NCBI GenBank assembly: GCA_051294905.1
Contig: CM119372.1
Location: 5,830,001-5,894,000, forward strand
DNA from: Botryllus schlosseri
Taxonomy: Eukaryota
Reading direction: 5' to 3'
Length of the DNA: 64,000 nucleotides
In this document: one piece after another, positions 1 through 64,000 of the stretch
Numbering within the stretch: the first letter of the stretch is position 1
Layout of the letters: the number at the start of each line of letters is the position of its first letter
Position numbers and translations under genes: made by a program
Notes under the pieces: generated by a model
Database searches by the model: none
Told to the model about the DNA's origin: nothing
The model's input: only the letters and a program-made list of their open reading frames with translations

Positions 1-1781
1 TTCATTAAATAGTCAACAAAGTGATGCTTAGTTGTACTTGAACGAATGAACGTAGCGTCCACGCATTCTAGGTGACAAGTATGGATTTGTATTCATGATG
101 TTTCGACATTAATGGTTGCTTTTTACACAACTTCAATATTCTTTTTTCTGGTTCACGAACGGCCGACCTATAACAATAACAAGTCGAACTTTCGGTTCTA
201 AACATTTAAAAGATTTTACTATTTCATACGAGATCTACTCTTTTGCGTTATTTGGGAGATAGATACTTGCAATATCCGCATTATGGGGATGGCAGCTGTA
301 CGCTATAGGGTATGCGCAAAATCTCGTGTCACATTTGTCTTGTAATCAGATGATCCTGCTTGAAGGATCCACCAAAATTGTTACTTGGCCATTCTTTACT
401 CAATATTTGAGACAGCAATCGGTCACCCACTTATGTAGCATGTTATCTAGAAAGAAAATTGGTGGTGGGTGGCACAGATCAACGAAGTTGTGCAGTTTAT
501 AGATTATGACGTACTAACGGAATCAAATGACGTCACTATTTTCAAATTATTATTCTATGATCAATAAACAAAGCAAAATAAATGCAATCGTCACTAATCC
601 TCATTATTTTTCTATGTAATTGCAATCGACTACGGATTTTGCTGTAATCGTAATCGTTATTACTCGTTGCACAGTAATCGTGATTGTAATTAACTGCATT
701 GATATTGTAATCGCCGCCCGTATGATCATGGTTCATCAGTTTAAATTAAACTGGAAGTCGATGTTTTACCTATGTCTTCCCGGTGTTGATATTGACATAT
801 TACAAAAGAAAAGCGCAGAATTATTGAAGTCACCATCATATACTGCACTTTTTCATAATAGTGAATCGTGCCAGTGCGAACTCAGCACTCAACGTCGGGT
901 AACATTACTCGAATATTGTGATCCAACTGTCTTATCTTTTCCTTACCATTGCAGTTCAAACTTGATGTTGGATGTAAAAACTCCGCAATGATAAATATTT
1001 CACATATTGACGAGGGATACACACAAGTAAAAATGCGGAGCCCCATTTCCATGTTAAAGGCTTGAATGAATTTATACGTGATTTACAGCAAATATCCGCA
1101 ACATCACAATTAAAAACCCCAAATTTGTCGGTTGGTGGTTGAAAAACAACTGCGTACCGAAAGAGGCACTCGTTGTTATCTCTTTAAGATGATAAGATGA
1201 TGACCTTCTCTATTGCAAATAGGTGAATCGTTTGGTTACAGGTGATCGACCCAATGGTCACCCATTGAGATGTCATATTTATATGTAAATTTATGGCGAA
1301 GTCTAGTATCTATCACTGAGTGCGGCAAAATTAATTTCGTCAAAATTTAATTCCTGATCGCAAAGTTATCGCCTTTTAAAAAATAACTATTTTGTGCTCA
1401 CCCAACCATAAAATTCAACTACTTTGACATTGCATGCAAGAGTAACAGTTATAAAACAGTGTAGCCAAGTTGCTAATACTGATTTATAGTGCCTAATCAC
1501 AGAATGAAAGAAGCTCTCCATGCTGAATTGAAAATCATGGATCAAAACCAGATTTAGCGCCCAATCTTTTTCAAAGTCAGTGATGCGTAACATTCATTTC
1601 AAATAATTCTAGCAGTAATTTGTCTTACTAAAAATTGAAAAGTATCAAATCAAGTCAAAGCTGACTTCAATACGGACCGCCTACAATATCTTAATTATCA
1701 GTATTAGAGTCCTAGTTGGTCAAAATTACTTTACAAAACCCGTTTAAATTTAGGTATTTTCCAGAAAAATTGGGGGGGGGG

Positions 1782-2378
1782 AATTGAAAAATATCGATGG
1801 TACGAACAAATATTTAGATATTAGAACTTGGCGTGCCATAAAACACGAAGTTCAATAAGACATCGAGCCAAATAAAAATGCTTTTACGTACTAAACTGAA
1901 ATAATGTGATAGTTTGTTTGTTTATTCACACATACACAGTGTCGCTTATCGCCTATACGGCATTTGCGCCACGACATTAATTGTATTAATTTAATTCCTT
2001 TGTCTTTTAATTCTTCGGATGACCTCCATGGTCGCTCTCTTTAATCATCGGTCTCGTTCGTTTATCATGCGCCCATATCTTGCACTTTGCTGCCGACTTT
2101 TTGGCACGGCTCACCTTTACTCTGGGCTTTGGAAATACTGCTGCGGCAGTGAGGTCAGCGATGAGGCGCCCAGAGAAACCATCGACACATAGAAACTTGG
2201 CAGAGCCGAGACTCGAACCGACGACCATTCGTGTCGTGGCGATGATCAATTGAAAAGTATCGATGGTACGAACAAATATTTATATTTTAGAACTTGGAAT
2301 GCCATAAAACACAAGTTCTATAAAACATTGAGCCAAACAAAAATCCTTTGACGTACCAAACTGGAATAATGTGATAGT
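1782..2378. repeat. About 130-bp direct repeat (1782-1912 and 2248-2378)
   Basis: AATTGAAAA.TATCGATGGTACGAACAAATATTTA...ATAATGTGATAGT appears twice. Confidence 0.8.
2000..2247 (-). mobile_element. 5'-truncated tRNA-derived SINE
   Basis: Minus strand B box GGTTCGAGTCT; boundaries approximate. Confidence 0.45.
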
Positions 2379-3848
2379 ATAAGAGTATTATCCTAAAAAA
2401 TGGTATAGTCTTCTGCGATGCAAGGTTGATCTGGATTTCAATTCCCTTGTTGCTTTCATCCTGATCGCCAAAGTGATGAAAAGCTTCCAATCAATAAATT
2501 TTAACATATGTTAATATTCCTGTTAAATTATTTGATTTCATAAGCGTCTTGTTATGGTAGAACCTTCCAAGTTTTGTTTGTAAACGCTGCATGCTGGAAT
2601 ATCGAAGTTTGCATACCGAGCAGGCACAATCGGGAACAGAACTTTCACACCATCCCTGGTAGCAAGAAAGACATTGACATATGTTAGTCAAAACCACGGT
2701 ATATGCACTTGTTTACGATGCATTTCTCTTCAAAATCTAGATGTACATATCAAAAAAATGAACTCGAGAATAAATACACGTTTACATTGCACAGTCGACC
2801 GTGCAGCTCCCCATCGATATAGAGATAAATGAGTATCAGAAGTCATTTACTCAAAATTCAATCCCTCAATGAGGAACAAGAACACACTCAAAATATTTAA
2901 TCTTATTATCAAATAATTCACATATTTGTCATTCGAAGGGTAATTGCTATATGTTGTAGTTCTCAGTGTAGACATTTTACAGGTTATTTTTAATACTTGA
3001 CTTCAAACGTATTCAGATTTATGACTTCTTGAGGAATGAGTACATGATGTTTATGTTATTGTTTCTATTGAAATTAGCGTTTGTGATATTCACGCTGCTG
3101 TCAACACACGTGTCATTTTCCGGAGGTGAGACCCTAATCTTTTTTGTATGGGTGTGTATTACTGTAGCGTGCTGTCAAAATCTATGATATACGGAAAATA
3201 CGCAAATCCGACAGAATCCAATATTTTCCACGAGTATAGTCTACCAATTTATCTCGACCTGATAAATTTCTGCTGATTGCGTCACACTTCATTTGGGCTG
3301 TCACGTAGTACTGCGAAACCTGCCAAATTCCCATTCTGATAACGCCAGGTGCCTGTATTTTTCATAGGGAGTATATCGTTAACACGATCGGACATAAAAT
3401 CCGATAACATCATACCGCGTCTTTTGTAACTGTTCGAGTATAATTTTTGAATTAATATGTTTGAATGTAATGTTAAAACCAAAATAATTTCTGCTTTAGT
3501 GTCATCAAGTGGTGGCTTAATCCCATATAGGAATTTATCAAGCACTCGCTCGAAGTTGACTTATTAAAGCGATATGTGCCCGTCACCCGCTATGCCTGAA
3601 AATATCCTTATGGCTTGCGAAATGGAGTGAATGAAAGACATTGCTAAACTATAGTAAAGTGATTGAATAATTTCGCGCGTCCCTCGTGGGCAAATAAAAA
3701 GAAAACATTTATCAGTGTTTATAGTTTCATGGAGAACTGAAACAGCCCCCACCCACGCGATAGGGAGCCAAGACATAACATGAGATTAGATGTGTATAGA
3801 AAATAGGAGGATATACAATTTGTCATCTAATCGAATGAAATTTCATAG

Positions 3849-4058
3849 CAATTACCTGCGACACACCTCCGAACGTCTCAAACGGGACTATAGGTGATGG
3901 ATGTTACAGTGGAAGTCCACTAAATGCAACATGCACAGTAACCTGTAATAATGGTTACTGTATTAGCGGGGATGAGGAGGTCACGTGTGTCGATAAGCCT
4001 GGATCAGATGATACAAACAGCAAAGGAGAATGGAACTACGGGGACACGACGTGTACAG
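3849..4058 (+). CDS. Sushi/CCP exon A (210 bp, phase 1-1)
   Basis: catag|CAATTACCTGC...TGTACAG|gtaact; ITCDTPPNVSNG...CTVTCNNGY...CVDKPGSDDTNSKGEWNYGDTTCT. Confidence 0.9.
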
Positions 4059-4161
4059 GTAACTGAGTACAATGGGTTGGTTATTTTCATATTGCTATAA
4101 TTAGTACATTGTTCACTATTCGCGGCGTAATGAAATAAAAGTTTTGAAATTGATTTAACAG

Positions 4162-4371
4162 CCATTACCTGCGACACATCTCCGTCTGTTGCGAACGGGA
4201 TTATAGGAGATGGATGTGACAGTGGAAGTTCACTACATGCAGCATGTCCAATAACCTGTAATAATGGTTACTATATTACCGGTGTAGAAGAGGTCACATG
4301 TGTCGATACGCCTGGATCAGATGATACAAACAGGGTAGGCGAATGGGACTACGGCGGCACAACGTGTACAG
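4162..4371 (+). CDS. Sushi/CCP exon B (210 bp)
   Basis: aacag|CCATTACC...ACAG|gtaact; open frame ITCDTSPSVANG...GEWDYGGTTCT. Confidence 0.9.
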
Positions 4372-4411
4372 GTAACTGAGTACAATGGGCTAGTTATTTT
4401 CTTGTTGCTGT

Positions 4412-4861
4412 TGTAGCGTCCTGATACGGCATGCCAAGACCTAACAGGAACTTCGTCGTCGGGACCTCGCCTTTCCGCGGTCGCACGCACCGGTAACACA
4501 AATCCACATTGCTTCATACGCATATATTCACATAACGACATGACCTCGCAAAACATACAAATTGGCACGAAACCCAACCAACTACGTTACACACATAAAC
4601 AATGCAAAAAACCCAGTAGCCTTGTCAACCCTAGACACTTCCTACTGTACTACCCCACTTGAACTATACGGGTACTACTTCAACTTCAAACCACAACATA
4701 GGCTACTCGCTCACAACCAGCACCTCCAGCCACACTCCCAGCCAGACCAAGAACTTTTCTCCTTCTCCCCAGACTACCACGTGCAACCCACATACCGATC
4801 ATTCATTCTAGAAAAAGCTAAACGACAACACAACGTGATCACTGATCACCAGGGCGTTACA
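4412..4861. mobile_element. Solo LTR copy 1 (Gypsy-like, 4-bp TSD CTGT)
   Basis: TGTAGCGTCC...GGGCGTTACA termini with CTGT on both sides; absent from the homologous A-B intron. Confidence 0.8.
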
Positions 4862-4869
4862 CTGTAGTG

Positions 4870-5817
4870 CAGTGGTTCTCAACCGGGGGTCCGCGGACCC
4901 CTGGGGGTCCGTGAAGCATTTTCAGGGGGTCCGCGAAGCCTCTGAATTTGTAAAATGATTGTCAGCCTAATTTTTATTTATTCTTTAATTACAGGAAAAG
5001 CATGAACCAGATTCGCTTCGTAATTGTTAAAACTTTAGAACTCAAATCAGTCAAATGGTCGTCAGAGATGAAATATCCGACTGTGCAATCTCATTTTATT
5101 TGTCAAATTGCCAATAGCATTCTGTTGTAAACATATTGCTGTTTAGAGATGTTTGCTGGGGTTTGTGGAAAAATGAAGTGTTGGAGATAGCAAAATCAAA
5201 CAGGGTGACTTCGCAATGCTTGCAAAACATTTTCAATTTGTTGTTGTCAGTCTCAGCAAATTAGTAAACAGTCGTTTAAAACATAAATTCCTTAATTTTT
5301 TCCTAATCTGTCCCCATGAAGGAATTGAAATCTCGCCACGAAATCCATTTTCTTCTGTGATATAACCACTGAATACCTTCTATATGAGATGCTATAGGAT
5401 ACAGATAGAAATGACCAGGTTGGACGTGATATATCCATTGAAAAATCACACCAAAAGCTGTCATCTGAAGCGTTGCGCGTCAATATTACATTTGCTACCA
5501 ATATATATTTGTGGAAATCGATATTCGGCATTCGTTCATATCAAATCGAAGACGTGGATTTTTAAGACAATAAATACAGCTCGAAAATTACCTTCGAAAT
5601 AATAAAATTCTACCCAGTTTCTACATACAGTGTGCTGAAATTTTCAAGAAAAGTCATTTTGTGGCTGTTTATCACTAGGCTGCAATTAATAATTACACGG
5701 GACAGATGGTGGTTGTACGATAAGTGAGCTAATTTTGAACGAAAACTTGAGGGGGTCCGCGGGGGTTAGTGACGGGCGAAAAGCGGTCCGCGAAGACGAA
5801 AAGGTTGAGAACCACTG
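4870..5817. mobile_element. Non-autonomous hAT element
   Basis: TIR CAGTGGTTCTCAACC; perfect TSD CTGTAGTG; related sequence near 35312-36140. Confidence 0.92.
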
Positions 5818-5880
5818 CTGTAGTGCATTGTTTACTATTCGCGGCGTAATGAAATAACAGTTTTGAAATTAATTTAACAG

Positions 5881-6090
5881 CCATTACCTGCGACACATCT
5901 CCGTCCATTGCGGACGGGATTATAGGAGATGGATGTGACAGTGGAAGTTCACTAGATGCAGCTTGTCCAATAACCTGTAATAATGGTTACTATAGTACCG
6001 GTGTAGAAGAGGTCACATGTGTCGATACGCCTGGATCAAATGATACAAACAGCGTAGGCGAATGGGACTACGGCGGCACAACGTGTACAG
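5881..6090 (+). CDS. Sushi/CCP exon C (210 bp)
   Basis: Intact AG/GT sites, open frame, near copy of exon B. Confidence 0.9.
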
Positions 6091-6130
6091 GTAACTGAGT
6101 GCAATGGGCTGGTTATTTTCTTGTTGCTAT

Positions 6131-6574
6131 TGTAGCGTCCCTGATACGACATGCCAAAACCTAACAGGAACTTCGTCGTGTTCGTGTGCTCGGGACCTCG
6201 CCTTTCCGCGGTCGCACGCACCGGTAACACAAATCCACATTGCTTCATACGCATATATTCACATAACGACATGACCTCGCAAAACATACACATTGGCACA
6301 AAACCCAACCAACTACGTCACACACATAAACAATGCAAAAACCCCAGTAGCCTTGTCAACCCTAGACACTTCCTACTGTACTACCCCACTTGAACTACGG
6401 ATACTACTTCAACTTCAAACCACAACAAACTCGCTCACAACCAGCACCTCCAGCCACACTCCCAGCCAGACCAAGAACTCTTCTCCTTCTCCCCAGACTA
6501 CCACGTGCAACCCACATACCGATCATTCTAGAAAAAGCTCAACGACAAAACAACGTGATCACCAGGGCGTTACA
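6131..6574. mobile_element. Solo LTR copy 2 (4-bp TSD CTAT)
   Basis: Same termini and body as 4412-4861, with CTAT on both sides. Confidence 0.8.
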
Positions 6575-6641
6575 CTATAATTAGTGCATTGTTCACTATT
6601 CGCGGCGTAAAGAAATAACAGTTTTGAAATTAATTCAACAG

Positions 6642-6851
6642 CCATTTCCTGCGACACATCTCCGTCTATTGCGGACGGGACTATAGGAGATGGATGTGAC
6701 AGTGGAAGTTCACTACATGCAGCATGTCCAATAACCTGTAATAATGGTTACTATATTACCGGTGTAGACGAGGTCACATGTGTCGATACGCCTGGATCAG
6801 ATGATACAAACAGGGTAGGCGAATGGGACTACGGCGGCACAACGTGTACAG
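6642..6851 (+). CDS. Sushi/CCP exon D (210 bp)
   Basis: Intact AG/GT sites; 5 substitutions relative to exon B. Confidence 0.9.
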
Positions 6852-6971
6852 GTAACTGAGTATCGTGGGCTGGTTATTTTCATGTTGCTATACTTAGTAT
6901 AGTACTGTTCACTATTCTCGGCGTACTGAAATAATATTTATAAAACCAATTTCACAGCCATTACCTGCGAC

Positions 6972-8743
6972 CAGAGTTGGATCAATAACAATATTTTAAT
7001 TTAATTACAATTACAAATACAATTACTTCCTTGCATGTTTTAATTACATTACAATTACAATTACTCAATGCTAAAAATATCAAATTACAATTACAATTAC
7101 AATTACTGTTAAATATGTAATTAATTACAATTATAATTACATTATAATTACTTTTAAACAGGTAATTGATTCAGTAAAGAGGTGTTCTTTGACAACCGTA
7201 GCGACGTACTAGCAACAATCTCAAGCTATTCATGTTCCATTCCTGATATGTAGAATACCCTATAAATAAAAAAAACTCGAACGTATTCGAACTATTCCTA
7301 ATCATGAGTACTGAAAACTACAAGCATAGAAAAATGTTTCAAGCGACTGTTAGGAACCACAGGTTTGAGCGACTAACAGCGAATGGGCTACAGGACAGTC
7401 AATGAAATGTAATCAAACGATTAGGCTACTCAGAGCTGAGTCATTTTTTTTCTATTTGTCGAATGTTAAATGTGCAATGAGGGATATGATATTCTTTTTT
7501 GCCTGCACCATCGAGATGCTTTGACGACGGAGTTGCGATACGGCCGTGAGGTCATCTAGTCAGGATAATGAAGTGTAATTGGTAAGTCGTCAGCGATAAG
7601 GATGATACCGATAAGTTGCGTAAAATTAAAATAAATGCAAAAGGAAAGAACCTCCTAATAACTAAGAATTACAATATTTTGGTTCGCATTTACATTTTCA
7701 GCTGCTCGGAAACTGTTAGATTGCATTTGATGAACATTAGGGTGCGAAAAGTTTCTGGCTCAGTAGATTTGGTCAAGATTGGAGGTAAGATTGGGATAAC
7801 ATCTCAACAAATGCGTGATCAAGCCTTTGATGAAGCCTTGGTTAGAAACTTGAATTTTTTTTTGCTTTTGTTGCAACAAGCCTCGGTACTGGTCAAAGAT
7901 TTAAAAAAAAACTTTGACCGTGGTGTAGGAAATGGTTCAGCACAGGTTTCAGAAGAGTTTATTTGTTGTTCATCTATGTTTGAAATATAAAGATTTAGTT
8001 TAGCCCACTGGTTCTCTAACTTTTTTAGACACGCCCCCCTTCGTGTCAGTGAATATTTCGTGACTCCTTATCATCATAGCACACAATGAAACCAGAAAGT
8101 TAGCAATCCTTACATATAGTTTGATGGTATGGAAGGTTATGACTGTTGATGAGAGAATTCTCCAATACGAAATTCAGACTATACACCGAGCAATAACCAT
8201 AAAACGGAGGTGAATCGGGCCAAGCGCGGAAAAGATTTCAGTTCACTGGACCGTCGCGCCCCGTTCAGATGCTTTCACGCCGCCCAGTGGGGCACGCCCC
8301 CAGTTTGAGAACCACTGGTGTAGCCTATATTGTAATTCACAAAGTTTTCTCTGTTGCTACTGAAGTATGGGAAACAGTTTAGCGTGACTGAATTATCTAT
8401 AGTTATAACGCAGCACGCATAGAACACCGATGTAAATAGGCTAATTATTACATGTGGTGACTGTTTACTAAGGCCTTAAGGCCCCTCGTCGTCATCCTGG
8501 TTCGTACCGGATTTTCACTGGTGCGACGAATAAATGATTGATTAAATGAATATTTATGTTGTGATTGTCAGGTTTCCATGAAAATGTAATTGAGATTGTA
8601 ATTGAGCAAAATTTTGATCAAATTACAATTACAATTACAATTACACAAAATAGAAATGCTTCAATTACAATTACAATTATAATTACATGAAAAAATGTAA
8701 TTTACATTCAGCTCAATTACAAATTACAATTGATCCAACTCTG
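6972..8743. mobile_element. Non-autonomous hAT-like element inside exon E, with ATTACA subterminal repeats
   Basis: 15-bp TIR CAGAGTTGGATCAAT; perfect TSD CCTGCGAC. Confidence 0.93.
8006..8317. mobile_element. Nested hAT MITE
   Basis: CACTGGTTCTC / GAGAACCACTG; TSD GTTTAGCC/GTGTAGCC. Confidence 0.75.
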
Positions 8744-10214
8744 CCTGCGACATATCTCCGTTCGTTTCGAACGGGATTATAGGAGATGGGTGTGACAGTG
8801 GAAGTTCACTAGATACGGCTTGTCCAATAACGTGTAATGCTGGTTACTATATTAGCGGGGATGAGAAGGTCACATGCGTCGATAAGCCTGGATCAGATGA
8901 TACTAACAATGAAGGTGAATGGGTCTACGGTGGCACAAATTGTACAGGTATTAATTATAAACAAGCGGATGGTTCCTTTCATGTCCACATACGCTGCCCA
9001 CTATACTATGAGTTCCGAAAAAATATTACGATTGAGATATACTGCCCTCCCGATACGCTTTCACCTGCCTGACAGTTACTGTTCTCGCGGGAACTACTAT
9101 ATTCATATTGGTCTTGCATAGACCGTTAAGGCGCAGGCATATATTCTGTTGCAAGTCCCCGTCAAAATTGTTGGCAAGGCGATGGAATATATGGATTTTA
9201 TGGAATTTATTCGATTTCTTTGATTGTTGATACATTTGGTGACGTTTAAATAGTCGGCGTGTACTTCATCAGCATTGTGGCATAATGAGGCTTGAGTCGT
9301 CGCTAACTATGGTGCAGATTAATATATCACTTCACTGAAATGTAGGGTTGTAATTTGCAATTGACGTCACGTGACGTCATCGGTTCATGTTTGCGTTAAC
9401 AAAGGACATTTAAAAAAGGTTCGCGTTCACACGTACCTGAACATTTACGAGGTTCGATACTCAATAGATTTGGCAGTAGTCGACAGCTCGATGCGGTGGC
9501 TGTTGATCACCGGCATTCTACGGGTGTAAAAAGGTATGTTTTCAGGCATTTCCGGAACCGGATGCCAAAGCTAACAACTCTAAAATTTTCAATATGGCAA
9601 ATATAGGACTTCATGAAAATATGGATTTTATGAAAGTTTTGATAAAACTGTCCATGAGAATTCAGAATATATTGTATGACGCGAAAAAACAAGCTTGCAT
9701 AGCAAAATTCCTACATTAGGAATTTACGATAAAACCTCCGGGGGTACTAGGACCATCTTTCAAGGGGTTCACGAAAGGCGAATGAAAACGCGAAAACATC
9801 GAGTAATTGAATCTGGATTTAGGGCCAATCTGCGGATTGATCAACTCAGCGATTAGATAATATACGATATCCAACGATAGATAGATACTCCTGGCCAGCA
9901 AAAGTAGAGTGTCCTTGGGTATTAACATATTTTGGAATCCGTGCAATGACTGGGCGTTTTTCTGTGGCCACCGCTCGTCCATTTTTGTTACATCATGTAG
10001 ACGCCACGCGAGATCCAGGTGCATTTAGTTCAATGCTAATATATATACCAAATTCATTTCACTTTTAATTTGCCATTAAAAATTTCTGCATGGTTCAATC
10101 ACTGATAGAGTGTGTCACGCTGTCCGATAGGGACACAGTTTAATCAATAAACATGAACAATTAACATACTCGGTGTAAAAGGCCTAGTCACCCAGATACA
10201 AATACCATATATAC

Positions 10215-11763
10215 CAGTGGTTCCCAAACTTTTTCGGTGTGAGGGCCAAATTTAGAATTTCAGAGTACGGTCGGGGCCGCGCGCATACTACGGCTTCGAA
10301 ACGGACCCAAACAGTCATCATGGCGATTTCGGAATAGTTTTATTGCCCTGGCGAGATTTCAAAACTGTACACTGCTATGTTTACCGCTACTTATCTGCTA
10401 CATTGGGTGTCCGTTGAGTGAATCAGCTTTTCTCGCCTAAACGCTCGAAGCGCGAGAAATTTATTTGGTTTCATGACTGAATTGGTCAATATGGTCGAGA
10501 ATTGCATGTATTGCTATCAATTTTCACCCTGTCTCTGTTCACGTCATCTTATTTACCGGTAGGGCTGAGTGAGGTGTGTTTGAAAAGGTATAGGCCCCCT
10601 CAATAGTAATTAAACATCTCCGGGGGTATACTCGTTGGCAGGAACGTAACGGTACTTATTCGTCAGGATCCCGGGCTCCAATAGGGTGATAAACTGACCC
10701 CGCATCACGTTGTTCGCTTTTACCACGAAATTAAAATTGTACTGTTTAGTGAGACAGCGCGACGCGCGAATATTTCGATAATTCATGATAAAATCGGTGA
10801 ATAAGATCGGGAATTGCATGGTTGTCCTCTTTGCCCACGTAATCAGATTTACCGTTAGAGCTGAGTGAAAGGTGTCTTTGAAACTGCGGACCCCCTAAAA
10901 TTAAACATCTTCGGGCGGGTGGATCCCTAGGTATGACTTCTTTACATGATGTTATTTCGTCACCTCCTGTCTGCTATATCAAAAACTGAAACATAACACG
11001 ATTTCAGATTGGTATTTCTTCACTGGCATATAATTTCATATCTGCGGGATGGTATTTGTTTTGTGAGGTTCAGATTGCCAAGACAAGAACATTCGGTGCC
11101 AGTCATTTAGGCGCCTATATGGACAATTAAACTTATGTGTATTTTGTATATATAACGAAGTTTTTGGTATTTCGAAGTTTTTGGTCAGCATAAAAGCAGT
11201 CCTTTACGGCCAAGGCGTTCTCGCTGCCGATCGTTCTGACACCTCTTGGAGTCACATGTTAGCCTACATGACCTAAAACTTTTTATGTCTTGGTGCGCTG
11301 TGGTGCGTTCATGGTACACGCTGATATGCCCATTACTATAAATCTTGCGTATATTTTCTTGGGGAACAGTACCCAATAATCAAGATACGAGGCGAATTGA
11401 AATCGCACACAGTGCGAAAAATTTTTGAAAAAGTTGCATAAATTTTAAAAAAATACTCTATAATTTATGCTAATTCACGAAATAATTTTGGCCCCCCTTC
11501 GAGCTCAGCCCCCCTCAATTGGGTGCGGCAGTTACGGCCCTGACTATAGGACTACCAATTATGCTGCTTTTAGCCGGCTAAGCAGTATGCATCTCGGCGT
11601 ATTCAACCGTGAGCCACGTGTTGCACATCTAGTTATCACAGGGTTACCATACGTCCTTTTTTAGGATGATTTGTCCTCTTTTATTTTTTGTCATAAATCG
11701 ATTTCTTAATATATTTTTGGGGCCGCAAGAAGGCTATCTGGGGGCCGCACTTGGGAATCACTG
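10215..11763. mobile_element. Non-autonomous hAT element with a nested partial inverted copy of the 46360-47646 family
   Basis: CAGTGGTTCCCAA / TTGGGAATCACTG; perfect TSD ATATATAC. Confidence 0.85.
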
Positions 11764-11887
11764 ATATATACCATTTATTCAGTCCTTTATTATAGATTTT
11801 CTTTGTTGTCATAAGTGGTATTGTATTGTGATCTGTGTGAATACCGGTAAATTTGCACGCATAGCGAATCGACTATTAAGATAAGAT

Positions 11888-12988
11888 TAGGGTTACCATA
11901 TTTCAGCAACCCAAATTCCGGACACTCTTTAGCGCCCACTAGTGGATTTCAAAATGGGTTATGACGTCACACTAGCAAAGCTTCGCTCATAGACCAGAGG
12001 TGGTCACGATCCGGTTCAGGAGTATGTGGCTGTGTGTTGTGTAACCGGGACCGATGCGACATGTTTTCAACTCCTCCACGCCCAAATAAACAATGATTTT
12101 GAGCCCACACTATAGGGTAATCGACGCAACTTCTGGGGGGGGGGGGCGTGCTATATGAATCTGGTTTCTATATGCATCTGTTCGTTCAATTATTTGAATG
12201 AATTCTGTCAATAATATTGGTCGTTCTACTCTCCGCCCACATGATCAGAGTTAGCGGTAGAGCTGGTGGAGGATGATGACTTCGAAAATACAGGGAGCGT
12301 AATTGCACATCGTTGAGTCATGTTCATGTCCTACCGATAAGATTGTTCATCAGCCTTATGCCGGTGCGCACCACGGAGCTTTATAAACACCTCAAATCCA
12401 GTGGTTTCCAACCTTTTATGGGCGCGACTCCATCTCCAATTTGAAAATGTTCCGTGACCCAGATCAAAATTTGACGAGCTGATTACTAAGAGTCAGCACC
12501 TTTGCCCAGACTTACTCACGGGCTATTTTGGAAGCTGATTACGTTCAACATATTCGCAAACCCCAGAATAAAGGCAAACGACCCCCCCTCCACCCCCCGT
12601 TTGGAACCACTATCTTTGAATAAAGCATTTAAACGGCCTTAACAATTTCTAGGAATATACCGTTCTCCTATAATTGTGGTTGCAATTAGGCTTATTCCAG
12701 TAAATGAAGGTTGTTTTATTTATATTTTTTGGCAGGATTTGCGAGAGTGGTAGTCTCCATATTAAAATCAATAAACGTGATAGTAAATCGCGCGCAGCGC
12801 GAAGAAAAATATCATGCATCAGCATAAATATTCCAAAAAATATTGTTTTTATGCTGATTTACGAAAAAATTATGAGCCTACGTCAAAATTCCGGACAATT
12901 GGCATATTTTAGAAATTCCTCCCGGACGCTAGTTTAAACAGTGAAATCTCGGACATGTCCGGGAAATTCCGGACGTATGGCAACCCTA
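11888..12988. mobile_element. TAGGGTT(A/G)CCATA-family element
   Basis: TIRs present; TSD GATAAGAT/GATTAGAT; inverted homolog at 27841-28680. Confidence 0.85.
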
Positions 12989-14365
12989 GATTAGATAGTG
13001 TACTGTACAGGCAGTTGGTTTTGTTTCGATTGAATTCGCTTTACGATTTCGTTGTAAATTCAGTTTTAATCTTGCTTTTGGTGGAACAGAGTGTATATTG
13101 AACATTTTGTTACTTCCTTTTGAAAAGAAAGACCAAACTAAAACATTTTCTATGGTTAACTCCATTCTAGAGATATTCAGACATGACGATGTAAAAACCA
13201 CCACAGACAAAATCTGAAAATTACAAATGTGGTGAATTCTTGTGTGGGATTGTCTCGTCCTTTACATTTAATTAAACCAATTATTACTTGATCAGCTGTC
13301 TTCTTCGCAATATATTGCCTCGCTCCTAATTTGTCGTTTCTTGGTATGTTATAGTTGCTGTCCTATAGCTGTGTTGCGTATAGTGCTCGTTTTCAGTTAA
13401 TAAAACCCGTGGTTACTCTGTGAAATAAAGGTCATCACAACAAAAAATAGGTTATTTTAGCGAATGTCAAAAATAAACATGCCTGGGTAGTGGGTATAGA
13501 TGCAATGTGTGTTGCCGAGATTCGCCCTTAATTAAATCAACATTCTGTTTTATTTCTGCAGTTGATGAAATCTACGATTATGAAAAAACAAAGGCCCGTA
13601 AATCCAAAAATGTTCTATAGGGGATCTTATGAAAGGAGCTTAAGAACAAATGGTTGTTTAAAACATGTTTTAAACAGCGTTTTGAACAAAGGCCTTTAGA
13701 AAAAATAAAAACATGTTTTTCAAGTTGTAAAATTATGCCATAAATGCCGTCGTATACGATATAGCCAACTTGTATGATATGAGATCGTTGAAACCCTCAT
13801 ATTAGTCGGTTCAACAGCTATAGTACGTAGATATTTCGCCAAAGGAGCTATACTCACCTTATATTTTCAATTGTCAATCTCAAACCATTATGACGTCACA
13901 ATTGAATATACATTATATTTCGATATCCCCGTAGAATAATGCATTCCGGTTTTTTCTATATCTGGAAACATTCCATTCTGATCCCATACACGATTATTTA
14001 TATTAACAAGTAATCTCACCGAATGATTCTAATTTAGGTCATTGAGTCCCTGCATTTGGTATTCTCTACTATAGATAACTATGTTTGAAAAATCATGACT
14101 TGAATCCCTTCATATTGTGCAGAGAGGTTTGTAAAGTTACCAGATGTTTTTTGTGATAAATCATTATCCTGTAATAAATTCAATACGACGCGCTTCGTAA
14201 CAACTGACCAAGGGTATTTTAGAGATTAAAATTCAGGTCAACATATAGCAGTTAAACTATGTAGCTATGCGAAACCAAGAAATTAAACGAAAATAACGTC
14301 CAATTTGACATGTATAGATAATGGCGATATACATTTTTCCATCCGAAATGAAATGAATTTTACAG

Positions 14366-14428
14366 CCATTACCTGCGAAACATCCCCGGGTGTATTGAAC
14401 GGGATCATAGCAGATGGCTGTGGCAGTG
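14366..14428 (+). pseudogene. Truncated Sushi pseudo-exon F
   Basis: tacag|CCATTACCTGCGAAACATCC..., ITCETSPGVLNGIIADGCGS, after which homology stops. Confidence 0.8.
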
Positions 14429-14723
14429 ATAAAAATACTGCTGAAAAATGAGATGATGATACTATATCACATATAAGTTGCTGGGTAGTCTAATTCTCCG
14501 CAGAAAGTATGTATTACATAAAACCGAATAAAGTTCAGTGTACATTTGTTTTAACGACATATAGGTTAATATTAAAACGATTCGATGAAAACTTGACTAT
14601 CAACTTTAATGTTATTTTGAATCCTCAATTTTCAATTTCTTATTTGTTGGTTCATGTTCATATATAGATGTATAAAAACATTGAATTCGCAATATCTCAT
14701 TTAATATAACATAAATTTCACAG

Positions 14724-14938
14724 CCATTACCTGCGAAACACCCCCGAATATACTGAACGCGATCATAGCGAATGGATGTGGTAGTGGAAGTCTATTAGAT
14801 GCAACATGTTCAGTAACTTGTAATGATGGTTACTATATTGGGGGGGGGGGGATGAAGAGGTCACGTGTGTCGATACGCCTGGATCAGATGATACAAACAG
14901 TGTAGGCGAATGGGACTACGGCGGCATACTGTGTACAT
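14724..14938 (+). pseudogene. Sushi pseudo-exon G
   Basis: A 12-G run (14840-14851) adds 5 nt and shifts the frame; the donor reads ACAT|ttacct instead of ACAG|gtaact. Confidence 0.85.
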
Positions 14939-15049
14939 TTACCTGAGACAATGAGTTGGTTTATAACCGTTATTTCATGTTACTATAATTAGTACAATTT
15001 TCACTATTCTCCGCATACTGAAATAATGGTTATAAAATGAATTTTACAG

Positions 15050-15259
15050 CCATTAACTGCGACACATCTCCGGTCGTTGCGAACGGGATTATAGGAGATG
15101 GGTGTGACAATGGTAGTTCACTCGATGCAGCATGTCCAATAACCTGTAATAATGGTTACTATGTTAGTGGAGATGAAATGGTCACATGTATTGATACGCC
15201 AGGATCAGATGATACAAACAGGGTTGGCAAATGGGACTACGGCGGCACAACGTGTACAG
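15050..15259 (+). CDS. Sushi/CCP exon H (210 bp)
   Basis: Intact splice sites; lies within ORF 15037..15402 (INCDTSPVVANG...GKWDYGGTTCT). Confidence 0.9.
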
Positions 15260-16789
15260 GTAATCGGGCACAGAGGGGTGGTTATTTTCATGTTGCTAAA
15301 CCACACTTAATATTGATAACTTCAGCACCACGCTTCTTGCAACATATTTTAAAATACAAAGGCTGCATGATCTTACACACACGTTTAACAGTATTTGGCT
15401 GAATTCTGAGAACTAGGGGATTGTATTTGATCGCTTTCAGTATCACCATATTGTAGCATGCGAAATTTAGTAATCGAAATGCAGCGTACGTTTTTGTACA
15501 GTTTGAGAATCAGCAATAGGTGGCGCTAAACAGTTATTTGTAGTAGACCACCAAAAATCTTCCTACGATTGGTATGTAATGTACTCATCGATTACTGCGT
15601 GATTCACCATTACGGCGTGAGACAAGCTGTCTAAACCAGTAAATATCTAGAACAGAAGGTAGCTTTGTGATTATCTTTTATCAGTTGCAAAAGTAACTTC
15701 CAGCAAGACGGTACATTCGTGAAGGCGTATCCTCCGATTGTGCACTTGGTAGGTATAGATTCAGTTACTCAGCAGATACGCCCCAGGTAAAACTTGGCTC
15801 CACATTAAGTGCAGATGCATATCATTGTAGTGATTTCTACTGCTTACAACCACAGTGTGCCTGTAATGTAACTCTCGATGTGATTGATTCTGATTCCGCT
15901 ATGAGTTGTTTCCATGTGTGTTTTAAGTGTTGGGAGTTCTGATTTTGTTTCACATACTTGTATGGTGCAAGGAGATTGGCTCTTTGCGGTATCAATTATG
16001 CTGCATTAGTAGCGTTGGGCGGCTCGAATCATGGTCTTTGAATGCCGTTACTGGAATGATTGCCCGGAGAGGACTTCCAGTCGACTCGAAGTCGATATAT
16101 GAGAAATGTGGAATAACCCGTGTCTCCGAATTTCAAGGCACCTATAGTCCTCGGATTTTACTTCGCAAAGCATTGTTGAATTCCCAGCCGCACTAGAAAG
16201 GACTACTTCATCAATACTATATAAGATTTTCCAATTCCATCCATCTTCCCTATAAATGCTTAATTTCGTAGGTGACATCGCAGACAAGTCCTTTCGGCAT
16301 CGCCTTCACTGCAGTTATAATGGCTTTAACTGACATTGTATTATTGGTATTATTGGTATTATATTGATATTATTGTATTTTCATTACGAACAGCATACAT
16401 GATTTTTCATTACAACTAATTCAGAGCGAGCTTTAGATGTTCGCTTAAACTGATGTGATCTTACGGATGAAAAAATGTTAATTCATGAAACAGTATTGAT
16501 GAGTAATCGAAGTCTGCAGGAAAGATATGTGAGCACACTATTGCATCAATACCGAAAGCTATTCCGGTACTAAAATCTGTCATACGTCGCGCCTTGTAGT
16601 TCGTTAGGTACAATAAATAGTTCATGCGAACGAATTAAAAATGACTCGTCAAATATAATAACTTTTTATCACTCCTCGTTGAACCAAGCAATTACTCTTT
16701 TCATTGCCTCTTAGTTGGTGATATGTGTTTGTTTGTTGTGTGGTATTCATGGTGTTTGTCGACCACTATGGTCATTTACACCAGGCCGA

Positions 16790-16998
16790 TATTCTTCTTA
16801 TTTTCCGTAACTGCCGACTTATAGCACGGCCACCTCTAGGCTTTTGTAAGACACCGCTGACGCGGATGAGGTGGCGAGGAGGAGCCTAGGTAAACCTCCA
16901 ACACTTAGGTATCGGAATTCGGAAGTCGACCTCGGTCGGACTCGAAACCGCACCCATTGGTGTTGCAGCCGCGGATTATACCACTGCGCTATCTCGCC
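16790..16998 (-). mobile_element. tRNA-derived SINE
   Basis: Minus strand GGCGAGATAGCGCAGTGG (A box) ... GTTTCGAGTCC (B box), followed by a non-tRNA body. Confidence 0.65.
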
Positions 16999-18075
16999 AC
17001 ACTGGTGATATGTGTTAGTGCGGGCGGATCGCCAAATTCCCTGCTCCAACTCCGATCATATTTCTTCACAATGGAATCCGGCGCCGATCGGGATCCGGGA
17101 AACATAAAAAGATATGGCGGAATTGCAGTCCATGCCCCGCTCTAGTACTGTGACGAACTGAAGTCGTTTGGTGGAAATAATTTCACTATGCCGTCTTAGA
17201 ACATTCAGTAGCAATTTGAGATGAGATTTGTTTAGTTTATTGTTGGTATGATTTTATCCTTTCAAAAAGACCACATGATTTCGATACAATGAAAAGAGAA
17301 TAAAGTGTCCCAACAACTCGGAGTGGCGTTTGAGATCGACGGTTCTGGGCCTTCTATAGAGCAGGCCTGTCAAACTCAAGTTGCATCGCGGGCCTGATTC
17401 GGATCTTCAACTGGCTCGCGGGCCGAACCAGTCACATTATTACATATTGTTACCTAAAAGTCCATGCCTGTGTTGTGCACTTGAATATTCAATTATATAT
17501 CTTATTGATCATAAGGTTCTATTCTATCAACACCTTTACGTGCAAACAATGGAATTGGCAAGATGACGATGATTGGTCGCTTGAATACAGTTATATAAAT
17601 TGATAAACAGTGACTCTAACGACGATATACGTTGGCATATATTGCTGTGATGGCTGTGTTTTAGTCGTAATCTGGAAATAATCCTCTGTACGCGTTATGA
17701 GGAATATCCGAAATTTAACTGTTAACACAGACGTTGAAATTTAGTTCATTATTATTATATCGCTATTCGTGTTTTTCTAGATGTCGAGAAGCTGTTAAGT
17801 CATAAGCGAAAATGAAGTGCCACAACAGATATTTAAAATACATTTTTGCGCAACAATAATGTTCTCTATGTAGCCTGCATATACCGATTTCTAACTGGGG
17901 TTCTCCACAAATCTTTGAGTTCAGTGTGTACTTTTTCGTTCTCGGAATTAAGGTGTCAATGGCAGGTAGTTGTTGCTGATGGCCATTACAGGGAAACTGT
18001 AACACAACTATCGGATGGTTATAATGTGGCCTATGAACATACTCAACATTTTATGTCTTGAGGGATTATTTAATG

Positions 18076-19134
18076 CAGGGGTCAACAACCTTTTTGCAAC
18101 CGAGGGCTACTTTTGCGTAATGATTGAAGCGGCGGGCTACTATTTACTCCCGCCGTTTACCCGCAACACACTGAATCTACGCTTTGATATTCATAGCACT
18201 GGGCAGGACTGGACATAATGTTATCTGTTTCTATAGCAGTCAGTGGGAAGCCTGGCATTGTATGATATCAACTAGTGCGTTGTACACTGGTATTTAACTT
18301 GACACTGCAATTCTAAGTTAGTGTTCCAGATGTGCAATAATTTAGCGTGTTTTGTGTTTGTTTTTGATTAAGTTCATGTCCGAAAAGGCTGATTCACAAC
18401 GATAAGTCGAACAATAGACGCTTGCAACCTTCATAGTTGCTGCGCAAAGTGCGCATACACCACTGTAGTTTTCCGTATCAACAATGCACCAAATGTTTTC
18501 TGCACAGTGAGGTGGGGGTCATTTTGCAGTGTTACAATTTCAATCTCCTACTGTTCAGCATCCAGAAATGACAGGATTTTATTATACCGGACAGCAGCAA
18601 CGATTACAGAAAGTTAGAAACATGGTATATTAAACTGCGTTTAGTGTAACAGAAACAAGCTGTGCCAAAAGATGCAATACGCAATGGGTATACAGTTAGG
18701 CTACTGAAAATCTGCTAGTACTTCACGGCTATCTGAGTCCGAATAGTAATATTGTTTACTACTTTGGCATTGTCCTGGTCGTCGAGATATCGTAACGGAA
18801 CCCCCCACCATTTCAAGAAGACCGTGGACGGCATTCCGTCATGTCACCTGTATAGGCAATACGCCGTATCTTGAATTTCTGGTGATTCTATCACATACAT
18901 CTATATTACTAATTGTAATTGAAGATATTTTCAAGTGTTTATCCACATGTTAGTGTGTTTTAAACAAGAATAGCTGAATCAATCAATCTATATATTTAAA
19001 AGCTCACTGGTAATAATCTGACGAATATTGGTAAATGCTGCTATTCCACCTATTTTTTAGAATGGGCTCGCTGGCTACTCATCTAGTCCTCGCGGGCTAC
19101 CTGGTGCCCGCGGGCACCGGGTTGGTGACCCCTG
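18076..19134. mobile_element. Non-autonomous hAT element
   Basis: CAGGGGTCAACAACC / GGTTGGTGACCCCTG; perfect TSD ATTTAATG. Confidence 0.9.
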
Positions 19135-20690
19135 ATTTAATGAAAGTATTTCTTACTAAAATACTGAACGTTCCTCAGAAATGTGCTGGATACTCCATAG
19201 TCCGTTCTCAGGATCGCTTCGCGGGCTGGATGAGATTATCTGGCGGGTCTTTAGAGAGTCTTTAGACTATGACTATGTATAAAGATAATTCATGCACACC
19301 GATTTAAAAAGTAACGCAAAAAGGACAAGCAATAAGAATGAGGTGGCATATATTGGAAGGCGAGGTTGATATGTCAGATCGTGACACAGTAATTACTATA
19401 GGCTTCCAGAGCGGAAAATACTATTGGAGCTAATATTTTTTTATTGAAAAACTTCTCTTACCGGCAAGGAGCGCATAATTCGAGTAGGTTACTCGAAAAA
19501 TCATCTGTCACTCGACCCGAATCAATAGAATTATTGCGCGATTCAGATTCAAGTACTCCAATCATTGAGCCCAGTCCTGTGCACGACATAGCACGTGGTT
19601 TATCTGCTTGTAAGTAGCCTACAACAACACTGCACCGTGTCGTGTACGCCACGTGGATACCTGCTATTTATGATGCCATGAAATATCATGACATAAAACA
19701 ATAATCATTGAGGTATTGCGGCAACCATGTCTATAAAGCTCCCAGCATCCATTATTTCTATGACTTTAATCTCTCTGACTGGACATAAGTATTGCACTCA
19801 CTGTTTTAGAAGCTATCATATTATCAGGGATCAGTGATAACACATTCTAAACATGTTGAAATAAAGATCTCAGATACAATGACTATTCGGGGATGTATCA
19901 TAATTACTGCACTGCTCATATCGTGCAGTGACTCGACGACAGGTACGTTACCGTTATAAAACCATTTCTCAAAGTATAGTTTTAGTGTCGGTGTTTGCAC
20001 AAGTACGGATGGTTTGGAAACTTAAATTGAAACTTGCTTATGCATGGCAACATCACGGTTGGCTATTTTGGGTGGAATTTTGCATGGCGTTGGACTGTGA
20101 TTTTCAACCGATGTGTCACTGACGACCGTCAGGTGTTATGCTAATAATTTATGACTAGTCGCTTGTTTCTGTAGTTTACAATTTAACACCGAACGAAAAT
20201 CATTAGTTAACTGATGTTAACAGATTTTCTTCGTGACATTTTTCATTCAATATCGACAGCTTGAAAGGTCGAATCATTGTTACGCAATAGTCGATACGTA
20301 ACCCCACGTTGATTATTTCAATGCATATAGCTGAGCTTGAGTTCGAGGCTCATTTGCAATGCCGGATTTCATTACTCCCGCAATTGACAGTTAGCAGCTC
20401 ATAAAAGAGGACCGTTATTTTAAATATTCCAATGACGGACGTAGCTGTTAAAGTTGTGGGTATAATAGAGAAAGTGCTTCCACCTAATGCACATCGCCGC
20501 ACTTGTTGTATAGTTAAACATCAAAACAAACCTGGAATTTGCTTCGGATACATCCCGAATCATCCATCCAATTTAATAGTAAACAAATTCCAGAGGTAAG
20601 ATTTACTTCTTACGATTGATTCAAATTTACTCTTCGATACAAAATCCTGACTTTGTGTCTCATCACGATCAAAGATTCTATGCTCACAAA

Positions 20691-21087
20691 CAATGTTCCC
20701 TCTAAGCTGCGCGCGTGCACGGCCGCGCACAGGTAACAAAGTCGCCATACGCACAGAAAAATCACTTGAAGACGACAGCGGCGAATTTAGGCATACCGTT
20801 TCAGTTCACAAAACTGTTATCATCCACGGATTATACTACTAGACGCTGGATTCGTTATCCTCGCCGGCAGACAGTTATGACGTTAATGGATTTATCAGAA
20901 CCTTTAGACGTGGTGTGAAAGACCATAGTAGCCGAACACCATTTGGAACAATACTAACAACAACAACAACAACAACAACAGAAAAATCTGTGCCGCGCAC
21001 AAAAACCCGAAGTGATGACCCTTTTCATCATTACGCACTGTTGTCCGAGGGACCGGGCAGACTCATGAAAAATTAGAGGGAACATTG
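20691..21087. mobile_element. hAT-like MITE
   Basis: TIR CAATGTTCCCTCTAA; TSD CTCACAAA/TTCACAAA. Confidence 0.85.
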
Positions 21088-22222
21088 TTCACAAACCAGT
21101 GTTGGGATGACTCAAGTCAACTTTTTCAGATGACTTGACTTGACCCGGTGTCTCAAAAATGTGAATTGAATCGTGACTCGAAGCAAAATGTTCGAGTCAA
21201 TTTCAAGTCACCAAGAAATCAACTACGTCTCTCTCAAAACCCTGATATGACCTGTGTGAGCAAACAGTCAGTCAACGATCGCGCAGCCGGATTTTAATCA
21301 GCCTCCGTCGCTAAAGTTGCAGATAAATTGACCACAAACGTAGTGATAACAGCATATGTCATCGTAGAATAGTATTATTCTATATATAGCAGTGTCTTTC
21401 TGTTAAGTGCTAATCTTAACGAAACTATTGGTTAATTAAGATATGACTAATATAGTAAGTTCTACATTTATATAACCCGACAACAATTAGTACAGGTTTA
21501 GATTGTATGGATGTGTTGAATCATATCAATTCGGTTCAACTATCTGAGGTTGCATATTCTATCACCTGTTTGGCGGACAGTACTGACGTGGCCTACATAT
21601 ATGTGACAGTGTTGCGATGACTCGGGTCATGACTCGACTCGAGTCACTTTTTTCGTATGACTTGAATTGACTCGGCTTTTAAGAAATCTGGATTGACTCG
21701 TGACTCGGAGCAGAATTTATGAGTCTATTTCAAGTCATTAAGTAACGCTCTCGATAAAAATGGCTTGCATATATTCGGATTGTTCTCGATACGCTTGTGT
21801 GACCTGTAAGAGTGAGCAATCACTCAATGATTTTGTATTCTACTGAGCATCCATTGTTCGATCACAAATAAATTGACTGCAAACAAATTGATCGGAGCTC
21901 GTAAACAAGTAGTTAAGTAATCTAATGGCAGAGTATTCATCTCTTTTCTATAGAATGCTCATTGTGGTCGGTACCCACCTTAACCAAACCTCTCGTATTA
22001 TTTACATATAATTTTGATGAGGGTAATAAGTTTATATTACTCGTCAACCATCGGGGCAGGCTTAAATTGTACCTCACGGATGTGTAGGTAACTAGTGCAT
22101 TGCATCATATCAATTCGTTTCAACTTTCTAAGGTTTCTCATTGTCTATTTTTGATGATAATTATAGACTGGTGCTATATACAGTTAGCCTACTTGGGTAT
22201 AGTGTAGCAGTTCTACGTATGT

Positions 22223-25200
22223 TAGGGTTGTTCAGAATTGACCGACTTTCAAAAAGTCTAGGTTTTCAGTCCGTTTCCCATGCCTTATACCTTAAAAACA
22301 AATTCTGGCAACTTTTTTTGTAATTCATCCCCTGCATCCGTGTGCACATTGCCGTTTTTTCATGCACCTAAAAATTTCTTTGGAATTAGGGGATTCCCCC
22401 GTTGTCAGTGACTCGACAGGAACGGCGTGTGTTCTCATTGACGCGACGCGTATGTTCTAGCGCTGATGAAGCGCTGAGCAAGGCTGTGAAACGGGGATCA
22501 TTGATTAGTCAGGTGCCTTGCTGCTTTGTTGTTGATGGACTGTGTTTACGATTGAGGTGCAGGACTTATCAGGCGGCGTTTTGACTCATGCTATTAGCGT
22601 GTTTAGCGCGTGATTAATGAACATAGTATTATAGCAGTATACAACTATTTGATATAATAGACCTGATACTCTTTTCCTTTCTACTTGGATAGAAACAAAG
22701 CTTGCAAATGTCTATTCCAGTGACTGGGGAAAACCGCCAGTCGGTTGCTCTAAATTTTTTGTCATATCCCAAAATATCAATATACTGGTATGAGTTTTTC
22801 CAATTTAGGAATAACTATCTTCGATAATCTATAACTGGATCTAATCTAGCTACTCCTGTGCAAGTTATGCAGTATGTGTTCGACCTAAAACTCTAAAAGA
22901 ACTGAAATGTTTTCCACTATTCTTTGTTGCTTGACTGAGTTTATGTATATCTGTTTTTCTAGGATTAGCTGTAGTGCGAAATGTCTGAAAAAAAAAATCG
23001 TCATGTAGTGCAGCAGTACCGAAGAAAACTAGAAGAACACGATCGCAGACACAGCATTTCTTAGTTGGGCCATCTGAGGAAGCCATTACGGGATCGAAGT
23101 TGCCCACTCTGAGGCAAGTTATGCAATATGTGCTACACCTGAGAGAGCATTCATTTTAAAAAAATGAACCAGTCAAGTCACACATCCAGATCGCAGTAGA
23201 TGAAGTGATCGGTTTTTGGTTACTTGCTGGCATAAAGACTATCACAAAAGTCAATGCCACTAAAAGATTGGAAACAGTATGGAAACAATGGCTGTCACTA
23301 AAGAACACTGCAGGCCGGCAATATGTATCAAAAAAACAAAGCGACTTAGAAGCCAAACTGAGTAAGCTATGGGATATAGGAGCCCCTGACGCGATAGCGA
23401 CAATTGAAGCAAGTACACTTCTTTCTGACGATAAAAAACGTGAAGACATAGCATTTTATCAGGATCAAAGGGGTCCGAGATTAGCAACGATCGGTGGCAA
23501 AGATAAAGTGTTGAAAGCGAAAATCATGCTACAAAAGAGACGACCATGAGTGCAAGAGAGTCTGCACCAGCATCAAGTAGCGAAGGTGAATTTACAGAGA
23601 GCTCATCTATATCTTCACAGGTAGTTGACACTTCTCACAGCACTGATTTTGAACTTGCACAGTCGACATCTGGTCATTCCGCTAAATTCGTGACTCTAAA
23701 AGCTGCTGTAAACCTATTCAGCGACGAAGACCTATGCCAGGTTTTTGATCGCTTGAAAGTCAGTGATAATGCCGCTACCATGATAACTGCAGCACTGATT
23801 AAAGCTTGCGATGGCAACCCTAATGACTTCCATCTTTCAAGATCTGAGACCTATCGACGACGCATTGCAAATCGTTTGAAAATTTCCGAATCTATCTTTG
23901 AAAAAATATCCACCAATCCACCAGAGCACATTGCATTGCACTGGGATGGAAAGCTCACTAAGAGTCGTCTAGGATATCAATTTGAGGCCTTGGCAGTGCT
24001 CGCATCGTCTGCGTGTTCCGGCGCATTTAAGAAAGGGAAACTTCTTGGCATTCAAACTCTGGAAAGTGCTACAGGAAAAGCACAGGCTGATGCATCATTT
24101 GAACTGCTGGAACTTAGGAATTTAACAAAATCTGTTAGACCTCTTGTGTTTGACACAACATCCTCAAACACTGGTAAAAACAAAGGTGCGGTTCCGTTAC
24201 TTGAAGAATTGATTAACAGGAAAGTTTTCTACAATGCCTGTCGCCATCATATTTATGAACTGGTCATTCGAGAGGTTTGGAAGTGTTTGTTTGGATCGAC
24301 AACCACAGGCCCTGAAAACACGGATTTTAATACCTTCAAGAAGACGTGGAAACATATTGATAAATCAAGAAGCTATAAAACGCTGAAGTTTATTGAAGGC
24401 AGCTGATTGGCGATGAAAGCTGATGAAGCAAAGCAAGAAATAATTCCACTGATGAAACCCAATGATGGAAAGCAGAAAGAAATCTTGATAAGAGATGACT
24501 ACAGAGAATGTGCAACAGGCACCTTGGCGATTTTGGATGACAAATATGTTGATCATCGTTTTCGCAAGCCTGGTGCTACTCATAGCGCTAGATGGATGAG
24601 TCAAGTCCTGTACTGTCAAAAAATGTTCATGTGGAATGAGCAAATGGACTATTCTGAAGAGTTCATTGAAAAGTTGGAACGAATCAATACATTCATTGCT
24701 TTGTTTTATGTTCCAGCTTGGTTGAAAACTGGTATTGCATGTGACGCACCTTGGAATGATCTCAAATTCCTTCATGACAAGAAAAACTTTTCAATATGCG
24801 ATCTCACTGTTGCTGATGTGGCATACAAGAAATTGCGAAAACATCATTGGTATCTAACTGAGGAAATGGTGGTATTTACCATGTTCTCGGCTAATCCAAA
24901 GATTCCCGACAAACTGAAGGAAGCGATGGCTGCTATATTGCTGAAAATGCCAATCCCTGAAAAATTTCGCAGAGGTATGCCTCTCAGTCTGATCTCTGAC
25001 TCTGTCTCTGAGTCAATGAGTATGGTCGATTTGATTGGGCCAGAATCGTGGTTTCTATTTGATGCTATACATGTGGAACATGATTGGTTGAGTCTTCCAG
25101 TTTCAGAATGGCATACTGATCCAGATTTCGTGACTGCTCAAGAATTTGTGAATACTGTTGAAGTAGTTAATGATTCAGCAGAGCGTATGGTAAAATTGAA

Positions 25201-25854
25201 TACCGTCTATGCTGCGTTCATAACGAATTACAAAAAACAGCAAGCGAGCCTCCTACAAGCTGTGGAAGATCACCGGAACAGATATGCAGATTTCTCGAAA
25301 GCAACCATTTCATCCACCTGATTTATGTAATATTTTGCCTAGTTGATCTCTTTCTTTGCCTTATTTTTTCGTTTCCTGTGATGTTTATTATGTGGCTGTG
25401 AGTGGATGTTACATTTACAGTTGTATTCTCGCACATGGGGATCCAGGAAATTGATGAACAGTGCCGGGTAGGTTTGAGGGGTGTAGGATATGTGATCCAA
25501 CAAAATGACTATCAGTTTTAGGTAGTTTTGAGCAGTTCTAAGGCAGTGTGGGACATGGAATGATATCCTGAACTAGGAATGCCTTATATAGTGGGGTTTT
25601 GTAGCACTCCAAACCGCAACAGCTGCATAAATCCATGTTATATGTCACTTTAACTAGGCTAGGTAAAATCGTGACCCTCTGATTTTAGGGGAATCCCCTA
25701 TTTTCAGCTGCTATTCTTCCAGCTCAATGTGCACACGGATGCAGGGGACGAGTTATAAAAAAAAGTAGCCAGAATATGTTTTTAAGGTATAAGGCATGGG
25801 AATCGGACTGAAAACCTGGACTTTTTGAAAGTCGGTCAATTCTGAACAACCCTA
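22223..25854 (+). mobile_element. Full-length DNA transposon, probably hATm-type, with about 130-bp TIRs
   Basis: TIR TAGGGTTGTTCAGAATTGACCG... (22223-22351 vs 25725-25854); perfect TSD ACGTATGT. Confidence 0.93.
22981..25321 (+). pseudogene. Disabled DDE transposase (hATm-like)
   Basis: Motifs HWDGK, FDTTSSNTG, CRHH, RDDYRE, PGATHSARWM, VVNDSAER. Stops at 23157 and 24404; frameshifts in the A-run near 22990 and near 23545. Confidence 0.85.
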
Positions 25855-25920
25855 ACGTATGTGTTAGCGATACGGATCCTTTTTGCATGTATATTTAACT
25901 ATATACTCGTCCCTCTATTC

Positions 25921-26731
25921 CAGGGGTGGGCAAACGTTTTAGCTCACGGGTCGCATTCAACATTTGAATCTATTCGCAGGCCGCACTATATAAAATTGGG
26001 ATAATAAGCCAAAATCCGATATTGGTATTTGTATATTTAAAACAAACCAAACATTTGATGATAACGTACACGCGCCAGACACATTCACGAAAATTTATAA
26101 TCTGGTCTTCCTGATATTGTCAAAATTTGGGAAGGAAGTCGGTTGTCCCGATTCTTAGAACTGGATGAAAATTTTATTCTGAAAGAGGCGATATGTCCAT
26201 AAATCGGCTTATTATACTTTTAGTTTACCTTTAGGACACACAATGCTGACAGCATCATAACTATGTTACCTTTAAATATGCTTCTACAATATATAGGTGT
26301 TATAAATATAAATACATCTACATATTCAAAGAACGAGTTTATCTAGCACACTCGCGAATCGGTTTTCCCACTTACAGCACTTAAAGTAATAAACTTGCTC
26401 GCGTTGCCAATCTAAAATCACACACGTGGTCCGAATTAGGAAATTCATTTTCTGTGATGTTTAGCGAATGAAACCTTTCAAAATGCAAGGGCCTCAAGGT
26501 CGGGCTATCGCGCCATCAATAAAATACAAAAAATGCTAAGGTAAGAATAGAACTTATCATTATCAAATTGAACTATAATTAGAAAAAGTTTAATCAAGTA
26601 CCCACAGTTAATTTAATTTCCATTACGCATTATAGCAATATTTTTACAACGTTTCTTGACGCTTTCGCTGGCCGCAAAAAACGGTATTGCAGGCCGCATG
26701 CGGCCGGCGAGCCGTAGTTTGTCCACCCCTG
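25921..26731. mobile_element. Non-autonomous hAT element
   Basis: CAGGGGTGGGCAAAC / GTTTGTCCACCCCTG; perfect TSD CTCTATTC. Confidence 0.9.
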
Positions 26732-27150
26732 CTCTATTCCAACTAAATGGCAACTTTTAAACAGCTTTCAAAATGTAATGACGCAATTATGCCCCGTACT
26801 TCGAAAAAAAACTTGTCTTGGATTTTGACTTGACTCGTGACTTTAATTAACTTGACTTGATTTGAATCGACTTGATTTGACTCGACTCGAGTCACCTTTA
26901 AAAATCGATTGACTTGACTTGAATCCAGTCAAAATTTGCAATGACTCGAGATGACTCGAGACTCGAGGGTAGTGACTTGATCCCAACACTGGTACATCGC
27001 CCCGTTAAATGTGAAATTATGGGGTATTCGTTTCTCGATTCATAATTATAGTAATTCAATGCGTACTTCAATCATTTTACAAAATGCAATGGCTTGAATC
27101 ATGCTTCGAACTTCGAAAATTCGACAGGATATTGTGACTTGACGGATTAT

Positions 27151-27323
27151 TTGACTCGACTTGACTCGACTCGACTTGACTCGACTTGACTCGACTTGAC
27201 TCGACTTGACTCGACTTGACTCGACTTGACTCGACTTGACTCGACTTGACTCGACTTGACTCGACTTGACTCGACTTGACTCGACTTGACTCGACTTGAC
27301 TCGACTTGACTCGACTTGACTCG
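27151..27323. repeat. 10-bp minisatellite (TCGACTTGAC)n
   Basis: 15 perfect units at 27171-27320 plus flanking variants. Confidence 0.95.
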
Positions 27324-27840
27324 ATTTGAATCGAGTCACCTCCGAAAATCGAGTGACTTTACTTGACTTGACTCGAGTCACCTTCAAACATAGAGTGACT
27401 TGACTTGACCCAAGTCAAAATGTGCAATGACTCGAACTGACTTGTGATTGAAGGCAGTGACTTGATCCCAGCATTGTCACAAACCAAATTTCCCTCTTAA
27501 TGCCACTCGAAATTCGCAATGTAAATATGAGATCTGTACCATAATTCCAAGTCGATATCTCCATTCGGAATTATGCTTTCTCTAGCTTTGTGTCGCTAGA
27601 TGCGGTCCAAGTAATCAAAAGATGATACTTCAATGGAAATAGAAGTATTTGATTACTATTCCACTCAATCACAAGCAGAAATGGGGCAGCTTTCGGATGC
27701 TAATGCGTCGAAGAATTTCGTTAGTCGATCTCTTGTGACAGCCTTCACCGAAAGATGAACTTTCGGTATCAGCGTGAAATGACTCACGAGACTCGGCTTC
27801 CATATGACATATAGATGTTCGGTAGTTTGTGACCTTATAT

Positions 27841-28680
27841 TAGGGTTGCCATACGTCCGGAATTTCTCGGACATGTCCGGATTTTGACTGTTAAATCTGC
27901 GTCCGGGAGGAATTTCTAAAATATGCCTAAATGTCAGGAATTTTGAAGTAAGCTCATAATTTTTTCCTAAATCAAGATAAATAATATTATTTTTGGGCAG
28001 ATTGATGCTACATGAAATTTTTGGGTCGCGCTGCGCGCAATTTAGTGTCACATATATTGGTCTTAATATCGGGACTACCAGCCTCGCAAAAATGCGATCA
28101 AAAAGAAATGAAAATAACATTCAGTCACAGAAATGAGTCTAATTGTTATCGCAATTACAAGATAACGGTATCTTCATAGAGTCGGTTCAGGCCGTTTGGA
28201 CATGACTTAACGAAGTACAATTACGCTCCTTGCATTTCGGAAGTCATCATCATCCACCAGCTCTACCGCAAACTTTGATCATGTGGGCGGAGAGAGGATC
28301 AAATTATATAGTAATATATGGAAGAACCATTATTATTGACATATTTCATCCAAATCATTTAATGACCAGATGCATATAGTAAGCCCCAGAAGTTGCATCG
28401 ATTACGATGGGCTCAAGATCAGTGTTTATTTGGGCTGGGTGGGGCCATGGCCTACTAAGGCCATGGTGGGGCTGAAAAAATGTGGCTTCGGCCCTGGTTA
28501 TAACCTACAACACACAACCACATACTCCTAAACCGGATCGGGACCACCTCTAGTCGATAGACAAAGCTTTGCTGGTGTGACGTCATATTGATCCACAATG
28601 TGTTCATTTCTCATTTTAAAATCCGCTAGTGGGCGCTGAAGAGCGTCCGGAATTGGGATTACAAAAATATGGTAACCCTA
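27841..28680. mobile_element. TAGGGTT(A/G)CCATA-family element
   Basis: TIRs present; perfect TSD CCTTATAT. Confidence 0.9.
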
Positions 28681-29059
28681 CCTTATATACCTATGATACC
28701 GGTTCAGGCCTTTGGTATATTGACTCGAATGGACAGTCGTTTTACAGTCCTACAATAGACACGTTTCTGGCGCACAAATCCATAGCAGCTATTCACCATT
28801 TTTCGGAAATAGGCTACTCACCTATACCCAGCCACACATGACGGTAATTCGAAATTCGTTCGCAACATCACTCTCTATGAAAATTTACGATGCACCAATA
28901 AGCTATTACAAGTGGACGACAAACGTAGCTACTTGATTAATTTTCACAAATTGACAAATTCTTGAGTAGGCCTGCATATAAAATAATAGAGGATGTTTTT
29001 GCGACATATACACAGACTCATTATACACATACACACGATCTGCGCATATGCATATACCA

Positions 29060-29298
29060 TGAGTGAATGATGTGCATATGCCGCTGGACAAGAAAGTGCA
29101 GATTAAGCCTTTTTACGGCTTTCTAAGTCTTGCACCACCCCTCCATGCTGTCCCAGTAATGCATGAGCGCCAAGCAGGGAAGCCATGAATACCAGTGTTA
29201 CTAATCAGGTCTTTGGTCTGACCCGGCCGGGGATCGAACCCACGACCTACCGTACCGATCAAGAAGCCGGACGCTTCACCATTACGCTATCTTGTCGG
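29060..29298 (-). mobile_element. tRNA-derived SINE
   Basis: Minus strand TAGCGTAATGG (A box) ... GGTTCGATCCC (B box). Confidence 0.65.
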
Positions 29299-29808
29299 TT
29301 CAGCGGTAGAATTAGGCTATACTTCGTTACGAACATCCTCCAAATTTGAATGCGCATCTTACGAAATTCGATGTCAAAATGTACATAAAAATCATGCACT
29401 TAATTACACTTTCCACCAACATTCCTACTCAAATAACCTAAGGCACAATATTTGCAGACCTGCGCATTGCACATAACAGATGTTGTTACTAGCAAAATAC
29501 AAGTACCCGCGATTAGTCTTTCCTAGTTGGATAGATTTCGTCATTATAAAGTTTCGTTTGTTGTGTAGCGAGAATTATGCGCGTCGTCAATTGTTCCGTA
29601 GCGCATTATAGGTTGATGAGCATTGTCCAAGGACAGGGGCTGAGCTTTCATAGAACATATGAATTTTAAGGTCTTTGACCGTATACCTAATAACCTGCGT
29701 CAGGAATGCTCTTTAAACTTATGTCGCGGGATATAATTTTTTATACATATATTCCATATAGTGCCTTGCCTTGAACCCAATCGTTATCTTTATCCTGACT
29801 TTATTCAG

Positions 29809-30018
29809 CGGTGACATGTACTGAAGATCCTCACTTTTCTAATGGAGCTGTCGATGCACCATGCCAGTCCAACAGTACCTCCGGTACCTCATGTTATATA
29901 ACATGCAACGAAGGCTATTATTTGAGCGGCAATGGATATGTAACATGTGTCGACACTAATGTAACAGATGATACAAACGAAGACGGGAAGTGGAACTACG
30001 GAGACACTGCATGTACAC
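29809..30018 (+). CDS. Divergent Sushi/CCP exon I (210 bp)
   Basis: ttcag|CGGTGACATGT...TGTACAC|gtaaga; VTCTEDPHFSNG...DTNVTDDTNEDGKWNYGDTACT. Confidence 0.88.
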
Positions 30019-30319
30019 GTAAGAAACCTATATATAAAGCCAGATATTTTTCAGATGTTGCATGACAAACTCCATTTCTATTCACTACATATAAGTCGAT
30101 AGTGCCGAAAATGGGTCAATACAAAGATGGCATTTGGCGAAAAGGGGAACTATTACCTTAGTTGCAAAAAAAACGCTCAAACATTTCCTTTCAATTACTT
30201 TTCATTCCCGAATGACTTTTCTCCTCGAGAAAAGCATATATATAGTTGTGTCGCTAGCTCAACGAAATACGTTAATGTATCAGATAATCATGTCGGATTA
30301 GTATGTATATCGATTAGTT

Positions 30320-32632
30320 CAGTGCTTTTCAACCCGTGTGACGGTTCGCACTAGTGCGAATGAAAAAAAATTCAGTGCGAATGACGAGCGTGGTGCGAAT
30401 GGTGCGAATGAAAAATCCGGATGAGTGCGAACGGCAAGCGTGGTGCGAATGGTGCGAATGAAAATTCCGGATGAGTGCGAATGAAAATTGTCCATGTTTC
30501 TCACTTTTTCCGACGTGGAATATTTCGAAAAAACACGATATTAAGTACAGTGAGCCCGTAACTTTTGTCGTTTGGAAGCAATTCTAAAAACTTGTTGGTA
30601 GCTAGGCTTTTCTAGTTCACAAGTGAGGAACGCTCCCGATGCGTGTATTGAGATAATATTTCCGCGCGAGAGGATTACGTCACTGCTCACTTGCTCACTT
30701 GTTCGGAAGCATCCACCGTGTATGGATATTGTATACGGACCTTATTGTAGGAATGTAGGTAATAGTAGCTGATGCTAGTGTTGACATTTGCCATATTTGA
30801 ATGCAAAATATTGGAATTTTGGCACACATTCATGTTGGTTAACAGAAGAATTTAGCGTTTCTTCAACTATAACAATTAGCACATTAGATCTATAACAAGT
30901 GTTGTTTACTCGTGTACCTAACCAAGGAGTAGAGGCTGTTGTAAATAAATTAGTGTAAGCACATTAGTGTCTTACGTCCAATGAATATTTATCTTGCATC
31001 ACATCGAATTATTTAGTCACTGGACAGTTTAACTACTGACCAGTGCAATGGCCTGTTTGTAATGCGAACTCCACAATTTAGGCTTAGACACGCTTTGCTG
31101 TTCCTGGACTGATGATCTCAGGCCAAGTCTGTATCGTAAAGGCATAGGCCTTTATATAACATATTGGCGATTCCACTAAGCTTGCTGATCCATAGGAAAA
31201 GTTTGCCTAGTTCGTGTTCGTACCGCCTTTGTACTACAAACTTTGTAATACTCCGAACTCTACCGGTTTAGCTTGAGCAGATGAGCAGTGAGCAGTCTGA
31301 GCACCCTCTGCAGAGCAAAATCAAATCCACCAAGTCGTATGTCTTACGATATTCCTTATGCAGCCTAATTTAAGCTTAATTAGACTGTTGAACCTTATTA
31401 CTCTTTATGTATAAGGATATGTGGGAGAGTGAAGATAATTTAATTAAAATAAATTATTTCAGTCAGTTTTTCAATATTGTACGATTGACCTAAGAGTCAT
31501 CCCGCAGTTGGCTAGCCGGGCCGATATAACTGTGTGTTAATCATGAATCTTATGCGAGTAATAATTATTCAAGGTGAAAGTGTTGGCTTTGACAACACAA
31601 GGATGCCGAACGTTGTTATTGAAAGATATGTTGATTTGTGTACTGGATAGATAAGAAGTGAATCTGAATGAAGCCTAAGCTTATCCATAAACAACAGTCA
31701 TCAATTACTCGGATTGTGTGGGTTTGTATGGCAATGCATTCCTGATTTTAACGCCCACCGTACCATCCAATCGTCTAACATTAGGGTTACCATATTTTGG
31801 AATCGGGAAAGGAGGACACTATTTCAAAATTTTCAAACACACAATACCGGTGGAACTCCTGAAAAAGTGGTAAATTTTTACCGCTTCGTAGTCGGTTCAC
31901 TGAAATAAAAAAAAAGGTCAACTTTCACTAAGCCACCGAAATACCCTCCGGAGCGTCACTTCGGTGCTGATTTACGACATTTAAGTCGAATTTCGCTATA
32001 AATTTGACAAAAATCCCTAAAAAAATAGAGGATAAAATCTCAGAAAGGAGGACATTTAGGCGTCCTCCGAGGACATTTTCAAAAACCCGAAAAAGGAGGA
32101 CGTATGGCAACCCTATCTAACATACCTTAGTAAGCGAAGCATCTTTTCGATTGTCGTCAGTAAAATGAACCAAAGGTGCTAGTCGCAACATTGATGCTAC
32201 GATTCAGGTGCAGTTTCACTATTTTGTGCGTTCTAAATGCAAACACATTCACATCGCTATGACGTGACATGTGGATTTAGTGGCAAAGTGATATTGTTGC
32301 GAGTGAATAATGTTCCTGGGTTCGCCCTTTAAGCTTCCAAGGAAATCACAGCACGTTAACCCCGGAAAATGCAACGAACTTCTTGAGAACAACGGGATTG
32401 CGATATCTGTGATTTTTTCTACTGCAGTGATTTTAGTGCTTGATTAGTCAATAATACGATACGCTGAATGCAAAATAATGAAGCTCTGTGTACCTCCAAG
32501 AAGCTCTTCGAATACAAAAATGATAAGTTTCTTCATTTTCTTTTCGTGTACTAAATTTCGGCTGACTGGTGCGAATGAAATTATTTTTCAAAAAAAAGTG
32601 CGAATGGAGCTCAAAAAGGTTGAAAAGCACTG
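30320..32632. mobile_element. Non-autonomous hAT element with GTGCGAATG subterminal repeats
   Basis: TIR CAGTGCTTTTCAACC; perfect TSD GATTAGTT. Confidence 0.92.
31782..32115. mobile_element. Nested TAGGGTT-type MITE
   Basis: TAGGGTTACCATA / TATGGCAACCCTA; perfect TSD TCTAACAT. Confidence 0.9.
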
Positions 32633-32671
32633 GATTAGTTCAAAATGCTCGTCCTTTTATAAACTTCACAG

Positions 32672-32881
32672 CCATTACCTGCGAGACATCTCCGGAAGTA
32701 CAGAGCGGGTATATCGCAGATGGATGTCACAGTGGAAGTCTATATGATGCTACATGTCATGTTACCTGCTATTATGGTTATTATATCAGGGGGGATGAAG
32801 TCGTCACGTGTATCGATATACCGGATTCAGGTGATACAAACAAAGAAGGCGAATGGAACTACGGTGGCATAAACTGTACAG
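32672..32881 (+). CDS. Sushi/CCP exon J (210 bp)
   Basis: cacag|CCATT...ACAG|gtatta; ITCETSPEVQSG...GEWNYGGINCT. Confidence 0.88.
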
Positions 32882-33432
32882 GTATTAATTAGGGCATGAT
32901 TATCGTTATGCTCACATATTCTGTTCAGTCCTACTATTAGAGTTAAACGTTAAACATAAGATGACGAATGTGAAATATTGTTGCCTCCCCTATCGTCATA
33001 CCCAAAAATATTGAAATGAGAAACCAGAATGTTTGTAATGCAAACGCATTGTTTGGGGCATGGAAGGTGCAGTGTGACTGTCGTTGCCAAACGCGAATAT
33101 TGCAATAATTTTATGACTACATTCATTGCAGTATAATTTATTACATGCGTTTTATTAGCTATGACTACGCGCAGTTACTGGTACAGCTTATCTGCGACGT
33201 ACCTCACTAGTTTGTTCACTGTACAAACCAGACATTTCATAGTTCACAAACAATTCACATATTGTTAAACATGACAGTATAGAGACGACAATCGATGCAT
33301 ATTACATTTCATGTCCCTTTAGGCAAGGGGTTCCAAAACTAGGGTATGCATATCCCAAAGTAACTTCGGGGGTACGAGAGCAATTTCATGCATTATGATG
33401 ACTGATTAGTCAATTTTCCTAATTCATTTTAG

Positions 33433-33639
33433 CTATGAAGTGTGGAGTAGCTCCTTATATTCCGAATGGATTGTATAGGGAGGGATGCCCCTCTGATACA
33501 GAAGTCAATACAACGTGCACCATAACGTGTAACGATGGGTATTATCGGAATGGAAGTAACACAGTTGAATGCATTGATGCCGACCTGGAGAGCAATACCA
33601 ATGTGGATGGAGAATGGAATTACGATACTGCATGTATAC
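33433..33639 (+). CDS. Sushi/CCP exon K, second subtype (207 bp)
   Basis: tttag|CTATGAAGTGT...ATAC|gtaagt; MKCGVAPYIPNG...DADLESNTNVDGEWNYDTACI. Confidence 0.88.
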
Positions 33640-33964
33640 GTAAGTTGTATATTATGTTGTGGTGTACTTCCGATTAAATTTCAGAAGTTATATAGATTAT
33701 TGCAATGTCTAATTTGTGCACTCATATTAATATCTACGAAAATGGGTCAAATACAGATCCTATTTCGTGAAAAATTACTTGGTAATTTGCATGGGATTCT
33801 CCAACATTCGTTTCTTGCTTGACTCTCCTCCCGTAGAATAGCATATCTACGTTTCAAGTTTGCAAATTGAATGAAACGGAAAATCGTGTAAGTTCAGTAT
33901 AGCCTATGTAGCCTTGTTCACAACTTTTTAAAATTTTGACTCTACACTAAATTAATCTTAACAG

Positions 33965-34174
33965 CCATTACCTGTGAGACATCTCCGAACGTACCGAACG
34001 GGTTTATAGCAAATGAATGTGACGGTGGAAGTGAATACAATGAAACATGCCAAGTAACCTGTTATGCGGGTTACTATATTAGTGGGGAGGAAAAGATCAC
34101 GTGTGTCGATGAGCCTGACCCAGATGACACAAACACAGAAGGCGAGTGGAATTACGGTGGCACAACGTGTACAG
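33965..34174 (+). CDS. Sushi/CCP exon L (210 bp)
   Basis: aacag|CCATT...ACAG|gtatat; open frame ITCETSPNVPNGFIANEC... (not in the ORF track). Confidence 0.88.
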
Positions 34175-34204
34175 GTATATTAACTATATATAAAGATATG
34201 ATTG

Positions 34205-34750
34205 CACCATGTAACAAGATTTTTGTTCCTGGGTTCTAATTGCTATTTCCTGATCAGTGTCACCTAGAAACTTCAAAAAATCAATATAGTTCATTCTTCA
34301 TTCCAAACTTTGTTTTTGTGGTTAGAGGGTAACTTTTTGAATTTGCTAGTATGTGCAATATTGTGCATGATTATGGTTATACTAATCTACCCTATAGGAA
34401 ATTGATATTTACAAATTGTCTTTGACCGCTGGTACATGGTACATTGGAATTTGCACATACCTGTATTAACTGTATCCGAATCAAAGTTAAATGCAAAACT
34501 AAATAAATATTTCAGGCAAACATAGTTCAAGTATAAAATCAGTTAAAACGGAATGTTTTGCTGGATTTCACCGTGTAACACGGTTTTTGTTCCCAGGTTT
34601 TTCATTGATATTTCCTGATCTTTCTCACCTAGAAACTTCCAAAAACCAATATAGTTCATTCCAAGCATTGATTTTGTGGTTAGGAGAGTAATTTTTTGAA
34701 TTTGCTAGTATGTGCAATATTGTGCATGGTTATACTGATTAACCCTATAG
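34205..34750. repeat. About 180-bp local duplication (about 34205-34395 and 34570-34750)
   Basis: TGTAACA...TTTTTGTTCC...CACCTAGAAACTTC...GAATTTGCTAGTATGTGCAATATTGTGCATG appears twice. Confidence 0.75.
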
Positions 34751-37259
34751 CGATGGTCACGAGTCATATATGACTCTTTTGGGTATAAGATATGGCTCTT
34801 TGACAAACTGTTAATTTTGTATTCAATTTATCAATATTGCAGCAACTTGTTGGTAAATTTTCATGACGGACAGAATATTTATTCTTGTCGCAGCATCAAC
34901 ATGTCTTTGAGAGGTCAAGATAGTGTGGTTTACAGGGATAGAGGGGCTCGTATCCCCCCTCTTCAAAATTCCAAAGTTTGAGTTGATGTCGCGCCGGCGA
35001 CTAACGCCACTCGCGAATTCGATCTACCCGACATCGCGCGCCCCGAAATCTTGGATTGCACGATACCATGATTGTTCAAAGAGAATAGCAGGCATGGCGA
35101 CGCTTGTAGTACAATGCTGTTTTCAAATGCACATTGTATTCCTGATCTAAGCCGAGAAATAAACTGCCTTGAAAGTAACTTTCAAAAATTACAAAATAAA
35201 ATTAAAAAACGACATAGCTATCCATGTTCGTGATTGGCAAGTAGCTTCCTAGCACCGCCGTAAATGTATGTGTGTAGCAAAACGTTATGTTATGCCGAAT
35301 ATACTTTAGTACAGTGGTTCTCAACCGGGTGTCCGCGAACCCTTTAGAATTGCAAAATGATTGAAAACCGAATTTGCAAGTTTTTTAAACTACGGGGAAA
35401 TCACAAACCAGTTTCGCTTCATAACTGCTGAAACATCACGAGTCACATCAACAGAATGGCCGTCTGGTATGAAATATCCTATACTTTGCCAATTCATTTC
35501 AATTGCCAAATTGCCAATAGCCTACTGACACAAACATATAGCTATTTAGAGATGTTTTGTTTGAGTTTCTGGAAAAAATAAAAAGTTTGAGTACTAAGTC
35601 CGATTCGGCTGACTTCGAAATGTTTGTAAAACATTTTGGATTTGAAGTTTTCAGCCTCAGCAATTTACTGAACATTCGTTTGAAATAAAAATTCTGAAGA
35701 CGTTTTCGTAATCTGTACAAATATAGAGATTGAAACCGTGCTGCGATATACATAATCATAGTATTCCAGAATAACTTCAAGATGAGCTAGTAGATAGAAA
35801 TGACGAGGCTGGATGTGATATGTGCAGTAATAAATCTGTTTCTCAATTTTCGTCCCAAATATGTTGCGATCATAGCCAAAGCTGTCGTCGGGAGGTTTAC
35901 GCATTAATATTGTATTCACTATACCATCTCTGTAGAAATGGGTCATCCGCACTCGTCTGGCGATAAGCGGTAAATCTTTTGTTAAATATACAACAACAAT
36001 ATCAAATCGATTTTCAAGACACGTCCACGTATTTCAAGAAATTCAGCTGCAGAATTCGCTTTGAAAAAATATTCTACCGAATTTCCACTTATAGTATGTT
36101 ATTTTCAGGAAAAGTCATATGTTGCTGTTTATCTAGTTAGTTAGCCATCTATCTAGTTTACAGGACGACGACATAACATATCGATCTCGCCTTCTTGCCA
36201 CTTTGTCGTCACCTGTCCTTCTATAAATTTTATTGATTTATTTTTCATTTAGTGTGCACTGTGCATGTCTCCTTTTTACATCGCCTAGGCCCAGGTGAGT
36301 GTCTGACTTCGAAGACTACTCCAAGTCGTTTCGATACCTTCCTATCTTTCGCTGTATCGCAGTCTTGTGGTTAGGGTTGTGTTTAAATAGGGTCACCATA
36401 TTTTGGAATCGGGAAAGGAAGACATTTTTTCAAAATTTTCAAACGAACACCGGAGAAAAATCTGGAAAAAATGGCATATTTTTCCGGGTCGGTTGACTAA
36501 AAAAAAGGTCAACTTTCCGTCTCAGCTACAGAAAGACATTTTTTCTTTGACACTATGAGTTGGTTGACTAAAACAAAAGGTCGTCGCTCTCATTCGAACC
36601 TATTTATGCCCATTCTCACTACAAACTGTCCACTATATTAGCTCTAGAACGTGTAAAGGAGGAGGAATTGCCAAAAAAGAAGGATATTTGGGAGTCCTAA
36701 CGTTGCAGCAATTGAATCAGTTTTATGTCAACCCCCTATTATATATTCAAAATAATCAATTGGAATATAATATTAATAACTTATCTTAAAGTAAAATTGG
36801 TTCTTGTACTATTTTCGGTTGTAAGCAATTTAGTGCAGTTTTTCGAAAGGTTCCAGCAATAGTCTGCCATAACATATGTTCGTCGCATCTGCACTGATAT
36901 CTTTCTTCTGTTACTTTGACGTGTTGGTGGAACCTTTCCCCTTTCTATTTCCTCTAATCAACAATATTATCAGAAAATATATCAAGATGACTGAACAGGA
37001 AGTGAGATTTAATGCTCATGTTTGCTTCAAGGTTTCCATATGCAGATACCAATTTTCGGACAAGCTGTTTGTAGTTGGGTGCTTTGTGACCTTACAATTT
37101 TTTTTATTTACTACAGCCTAGAAGGGATTACATGCAGTGAGCACCTTTCTTAATATGAAATTGTAATCCTTAGTCCGTATTCGAATCGGAGCCCCATCAA
37201 AGATTCCAGATTTAAGCTTCTCGTTTGATATGGATACTAGGTATACCCACTTTGTTGGC

Positions 37260-37775
37260 TTAACGAACAATTATCCATTTACAAGTGAAAAGAGATGAGA
37301 CGCATATGAGTATTTTAGTTGAGTTTTCCAGGGACAAACTTGGTATAGCTTTATACTCCTCTCTCATCTTTGTAGAATGACCAATTGGTACAGTAGAAAA
37401 TATTTTTCCATTGTGCAAAAGTACAATTTTTAGGCTTGACAAACTGCTTTTTTAACAAACAAAAGTTCTCGCATAAGGTCATGTTAATATTGATGGAATA
37501 ACTGATAACGACATGAGTGTTCAACTGTTCATCATAGTCAATTATCTATTTATGCGCAGTAGAAAAGTAAAAAAATCTAAGATTTACTTCGTACCAAGTG
37601 AAATATTCAAGGGTTAATACAGTGATTTTAAGCTATTTTAGGGGTATAAATATCTTATTTTCTAGAGCCAATCTGCCAAAACTAATGTGATATTCGTAAT
37701 CAGCAACCTTGAAAACCCCAGAAACAGCTCCTAGATGTTCTGCCAAATTTTTTTTCTTCATTTTGTTGACCAGTG
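37260..37775 (-). mobile_element. Chapaev3-like transposon remnant (5' terminus plus transposase fragment)
   Basis: SSLKIVLLHNGKIFSTVPIGHS peptide; terminus CACTGGTCAACAAAA (minus strand) next to TAA. Confidence 0.65.
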
Positions 37776-37817
37776 TAATCATTGAAGGTTTTTCTTCACT
37801 CATCCCTGACTAGATGT

Positions 37818-39813
37818 CAGGGCTGTGGAGTCAGTAAATTTTACCATCGACTCTAACTCCGACTCCGGCTCCACACATTCTCAATGGATCGACTCCGACT
37901 CCGACTTCTGAGTCTTTAAACGTACGGACTTCGACTCCGACTCCAACCCCGACTCCAACAGTATTACCAATTTACTTCGAAAATTATATGCCACAGTGAC
38001 GGTTAAATGACTATCATATAACCATTAAACATATACAAATATTATGATTAACGATGACATGCAAAATGGTTTCATTGTGGCACAGCTCGAATTAATCAGT
38101 ATGCATGAAATATTGCCTTTCTAAATATCCTTCCTTTTGTCTTATTTTATCAGTTTGTATAACATGGTCTCTCTAATAACCTAATATGTATGAATCTTTC
38201 AAACACGACATATATCCAATCCTGTGTAATTAAAATGTAGATAAAACAATCGAAGTGTTGCTCTTGTGTATGAGTCAGCAACTTATACACAGATGCATCT
38301 CACTAAATTTCCCATTACACACTGTACTTATTGCAAGCACATACACTGTCACTACTAATAGACATTGGTTATAAACGAAATTTAAGAAGTAGTCAAATAG
38401 CATATGTCTAGTCTACATGCACTTGGTCAAGTGTTCAAGGACGAGGACTTGCAGTGTTTCATAATCATTTGTTCGACCCAAGCAGCTACAAGCTACACTA
38501 CAAATATTTTTAATTTTGTCAAGTAGGAAGCAGAGTTTCGTTATATTTACATCAATTTTACAGCCAGACGATATGTTTGCTCTGTCAAAATATCATGGTA
38601 TAATTCCAAAAATTGCATCAATTTGTGACCGCATCGCGAAGCTGCATATTGCTTCTTTCTTCCTCTATGCTACTGAATTGTAATTTGCAAATATTGTCCA
38701 ATTTTATCTATGTCAGGGGTGGCCAACCTTCTCGGCGAAAGGGCCACATGAGATTCACGAACCATTGCTCGGACAACTTAAACGTTGATAACCTTTTTTT
38801 TAGTCGTCCATTAGGAACGAACCGAATTACGTAACATTGAAAACAAGACTGTGACATGTGACTACGTCTTAGAATTGAAAACAATTATGTCATGAAAACT
38901 CAGTGTGCAGCTGTACATAGTGTGCACTGTGCAGCCATGCGCTGGTCGCGCGAGGCGCGAAATTTCTTCAAGGGTAATGAATGAATTCGATCATTTGGCA
39001 AGGACAGGATTATTCAGCGTTTTAAACATAGCAATATCGACGGTTTCTGTCATTTTGTGCAAATGTTTCATCGCCGACGACCTCGCTTCGAGCGCACAAG
39101 CGATGTCGAATGTTGGACGACACGCTATCTCCTAATTGCGAGTATAGTTGCGACTCAATTCTGTAAATTACGCGTATTTATAATTTCCAGGAGGGGTTCT
39201 AATACTAAATGCAGGAAATGTGACAATAAATCATGCGAAGTGCTAAATAAAATTTCAAGTCAAATAAGTCTGCTACGGAATATTCTACTTAATGGTTATA
39301 TAAGAAGATCTGCGATTAATGTGGCTGGCCCCTGGTTACGCCAATGCGTCGAAATTGATGTTTTAGTCATCATCATATTGCGCGGTCAGGCTAATCAAGT
39401 TTTTGTTGGCTTTGCGATTTTACCTGATGTTATATGTAATTTCGAGAATTACCTCGCAGGCCACACAAAACCTCATACCGGGCCACATTTGGCCTGTGTC
39501 GCACAGTTTGGCCGATCCTGATCTGTATCGTTACTAATAACAGTGATTGATGGTACATAAAAATCGTATTATAGTTATTATATTAGTACTTTAAAAATAC
39601 CTTTGTAAGTAATTGTTTTCATGATGAAGAAGTTGGAGTCGGAGTTGGAGTCGATGTCAGGGTCATTTTCACAAACTTCGACTCCGACTCCAGTCAGTAT
39701 TTTTTATATGACTCCGTCTCCGACTGCCACTAAACAGTTTTCACGACTTCGACTCCGACTTCATTAAGTGAAAATTAGTCAAACTCCGATTCCGACCCGA
39801 CTCCACAGCCCTG
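37818..39813. mobile_element. Non-autonomous element with GACTCC subterminal repeats and a nested MITE (38714-39520)
   Basis: TIR CAGGGCTGTGGAGTC; TSD CTAGATGT/CTACATGT. Confidence 0.85.
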
Positions 39814-40199
39814 CTACATGTGAGGCACTGCCTCACTTGCCTACCATAACCCGCGTCACTGACATATCACACCCTGCAGTGACTATTACTGCTGTAATGA
39901 CCATGTCTGTTATCCACCTATACTCATGTGATAAGAAAAATATGGCACATACTATGAATCCCAGATATTGCTGCTAACAATAAATCAAAAATTTTGAATG
40001 GTGACGTAACAGTTGATTGACATATATATGGCTCTTTGGGAGTTACAATTCAAAATATTGGGCCAATATGGCTCTTCGGTCGGAAAAGGTTACCGACCAC
40101 TGCTCTATACCAAATGGATGTTTACCAAACTGTCTTTGATCGCTGTAAGTCAACTTTTAATTGTTTGGCATCGACTAAGAAGTCATATTCTATTAATGT

Positions 40200-40884
40200 A
40201 TTTACTCATCGAGCTACTCGTGGATGGCAGCATGATCAAGGACAAGCTTGCAGTAGGAGAAAAGTTCAATCAATATTTTTGCAACATTGGTCCGGAACTT
40301 GCAGCTTCAATACCAAACTCCTCTAATGACTTTTTCTCATACTTGAGTCCTGGCCCTCAGAAATCCATTTTTCTTGAGCCGACAAGTAGAGGAGAAGTTG
40401 CGATCGTATTATCTGAAATGAAAAGTAACAATGCCGTAGGACCCGATCTCATCCCAACTCACTTTCTGAAGCTAGTCTTTAATATTATTGGTGATGTTAT
40501 GCATTTTCTTTAATGAGTCGATACGTATGGGCATTTTTCCAGACGCAGTGAAAACTGCCAGAGTAATATGCCAGTGTTTAAGAAAGGCTGTAAAAAACTA
40601 ATATCTAACTACCGACCGACCGATATCTGTTTCGTCAAATCTTGCCACGATTTTCGAGAAACTGATTGACTGCCGACTCAAAATTTTTTTTGAATTGAAT
40701 GCAGTACTGTCTCCGAGTCAGCATGGATTCAGATCAAATCACAACACCAACCATGCAGTACAATCAATTGTAACGGACTATTACAAAACCATCAAGCAAA
40801 AAAAAAGTGGCTGCAGCATTTTCATCGACCTCCGGAAAGCTTTCGACACTGCTAACCACAGAATCTTAAGATACAAGCTAGAAC
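40200..40884 (+). pseudogene. Degenerate non-LTR retrotransposon ORF2, 5' part
   Basis: FNQYFCNIG, AVGPDLIP, QHGFR, FIDLRKAFDT motifs with frameshifts. Confidence 0.85.
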
Positions 40885-43800
40885 CAGTGGCGTAGCAGCC
40901 ACCTGGCGGTTCTGGCTCTGCGCCAGGGGCGGCAGGCTCCAAGGGGGCGGCAAAATGAGGCTGCAAAGTGTACATGTACACAGCTGGCTAAAATCAGCGT
41001 AATTTGTAGTCCTATAGCTGGCGTGAGCAAAAATATAATCAAACTGGTCTCAATAGAAAGCTGTGTCGCGCTGATTCCGAAAACACGAACTAATATGTTA
41101 ACATGGCAATGGAACCATACTCCGAAATCGGCGTCAAGGCCGATTGTTCCTAACAATCGCAGCGCCACAAGCCCACAACACAATGACCAATTGACCATGA
41201 CAATGAAAATTATATCGTGCGATTATTCAGAACGATGTCGATTGTCAGACCAGCATTTCAATTGTATTTACAGAGGCAGGGCAACAATAGCTTTCGATTA
41301 CGATCAGCATTGGTAAATTTGAGCTCTCGGAGGCCCTGGCCAACTATTCAAGTGTGACTATTCAAGTTGAGCATGTATCCGTAGGTTAGTGATCTATACT
41401 CTGGGTTACGATTTGGTACAGCAGAGCGAGATAGTTGTGAAGGTAAACCAGTCTTAGGAACTGTTTAAGTTGGTAATAATTGTCAGATTCACAGATTGTG
41501 CTTAAATTAATACAAGTGTTAATTAAGACTAGAAAATGAAACGTGTCAAAGAGAGTGGAGCTTTTTTTAGAAAGAAGAAGAAAGCAAGACAAGCAGAAAT
41601 AAAAAAGCACGAGGGAGCTATGCTAAAATTTGTAACCTCTTCTGGCTCAAATGTCTCTTTAACATTACCAGAGATCGATTCAAATGAAAATCAGGACAAT
41701 AACGCTGAGCTACAAAAAGATACTGAAAAGATCAGCTTATCTGCAGAAACGCAAGAGACAGAGCATACCAAGAGTAATAGGCCTACCAATGATATCAATT
41801 ATGCACTGCCTGGTACACATGTAGACGAAAGTGAAAACAACGAAGAAGCAGTTGCAGTAGTGAACAATCTACCCAATGATGTGGACTCGTGGCCTGAAGT
41901 TATAGATCACCATTTGAGAGTAGAGCTAGTCAAGGCAGGGCCAGAAATGTATCAAAACAAGGATTGGCCATTTGCTTCCAGCAGCAGAATAATTAAAGTT
42001 GGCGACAGCACTAAGATTGAGCGAAGAAGTGTTTCCAAAGAATGATTCTATAAAATACTCAAAAACGGTGACAGAATTTTGAGAAGTTGGTTATTATATT
42101 CGAAAAAGCAATCTGGATTGTATTGTTATTGCTGTAAGTTGTTCCACCTTACTGGACCTGCCTTATTTAGCACAAAATGTTTCGATCATTTTTGGCATTT
42201 AAATCCACGCATATTTGAGCATGAGGATTCCCAAATACACAAAGAATGCATGGAAAAATGGAAAGAGCTTGCAATGAGACTACAATCGCAACAAACAATT
42301 GACAAGAACATGCAGAAACATATGGATGGAGAGCGAAAGAAGTGGAGAGCAATTTTAGAAAGCGTTGTTGATGTCATATTATTTCTAAGTAAACAAAACC
42401 TTCCTTTTCGAGGACATCGTGAAGATTTTGAATCCAACAACCAAGGGAATTTTTTAGAGACCGTGAAGCTTCTGGCAAAATATAGTCCCGTACTCAGCAA
42501 ACATCTTTCTGATATTTCTATTTCTAAGAAGATGACAACTACTTATCTTTCTTCCACTACTCAAAATGAGCTTATTTTGCTTCTCAGTAAAAAAGTCAAA
42601 AGCATCGTTCTTGAAGAGGTGCGCGAAGCCAAATATTTTGCGATTATGTGCGACAGTACTCCGGACATATCACATACTGATCAAATGACTCTTATAGTGA
42701 GGTATGTAACAATCAAAAACAGTTTTGCCCAACTGAAGGAATCGTTTTTGAATTTCTTTCCGTTGAACGGAAAAACGGCAGCTGAAATTTCTCAATCTAT
42801 TCTAGATGAACTTGAACTAAACAACTTAGATGTGATGATGTGTAGGGGACAAGGCTACGACAACGCATCTACTATGTCGGGAATTCATGCTGGAGTGCAG
42901 CAAAAAATCAAAAACATAAATCCAAAAGCATTATTCGTGCCGTGTGGAAATCACACACTGAATCTTGCAGGCGTTCATGCCGTCGGATCATCGCAATTAA
43001 GCGACAGATTTTTTGCTGTTTTAGAAAGATTGTATGTATTTTTTGCTGCCTCTACGCATAGATGGGATGTCCTTCTAAAGCATGCGCCAATCGCGCTGAA
43101 GCGAATGATTGATACGCGATGGAGCGCACATCACGCCGCTGTAAAGGCCCTTCACGCATGTTTTGATGAAATTTTGGATGCTCTTGAGGAACTAGGTAAT
43201 CCAAACGAAAATCTTGCTACAAGAGGTGACGCTCATAGTATTCTGGAAGCGATTCAGAATTTCTCTTTCTATTCCTTCTTATGTTTTTGGAAAGTAATCC
43301 TGCGAGAATCTCATGACACGCAAACTTACTTGCAGCAAAAAGGACTGTTGTTAGAGCAATGCTCTAACAAGATGAAAGCGTTTGTTAACTTTTTAGTGGA
43401 AGAACGAGCTCACGTGGTTGAAGGTTCTGTGGATGCAGCGATCACAAAATGCAGAGAGCTCGAGATTCCAGTTGAAGATCGGAGAGTTCGCAGAAAAAGA
43501 AGAATGCCCGGTGAACAATCAGAAGATGCTGGCCTCAGTGTTGTTGAAGAAGTTAGACGATGCATGTTTCAAGCATTGGACAGATTTAAACTTGAAGCTG
43601 AAACTAGGTTTACCGGCATGCACCAGTTGAATGATATGTTTGGATTTTTGAATCCCCACGTGCTGCTGCAAATCGAAAGTCACAATTTATTCACCAGCGC
43701 TTTTAAAAGCACTTATGACGACGAGGTGGACTTTTTGGAGTTAGCTGCGGAAATCGACAGATTTAAGAGGCTGGTGCGGAGCAGTGGAACCACGTTTGAT

Positions 43801-44338
43801 CGTAGTGCAACGGCGTTTGATGTTTTACGGTGGTTAGTTAATGCAAAGCTACTTGATTCGACACCATATTTATGCTTGTGTCTGAAACTTTATCTGACGA
43901 TTGGTGTTTCAATTGCGAGCTGTGAGAGGAGCTTCTCAAAGCTCAAACTAATTAAGTCCTATTTACGTTCTACCATGAATGATGATCGGCTATCAGCTCT
44001 ATCCATTCTGTCTATAGAAAGAGACTACGTTAAAAAACTTGAATTTGAGGATATAATTGCTGATTTTGCTTCAGCGAAAGCCCGAAAAGTCAAGTTTTGA
44101 GGCGGCTATTGATTCTCTATTTGCACAATACATTCGTTCGCTATTTCTTGTCTTTATTATTTTTGACCTTATTAACGTTGCGACGGTGAGGCTGAGACGC
44201 GGCATATTATTTGTAATTATTTTTATTGACAAGATTGCTTTGAACATGAAGCTATGTCGAAATTTGCCGCGGTATACTTAGGGGGCGGCATTTCAAGCGA
44301 GAGCCAGGGGCGGCAGCACATGCTGCTATACGCCAGTG
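40885..44338 (+). mobile_element. Full-length hAT transposon inserted in the LINE RT
   Basis: CAGTGGCGTA / TACGCCAGTG termini; perfect TSD GCTAGAAC. Confidence 0.93.
41536..44100 (+). pseudogene. hAT transposase (TTF zinc finger, DUF4371-like, C-terminal dimerization domain) with a single in-frame stop
   Basis: ORFs 41536 and 42079 are in the same frame, separated by TGA at 42043. Motifs CYCC, FRGH, DSTPD, QGYDNA, CGNH, TRW, CERSFSKLKLIKSYLRSTM. Confidence 0.92.
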
Positions 44339-44346
44339 GCTAGAAC

Positions 44347-44640
44347 ACTATGGAATCAGGGATATTGCAGCAACTCTACTCGAGAACTACCTGGCAAACC
44401 GCAAACAATTTGTTAAACTGGGGACATCAAGAACGACTACCAGAGATATAACTTGTGGAGTGCCACAGGGCTCAGTCCTTGGACCGACTTTTTTCCTCAT
44501 TTATATTAATGATATTGTTAATGCATCTTTATTCCGCACAACCCTATTTGCTGATGATACTCACCTCTTTATAACCTCCAGCACTGTCGATGATTTGCAT
44601 GCATCTGTAAATAGGGAACTCCCAAAAGTATCGAGATCGC
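44347..44640 (+). pseudogene. Degenerate non-LTR reverse transcriptase, 3' part (CR1/L2-group-like)
   Basis: Continues KLE-HYGIR across the hAT insertion; GVPQGSVLGP...YINDI...LFADDT. Confidence 0.88.
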
Positions 44641-45294
44641 AGCAAACAAACTAAGTTTGAATGCAGATAAAACCGTGACGCTCGTTTTAAATAGGCCCTA
44701 ATGCCAATCATAATTCCACTGTGAACATCAATAATAAACAAATCTCATTGATCATTTGGTACCATCGTTTAATTTTTATTCTATTTTCCTTTTTTAACTA
44801 AACATTTTTTACAGCCAGACTGTTCAGAGTCAAGTGTACCTGTTTGATGCTGGTGTGATCAGACTAGATGACCTTCACGGTCTTATCGATCATTCCTATC
44901 TAATACCGAATATTGTGCATGCATATTTTCTGTACCACCATTACTGCCGTTTGTTATGTATTTTGGTTGGATGAAAATAAAGACTCTCTCCCTCTCTCTC
45001 TTACTAAATGTTCTGACGCGTTAGTCGTAGGCTATCGATTGCGTTTTCGCAAAGCAAATTACAGCCAACTTTTGGCTATTTTCCTGTCGGACATAGGGTT
45101 AATTCTGGGTTTGCATAATAATAGGCAACGAATTAGAATTTTTGTTATTAAAATCAAATCACAAAGCACAGGCATTTGGTACATGGAAATTTGCGCATAA
45201 ATATCTTAACTGTATCCGAATAAATACCATCCTTAAATGTTAAATGCAAAACTAAATAAATGTTTGAGGCTAAAACAGTTCGAGTATGAAATCA

Positions 45295-45950
45295 TTAAAA
45301 ATGGGATGTTTTGCGGGATTTTCTTTTGTACTCTACATCACTTTCCCACATTAAGACCCAAACGTAATCTTCCATCATGCTTCCATTATATTGCCCTTGG
45401 TATCTCTTTTCTAAATATTTTATGTCTTGATGCAATCGCTTCCCTTGTTTTCCTGAATAAGATCCCATATTATCTTCAAACTCGTCCAAGTGAGCGTCAA
45501 GCAAATGTAGTTTCATTCAGCACATCTGCAAAGCTATCCCAAGCCTTCTCCTCAACATCATTAAGCATTTGGATAAAACCATTCGACTTGAGAATCTTTT
45601 CAATTTGTGGGCCAATAAATACACCAACTTTTACTTTAGGTTTTGACAGTTAAGGAAACAAGTTCTGGAGAAACTGGAATGCGTCACCACCTTTGTCCAA
45701 TGATTTCGTAAATTGATTTATAGGGCCAAGTTTTATGCGAAGGGGAGGCTTAAGCCCTTTGTTTGGGTTAATCAACGGAGTTTTCTATACATTTTTCTCT
45801 CCAACAACAAATTCTTTTCGTTTTAGTCATATTTGCTGTTTGTAGTATTCTGCAGTAGCCCTACTATCCCAAAGGTGGTGACCCCCCCTTGCATACCCAT
45901 CAAAAACACTACAAGTTTTAGGTCCCCAATTACTTCCCAGTTATATTAAA
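45295..45950 (-). pseudogene. Chapaev3-like transposase C-terminal remnant
   Basis: KVGVFIGPQI and KLHLLDAHLDEF...GKRLHQDIKYLEKRYQG...MMEDYVW. Confidence 0.7.
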
Positions 45951-46359
45951 AATTTATCAATTGCGAATCATAAAACTTCGAAACATCAAAATCAAACCTG
46001 CAAACAGAAATATCTATAAAATGGCAAATATTGCAGAGTAGGCTATTTTAACATTCAAACGTGATTAACATACATCTTGGATGCTGTTTAGCCATATTTT
46101 AGGTTTCTTTTCTCAAAAGTAGTGCGATTTTAGAATTTCAATCTCTGAACCACAAAAGCAAAGTTTATATGGAATAAAGTCGATTTTTTATACTTACTGG
46201 TCCTAAGCAATACGGAAAAATTGGTTAGAACCTGGGAACAACAAGTTTTTTTGTTACATCGTGTAACATATTCACACACTCTATGCAGCGCCCACCCGTA
46301 ACTAAGTGAGCTGTATGCGATTTATAAATAGTTTCGTACAACACTTGCACCATTGTGAT

Positions 46360-47646
46360 CAGCACCGTAGCTGCCGCACCCCAAACCCCCCAATTGGGGG
46401 GGGGGCGAGCTCGAAGGGGGCCCAAAATTATTTCGTGAATTAGCATAAATCATAGAATATTTTTTGAAAATTTATGCAAATTTTTGAAATTTTTTTCGCG
46501 CTGGTCGCGAATTCCAGTAGCCATTTGTCTTTATTATTGGGTATTGGGCCATTAACGCGCCACGACCCACCAAGACATACAATCAAGTTTTGGGCCATAT
46601 AACATGAGACTCCAAGAAGTGTGCCAGAACGATCGGTAGCGAGAAAACCTTGGCCGAAAAGGTCTATGCCATTATGCTGACCGAAGACTTCGTTATATAT
46701 ACAAAATACATGTAGGTTTAATTGTCCATAGGCGCCTGAATGACTGGCGCCGAATGTTGCTGTCTTTGCAATCTGAACCTCACAAGACAAATACCATCCC
46801 GCTGGGAAAAAATTCATGCCAGTGATGAAATACCAATTTGAAATCGAGTGCGTCTCTTAGTTTAGAAGCTCACGTTTGGGCGATTCTATATTTTATGTTA
46901 TAGCAGACTGGAAGTCACGAAATAACATCATGTAACGAAGTCATATCAACGGGTCCGCCCGCCGAAGATGTTTAATTATTATTTACGGGCCCTCCCGTTT
47001 TCAAGACACTTCACTCGGCTCTACCGGTGAATCTAATTACGTGAGTAGAGAGGACAATAAATTGATAGCATAATATATATGCAATCGCCGATCTGATTGA
47101 CCGATATTATCATAAATTATCGAAAATTTTCGCGCTTCGCGCTGCCTTACGATACAGTACAGATGATTTCGTGACAAACGCGAACAACGTGATGGGGGGG
47201 TCGTTTTACACCCTATGGGAGCCCAAGACCCACGTTTTTGGGGGCCTGACGAGGTACTGTTTCGTTCCTGCCAATGGGTATACGCCCGAAGATGTTTAAT
47301 TATTATTGAGTCGTCCTACCTTTTGAAACACACATCACTCAGCTCTACCGGCAAATCTGATTACGTGAGCAGACAGAAGATAAAAATTGATAACAAAATA
47401 TATGCAATTACCGATCATACTAACCAATTCAATCATGAATTCTAGAAATTTTCCGCGCTTCGCGCGCTTCGGCGACAAAAGCTGTCTCACTAAACAAACT
47501 CCTAACAATATGATGAATAGCAGTAAACAGGGTATCGCCAGAGGGGTTCTGGGGGCGAAGCCCCCCAGAAGTTCGGCTTATAACCCTATGGGGGGCCCAA
47601 GACCAAAGTTTTTTTGGGGGCCTGACGAAGTGCTGTTACGGCCCTG
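46360..47646. mobile_element. Non-autonomous hAT-like element
   Basis: CAGCACCGTAGC / GTTACGGCCCTG; perfect TSD ATTGTGAT. Confidence 0.82.
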
Positions 47647-48890
47647 ATTGTGATGTACGCCCAAAGTAAACGATTACCTCTCTTTTACAGTCCCACAGAG
47701 AAAAAATATTTAAGCTTGTCAATTAGGGTAAAATTTGATCTTTTATTTCTCTATTTAATGGCAAACGTCTGACTTCTCGCATTTTTGAATTGAAGTGTAA
47801 AATTCCAGTATATATTTGGTGGGTCGGCAGGAAACATGGTCACGGAAGGGCGATTGAAAACCACTGACCTATTCGATAAAATAAGATATATAAAGAGTGA
47901 AAGGCGGTGTCAAACGTGGATTTTTCACTTTTTCCCAAAAATGACCGCAGCGCCGATAATTGATGCATATTATATTTCTTGTCTCTTTTAAAACGGGCGT
48001 TTCTCAAACTAGGGTATCCGTAACCCAAAGTAATTTCGGGGATACGGGAGCAACTTCATTTTCTGACACGCACTGTAGCAGTTTTCTCCAAAAGTGATTT
48101 TAACGTTTGGGCGTTAAGTTAAGGCCTAAACCATCATCATGCTTTTACGTTGCTGTGAAACGTTACTTGTCTTAACAACAATTTATGTAGATATTTTATT
48201 TTTCTCTGCTATCGCAATGAACCAGGGATGAGTGATTTCACGTAGTCTGATGTAGATTTAGGATTTGTTCTATACCGGTACCAGTGTCATTTGCTTATCC
48301 CGAACCCACTGGATTACAGCCATTTCGATATTTAGTGCTTTGCCTGTGTCCAGCGGGCTATGTATATTCTTTCAAACCGCGAAGCTACTCGGAAGCGGAT
48401 TTCTGATGAACTGATTATGCGTTGCGCCATTCCATGGCCACTTTCCGTGCAAATGATTTGATCTATGGTTCAGTCATATTCATCAATGTCAAAAATGTAT
48501 ACGGACAATTTTTGCTCTACCCCTTCATTTATACCATTGTGAGCAAGGTTTTTCAGGCATGGGCTTATTCAAGCAAACATTTGATGCTAGACTTTCATAT
48601 TAAAACATGATTTCCGAGTGTGCCCTCTTTAGAATGTAGGCTATGCCAATTGTCGAGTCTTTCTATGTATCGAGAAACGTGTCTGATATTGAATTCATAT
48701 GGTAGTATTTAATAGAGTGATTGGGAAAATCGCTTCAATTATTGAATTTGATTATTCTTAAAGTCATGTAAACTCTGAAAACCCATATCAGGCTTTCATT
48801 ACTTAAATGTACACAGATTGTGCATGAACGTAAAATGACGAAAGTGCACTGTGATCAGACTGGTTGGAAAGTTTTCATAATTTATTTCAG

Positions 48891-49076
48891 CTACTAAGTG
48901 TGGAGTAGTTCCGAATATTCAAAATGGAGAGTATAGGGAGGGATGCACCTCTGACAAAAAGGGCAATGTAACGTGCATCATAACCTGTAAAGATGGGTAT
49001 TATCGGAATGGAAGTAACACAGTAGAATGTATTGCCAATGTGACTGGAGAATGGAAATACGATACTGCATGTATAC
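48891..49076 (+). CDS. Sushi/CCP exon M, copy of K with an in-frame 21-bp loop deletion (186 bp)
   Basis: ttcag|CTACTAAGTGT...ATAC|gtaagt; TKCGVVPNIQNG...VECIANVTGEWKYDTACI. Confidence 0.85.
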
Positions 49077-49394
49077 GTAAGTTGTCTATATATAGTGGTG
49101 TACTTCCGAGTAACGTTCACAAGTTACATGGATGATTGCAATATTTAATTCGTACACTCATATTAATATCATATAATATAGGCCTACTGATCATATTTCA
49201 TGAAAAAATATTTGTTAATTCAGATGGAACTGTCCAACATCCGTTTCTCGCTTGACTCTTCTCCTTGAGAATAGCATATGTTCCTACTTTGAAAAGTAAA
49301 CGAAACAGAAAATCGTGCAAGTTCAGTATAGCCTATGTAGCCTTGTTCACAACTCTTTCAAATTTTGAGTTCTACACCAAATTAATCCTTACAG

Positions 49395-49604
49395 CCATTA
49401 CCTGTGAGACATCTCCGAACGTACCGAACGGGTTTATAGGAGATGAATGTGACAGTGGAAGTGAATACAACGCAACATGTCAAGTATCCTGTTATGAGGG
49501 TTACTATGTTAGCGGAGAGAAAGAGGTCACGTGCGTCGATAAGCCTGATTCAGATGATACAAACAGTGGCGGGCAATGGAACTACGGTGACACTACGTGT
49601 ACAG
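49395..49604 (+). CDS. Sushi/CCP exon N, paralog of L (210 bp)
   Basis: tacag|CCATT...ACAG|gtagta; lies within ORF 49265..49630. Confidence 0.88.
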
Positions 49605-49813
49605 GTAGTAACTATACGGACTATTATTAAGGGGATGTTTATTTTCATGTTCACATTCTCTCTCAAATAAACTTTGCCTGCTGAAATAATATTTAAATAC
49701 GTCATATTCTCATTAAAATATAACACTACCATCAATCATGACTTTATTAAATAAAGAACATAAAATGACTAATTAACATGGTGCGCGGACTGATATTTAC
49801 TCTCTGTTTATAG

Positions 49814-50020
49814 CTATGGAATGTGGTGAACTTCCGAGTTTTCCAACCGGCGATTTTGGTCCTGAATGTTCTCCTGGTAATAATGTCAATACAACGTGCG
49901 ACATAACCTGTAGGGATGTGTATTATAAGAATGGGGGTGGCACAGCAACATGTGTTGATGCCGACTCGGCGAGTAATAAGAATATGAATGGAGAATGTGA
50001 ATATGATTCTACATGTACAC
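49814..50020 (+). pseudogene. Sushi pseudo-exon O (K-type) with lost donor
   Basis: Donor reads ctaagt instead of gtaagt; conserved Trp is changed to Cys (GEC) and GYY to VYY. Confidence 0.75.
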
Positions 50021-50628
50021 CTAAGTTTTGACTAAATTTTGAGTAAAGTTTAGATGTTGCATGAACGATTGCATTTATTATTTGGCACATTTAAACTCAT
50101 ATCACCGAAAAGGTATCAATAGGTGGATAAAATATTTGGAAAAGGTAATTGACTTTATGTTGCAAAGTCTTGCCACGGGCAACACTAAAACACCCAGTCG
50201 ATCGATCATCGTTCATAAATACTGTTTTATACTGTCATCTCTTCAAAGTCATTCCTGGATCTTTATCCACCCGGACTATATGCTTGCTCTAAATTGCGTC
50301 TGCTATATGAAACTTTAACCCTGCTGTACACCAAGAAGTTAATAGGAATTCAGTCAAGGGTGTTATGGTACGTGCGTATACTTGAGCTATAGTTAATAGT
50401 TACAAAGTCATTGAGTTGAGCTGATGCAAAAATAGTATCAATTAGATAGAAGCTGCGGATCTTACAAATGGACAGTAGGCCTATATGAGGATGGGTGTTC
50501 CTATCGCAGTAACGTCAAAACAACGTCCGTCAAGACCTAAGACGATGGGTATTATCGAGGCGAGAGTATTTGTGTTTCCATGCTGGCGCTAACGAAATTG
50601 GTTATACAATTACGAGCTATGGGTCAAA

Positions 50629-51168
50629 AGGGCTGTAACCAGTGACAAGGCTCCGAGTCACAAGTCAATCACACTTTTATAGTTTTGACTCGAGTCAATT
50701 CGAGTCATTTTCAAATCACCACCGAGTCGAATCCGAGTCCAAATCATCGAGCAGAGGGTAAAGTCCGAGTCATAGTATTATATGGCTTGAGTCCGAGTCC
50801 AAGTCATAGCGTTGACTGCGCAGTTTCCAGTTAAAGTCTTGTTAGAGCCACTATTATAACTCTGTTTAGTGATATAAAATGGTTCGAGTTTACAATATAC
50901 TAATTTTTCTCATATTTAGCAATTTCTGATCGCATTTTCAAGTATCAGTACCAATAGACGAAATCCCAATACGATGGTTACTATGCTATTTTTCGGAAGT
51001 ACAATGAAATGTCGGTATTGGCCGTCTGAGTCTCGAGTCATATGACTTTGTTCGAGTCATACGCAATGACTCGAGTCCAAGTCGAGTCGAGTCATTTCCG
51101 TATTTCGAGAATATGACTTGAGTCAAGTCGAGTCATCAGAAAATCGTGACTCGAGTCATTACAACCGT
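50629..51168. mobile_element. Probable MITE with GACTCGAGTC subterminal repeats
   Basis: Clusters of GAGTC/GACTC at both ends; termini degenerate and boundaries approximate. Confidence 0.5.
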
Positions 51169-51881
51169 GGGGGTCGACTACCCGCGACTCGCTAGCCGCA
51201 TGCGGCTTTTTCACGCACCTACTGCGGCTTTCTACTTTTGAAGCAAACTTAATGTATTTCGAATGATTAATTTTTATGATATAGTTCTTCGCGAGTGATT
51301 TGTTTCCGTCAAGTAATGTTTTCGTGTATTTTTATTCTGCCTAAAGGTAGACTATAACTAGCAAAGTATTGTCGCATTAGCAACTTTTATCGTGCTTGCC
51401 ACTCGCCAATGGTACGTTGGATTTCCCCTCGTAATGTGGGCCCAGAAAACCGCTGCGTCAGCGCTAGTGTGCCAAGATATTGATCACCATCGAGCCAATA
51501 CAGTATTTTGATTCGCCAGTTTAGTTGCCACCTAACTCCCACGATACGTCGTTATATCAGGATTATATCAGCGGGACTGTAAGGCGCTATAACTCATTCC
51601 CCAAGTTTCGTACATCATGTCGGCTTTTTTTCTCTATAAAGAGAATTTCATGACATAGGTTTATTGACCTTGAGATTCCCCTCGTGCTGTGAACGAAAAT
51701 ATGAATTATCAAAGAGCAGTTACTGAATTCTATAAGTCATAGAATGCCATCATATTATTTGTTTATGCAGGTTATGTAGGCTACTTGACAATATAGAATT
51801 TACTTCATAACAATCAATGCAGTATTAAACGGTAATTTTCTGGTCATTTATTCTTTTACTTATTGACTCTATTTACTCTAG

Positions 51882-52733
51882 CGTACATGATGCTGGATAT
51901 TGACGCGCAAAGCTCCGCGGTGAAAGGAATGGATAATAACTTGACAGTCCGGATTAAATCCATTCCTCAGAATCTTCCTGTTAATATCTCTGCTTTCGTG
52001 ATCTCCTCGCCGAACAATACCTTGAAGGGAACAGCGTTAGAGCGGTATTCTTACAATGATGCAGGCGGTTATTTTACATATGGCATCACCATTAGGGCTG
52101 GGCACAATGATTCGAGTACTCGAATCTGAATCGAGTATTAATTTTAATGATTCGAGTCGAGTACTAAAACACGATTTTTTCGAGTACTGAAATTATACGC
52201 TCCTCGCCACTTAAAGTTAATTTATCAACGAGAATTGTATATTCGATACTAATTTTCGCTATTGATGCCTTGAAACCTTGATTGACCGCATCGTAGCATA
52301 CGAAACATATAGTACAAATCAACGAACGCTGCTGGAAATAGCACATTTCCGAAGTCATGAAATTCCCACAGCATTGTCACCAATTGCAATGAAATCGTTG
52401 TCGTCGAAAAAATACCAAGGTATGTTTAATGTAATGGATAACAGGCATTATATTCTTTGTGGTCGCATAAAAGATATGTATTTGAACTTTGACTGATTCC
52501 ATTATGTTATGACGTCATAATGAGTGATACTCGATTACTCGACTCGACTCGAAGCATTTTACGTGATTCAGAATCGAATCACTCAGGTACTCGATTTTGC
52601 CCAGCCCTAATCACCATAACGGACGTAGTTGAATCAGATGAGGGGAATTACCAATTCGAATCATCTGCTAGGTCTGAATTTGATGTATATCCAAATGTAT
52701 CTTTTGCGGGGACGCAATATCTGTACGTTCAGG
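51882..52733 (+). CDS. Ig-like exon 1 (no Cys) interrupted by a MITE; 51882-52092 + 52618-52733 = 327 bp
   Basis: tctag|CGTACATG ... CAGG|gtatgt; the restored frame reads ...YGITITDVVESDEGNYQF..., with the Ig DxGxY motif. Confidence 0.8.
52093..52609. mobile_element. MITE inside Ig exon 1
   Basis: TIR TAGGGCTGGGCA; perfect TSD ATCACCAT; second copy at 55250-55765. Confidence 0.95.
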
Positions 52734-52794
52734 GTATGTCATGAAAATTGCGAACATTAACAGGAAGGATTGGTAAGTTCATGCCAATTTACAG

Positions 52795-53097
52795 TTATTC
52801 CTGAAAACTTCCAATTTTATATTAACGAGACGGTGATAAATGAGGATATCACATACGTGAGAGGAGACCCTAACAGCAATGTAACATGTAGCGCTGACGG
52901 AAACCCCGAACCCGATTACAAATGGGGTGCATCAGGTGTGGAAAACCTGCCTGGTGGAGTTTCCACAAATAAGCAAATTTTACATCTCGAGAAATCGTAC
53001 TTTACGGATAATGGCACGTGCGTCTGCGGTGCATCAAATAATGTATCCGAAGAATACAACCAAACTCCAAATCGCTCGATATACATTGAAATCAAAG
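52795..53097 (+). CDS. Ig-like (I/C2-type) exon 2
   Basis: tacag|TT...AAAG|gtgagt; NVTCSADGNPEPDYKW...DNGTCVCGASN. Confidence 0.88.
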
Positions 53098-53283
53098 GTG
53101 AGTGTCCAGAAGCCTCTATATATACTCCTTTGCTATTATTCTCGCGTGTGTGATGTGCGATTACCACTTACTGCTTTTACTGCATTAAAACGTAGTAATA
53201 AATTTTACCTAATAATCGAACATTTATGTACGTATTCTATAGTGATTGTTGTATATTGGGATTTGAATTGATATAGACTAAAT

Positions 53284-53845
53284 CAGTGGTTCTCAAAGTG
53301 GGCTATAGTAGCTTACCTCTCGGAAGAATTTGAGACATGAGTTATAAAAACGAAGGTCGAGGTTTGGAGGCGTAAACATACGAACGGGGCGATACGTGGG
53401 CGTAAATGATGGTACGTTCAGCCAATTATATTTATATCTATATTACTCTTTGGATTGTGGTCAAGTTTATAAATGATGGAAGTTGATGGAAAAGTGACTC
53501 AATCCTTGACACATCCCAGTTCGCGAGTAGGGAAAAGAATCAAATCGACTAAATTCGATTTACGTATCAGCTCTCTAACTTATTTATGAATTCCATCAAC
53601 TTTGTAGAAGTGCATCCAGAACATACTTTACATGGCCATATTAAGTATGAAAAAATATGCATTTTAATTAGTTGAAGTAGAAGAAGTATATATAAAAATA
53701 GACTTCAGTAAATCAAACAATTTTATGAACCTTCATTCGTACGGTAAAATATTACTTCGTTACTGATGAACTTTTGCATTTAGGCGATAAAGATATATCG
53801 AGCTTGATATGGGGGAGATGTGTCAAAATAGCATAGGAACCACTC
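53284..53845. mobile_element. hAT MITE
   Basis: CAGTGGTTCT / GGAACCACTC; perfect TSD GACTAAAT. Confidence 0.8.
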
Positions 53846-53900
53846 GACTAAATGCTATTGAACAAATACTCCCTCTTGATAACGTATGTGACCTTGTTAG

Positions 53901-54212
53901 GAATTCCGGTTATTATTTCCGAAAATCAAAAATTCCCGCTGAATGACGATTTCCTCTTAAAATGCTGGATGGACGCCAACCCGATGCCGAGCATGGTTGC
54001 TTGGAGTACTGGCGGGGAGGAATATAATGACAGTGAAAATGCATTCGCGGTTGCCTCGAATATTGAGAATCGGGAAAACGGAAGCTACTATCAGTATCAG
54101 AACGAACTGACTTTATACTCGCAACTATGTGTCGGCAATCAGACCGTTGCATGCAAGCCATCCAATACCATTGGGGAAAGTGAAACGTCCGTCAATTATA
54201 CATTGAATGAAG
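53901..54212 (+). CDS. Ig-like exon 3
   Basis: gttag|GAATT...GAAG|gtaatt; LKCWMDANPMPSMVAW...VACKPSNTIGE. Confidence 0.85.
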
Positions 54213-54280
54213 GTAATTGACACGAAACAGAAATACGGTATGGCAATTTCTATACCTTCCGTTTTTTTAAATCTGCGCAG

Positions 54281-54442
54281 GCGCATACGATCTTCATCAA
54301 GATTCAATGACGTACATAACTTATCCTAGTGAATACATCACAAAAGCAGAGACGGATGAAGCCTGCAATCTATCGTCGGGACATCTCGTTTACATTACAA
54401 GCGACAGTCTGCAGCAATTTTTAGACACGAGAATTGACTACG
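54281..54442 (+). CDS. C-type lectin-like domain exon 1
   Basis: cgcag|GCGCA...TACG|gtatgc; ...ETDEACNLSSGHLVYITSDSLQQFL. Confidence 0.82.
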
Positions 54443-54502
54443 GTATGCGCTATTGATGCCCCATAGTTCAAGGTCGTTGGTAAACATTGTAGTTACATTC
54501 AG

Positions 54503-54685
54503 AATACTACATCGGAGCAGTGAAAGGTGCAGCTGGTAACTGGACTTGGGGTGAAAATGGAGATGCCGTTTCACTGAACAATTTCAACTCCACGGCTGAA
54601 AATGGAAGCTGTGCAATATCCACCGTGTATGGGTGGAAAGTAGTCAACTGCAACGAAACATTCCGATACGTCTGTCAACTGACAG
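54503..54685 (+). CDS. C-type lectin-like domain exon 2
   Basis: ttcag|AATAC...ACAG|gtgcct; YYIGA...WTWGENG...CAI...WKVVNCNETFRYVCQ. Confidence 0.85.
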
Positions 54686-55070
54686 GTGCCTTAGCTGTTG
54701 CCGTAGTAGGCTAATATTTGCAGACAGATAACCGGATCATTGATTACCGAAATAGACAAATTGCAAAATAGAACTTGGTTCGCCGATATTGTCGTATAAC
54801 TTAAACGGCGATCATGATCCCGTAGACTGCACCAGCATTTCAGAATCAGGAACAAAGCCAACAAGAAATTGATAATTAGATAAACAAATGACTACAAGCA
54901 AAGCTACACTGTAACTATCGGTGCATTCACCAGATTTCCACCATAACATAGGGAGCAAAGCAGGTCAACGGAATTTATTGACACAAAATAACGCTTCTAC
55001 ACCTATTCCTAGGGTTGCATTTAAAACAAATAATTGTTTAAAACACTTTGTTTGAAACCAAGTTTCAGAC

Positions 55071-56855
55071 CAGAGGTCTCGAACACTCGACCCGCGAGAA
55101 CATTTTGTGCGACCCGCGACGGGATTTTGGAATTTCAAGCATCCGACAATATATTCAAGTGCCACATATCTTTTTAAGATATAAGAACTTAAAGTACACC
55201 CTAAAACTACTATCAAAATCAGTGAACTCTCAACATACTACATTATCACCAGGGCTGGGCACAATGATTCGAGTACTCGAATCTGAATCGAGTATTAATT
55301 TTAATGATTCGAGTCGAGTAGTAAAAGATGATTTTTTCGAGTATTCAAATTATACGCTCCTCGATCCTCAAAGTTAATTTACTAACGATAATTATAGTTT
55401 TGGTACTATTTTCCACTCAGGAAGGCTTGAAACCTTGATTGGCTGTGTCGCAACATACGAGACATAGTACAAAGCTACGAACGTTACTGGAAATAACACA
55501 TTTCCGAAGTCACCATCATCCTACAACATTGCCAAGAAATGGAATGAAGTCTGTATGGTCGAAAAAAATACAAAATTATCTTTAATGTGACCGAAAACAG
55601 GCATTATGTTCCTTGTGGTGGCATAAAAGGTACATATTTGAACGTTGACACAGTGCATTCTGTTGTGACGTCATAATGAGTGATACTCGAATACTCGACT
55701 CGACTCGAAGCGAAATACGTGATTCAGAATCGAATCACTCAGGTACTCGATTTTGCCCAGCCCTAATTATCACATCACTTTAAAAGCTATCATGCGGTAG
55801 AAGATCAGCTATTACGTCACATTTCTAGTTTATGATGATAAAACATGACCCGTCGATGACTCGTGACTGAAAATTGTGATTAGGTTCGGTGCGATCTTTC
55901 GTAAAATGACTTGATTTCAGATTGACTGGGTGATTAAATAAAAATGACTCGAGTTGAGTCGGGCCAAACGTTAAAATTAGAGAAGGACTTGCGACTCGGA
56001 ACGGTGACTTGGTAATCCTACGGACGCAACAATGTATGAAACTATTATGGGTAATAGTAATATATCAAAAGGTCGTAGCTTGCGTTGCGTGTGATATATA
56101 GCCATCTAATCAGGTCAGTATGGCAACCATAGGCCTTATATGACCCTCGTGACGTATATAGTTGGTTACATGCTGGGTGTTGTTTGTTCTCTTTATCCAT
56201 GTTATTATCGGTGGCGAGTGAGGTAGTCGCTCCACAGCTGTAACACCAATGAATTCATCGGCGATCGGACATTTATATTCCAAGGATTCTTAACTAGGGT
56301 CCGTCGACCCATTGGGGGAACGGAGCACCACATCAGGGGGTACGAGATGCATTTTGCAATTAGGCCTATATGCTATGGAATAGTTATATGCTGTGGAATA
56401 CTTATCACGACTATATCACAACCAGGATTAGGCTACACCGCTCAAATGCTCTGATGTCAGATCAATCTTCAGTAGATTTTAAAAAGTTCTACATAAAATT
56501 GTGGCACGTCCAAGGTCCACTAACTGCAATATTATAATCTGACAGTTTGACAATGTCATGATGCATCCTCTCGCATGATGTCTATAATTCATTATTTTAA
56601 CAAATTATGCCGGGCACAAAAACAGTTTTATTCATATATATTTGAAAATGTGATTATTTTCCGTGTCAAGCGTGAATAGTACAATAGTAAATTACATTTT
56701 CACGATGTTTGTGTAATGCCTGTCTACAAGCTTCCGTCAAATAAGGCCTACTTGGAAACTATAGATTGAATATTCCTATTATTGATGCTGCGGCCCGCTG
56801 CGTCATCAACAACTGGGAAATTGGCCCGCGAGCACATTTGAGTTTGAGACCTCTG
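55071..56855. mobile_element. Non-autonomous hAT element, middle layer of a nest
   Basis: CAGAGGTCTCGAAC / GTTTGAGACCTCTG; TSD 6/8 match. Confidence 0.75.
55250..55765. mobile_element. Second copy of the TAGGGCTGGGCA MITE
   Basis: Perfect TSD ATTATCAC. Confidence 0.93.
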
Positions 56856-57289
56856 TTTTAAACAAAGGCCGTTTAAAAAAGAATTGAGTTTTTTAAGTTG
56901 TAAAATTATGCCATATTTGTGTAAATGCTTTCCAAAAACATGTTGTATGAGCCTACGGACAATTACCACCCAATTTAGCTGATGTTATCGATATTAGATA
57001 TGGGATGGTTGGAACCCTCAAAATAGTCGGTTCAACAGTTATAGTACAGTATTTTACTGAAGTAGTTACATTTGCCCTATATTTTCAATTGTCAATGTCA
57101 ATCCACTATGACGTCACAATTGAATATACGTGACGTCATGGCTTGAAAACATAAAAACATGTTTTAAACAAGGGCCTTGTTTTAAACATGTTTGTTTCAT
57201 ATGCAACCGTATACATAATAATTGGTCTATTTGGCTCGTTTTTGCCCATTAGAATAGGTGTGAGAGCACAATTTTGTACTATACAGTTC

Positions 57290-57830
57290 CGATTACCTGA
57301 TTCGCACTCTACCTCAAATTACTGCCCTAATCATTGAGTGTCAACCTTGAGACTTGGCACAGCGTTCGATACTAAAATCAAGACATACCGTGCAAAAGCT
57401 TATGACGGATCTAGGTAAGGAGCATCGTTAAAATCAATAGAGACCAATACCGGCTTTGCGTATAATCTGTTAGCGATAAATGACGAGTCAGCTCTCACTC
57501 GAATTAGGAAACGAAATTACCACTAACACTGTTCAGTGACAAACTTAAAACTTGGTACAGCGTTCGATACTAACATTAAGACTTACCGTGCCAAATGTCA
57601 TAACCGATCTCAATATTGAACATCGTCAAACCAATGGATACCAATACCGGCTTTTGAGTAAAATCTGTTTGCGATACATGACGGATCAGCACACACTCAA
57701 CTTCGGAAACGGAATTACTACCCTTTAACTTTAAGTAGAAACCCTGAAACTTGGGGCAGTGTTAAATACCACCATCACGACATGACATAACAAGTTTCAA
57801 GAGCTTTCATGGTGTGAAACCCCATTAAAA
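57290..57830. repeat. Diverged tandem repeat, period about 198 bp, about 2.5 units
   Basis: ATTAC...ACTTGG..CAG.GTT..ATAC block recurs at about 57319, 57516 and 57714. Confidence 0.75.
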
Positions 57831-58964
57831 TCGACCTATACCAGCAAAGGTCGACTCAACGCATATGACGGTAACAGAGTTCAGCTATAGATACGATTGT
57901 TACATCACACCTTAAGGGCACAGAGCTATCGTGCCCCGGTTGCTCGGTAATTTTATGAATAGGAGAGAGTAAATCACCGTTTCTTTATTGGGCGCGGCTT
58001 TGAGAGAATAGACAGTGAAAGCTTGTTATGAGCGCTACCGGGGCAAGCCCCGGCTAGGCATTCGCAAAGCGAAAACACAGAAGAGAATTCGATTTTCGCA
58101 GAGACTTCGCTATATATGGGCATTTACAAGCGAAAGGACAAGAAGTATACGATTTTCGCTGTGATTTCGGTTTATATAGATAGGTGTGCGTCTATAAATG
58201 GTAAAGAATTGTTATTGAACAGAATTTCAGGTGGGGCAATGCCCCAGTTGCCCTATACGACGAGCCGCCACTGACTCTACGCTACGGTGAAGTCAGTCAG
58301 TCAGAAGTCAGTTTACCTTCCAGTGTATAACAAAGTAACAATAAATATTTATATGCGTTAAAAACAATACACAATATCATCTAATGCGCAGTCGATATAC
58401 ACATTTCCATTAAAATACAGAATATATGGAATGAATTCATCTCTTCACTAACACGGAGTGTCATTTCAAATCTTGCCGCTTGTACTAGAATTGATCTGCG
58501 CGATGAGCTCTTACAAACGCTCCTGAATATAACTTTCTGCGAAACCGCAAAGGTGGCGTGGTGTTGCGTTCGTTCGATCAAGCACGTTACACTATAATCA
58601 CTACCAAAATTAATTCCGCTGACTGAATGGTTCGGAATGGGTCTATACTTATTACGCAGTTGAACATGAAGAGATCCATTCTTAAGTATGAATGACATGT
58701 CGCTTTCATTTTGACTGATGCATGATAGATGGTGTATGCAACTGTTGCCGACGCACACACAGCGTCATTACGTTGAACGACTCATCGCCGTCAACCATTT
58801 TGCACACTTCATTGTGCCGCTTACACCCTTTCGTAATTAACACCAGTCAAAATTTTCATCCCTCATACAGATTTTGTGGAGACAGGTTAAATGCCTAGTG
58901 TGCTTCTGCTTTTACATCAGGACCACGCTCTGAACGTCCAACTCAACTTTTCGTTAAATTCTAG

Positions 58965-59197
58965 CGTCTGGTTATCCAGAGGATGTACAAACCACCACAC
59001 GACATTGCGAGCCCAATCTTATTACCGTATCGTGGGAGGCTGCCGATGAGCGATTTAAAACGACGCAATATCTAGTCAATTTTACCAGCATCAATTCAAC
59101 AGTAGAAGACAACCACGTCGATGCCATTGGTATGGAATCGAGTCCACAAGTATATAATTTCTCTGATGCGAAACCAAACACAGAATATCGAATTGAG
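58965..59197 (+). CDS. FN3 exon (phase 1-0)
   Basis: tctag|CGTCTGG...GAG|gtaaca; ITVSWEAAD...YLVNF...DAKPNTEYRIE. Confidence 0.85.
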
Positions 59198-59256
59198 GTA
59201 ACAGAAAACTCCTAAGTTGATGTGTACGAAGTATCACTTTACCTTTCTAAAATCAG

Positions 59257-59439
59257 TTGTATGCGGCTGTCGACGTCTGCCTTCCTGAATACAGACCGAT
59301 GGAGGCGAGGTTAGCTACGACAGGATTCGATATTCCAGAGAAAGTGCGCGATGCATCGATGTCCAACGTGGAAAGTAACGAATGCTCCTTGTCGTGGAGC
59401 TATAACGAAGAATTCCAGTGGCAGATTGAATCCTATCAA
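59257..59439 (+). CDS. FN3 exon (phase 0-0)
   Basis: atcag|TTGTAT...CAA|gtaaga; LYAAV...PEKVRD...CSLSWS...IESYQ. Confidence 0.85.
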
Positions 59440-59845
59440 GTAAGATTTCTTATATTTCCATACAATACGTAAATGTATCTTCATAGCCAGGTCACGGGTT
59501 TTGAGACTTCAATGCCGGAGTTAACATACATTAACGACACGGATCAATCCCTTTTTCATACTGTGGTAGGCCTATGTAGAATAACCTGGTTATCTATAGG
59601 CAACACCAATGATTACTCTGTATTCTTCCTTATTATTTTTATTTTTATTGTAATCCACTGGCATGCCAAATACCCAAGAAAAAATATTGTGATGATATAG
59701 AATGAATATATAAAGTCCATTACATACCCATTGTTTCGACTTTTGTGGCGTCACAATGTTGATACCGAAGAATCGAGGCTGTCCCAGCTCTTTGTGCCCC
59801 TTTGCTATGCCTGCCCAGTGTCCATGCGATTTTCGATGTCTACAG

Positions 59846-60044
59846 GTAGAAGTAACGGAGACAGAGGTGAGCACTGGCGAATCAACAACTAGAAGAGACC
59901 TATGCAACCCTGGAGCCGAGACATCGTGTGTATTCCCAATGCAACCGAATTCCAGATACAGCGCCAACATCACCGCGAAATCGTCTTGTGATGTTTTAGG
60001 AGAAGCCGTAGTAGCATCCGACGGCTGTGAATCAGACGTCGCAG
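59846..60044 (+). CDS. FN3 exon (phase 0-1)
   Basis: tacag|GTAGAA...GCAG|gtacag; VEVTE...MQPNSRYSANITAKSSC. Confidence 0.85.
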
Positions 60045-60107
60045 GTACAGTACCCACTTGACTAATGCATACATTTTTTATAACTTGTTATCCCCTGCCA
60101 CGCAAAG

Positions 60108-60213
60108 CCCCCGAAGAATTGGTTGTCGCGGAGCCCGTAAGCAGTAATGTCGAAGCTAGGAACGGCTTTACGATTACTGTACCACCGCAAGATCAACGAA
60201 ACGGAATCATAAG
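60108..60213 (+). CDS. Membrane-proximal FN3-like module exon (phase 1-2)
   Basis: caaag|CCCCC...ATAAG|gtataa; PEELVV...FTITVPPQDQRNGII. Confidence 0.75.
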
Positions 60214-60862
60214 GTATAATAATACAATTGAAAAGTATATTCATATTGAAATGAGCTCGAATATTTTCGGCTGACACTCGTCAGGGGTAATCGTCACAAC
60301 TAGTAGAGAATTGGAAAGAACATTGTATATCAACAATCGTATCACAAAATATGACGTCACCAGCATGAAATTTCGTGAATGAGAGAGTGTTCAATGAACT
60401 ATTTTTAGTGGTACACGTACTCCTTTTGTTGACAGAGTTTTGGTTGGTGTATTTTGATAAAAGTCGACTCCAAGGCACACAAATGGAACTGCGAACGGCC
60501 TCGCCCAACGATTCGAAATCGGTCGTCTCGATAATTATTCGCACAAATCGGATTATCTAACAAAGTTTGCCGATGGCAGAATTAATGGCCTTTGATCGAT
60601 CAGCATCGTTTTTATAGACAACCCAACACTTTCATGGGGTGAACAGCAAATTTTCATATTTTTTGTTGTTTATCTTTATATAATGATTAGAAACTTTCTT
60701 CTCCTGTAGCAATGCGGCTACTGGTTGGAATTGAACCAAAATTGGTGTGTAGGCTTAAATTAGGTAAACTAACATTGTTATCAAGTAGCCAGTACGATTT
60801 GAGAAAAAAGACATTTTTGAAGACCCCTAATGCTCACGTCACATCCATGAAAATCGTTGCAG

Positions 60863-61032
60863 CTGCATCTTTGTGTACGTGACTGTTGACAATTCAGAAG
60901 ACGCAAGCAATAGTCGGACGCCAAATAGTAACTCGCTCGATTCTGTTGCTGGCGAATCTCGTGTATACGCTTCCAATAAGTTAGTGTTGCACAATAAGTA
61001 TATGGAGCCGACATTCGGTCCTATCATCATCC
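60863..61032 (+). CDS. Membrane-proximal module exon (phase 2-1; 3' boundary uncertain)
   Basis: tgcag|CTGCATC continues NGII-S-CIFVYVTV...; candidate donor C|gtatgc at 61033. Confidence 0.6.
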
Positions 61033-61342
61033 GTATGCTTGCAGGGCAGCAGACGGATTCCAGTATACTGTCGGGGCCGACCAGTCATCATCATCTTGCG
61101 TCACGAACCCGACATCGAGAAGAGAAAGGGCGAATGCCGAATCGAGCCAGAGCCCAGTATCTGCACAAAACATTGAACTAAAACCTAACCAATTCTACCG
61201 TTACTACCTGAAATCCAGCACGCCGCATGGCACCGACTTTTATATCATCCGATCAAGTGAAATCTCGGCTATAATTGCTACGAGTAAGAAATAGAAATCG
61301 CACTCATTTAAATGTACCCTACACTGTGTTATATGTATACAG

Positions 61343-61424
61343 ACTACTACGCGTGGATTGCTGGAATCGTGGTACCGCTATTCCTTGTCACAATTGCGAT
61401 TGCTGTCTACTTTTGGCGCAAGAA
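61343..61424 (+). CDS. Transmembrane exon
   Basis: tacag|ACTAC...AAGAA|gtaagg; YYAWIAGIVVPLFLVTIAIAVYFWRK, a hydrophobic helix followed by a basic stop-transfer. Confidence 0.88.
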
Positions 61425-63525
61425 GTAAGGAAATTTAAATTTTAATTAGTATGTTGGTGCGGCTTTGCAACCATCTCCAATCTCCACTCATATAATATCC
61501 AAGAGAATCCCGGTAGCCATCAAACATAATATTGATTATTGAATTCAACATTGGCGGCTCGGGACAAGATTGGGTGGATCAAGGGCCTGCAATTTCGCGA
61601 TTCCTGTAATTATGACGTCACAATTATGTACTATAGCGTGAAACTGTGACGTCATCGTATTCAAGCGAGTCCTCCGCTTCTATTCTAGCTGGGGCTGCTT
61701 TTCAACCGGTTCGCCGTGAGAGATGCCATGATAGTACACGTTTCTACTGTGGCAGTGTCGAGATACTCGGAGTAAAATGCTATCTATCGAAGCCGCACAA
61801 TCAATTTAATCCAAAAGTTTCTATATCAGTGGTTCCCAACCGGTGGGGAATTCGCCACAGGTGAATCACGGCCACGGCCATCTAAAATCCGTGCTCGGCC
61901 GCCAATAATATGCGGGAAAATCTTTGCTTCTCTCCACTTCATCGCATATACTTTGACTTCAATGCTGTTCGAAAATTGATAGCTTTTAAGCCATCGCTGG
62001 CATTTCGCGGTGGCCTGATAATATGTTTAGACCAAGAAACTGAAGTATAAACCATATACGGGCACTTCAGTAACTGAAGGTGATGCTATGGTGACGGATT
62101 TTGTCAAGTGGGACAAAACAATGCCTGAGCTTTTTCAGCAATGGTCTTTTATAGGGTTGTGTTGTTATGATATACTCTGAAATTAAAAGGTAGATTATAT
62201 TATAATATTATATCCGGTATACAATATTCCTGTACTAAACTTGGGAACGGTGCGCCCCGCTGAGCTATTCTGAGCGGCCCGCGAAAAGTTGCTTGGAATT
62301 GAAAACATAAAATCATAAGCCGTATTAACTAAACTGAAACTTCGTTTACTTCCGATCCTGTTCATGAACATGCCGCGATTACGCAGCCTACGTACCTCGC
62401 ATGCATAATCCACAAATTCAGAATAAAGTCAAAGTTGCAGATTTTTAGGTCGTAAAAATCGACGTCACAAGAAGTCAACAAACTTTCTTTGTTGCCATTG
62501 TCACAATACAGGGGATACGCTTTGGAGTACAGAACCTCATATTGACATAATACATGTGAATATTATATTCATATTTATTCCCGGAAGTTTTTGGCTGACA
62601 CTCATCAAGGTATAGCCTACCGTCAGCACGGTATGTTCACACGGTCTATTCTGCAAATTGTTACGTGAAACGTTTCCGATTTCCTGATTTTTAAAACAAG
62701 TCAATCAGTGCCCGTGATTACTATACGCATGCGCAATCATCACCATTATATTGGATGAACGGGTATGTCAAAAAAAAGCCGAAAGCTGAAACTGAAAGGT
62801 TTTGAGCACTAAATATTTCTTTACTGTATTAGTCAGGAGTAAACTCGTCCTTCTAGTACTTAATGCCGAGCAGGTCGCCGTGTTTGACGAGTATAATTCA
62901 ATTCGGCCTTATGACAAAAACATGAAGACATACACTCTGTCAAGAGAGGGCGAATTTCAGAAGAGCTGAAAGCTTCGCTCAATAACAAAGGCTATATCGC
63001 CAACGTGCACACACCTCGGAAAGCAGCTTTATAGTATCCCATATATATTTTAACGTTTTGGTAGAAAAACGCGGAACGGTGATTAAAGAGAATTACAAAT
63101 GTATCATGTTTAACATTATTGACGACAAATAAATATCATATGACGACAAAATAAATATTATTTTTGGTAATTAACCATCACTTTCTCATTGCCTAATATC
63201 AACATAACCACCAAGCAACATAAATTAACAGTGCAATTCACTGCTTTCAATTTAGAAATATAATTTTTACACTGCAAAATCTGGAATATCTAGAACTAGA
63301 TATCCCTGTGGGGAATACAGATAAAATTTTTGACTCGGCCCATCAACGAATTTTATTCTTCTCATTTGGCCTGCGGAGAAAAATAATTGCCAAACACTGA
63401 CTTATACCTATACAGTGCACATTATTATTATCAACGTTCAAAATGTCTACTTCTAACGTGGTCGGCGGCGAAGATTGCTGTTGTAGTACTATTCATTTAA
63501 TAGACTTATTATTATTACCATTACT

Positions 63526-63953
63526 GAGAGTTGCATTTAAAACAAAAATCAATTTAAAACAAACATGTTTAAAACAAAGCTCTTGTTTAAAACATTTTTT
63601 TCTTCATTTTTCAAGCCATGACGTCACGATTATTCAGTTGTGACGTCATAGTGGATTGTCATTAACAATTGAAAATTTAGGATTAATGTAGCTTCTTTGA
63701 CGAAATCTACGTATTATAGTTGTTGAATCGACTATTTTGAGGGTTCCAGCCATCCCCTCCCACGTCGTCTATATCGGGTGGTAATTGTCCGTAGGCTTAT
63801 ACAACATGTTTTTACAAGTATTTACACAATTATGGCATGATTTTACAACTTGAAAAAATATAAATCTTTTAGAAGGCCTTTGTTTAGAACACTGTTTAAA
63901 ACATGTTTTGAGCAAAATGTTTTGAGCAACCATTTGCTTTAAATGCAACCCTA
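63526..63953. mobile_element. TAGGGTTGCATTT-family MITE (other copies near 13640-13910 and split at 55010-57211)
   Basis: GAGAGTTGCATTTAAA / TTTAAATGCAACCCTA; TSD CCATTACT/CCAGTACT. Confidence 0.78.
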
Positions 63954-64000
63954 CCAGTACTCATAATTCCATAGTGATGAATTTTTAACATAAAAGAGTG

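Follow-up and report, generated by a model that had tools for sequence, protein, structure and literature searches.

Sushi exons and the predicted gene around them

The window (the whole stretch of DNA analysed here, 64,000 nucleotides from Botryllus schlosseri) carries on its + strand 15 one-exon Sushi (CCP) modules, 11 intact and four dead. The array would make up the 5' part of a single predicted type-I membrane gene, reaching from the exon at 3044 to that at 61343. In this gene the signal peptide precedes the Sushi modules, which are followed by three Ig-like exons, a C-type lectin domain, a fibronectin-III (fn3) region and a transmembrane (TM) exon (Table 1).

Table 1. Features of the predicted gene and its Sushi array, in window coordinates
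Feature	Position	Strand	Description	Basis
Exon 1	3044..3125	+	ATG and 27-aa hydrophobic signal peptide (MMFMLLFLLKLAFVIFTLLSTHVSFSG); phase-1 donor G/GTGAGA	Signal peptide called by eye
Sushi exon 1	3849..4058	+	210 bp, intact; one additional Cys	Pfam, splice sites
Sushi exon 2	4162..4371	+	210 bp, intact; first of recent triplicate	
Sushi exon 3	5881..6090	+	210 bp, intact; recently duplicated, 96% identity with Sushi exon 2	
Sushi exon 4	6642..6851	+	210 bp, intact; recently duplicated, 98% identity with Sushi exon 2	
Sushi exon 5	6958..8947	+	Dead; pieces 6958-6971 and 8752-8947, transposon-split after 14 nt	
hAT-like element	6972..8743	.	Non-autonomous, 1772 bp, inside Sushi exon 5	
Sushi fragment 6	14366..14431	+	Dead; acceptor intact, first ~66 nt of module, then unrelated sequence	
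Sushi exon 7	14724..14938	+	Dead; 215 bp	
Sushi exon 8	15050..15259	+	210 bp, intact	
Sushi exon 9	29809..30018	+	210 bp, intact; 'VTCTEDP' subtype, orthologous to 2 paralogue modules	
Sushi exon 10	32672..32881	+	210 bp, intact; paralogue counterparts dead, 2/2	
Sushi exon 11	33433..33639	+	207 bp, intact; 'MKCG' subtype	
Sushi exon 12	33965..34174	+	210 bp, intact	
Sushi exon 13	48891..49076	+	186 bp through in-frame 21-bp deletion, intact; duplicate of exon 11	
Sushi exon 14	49395..49604	+	210 bp, intact; last usable Sushi exon	
Sushi exon 15	49814..50020	+	Dead; 207 bp, acceptor and open frame kept	
16th module relic	50450..50560	+	'MKCG' subtype; stop and lost cysteines; just beyond array	Profile E 3.2e-5
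Ig-like exon A	51882..52733	+	327 bp, phase 1-1 minus insert; transposon-split in this assembly	
hAT-like MITE	52093..52609	.	517 bp, within Ig-like exon A	
Ig exon B	52795..53097	+	Phase 1-1	Pfam Ig_3 E 1e-6, 29.6 bits (cut-off 30)
Ig exon C	53901..54212	+	Phase 1-1	Pfam Ig_2 E 1.5e-4 (below cut-off)
C-type lectin domain	54281..54685	+	Two phase 1-1 exons, 54281-54442 and 54503-54685	Pfam Lectin_C 25.3 bits (cut-off 22.6)
Fibronectin-III region	58965..61256	+	Six exons: 58965-59197, 59257-59439, 59846-60044, 60108-60213, 60863-60979, 61045-61256	Pfam fn3 30.7 bits, first exon only
Transmembrane exon	61343..61424	+	YYAWIAGIVVPLFLVTIAIAVYFWRKK	48% identity over 23 aa to upstream neighbour's TM exon, E 0.024

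The first-pass annotation had described each Sushi module as a symmetric exon of 210, 207 or 186 bp, and the splice sites and phases, read from the DNA alone for 11/11 intact modules, agree. Each of these modules occupies one phase 1-1 exon of a length divisible by 3 (210 bp, n=9; 207 bp, n=1; 186 bp, n=1), with an AG acceptor, a GT donor and zero stops. Because the modules are symmetric phase 1-1 exons, any subset of them joins in frame; with phase 1-1 throughout and 760 codons free of stops when all 11 are joined, the in-frame interchangeability claimed at first pass holds, as do the array bounds of 3849 and 50020. Phase 1-1 is shared by all ectodomain exons from the Sushi array through the lectin domain.

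All 14 module open reading frames match Pfam Sushi (PF00084) at E<=0.051, and six of them score at or above the gathering cut-off of 20.7 bits. With a DNA profile built from the modules, we recovered 14 full-length + strand copies (E<=1.6e-43) together with a 5' fragment (14344-14432, E 3.8e-16) and the 5' stub of the transposon-split module (6941-6970, E 0.029); on the - strand the profile gave nothing credible. Against the PDB, a profile of 30 modules matched 63 sequences at E<=0.01, and among the matches listed 60/60 are CCP proteins; CR2 (E 9.6e-30), CR1 and factor H are the best matches. Cys3, Cys32, Cys46, Cys68 and Pro7 are invariant in the 30 aligned modules and Trp61 is present in at least 90%, and alignment to CR2 puts these framework residues onto the CCP framework. 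A further invariant pair, Cys18/Cys28, is specific to this module family. An AlphaFold2 module model built from 12 sequences was unusable (mean pLDDT 40.7).

Exon 1 lies 723 bp upstream of the first module, and the stretch 2986-3197 is 71% identical to the 5' end of a paralogue described below, where the ATG, the hydrophobic core and the phase-1 donor recur. For Ig-like exon A, the intact paralogue exon gave weak V-set and I-set matches (E 0.016 and 0.059, below cut-off), and the lectin domain shares 93% amino acid identity with its paralogue counterpart. Exons 2-6 of the fn3 region have no Pfam match; the ends of the fn3-region exons were picked for frame and paralogue conservation, and one 65-nt intron was picked for frame. 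The 11 exons from Ig B through TM join into 696 codons without a stop, and the signal-peptide exon, the modules and the exons after the array can be put together in a single open frame. Between and after the module groups, the exon at 61343 excepted, we found neither a TM-like exon resembling those of the neighbours nor a strongly hydrophobic open frame next to a module, and the search for a cytoplasmic tail exon past the TM exon was likewise negative.

Dead modules, transposons and duplication

The proposal of 11 intact modules and four killed by four routes (transposon, truncation, frameshift with donor loss, donor loss) was confirmed. Minus its insert, Sushi exon 5 measures 210 bp and keeps both acceptor and donor; the inserted element has a perfect 15-bp terminal inverted repeat (CAGAGTTGGATCAAT) and an 8-bp target duplication (CCTGCGAC). 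In Sushi exon 7, a G-run with five extra G causes a frameshift and an in-frame stop, and the donor GT has become TT. Sushi exon 15 has lost its donor (GT to CT) and its conserved Trp (to Cys), both of which the paralogue counterpart retains; no AATAAA or ATTAAA occurs within 1 kb downstream of this exon.

The MITE in Ig-like exon A has a 12-bp terminal repeat (TAGGGCTGGGCA) and an 8-bp target duplication (ATCACCAT), and a second, intronic copy lies at 55250-55765 with the target duplication ATTATCAC. An 8-bp target duplication and short terminal inverted repeats are the hallmarks of the hAT superfamily. Neither exon-inserted element carries a transposase, and we take both insertions to be hAT-like from the 8-bp duplication and the form of the repeats, with no protein match. 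Two introns of ~14.5 kb are full of transposons; among these is a reverse-transcriptase fragment into which a hAT element has inserted.

Very recent duplicates are interleaved with the dead modules, as the first-pass annotation had noted: the three exons that start at 4162, 5881 and 6642 share 96-98% identity, the 60 nt of intron just before them share 92-93%, and the three form a clade in the module tree (100/96). Sushi exon 3 was duplicated together with ~500 bp of its downstream intron. Self-comparison pairs 4102-4866 with 5821-6579 at 92.7% and 4095-4409 with 6575-6889 at 95%; it also reveals two-exon units at 81% identity (3816-4409 with 14690-15297; 33389-34188 with 48845-49616). Past 6889, the intron downstream of Sushi exon 4 matches the intron following Sushi exon 1, a switch that fits an unequal-exchange junction. 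The 5' modules are closer to those of the neighbouring gene than to the 3' modules, and two of them, those at 8746 and 14732, cluster in the tree with modules from the upstream neighbour (95/82 and 100/99). Overall, the array grew as units of one or two exons were duplicated in tandem and as modules were exchanged with the neighbouring gene.

Paralogue, alleles and selection

A second gene copy lies ~107 kb away at C2:5.968-6.000 Mb and is colinear with 15300-61433 at 77-90% DNA identity. Its 15 profile hits comprise nine open modules and six defective hits (~5 modules), the same mix of live and dead modules as in the window; the MITE at 52093-52609 is absent from it. With window-specific duplicates, two-exon units, four independent lesions and a paralogue of the same pattern, the birth-and-death array suggested at first pass stands. 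The locus belongs to a cluster that holds 93 or more modules of this kind on three contigs, and in the genes adjoining the window Sushi repeats are accompanied by a TM exon and by tail frames that contain Tyr.

The DNA run X18 covers the exons, and its contigs differ from the reference here by ~3-9%. One X18 contig of 1217 nt joins 52084 to 52610 without the 517-bp MITE. The transposon is therefore recent, being absent from another individual's allele, and the reference allele may be impaired because the element sits in the first Ig-like exon. The sole allelic structural difference seen is this transposon rather than a change in Sushi copy number. On repeat-free exon bins, no RNA reads were found in the ~6% of bulk run X23 or the 3-4% of single-cell runs X21 and X22 that were read, which does not amount to silence. 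Contig sets X1, X2 and X6, whose RNA nature is guessed, had nothing on the Sushi exons, and a collection of 5.8 billion proteins held no long protein with the Sushi module or the Ig C exon.

Comparison with the paralogue shows the downstream exons to be under purifying selection (dN/dS 0.48; 89 of 251 changes synonymous against 55 expected, p 7e-7). The Sushi exons evolve close to neutrality: in four orthologous pairs their dN/dS of 0.72 (p 0.12) is not distinguishable from 1, and the variable codons of the triplicate number nine nonsynonymous and two synonymous. The open frames are maintained by selection; across 22 exons, ~4.4 kb of coding sequence that differs from the paralogue by 10-23% still has its frames open and its splice dinucleotides in place, and under neutral substitution at 5% per site (1000 simulations each) the Sushi chain stayed open in 0.6% of runs and the downstream chain in 0.7%.

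Likeness to known systems and interpretation

The predicted protein resembles human complement receptor 1 (CR1/CD35) and the CCP genes of the RCA cluster, which also have a long CCP array in a type-I membrane protein and growth through tandem duplication of multi-exon blocks. RCA modules mostly occupy one phase 1-1 exon each, and dead copies occur. The available part of PMC3265835 describes length alleles of CR1 that arise through copy-number variation of a low-copy repeat. In contrast to CR1/RCA, the locus in the window adds Ig-like, C-type lectin and fn3 domains after the CCP array, a third invariant cysteine pair (Cys18/Cys28) in the modules and dead modules inside the array, and the likeness seen is one of domains. 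Assignment as a regulator of complement activation, a group that binds C3b/C4b and has a CCP-only ectodomain, was ruled out by the Ig-like, Lectin_C and fn3 exons after the array. Selectins, too, are type-I membrane proteins in which CCP repeats occur together with a C-type lectin domain; their order is lectin-EGF-CCPn-TM, whereas here it is CCPn-Ig-lectin-fn3-TM, with EGF not found. A predicted 'E-selectin-like' protein of Ciona intestinalis (P0004, 361 aa) is built of repeats that share this six-cysteine form of Sushi and matches the first module at 38% identity (profile E 1.1e-13), but its precomputed Pfam list holds Sushi only, with no Ig, lectin or fn3. CSMD-like and SVEP1-like proteins are further multi-Sushi proteins that we group with it as near systems.

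The Fester family (FF) and the fester co-receptors (FcoR) of Botryllus schlosseri are also clustered membrane receptors with Sushi and Ig-like domains. In the available part of PMC12582321, FF is described as Ig, one Sushi and three TM, and FcoR as Ig-Sushi-Ig-Ig with one TM and an ITIM/hemITAM-type tail; birth-and-death evolution, intergenic recombination and skipping of extracellular exons are reported there for both. Compared with that partial description, the architecture here (11-15 Sushi, three Ig-like, lectin, fn3, one TM) is a mismatch, and membership in FF/FcoR was rejected.

We consider it probable (about 0.7) that the locus is one predicted type-I membrane receptor gene with 15 duplicated Sushi exons, 11 intact and four broken, the latter likely skipped in frame. 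All exons from the signal peptide through TM would make up one transcript, and exons without a donor or with a transposon would be ignored by exon definition, leaving the reading frame unchanged. Ectodomain length would thus shift over evolutionary time as modules are duplicated, exchanged unequally or lost to decay, in the manner of other CCP-repeat genes, and presumably not via a dedicated diversity-generating splicing programme. We regard it as unlikely that this is a paralogue in decay and without expression, be it the whole locus or just the allele assembled here, whose open exons are those not yet hit. Four of 15 Sushi modules and one relic are dead, Ig-like exon A is interrupted, two large introns are filled with transposons and the Sushi dN/dS cannot be told apart from 1, all of which would suit decay. 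However, the 22 exons still open, an outcome below 1% in the simulations, and the constraint on the downstream exons argue against it; moreover, the exon-breaking transposon is recent and absent from the X18 allele, and Ig-like exon A is itself phase 1-1, making in-frame skipping possible. It is quite improbable that there are two units, with the 5' array (3044-15259) a neighbour-type gene minus its membrane end and a separate paralogue-type gene starting from ~29809. The 5' modules do group with those of the upstream neighbour, paralogue colinearity starts only at 15300 and a 14.5-kb transposon-rich gap separates the halves; yet the sole signal-peptide exon found (3044) is of the paralogue type, self-comparison at E<=1e-10 lists no second copy of its stretch, no TM or tail exon follows 15259, and the phases permit direct joining.

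We also think it quite improbable that the locus encodes a diversified receptor of the immune or allorecognition type, one whose ectodomains would differ between individuals through regulated choice of cassettes or through module numbers that vary by haplotype. In Dscam-type cassette arrays, cDNA shows many isoforms that arise when array exons are chosen under regulation. The uniform phase from the Sushi array to the lectin exons, the very recent duplicates and exchange with the neighbouring gene, the large module cluster, the near-neutral or diversifying Sushi changes and the divergence of the X18 contigs would be in keeping with it, as would Botryllus FF and FcoR, for which the available part of PMC12582321 gives copy-number variation, intergenic recombination and exon skipping. 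However, the architecture is unlike that of FF or FcoR, the dN/dS values show no positive selection on the Sushi exons, and one-module phase 1-1 exons are generic for CCP genes. Since such exons and length change by duplication are normal in CCP-repeat genes, on their own they are no indication of a diversified receptor. Similarly, there is only a slim chance that, within a ~500-kb tunicate Sushi-receptor cluster, the array serves as the variable N-terminal part of a recognition receptor that differs between individuals, and it is just as speculative that duplication, unequal exchange, exon death and polymorphic hAT insertions would give each haplotype its own Sushi number and order, with in-frame skipping adding isoforms. 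If true, such a receptor would constitute a second polymorphic recognition system, based on Sushi arrays, alongside FF/FcoR.

Taken as one predicted receptor gene, the locus mostly confirms an already known mode of CCP gene evolution, and it shows clearly, with every module mapped, how a repeat-domain gene evolves exon by exon. The same gene displays one- and two-exon duplication units, a putative unequal-exchange junction, apparent import of neighbour modules and four exon deaths, and the paralogue serves as an internal replicate of the live/dead pattern. The locus also presents an undescribed predicted architecture (Sushi array, three Ig-like domains, C-type lectin, fn3 and TM) within a large lineage-specific receptor cluster. 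Should that cluster turn out to be polymorphic, with expression in blood or epithelial cells, it would become a candidate in studies of immunity and self-recognition in invertebrate chordates.

The Sushi array and how it grew

The window (G000:C2:5830001-5894000, in an assembly of 495.5 Mb) is AT-rich animal DNA with a GC content of 36-43%, and a motif of about 70 residues with six cysteines recurs in its plus-strand stop-to-stop frames. All 14 of these frames matched Pfam Sushi at E ≤ 0.051, six of them above the 20.7-bit cut-off, and a DNA profile search of the window returned 14 full module copies, every one on the plus strand, together with a 5′ fragment, a stub and a weak relic (see the table). 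By alignment and a coordinate script, 11 exons are intact: each follows an AG acceptor, ends at a GT donor and contains no stop; since they are 210, 207 or 186 bp long, each is phase 1-1. Of the dead modules, one is interrupted after its first 14 nt; the insert is 1772 bp long, has a 15-bp perfect terminal repeat and is flanked by an 8-bp target duplication. A second is cut off at about 66 nt, a third has five additional G and a TT donor, and a fourth has a CT donor (GT>CT at 50021) and a Trp to Cys change. The first-pass annotation had described 11 intact exons and four dead by four routes, with these lengths and phases, and every particular was borne out by profile, alignment and script. The suggestion that dead exon 15 serves as the terminal exon of a soluble isoform is not supported, because AATAAA and ATTAAA are absent within 1 kb downstream of it.

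A profile built from 30 modules (12 in the window, 9 in a paralogous gene copy on the same contig and 9 in two upstream Sushi-repeat genes) gave 63 matches to PDB sequences at E ≤ 0.01, and all 60 of those listed are CCP proteins. The best match is CR2 (9.6e-30); further ones are CR1, factor H, factor XIII B, Crry, DAF, MCP, poxvirus complement regulators, beta2-glycoprotein I and C4BP. Conservation across the modules covers the four framework cysteines, Pro7 and Trp61. A third cysteine pair (Cys18/Cys28) never varies and is a peculiarity of this module family, and the six-cysteine variant is also present in a predicted 'E-selectin-like' protein of Ciona intestinalis (P0004). In the Protein Atlas, 23 of 30 matches fell in the Sushi set, which is weak evidence because the recognition value, 2125, lies under 2300. 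The AlphaFold2 model of one module (pLDDT 40.7) was too poor for use. Against proteins, the profile found 15 generic Sushi proteins among 7997 scored. The protein look-up yielded no longer protein containing the Sushi module among 15 candidates, and none containing the Ig C exon among 38.

Self-comparison revealed the units by which the array was duplicated. An exon-plus-intron unit is triplicated (4102-4866 with 5821-6579 at 92.7%; 4095-4409 with 6575-6889 at 95%), and two-exon units match at 81% each (3816-4409 with 14690-15297; 33389-34188 with 48845-49616). Beyond 6889, the intron after exon 4 matches the intron after exon 1, a switch that fits unequal exchange. Between 3849 and 8947, the triplicate is the likeliest candidate for a copy-number variant. 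In a maximum-likelihood tree built from 32 module DNAs, three subtypes stand apart, the triplicate is united (100/96) and the 3′ modules pair with their counterparts in the paralogue. The modules at 8746 and 14732 grouped with those of the upstream neighbour (95/82 and 100/99), so the 5′ third of the array came from, or exchanged with, a neighbour-type array. The proposal of birth-and-death evolution of cassette exons is well supported by the duplication units and the four dead modules.

Positions of features in the window
Feature	Position	Strand	Detail
Predicted leader exon	3044-3125		ATG, 27-residue hydrophobic leader, phase-1 donor; 723 bp 5′ of first module
Stub of split copy	6941-6970	+	30 nt; DNA profile
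5′ module fragment	14344-14432	+	DNA profile
Adjoining long open frames	23160-25321	+	three (129, 299, 304 aa)
Minisatellite	27046-27414	-	minus-strand frames read repeated SSQVESSRVK
Sushi exon 9	29809-30018
Sushi exons 10-12	32672-34174
Non-LTR reverse-transcriptase frame	40010-44654		RVT_1 40602-40895, 44250-44654
hAT element open frame	42046-44100		684 aa; DUF4371, hAT dimerisation domain
Weak module relic	50450-50560	+	DNA profile
Ig-like exon A	51882-52733
MITE, first copy	52093-52609		inside Ig-like exon A
Ig B exon	52795-53097
Ig C exon	53901-54212
MITE, second copy	55250-55765
First fn3 exon	58965-59197
Intron needed by fn3 frame	60979-61045		65 nt, GTTAGT...TGCAG

The gene around the array and its relatives

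A predicted leader exon precedes the array. On its downstream side, the array can be chained to one Ig-like exon, two Ig exons, a C-type lectin domain encoded by two exons, an fn3 region of six exons and, last, a transmembrane exon. From the array to the end of the lectin domain, every exon is phase 1-1. Joined together, the 11 intact Sushi exons form 760 open codons, and the chain running from Ig B to the transmembrane exon forms 696. Between the module groups, a search for transmembrane or tail exons like those of the neighbouring genes found none. We infer that the predicted signal-peptide exon, the array and the downstream exons would form one transcript. Downstream, only Lectin_C and the first fn3 exon reached the Pfam cut-off; Ig_3 lay just under it, and the first Ig-like exon had weak Pfam support even in its intact paralogue form. 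The fn3 frame requires a short intron, and GT and AG sites are also present at the corresponding places of the paralogue. No cytoplasmic tail was found, and in the 12.7 kb examined colinearity with the paralogue does not extend past 61433.

Module matches occur in at least 93 places in the genome, clustered on contigs C2 (5.74-6.24 Mb), C4 and C5, and the lectin and fn3 exons have exactly one further copy each, at C2:5.992-5.998 Mb. Positions 15300-61433 are colinear with the paralogue region at 77-90% DNA identity, introns included. The full paralogue lies about 107 kb downstream, at G000:C2:5946066-6000200 (L006-L011), and contains a separate internal duplication, about 4.3 kb long and spanning five modules (paralogue coordinates roughly 29244-33627 and 33813-37900). 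Judged from reading frame only, 9 of its 15 module hits have open frames and the other 6 are defective, among them two that resemble halves of one split module. The paralogue has its own dead modules, one of which looks split by an insertion of about 2.9 kb. In the 40 kb upstream of the window lie two Sushi-repeat genes, each followed by a transmembrane-like frame.

In the reference allele, Ig-like exon A is interrupted by a 517-bp hAT-like MITE with an 8-bp duplication. The element is missing from the paralogue and from a contig of another individual (DNA run X18) that runs from 52084 straight to 52610, so the insertion is recent and polymorphic; the flanking intron of that contig is about 94% identical to the window, versus about 72% for the paralogue. 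Inside the MITE, a GT lies 23 nt from the 5′ end and an AG lies 5 nt from the 3′ end. Because both are phase 1, the element could be spliced out to leave a 36-nt in-frame insert, and would then behave like an intron. A composite transposon, in which the two MITE copies flank the Ig and lectin exons, was rejected because their target duplications differ.

Across 49154-58145, contigs of X18, a run labelled as the same species, show about 3-9% difference from the reference (7.6-7.9% in the lectin exon), which means that either polymorphism is very high or the lineage is divergent. Elsewhere in the window, the non-LTR reverse-transcriptase frame is split by a hAT element. The three adjoining open frames have no Pfam match; a peptide look-alike lies some 15 kb before the window (L004, about 7560-9240), so they probably belong to a mobile element whose protein is undescribed.

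Selection and expression

Compared with the paralogue, the downstream exons have a dN/dS of 0.48, with 89 synonymous among 251 changes where 55 are expected (p = 7e-7). The four orthologous Sushi pairs gave 0.72 (p = 0.12), and older pairs within the array 0.25-0.67. Variable codons of the recent triplicate are nonsynonymous in 9 cases and synonymous in 2, as expected without constraint. The first fn3 exon stands apart with 26 nonsynonymous changes and 1 synonymous (dN/dS about 7.9, binomial p = 0.011), while all other downstream exons range from 0.22 to 0.70. In trials of random substitution at 5% per site (1000 for each chain), 0.6% left the Sushi chain open and 0.7% the downstream chain; selection has therefore maintained the frames during most of the period after the gene was duplicated.

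None of the sequencing runs found was recorded as RNA. Positions 3500-15500 were compared with contig sets guessed to be RNA (X1, X2, X6) and with bulk RNA (X23), and 44001-64000 with X23, single-cell RNA (X21, X22) and X18; exons 9 and 10-12 lie outside both intervals. In both intervals, RNA depth fell on intronic repeats only, in 3500-15500 for reads and contigs alike. Most X23 reads overlap the stretch only partly (385 of 387 on 3500-15500; 5081 of 5125 on 44001-64000). X23 depth was 0 in repeat-free bins with exons 1, 2, 7 and 8, which is not evidence of silence, as 3-6% of the raw runs were sampled. At the same sampling, bins with Sushi exons 13-15, Ig, lectin and fn3 had depths of 0-0.18 in X23, X21 and X22, again not evidence of silence; in X18 they had 5.8-137.

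Comparison with known Sushi genes

The first-pass annotation had proposed the gene as a candidate diversified immune or allorecognition-type receptor. The Botryllus FF/FcoR families show that Sushi-bearing receptor clusters of a tunicate can be polymorphic and alternatively spliced (PMC12582321). The array gene does not have the FF/FcoR architecture, and its reading as a diversified receptor is so far unsupported. The gene is not described in the literature found on Sushi exon arrays in ascidians or on this domain architecture. CCP genes such as CR1 have one-module phase 1-1 exons. Growth by block duplication is likewise known from them, as are alleles that differ in length (PMC3265835 for CR1). 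The exon anatomy of the array and its growth by duplication mostly confirm how such genes are known to evolve.

Follow-up and report, generated by a model that had tools for sequence, protein, structure and literature searches.

Exon structure of the locus

The analyzed stretch of 64,000 nucleotides of Botryllus schlosseri DNA (the window) carries on its forward (+) strand a chain of exons encoding the domain order Sushi(n)-Ig-Ig-Ig-CTLD-FN3-TM, in which CTLD denotes a C-type lectin-like domain and TM the transmembrane exon. The features are as follows.

3044..3125, + strand: predicted signal-peptide exon, ATG to a phase-1 GTGAGA donor, 27 codons
3849..4058, + strand: Sushi S1, intact; Pfam Sushi 22.1 bits; AG/GT, 210 nt
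4162..4371, + strand: Sushi S2, intact
5881..6090, + strand: Sushi S3, intact; recent tandem copy, introns included
6642..6851, + strand: Sushi S4, intact
6958..8947, + strand: Sushi S5, split near its 5' end; start position taken from the sequence
14366..14430, + strand: Sushi S6, truncated remnant
14724..14938, + strand: Sushi S7, frameshift within a G run, GT donor lost
15050..15259, + strand: Sushi S8, intact
29809..30018, + strand: Sushi S9, intact; Pfam 26.3 bits
32672..32881, + strand: Sushi S10, intact
33433..33639, + strand: Sushi S11, intact; Pfam 29.2 bits
33965..34174, + strand: Sushi S12, intact
48891..49076, + strand: Sushi S13, intact, 7 codons shorter than S11
49395..49604, + strand: Sushi S14, intact; Pfam 25.9 bits
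49814..50020, + strand: Sushi S15, frame open, CT replacing the GT donor in this copy
51882..52733, + strand: 'Ig1' exon, Cys-less, weak fold assignment, interrupted by an insert
52093..52609, no strand assigned: hAT-type miniature inverted-repeat element, 517 bp, with an in-frame stop
52795..53097, + strand: Ig2 exon; Pfam Ig_3 E 1e-6, just below the cut-off; contig pieces begin at 52793
53901..54212, + strand: Ig3 exon; Pfam Ig_2 E 1.5e-4, just below the cut-off; contig piece 53899-54214
54281..54685 (54281-54442, 54503-54685), + strand: CTLD, two exons; Pfam Lectin_C
58965..60044 (58965-59197, 59257-59439, 59846-60044), + strand: two FN3 domains, three exons; Pfam fn3
60108..61283 (60108-60213, 60863-60979, 61045-61283), + strand: membrane-proximal FN3-like module of receptor-phosphatase type, three exons; a contig piece covers exactly 61045-61283
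61343..61424, + strand: transmembrane exon, basic residues at its end, phase-2 donor

The exon chain is that of a real spliced gene. From the signal-peptide exon to the membrane exon, all introns of the model (23/23) were GT-AG and phase-compatible, and we infer a single transcript over 58 kb. An earlier note on this DNA had placed the start of the first Sushi exon at 3849 and the end of the transmembrane exon at 61424, which proved exact; its phase-compatible chain uniting several recognition folds and its internal CTLD, which lies between the Ig3 and FN3 exons, likewise held. The Sushi, Ig and CTLD exons are phase 1-1. The model is about 1500-1600 amino acids long up to the membrane helix, and the 706 codons from Ig2 to the transmembrane exon contain no stop and have intact splice sites. 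Each 3' module was found once in the window by tblastn, and the Sushi clusters are set apart by two transposon-filled introns of 14.5-14.7 kb. Where the note had counted a single FN3 domain, we found two, followed by a third, phosphatase-type FN3-like module. It had also overlooked damage to this copy, in which Ig1 is interrupted and 4/15 Sushi exons are broken, although the exon chain itself stood.

A signal-peptide exon, for which the note had proposed a search of the flanking windows, has a candidate already inside the window. The hydrophobicity of 3044-3125 (2.83) was the highest among 12 candidates running from an ATG to a phase-1 donor on the + strand (1.92 at the next distinct locus). 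The transmembrane exon reached a hydropathy of 2.6, compared with at most 0.81 anywhere else in the model, and the predicted protein thereby shows both signs of a type I membrane protein, a signal peptide and a single transmembrane helix.

The Sushi array

Eleven of the 15 Sushi exons are intact, the broken ones being S5, S6, S7 and S15. Each repeat has six conserved Cys, and all four exons scanned passed the curated Pfam Sushi cut-off. The element inserted in S5 (6972-8743, 1772 bp) has inverted ends and shows an 8-bp target duplication. The S11-S12 block has a second copy, S13-S14 (81% over 803 nt), and among the nine exons of equal length that were compared, S9 diverged most. Constraint on the Sushi exons is moderate, with a pooled dN/dS of 0.55 (36 pairs, 9 exons). 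A search with the Sushi profile returned eight generic matches, including a selectin-like fish protein, factor H and a Sushi-VWA protein; the top match was a fish CTLD-EGF-Sushi protein, and the PDB matches were CR2/CR1/factor H. Because these matches were generic, they provided no orthologue. For the Sushi alignment, the AlphaFold model reached a pLDDT of 42.7.

Ig domains and the transposon insert

The exon termed 'Ig1' contains no Cys or Trp and matched neither a Pfam Ig model nor the Styela Ig profiles; its Ig-like character therefore comes down to its position and a motif of DxGxY type. Accordingly, for the part of the note that read Sushi(n) followed by three Ig domains, the order was borne out and the Ig fold of the first was not. 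Searching with the Ig3 exon gave 38 candidates, none of them a homologue.

The insert in Ig1 carries terminal inverted repeats, and the 8-bp target duplication on its two sides is identical (52085-52092 / 52610-52617). A second copy, 84% identical, lies near 55250-55765, and many copies elsewhere are indicated by a very high depth together with loose ends at 52093 and 55765. Short terminal inverted repeats, the 8-bp duplication and the high copy number are those of a non-autonomous hAT-type element; an 8-bp target duplication is the rule for hAT elements. If the insert is left unspliced, the frame of the model ends at residue 871, and if Ig1 is skipped, 1494 residues run without a stop from the signal peptide to the membrane helix. 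On paper, nine listed in-frame cryptic GT-AG pairs could excise the insert, and none was among the joints listed. The window copy is an insertion allele: either a null, or one producing a shortened receptor by in-frame skipping of Ig1.

CTLD, FN3 domains and glycosylation

The second CTLD exon scored 25.3 bits against a Pfam cut-off of 22.6. The domain has four Cys and no EPN, QPD or WND motif, and its ligand is probably a protein instead of Ca2+/sugar. The first FN3 exon scored 30.7 bits (cut-off, 25), and its edges were matched by a contig piece at 58963-59195. Heavy N-glycosylation, as claimed for the whole ectodomain, was supported in total by 38 sequons in 1550 ectodomain residues, a count reached by 3/1000 shuffles; the excess was confined to the Ig and CTLD parts, however, and was absent from the Sushi and FN3 parts, whose counts were reached by 172/1000 and 775/1000 shuffles, respectively.

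Contigs and reads from public runs

We compared contigs and reads from public runs with window positions 44001-64000. Pieces from run X1 tracked exon edges (51880-52093, 52793-53054, 53899-54214, 58963-59195 and 61045-61283). In X1 record 3, 119 letters separate the 5' part of Ig1 from Ig2; the prediction is 113 for a spliced, insert-free form, 174 for an unspliced form and 699 if the insert is present. Record 9 of run X18, which differs at one of 256 letters of Ig2, fits the structure S14(part)-S15-Ig1 (no insert)-Ig2, with predicted bin depths of 0/5.11/2.18 and observed depths of 0/5.09/2.17. Three alternative structures failed to fit these depths, and a Sushi exon joined directly to Ig2 was contradicted by them. 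Runs X1, X2 and X18 carry no record of being RNA, and the depth arithmetic implies a spliced Sushi-Ig1-Ig2 transcript in which S15 appears to be spliced in run X18. As the public-run contigs match exon by exon and are insert-free, the gene is taken to be alive in the species.

No exon-exon joint was among the 15 rows listed (690 further rows), and the S13 bin had a depth of 0-0.35 in all four runs. In X23, a raw RNA run of which about 6% was read, the depth over the Ig3, CTLD and FN3 bins was 0-0.03. The X1 and X2 contigs show differences of 5-13% and possibly represent paralogues. Record 7 of X1 extends 428 letters beyond the last stalk exon, and among the longest pieces listed none of that length lies on the window, which suggests that more exons follow.

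The membrane-proximal stalk and receptor phosphatases

The last stalk exon had four matches among 1.84 billion proteins, namely two fragments, one unrelated FN3-repeat protein and one Styela clava protein with two tyrosine-phosphatase (PTP) domains, the last being the sole long eukaryotic match (E 1.6e-6). The FN3-repeat protein (P0012) carries a secretion-sorting tail and was set aside. A search with the stalk region of the Styela protein gave three matches (itself and two paralogues), all with PTP domains; because this search examined proteins of 1045-3327 residues, short-tailed relatives were unable to show up. The catalytic motif of the first PTP domain is intact in all four Styela sequences. 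A Styela module profile scored 37 bits on the window's module (shuffle maximum, 6.3) and the corresponding profile 12.6 bits on the second FN3 (shuffle maximum, 5.5). By blastp, the window and the Styela PTP module aligned with 73.9 bits, compared with a maximum of 25.8 in 100 shuffles. The second FN3 and the juxtamembrane module are homologous to those of S. clava receptor phosphatases.

The best Atlas look-alikes of the Styela module were Fn3_PTPRU (0.91) and PTPRT (0.90); an Atlas search with the window's own stalk exon returned no leads other than fn3-like ones, all scoring below 0.9. Pfam Fn3_PTPRU and PTP_tm were absent from the window's three stalk exons and from the Styela proteins, and the stalk exon had no sequence match in the PDB. 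An Ig/FN3 ectodomain with an Fn3_PTPRU-type module is recognized here indirectly, through homology to the Styela PTP module and the Atlas match of the latter to PF23144 clusters, with no Pfam match. The earlier comparison of the juxtamembrane segment with a receptor-phosphatase module was well founded in view of the Styela match, its profile score and the Atlas result. Receptor-type phosphatases have one or two PTP domains on the cytoplasmic side, with the catalytic motif HCSxGxGR; the gene extends past the end of the window, which contains no such domain. No cytoplasmic exon was found from the transmembrane exon to position 64000, 12 phase-2 acceptor candidates downstream of it gave no convincing exon, and tblastn with three Styela PTP tails found no phosphatase exon in the window (best E 0.31).

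Comparison with known receptor families

The Styela relatives, LOC120336019 (XP_077975271.1, XP_039259560.1), LOC120336141 and LOC120336018, are predicted, uncharacterized receptor phosphatases. Like the window gene, they have CTLD, Ig and FN3 modules and a second FN3 plus stalk before one transmembrane helix (24-27% identity over 240-300 residues, pairwise E 1e-13 to 1e-15). Their order is CTLD x2-3, EGF (weak Pfam match), [Ig-Ig-FN3-FN3-stalk] x1-3, TM, PTP, PTP. Unlike the window gene, in which Sushi repeats come first and one CTLD is internal, they have no Sushi match and their CTLDs are N-terminal; the N-terminal CTLD array and EGF ahead of the Ig-Ig-FN3-FN3-stalk unit are not found in the window. 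Compared with the Styela domains at the corresponding positions, the first FN3 and Ig1 showed no signal, and Ig2 (9.1 bits) and Ig3 (6.6 bits) scored at a generic level. By language-model features, the Styela stalk homologue matches clusters of vertebrate PTPRU/T/K/M and Dep-1-like phosphatases (Fn3_PTPRU, PF23144; 0.91, 0.90, 0.89), in which, as in the window, Ig and FN3 domains precede the module. The window differs from these phosphatases in having no MAM domain seen and no direct Pfam PF23144 match, and their ectodomains are not known to include Sushi domains or CTLDs.

Selectins resemble the window gene in combining a CTLD with Sushi repeats of six conserved Cys. They carry an N-terminal Ca2+-dependent CTLD, then an EGF domain and then Sushi repeats. 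The window gene is not a selectin, as the note had argued, since its CTLD is internal and lacks an EPN, QPD or WND motif, no EGF domain was seen, and Ig and FN3 domains are added.

Among tunicate proteins, the Botryllus fester co-receptors (FcoR) are type I receptors with Sushi and three Ig-like domains that vary between individuals; they are given as Ig-Sushi-Ig-Ig-TM, 520-610 amino acids, with one Sushi and no CTLD or FN3 described (PMC12582321, PMC11507803). By that description, neither the order nor the length of our model fits FcoR. HrSMLP1, described as a DD3-3-like protein (PMC6916515), was ruled out. Ciona vCRL1 resembles the window gene in being described as a polymorphic Sushi-containing protein tied to the blood system (PMC9265791). 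No protein named vCRL1 was among the matches of the Sushi-profile or stalk-exon searches. vCRL1 has a Sushi-plus-Ig make-up and is not known to carry a CTLD, FN3 or phosphatase stalk.

No protein with the domain order of the window gene emerged from the homologue searches or a full HMMER search, and no paper describing it surfaced in a literature search that took in few subscription papers. Together with the phase 1-1 exons, this agrees with the note's view of a lineage-specific exon-shuffled receptor.

Alternative explanations

Our preferred reading is that the gene encodes a tunicate receptor phosphatase assembled by exon shuffling and extended by a Sushi array of variable length (probability, roughly 0.55), although the window contains no PTP-like sequence and the identity to Styela is low and restricted to the second FN3 and the stalk. 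It is possible, though we would not expect it, that the same ectodomain belongs to a non-catalytic receptor, whose transmembrane exon leads to a short tail that may contain tyrosine docking motifs, and which signals via recruited kinases or phosphatases or serves as an adhesion or decoy molecule. The lack of a catalytic exon in the window accords with such a tail, and vertebrate SUSD1 carries Sushi domains and a similar stalk on a short one. FcoR receptors also have tyrosine-motif tails (PMC11507803), the motifs being of ITIM/hemITAM type. However, PTP domains were present in every full-length stalk homologue retrieved, in a search biased to long proteins. Ectodomain and endodomain swapping has been reported in tunicate receptor families, as in the FF/FcoR intergenic recombination (PMC11507803), and the stalk module could have moved onto the tail of a receptor tyrosine kinase; we consider this very unlikely, since no kinase was among the stalk-exon or Styela stalk-region matches and none of the ORFs or candidate exons past 61424 in the window resembled one.

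Another explanation concerns the haplotype and is compatible with every reading of the tail: the window copy may yield no protein, being a dead allele or a paralogue in decay, and the transcripts may stem from other alleles or paralogues. This is a serious prospect, somewhat short of an even chance, given the stop in Ig1, the four broken Sushi exons and the lack of exon reads in X23. Nevertheless, every lesion sits in an exon whose skipping preserves the frame, the 706 codons from Ig2 onward and their splice sites are intact, and the near-identical X18 allele appears insert-free. The long transposon-filled introns, and a read comparison confined to 44001-64000, would also accommodate two genes, with the signal peptide and the first Sushi cluster(s) secreted or differently anchored and the 3' receptor beginning later. 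We regard this as improbable because the 12 candidates included no second convincing signal-peptide exon (in a terminal-exon scan that was not exhaustive), no 3' module has a second copy, and the S11-S12/S13-S14 duplication links the middle Sushi cluster to the last.

Proposed model and its significance

Under the receptor-phosphatase reading, the locus would be one gene for a type I membrane protein. The protein would have a signal peptide; tandem Sushi modules of six cysteines each, of which this copy has 11 usable ones; three Ig-like domains; a CTLD; a pair of FN3 domains; a stalk of receptor-phosphatase type; and a single membrane helix. Beyond the window, tandem tyrosine-phosphatase domains would most likely follow, as in the Styela relatives. 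An old membrane-proximal core would have been kept, and shuffling and duplication of phase 1-1 exons would have remade the outer part. The ectodomain, long and glycosylated, may fix the position of the phosphatase at cell contacts and its binding partners, and the receptor may have an immune role.

More speculatively, and with little likelihood at present, the protein could be a tunicate CD45/CD148-like phosphatase of genetically variable ectodomain length, providing an allele-encoded, size-based control of innate recognition. Tandem duplication would add Sushi exons, transposon hits and skipping would remove them, and alleles would in this way set the distance of the phosphatase from close contacts and adjust the threshold at which ITAM/ITIM-type receptors respond.

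With a non-catalytic tail, the gene would be another exon-shuffled invertebrate receptor. With a phosphatase tail, it would be a concrete candidate with an outer part that combines complement-type, Ig and lectin-like modules and differs from copy to copy. Whichever the tail, the locus is a clear example of phase-symmetric exons letting a gene absorb transposon insertions.

Exon chain and domain content of the receptor gene

The window is intron-rich, eukaryotic DNA with a G+C content of approximately 36–43%. When a Sushi profile derived from 13 exons was run on both strands, 15 Sushi exons (S1–S15; 13 whole, one in two frames and one truncated) were found on the forward strand, with no significant match to this profile on the reverse strand. 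An open frame with AG/GT ends in phase 1-1 was present in 11 of the 15, and six cysteines, which we take to mark the selectin type of repeat, were kept in all 13 aligned repeats. S1 (3849–4058) carries a seventh, unpaired cysteine at a site occupied by tyrosine in the other 12, and a weak extra Sushi remnant (E 0.7) with a stop lies at 50472–50528, between S15 and the first Ig-like exon. The model, a spliced chain from signal peptide to transmembrane (TM) segment on the forward strand, is as follows:

3044–3125, signal-peptide exon candidate (the most hydrophobic of 12 candidates, in the right phase)
3849–50020, Sushi exons S1–S15
51882–52733, 52795–53097 and 53901–54212, Ig-like exons Ig1, Ig2 and Ig3
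3΄ of Ig3, C-type lectin-like domain (CTLD; two exons), then two FN3 domains (three exons)
60108–60213, 60863–60979 and 61045–61283, membrane-proximal stalk (three exons)
61343–61424, TM exon

The earlier note had proposed an exon chain in the order Sushi-Ig-CTLD-FN3-TM. This order held, with GT-AG introns in 23 of 23 cases, but Ig1 is interrupted with a stop and four of the 15 Sushi exons are broken. The signal-peptide exon, which the note had proposed to look for in flanking windows, has a candidate inside this window, upstream of the span the note had assigned to the gene. Pfam matches above the cut-off were obtained for all four Sushi exons scanned, the CTLD and the first FN3 domain; with regard to the three proposed Ig domains, Ig2 and Ig3 fell just under the cut-off, but Ig1, like the stalk exons, had no relevant match. 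The single FN3 domain of the note was replaced by two plus the stalk. Heavy N-glycosylation was supported by 38 sequons in 1550 residues, a level reached by three of 1000 shuffles, and the excess was due to the Ig and CTLD parts.

Lesions and mobile elements

Inserted in Ig1 is a 517-bp element that has inverted ends, is flanked by an 8-bp target duplication and contains the codon at which the reading frame terminates. A second copy (84% identical) lies in a later intron, and run depth indicates that the element is highly repeated across the species. Among the Sushi exons, S5 is divided by a different element, also with an 8-bp duplication, S6 is truncated, S7 has a frameshift and has lost its donor, and S15 has CT in place of the GT donor. 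The S7 frameshift (exon 14724–14938) sits in a long G run where an assembly error is possible, yet the donor is absent too. In-frame skipping is possible for every exon bearing a lesion; with Ig1 left out, the chain is open over 1494 residues, and the stretch from Ig2 to TM (706 codons) has no stop. Pooled dN/dS was 0.55 among nine equal-length Sushi exons, and the recent copies S2–S4 had too few differences to be judged. Other elements in the window are as follows:

22223–25854, 3.6-kb element in the S8–S9 intron, bounded by inverted ends and flanked by an 8-bp target duplication
27046–27414, tandem satellite of a 5-letter unit, yielding a repetitive ORF on the reverse strand
41533–44100, long reading frame for a hAT transposase (170 + 684 aa, one stop between) with DUF4371 and a hAT dimerisation domain
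60222–60800, repeat of very high copy number in the intron that separates stalk exons 1 and 2 (depth >15,000 in contig set X1)

The first of these has three consecutive long ORFs (23160–25321), two of which were scanned without a Pfam match, and it is probably a decayed DNA transposon. The hAT frame is nested between reverse-transcriptase fragments (40602–40892 and 44250–44651), and no matching TIR/TSD pair was found for it. Units similar to the satellite occur near 50700–51170 and 55850–56000.

Comparison with public sequencing runs

The read comparison covered four of the 24 listed runs in the region 44001–64000, and three of the four were contig sets (X1, X2 and X18) that are not on record as RNA. 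The boundaries of five exonic stretches in X1 coincide with predicted exon edges to within a few letters or are contig ends, and 5–13% of their letters differ from the window. In record 7 of X1, 428 letters lie beyond the last stalk exon. In record 3 (one contig) of this set, the 5΄ part of Ig1 and Ig2 are separated by 119 letters, nearest to the value of 113 predicted for splicing without the insert (174 unspliced; 699 with the insert). X18 also contains intronic pieces; its record 9 has one difference in 256 letters of Ig2, and the upstream bin depths (0/5.09/2.17) agree with those predicted for S14(part)-S15-Ig1(no insert)-Ig2 (0/5.11/2.18), whereas three alternative structures did not fit. 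Assuming that one contig explains these bins, the depth table, rather than a displayed joint, suggests that record 9 has this structure. The sole raw RNA run compared, X23, left the Ig3, CTLD and FN3 bins essentially free of reads, and in all four runs the S13 bin was nearly empty. At 54050–54375 (Ig3 and the first CTLD exon), the best-supported rows of the X1 and X2 contigs showed seven fixed differences, four non-synonymous and three synonymous.

Relatives of the stalk

A search of 1.84 billion proteins with the last stalk exon returned four matches, one of which was an unrelated protein. Two (P0009 and P0011) were short genomic predictions; as read from the alignments, P0009 extends past the exon across an intron to an off-frame stretch resembling the TM exon of the window, and in P0011 the intron separating the last two stalk exons sits at the same position, so that other genomes share this exon layout. 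The fourth, a predicted Styela clava receptor phosphatase (LOC120336019), combines Ig and FN3 domains with two PTP domains; N-terminal CTLDs are added in its longer isoform and in two paralogues. The second FN3 domain and stalk of the window aligned with the Styela proteins at 24–27% (73.9 bits, versus at most 25.8 in 100 shuffles). By module, the stalk (37 bits versus 6.3) and the second FN3 domain (12.6 versus 5.5) were specific and no other module was; Ig1 and the first FN3 domain gave no signal against their Styela counterparts. The juxtamembrane likeness to receptor phosphatases suspected in the earlier note was supported by the stalk. On this homology, the source of the window is probably a tunicate. 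The nearest Atlas clusters of the Styela stalk were Fn3_PTPRU and PTPRT, and the nearest PDB entries of the catalytic part were PTPRA, PTPRS and LAR, with CD45 lower. One of the Styela proteins, P0013 (XP_039259560.1), has an Ig-Ig-FN3-FN3-stalk cassette three times in one predicted ectodomain, and therefore the 'juxtamembrane' module occurs far from the membrane too.

Interpretation

We consider, with a probability of roughly 55%, that the gene encodes a receptor tyrosine phosphatase in which the membrane-proximal core would be old and the outer ectodomain would have been reassembled from phase 1-1 exons. The stalk resembles that of the Styela phosphatases, and no PTP-like sequence was found within the window; a tail that is non-catalytic or carries tyrosine motifs is possible but distinctly less probable, and a kinase tail is improbable. 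Vertebrate SUSD1 is an example in which Sushi domains and a possibly similar stalk are joined to a short tail. A split of the chain into two genes is also unlikely, although a little less so than a kinase. Separately from the tail, the haplotype in the window may be null, to which we give somewhat less than even odds, given the lesions on one side and in-frame skipping and the clean Ig2-to-TM stretch on the other.

Under the receptor phosphatase reading, the ectodomain would work like that of a receptor phosphatase, and the protein is a candidate member of the class. The Sushi array may serve as a spacer, or as a rod for multivalent binding, and its length could be altered by duplication (S2–S4; S11–S12 to S13–S14) and by loss. 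The CTLD keeps four cysteines and has none of the Ca2+/sugar motifs searched, and therefore its predicted ligand is more likely a protein. The domain types suggest a possible immune role.

The gene is not an FcoR, because the order Ig-Sushi-Ig-Ig-TM (PMC12582321) and the length of 520–610 aa (PMC11507803) both differ. HrSMLP1 belongs to another kind of protein (PMC6916515), and the Ciona protein vCRL1 is polymorphic and contains Sushi domains (PMC9265791; PMC5465252). As the earlier note had supposed, no description of the order Sushi-Ig-CTLD-FN3-TM was found in the literature searched, whose coverage was incomplete. The domain order is real and apparently undescribed, and the receptor scaffold that carries it is a known one. 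Invertebrate chordates commonly have mosaic ectodomains, which limits the surprise; the interest lies in a stalk of phosphatase type, a Sushi array of variable length and a polymorphic insertion.
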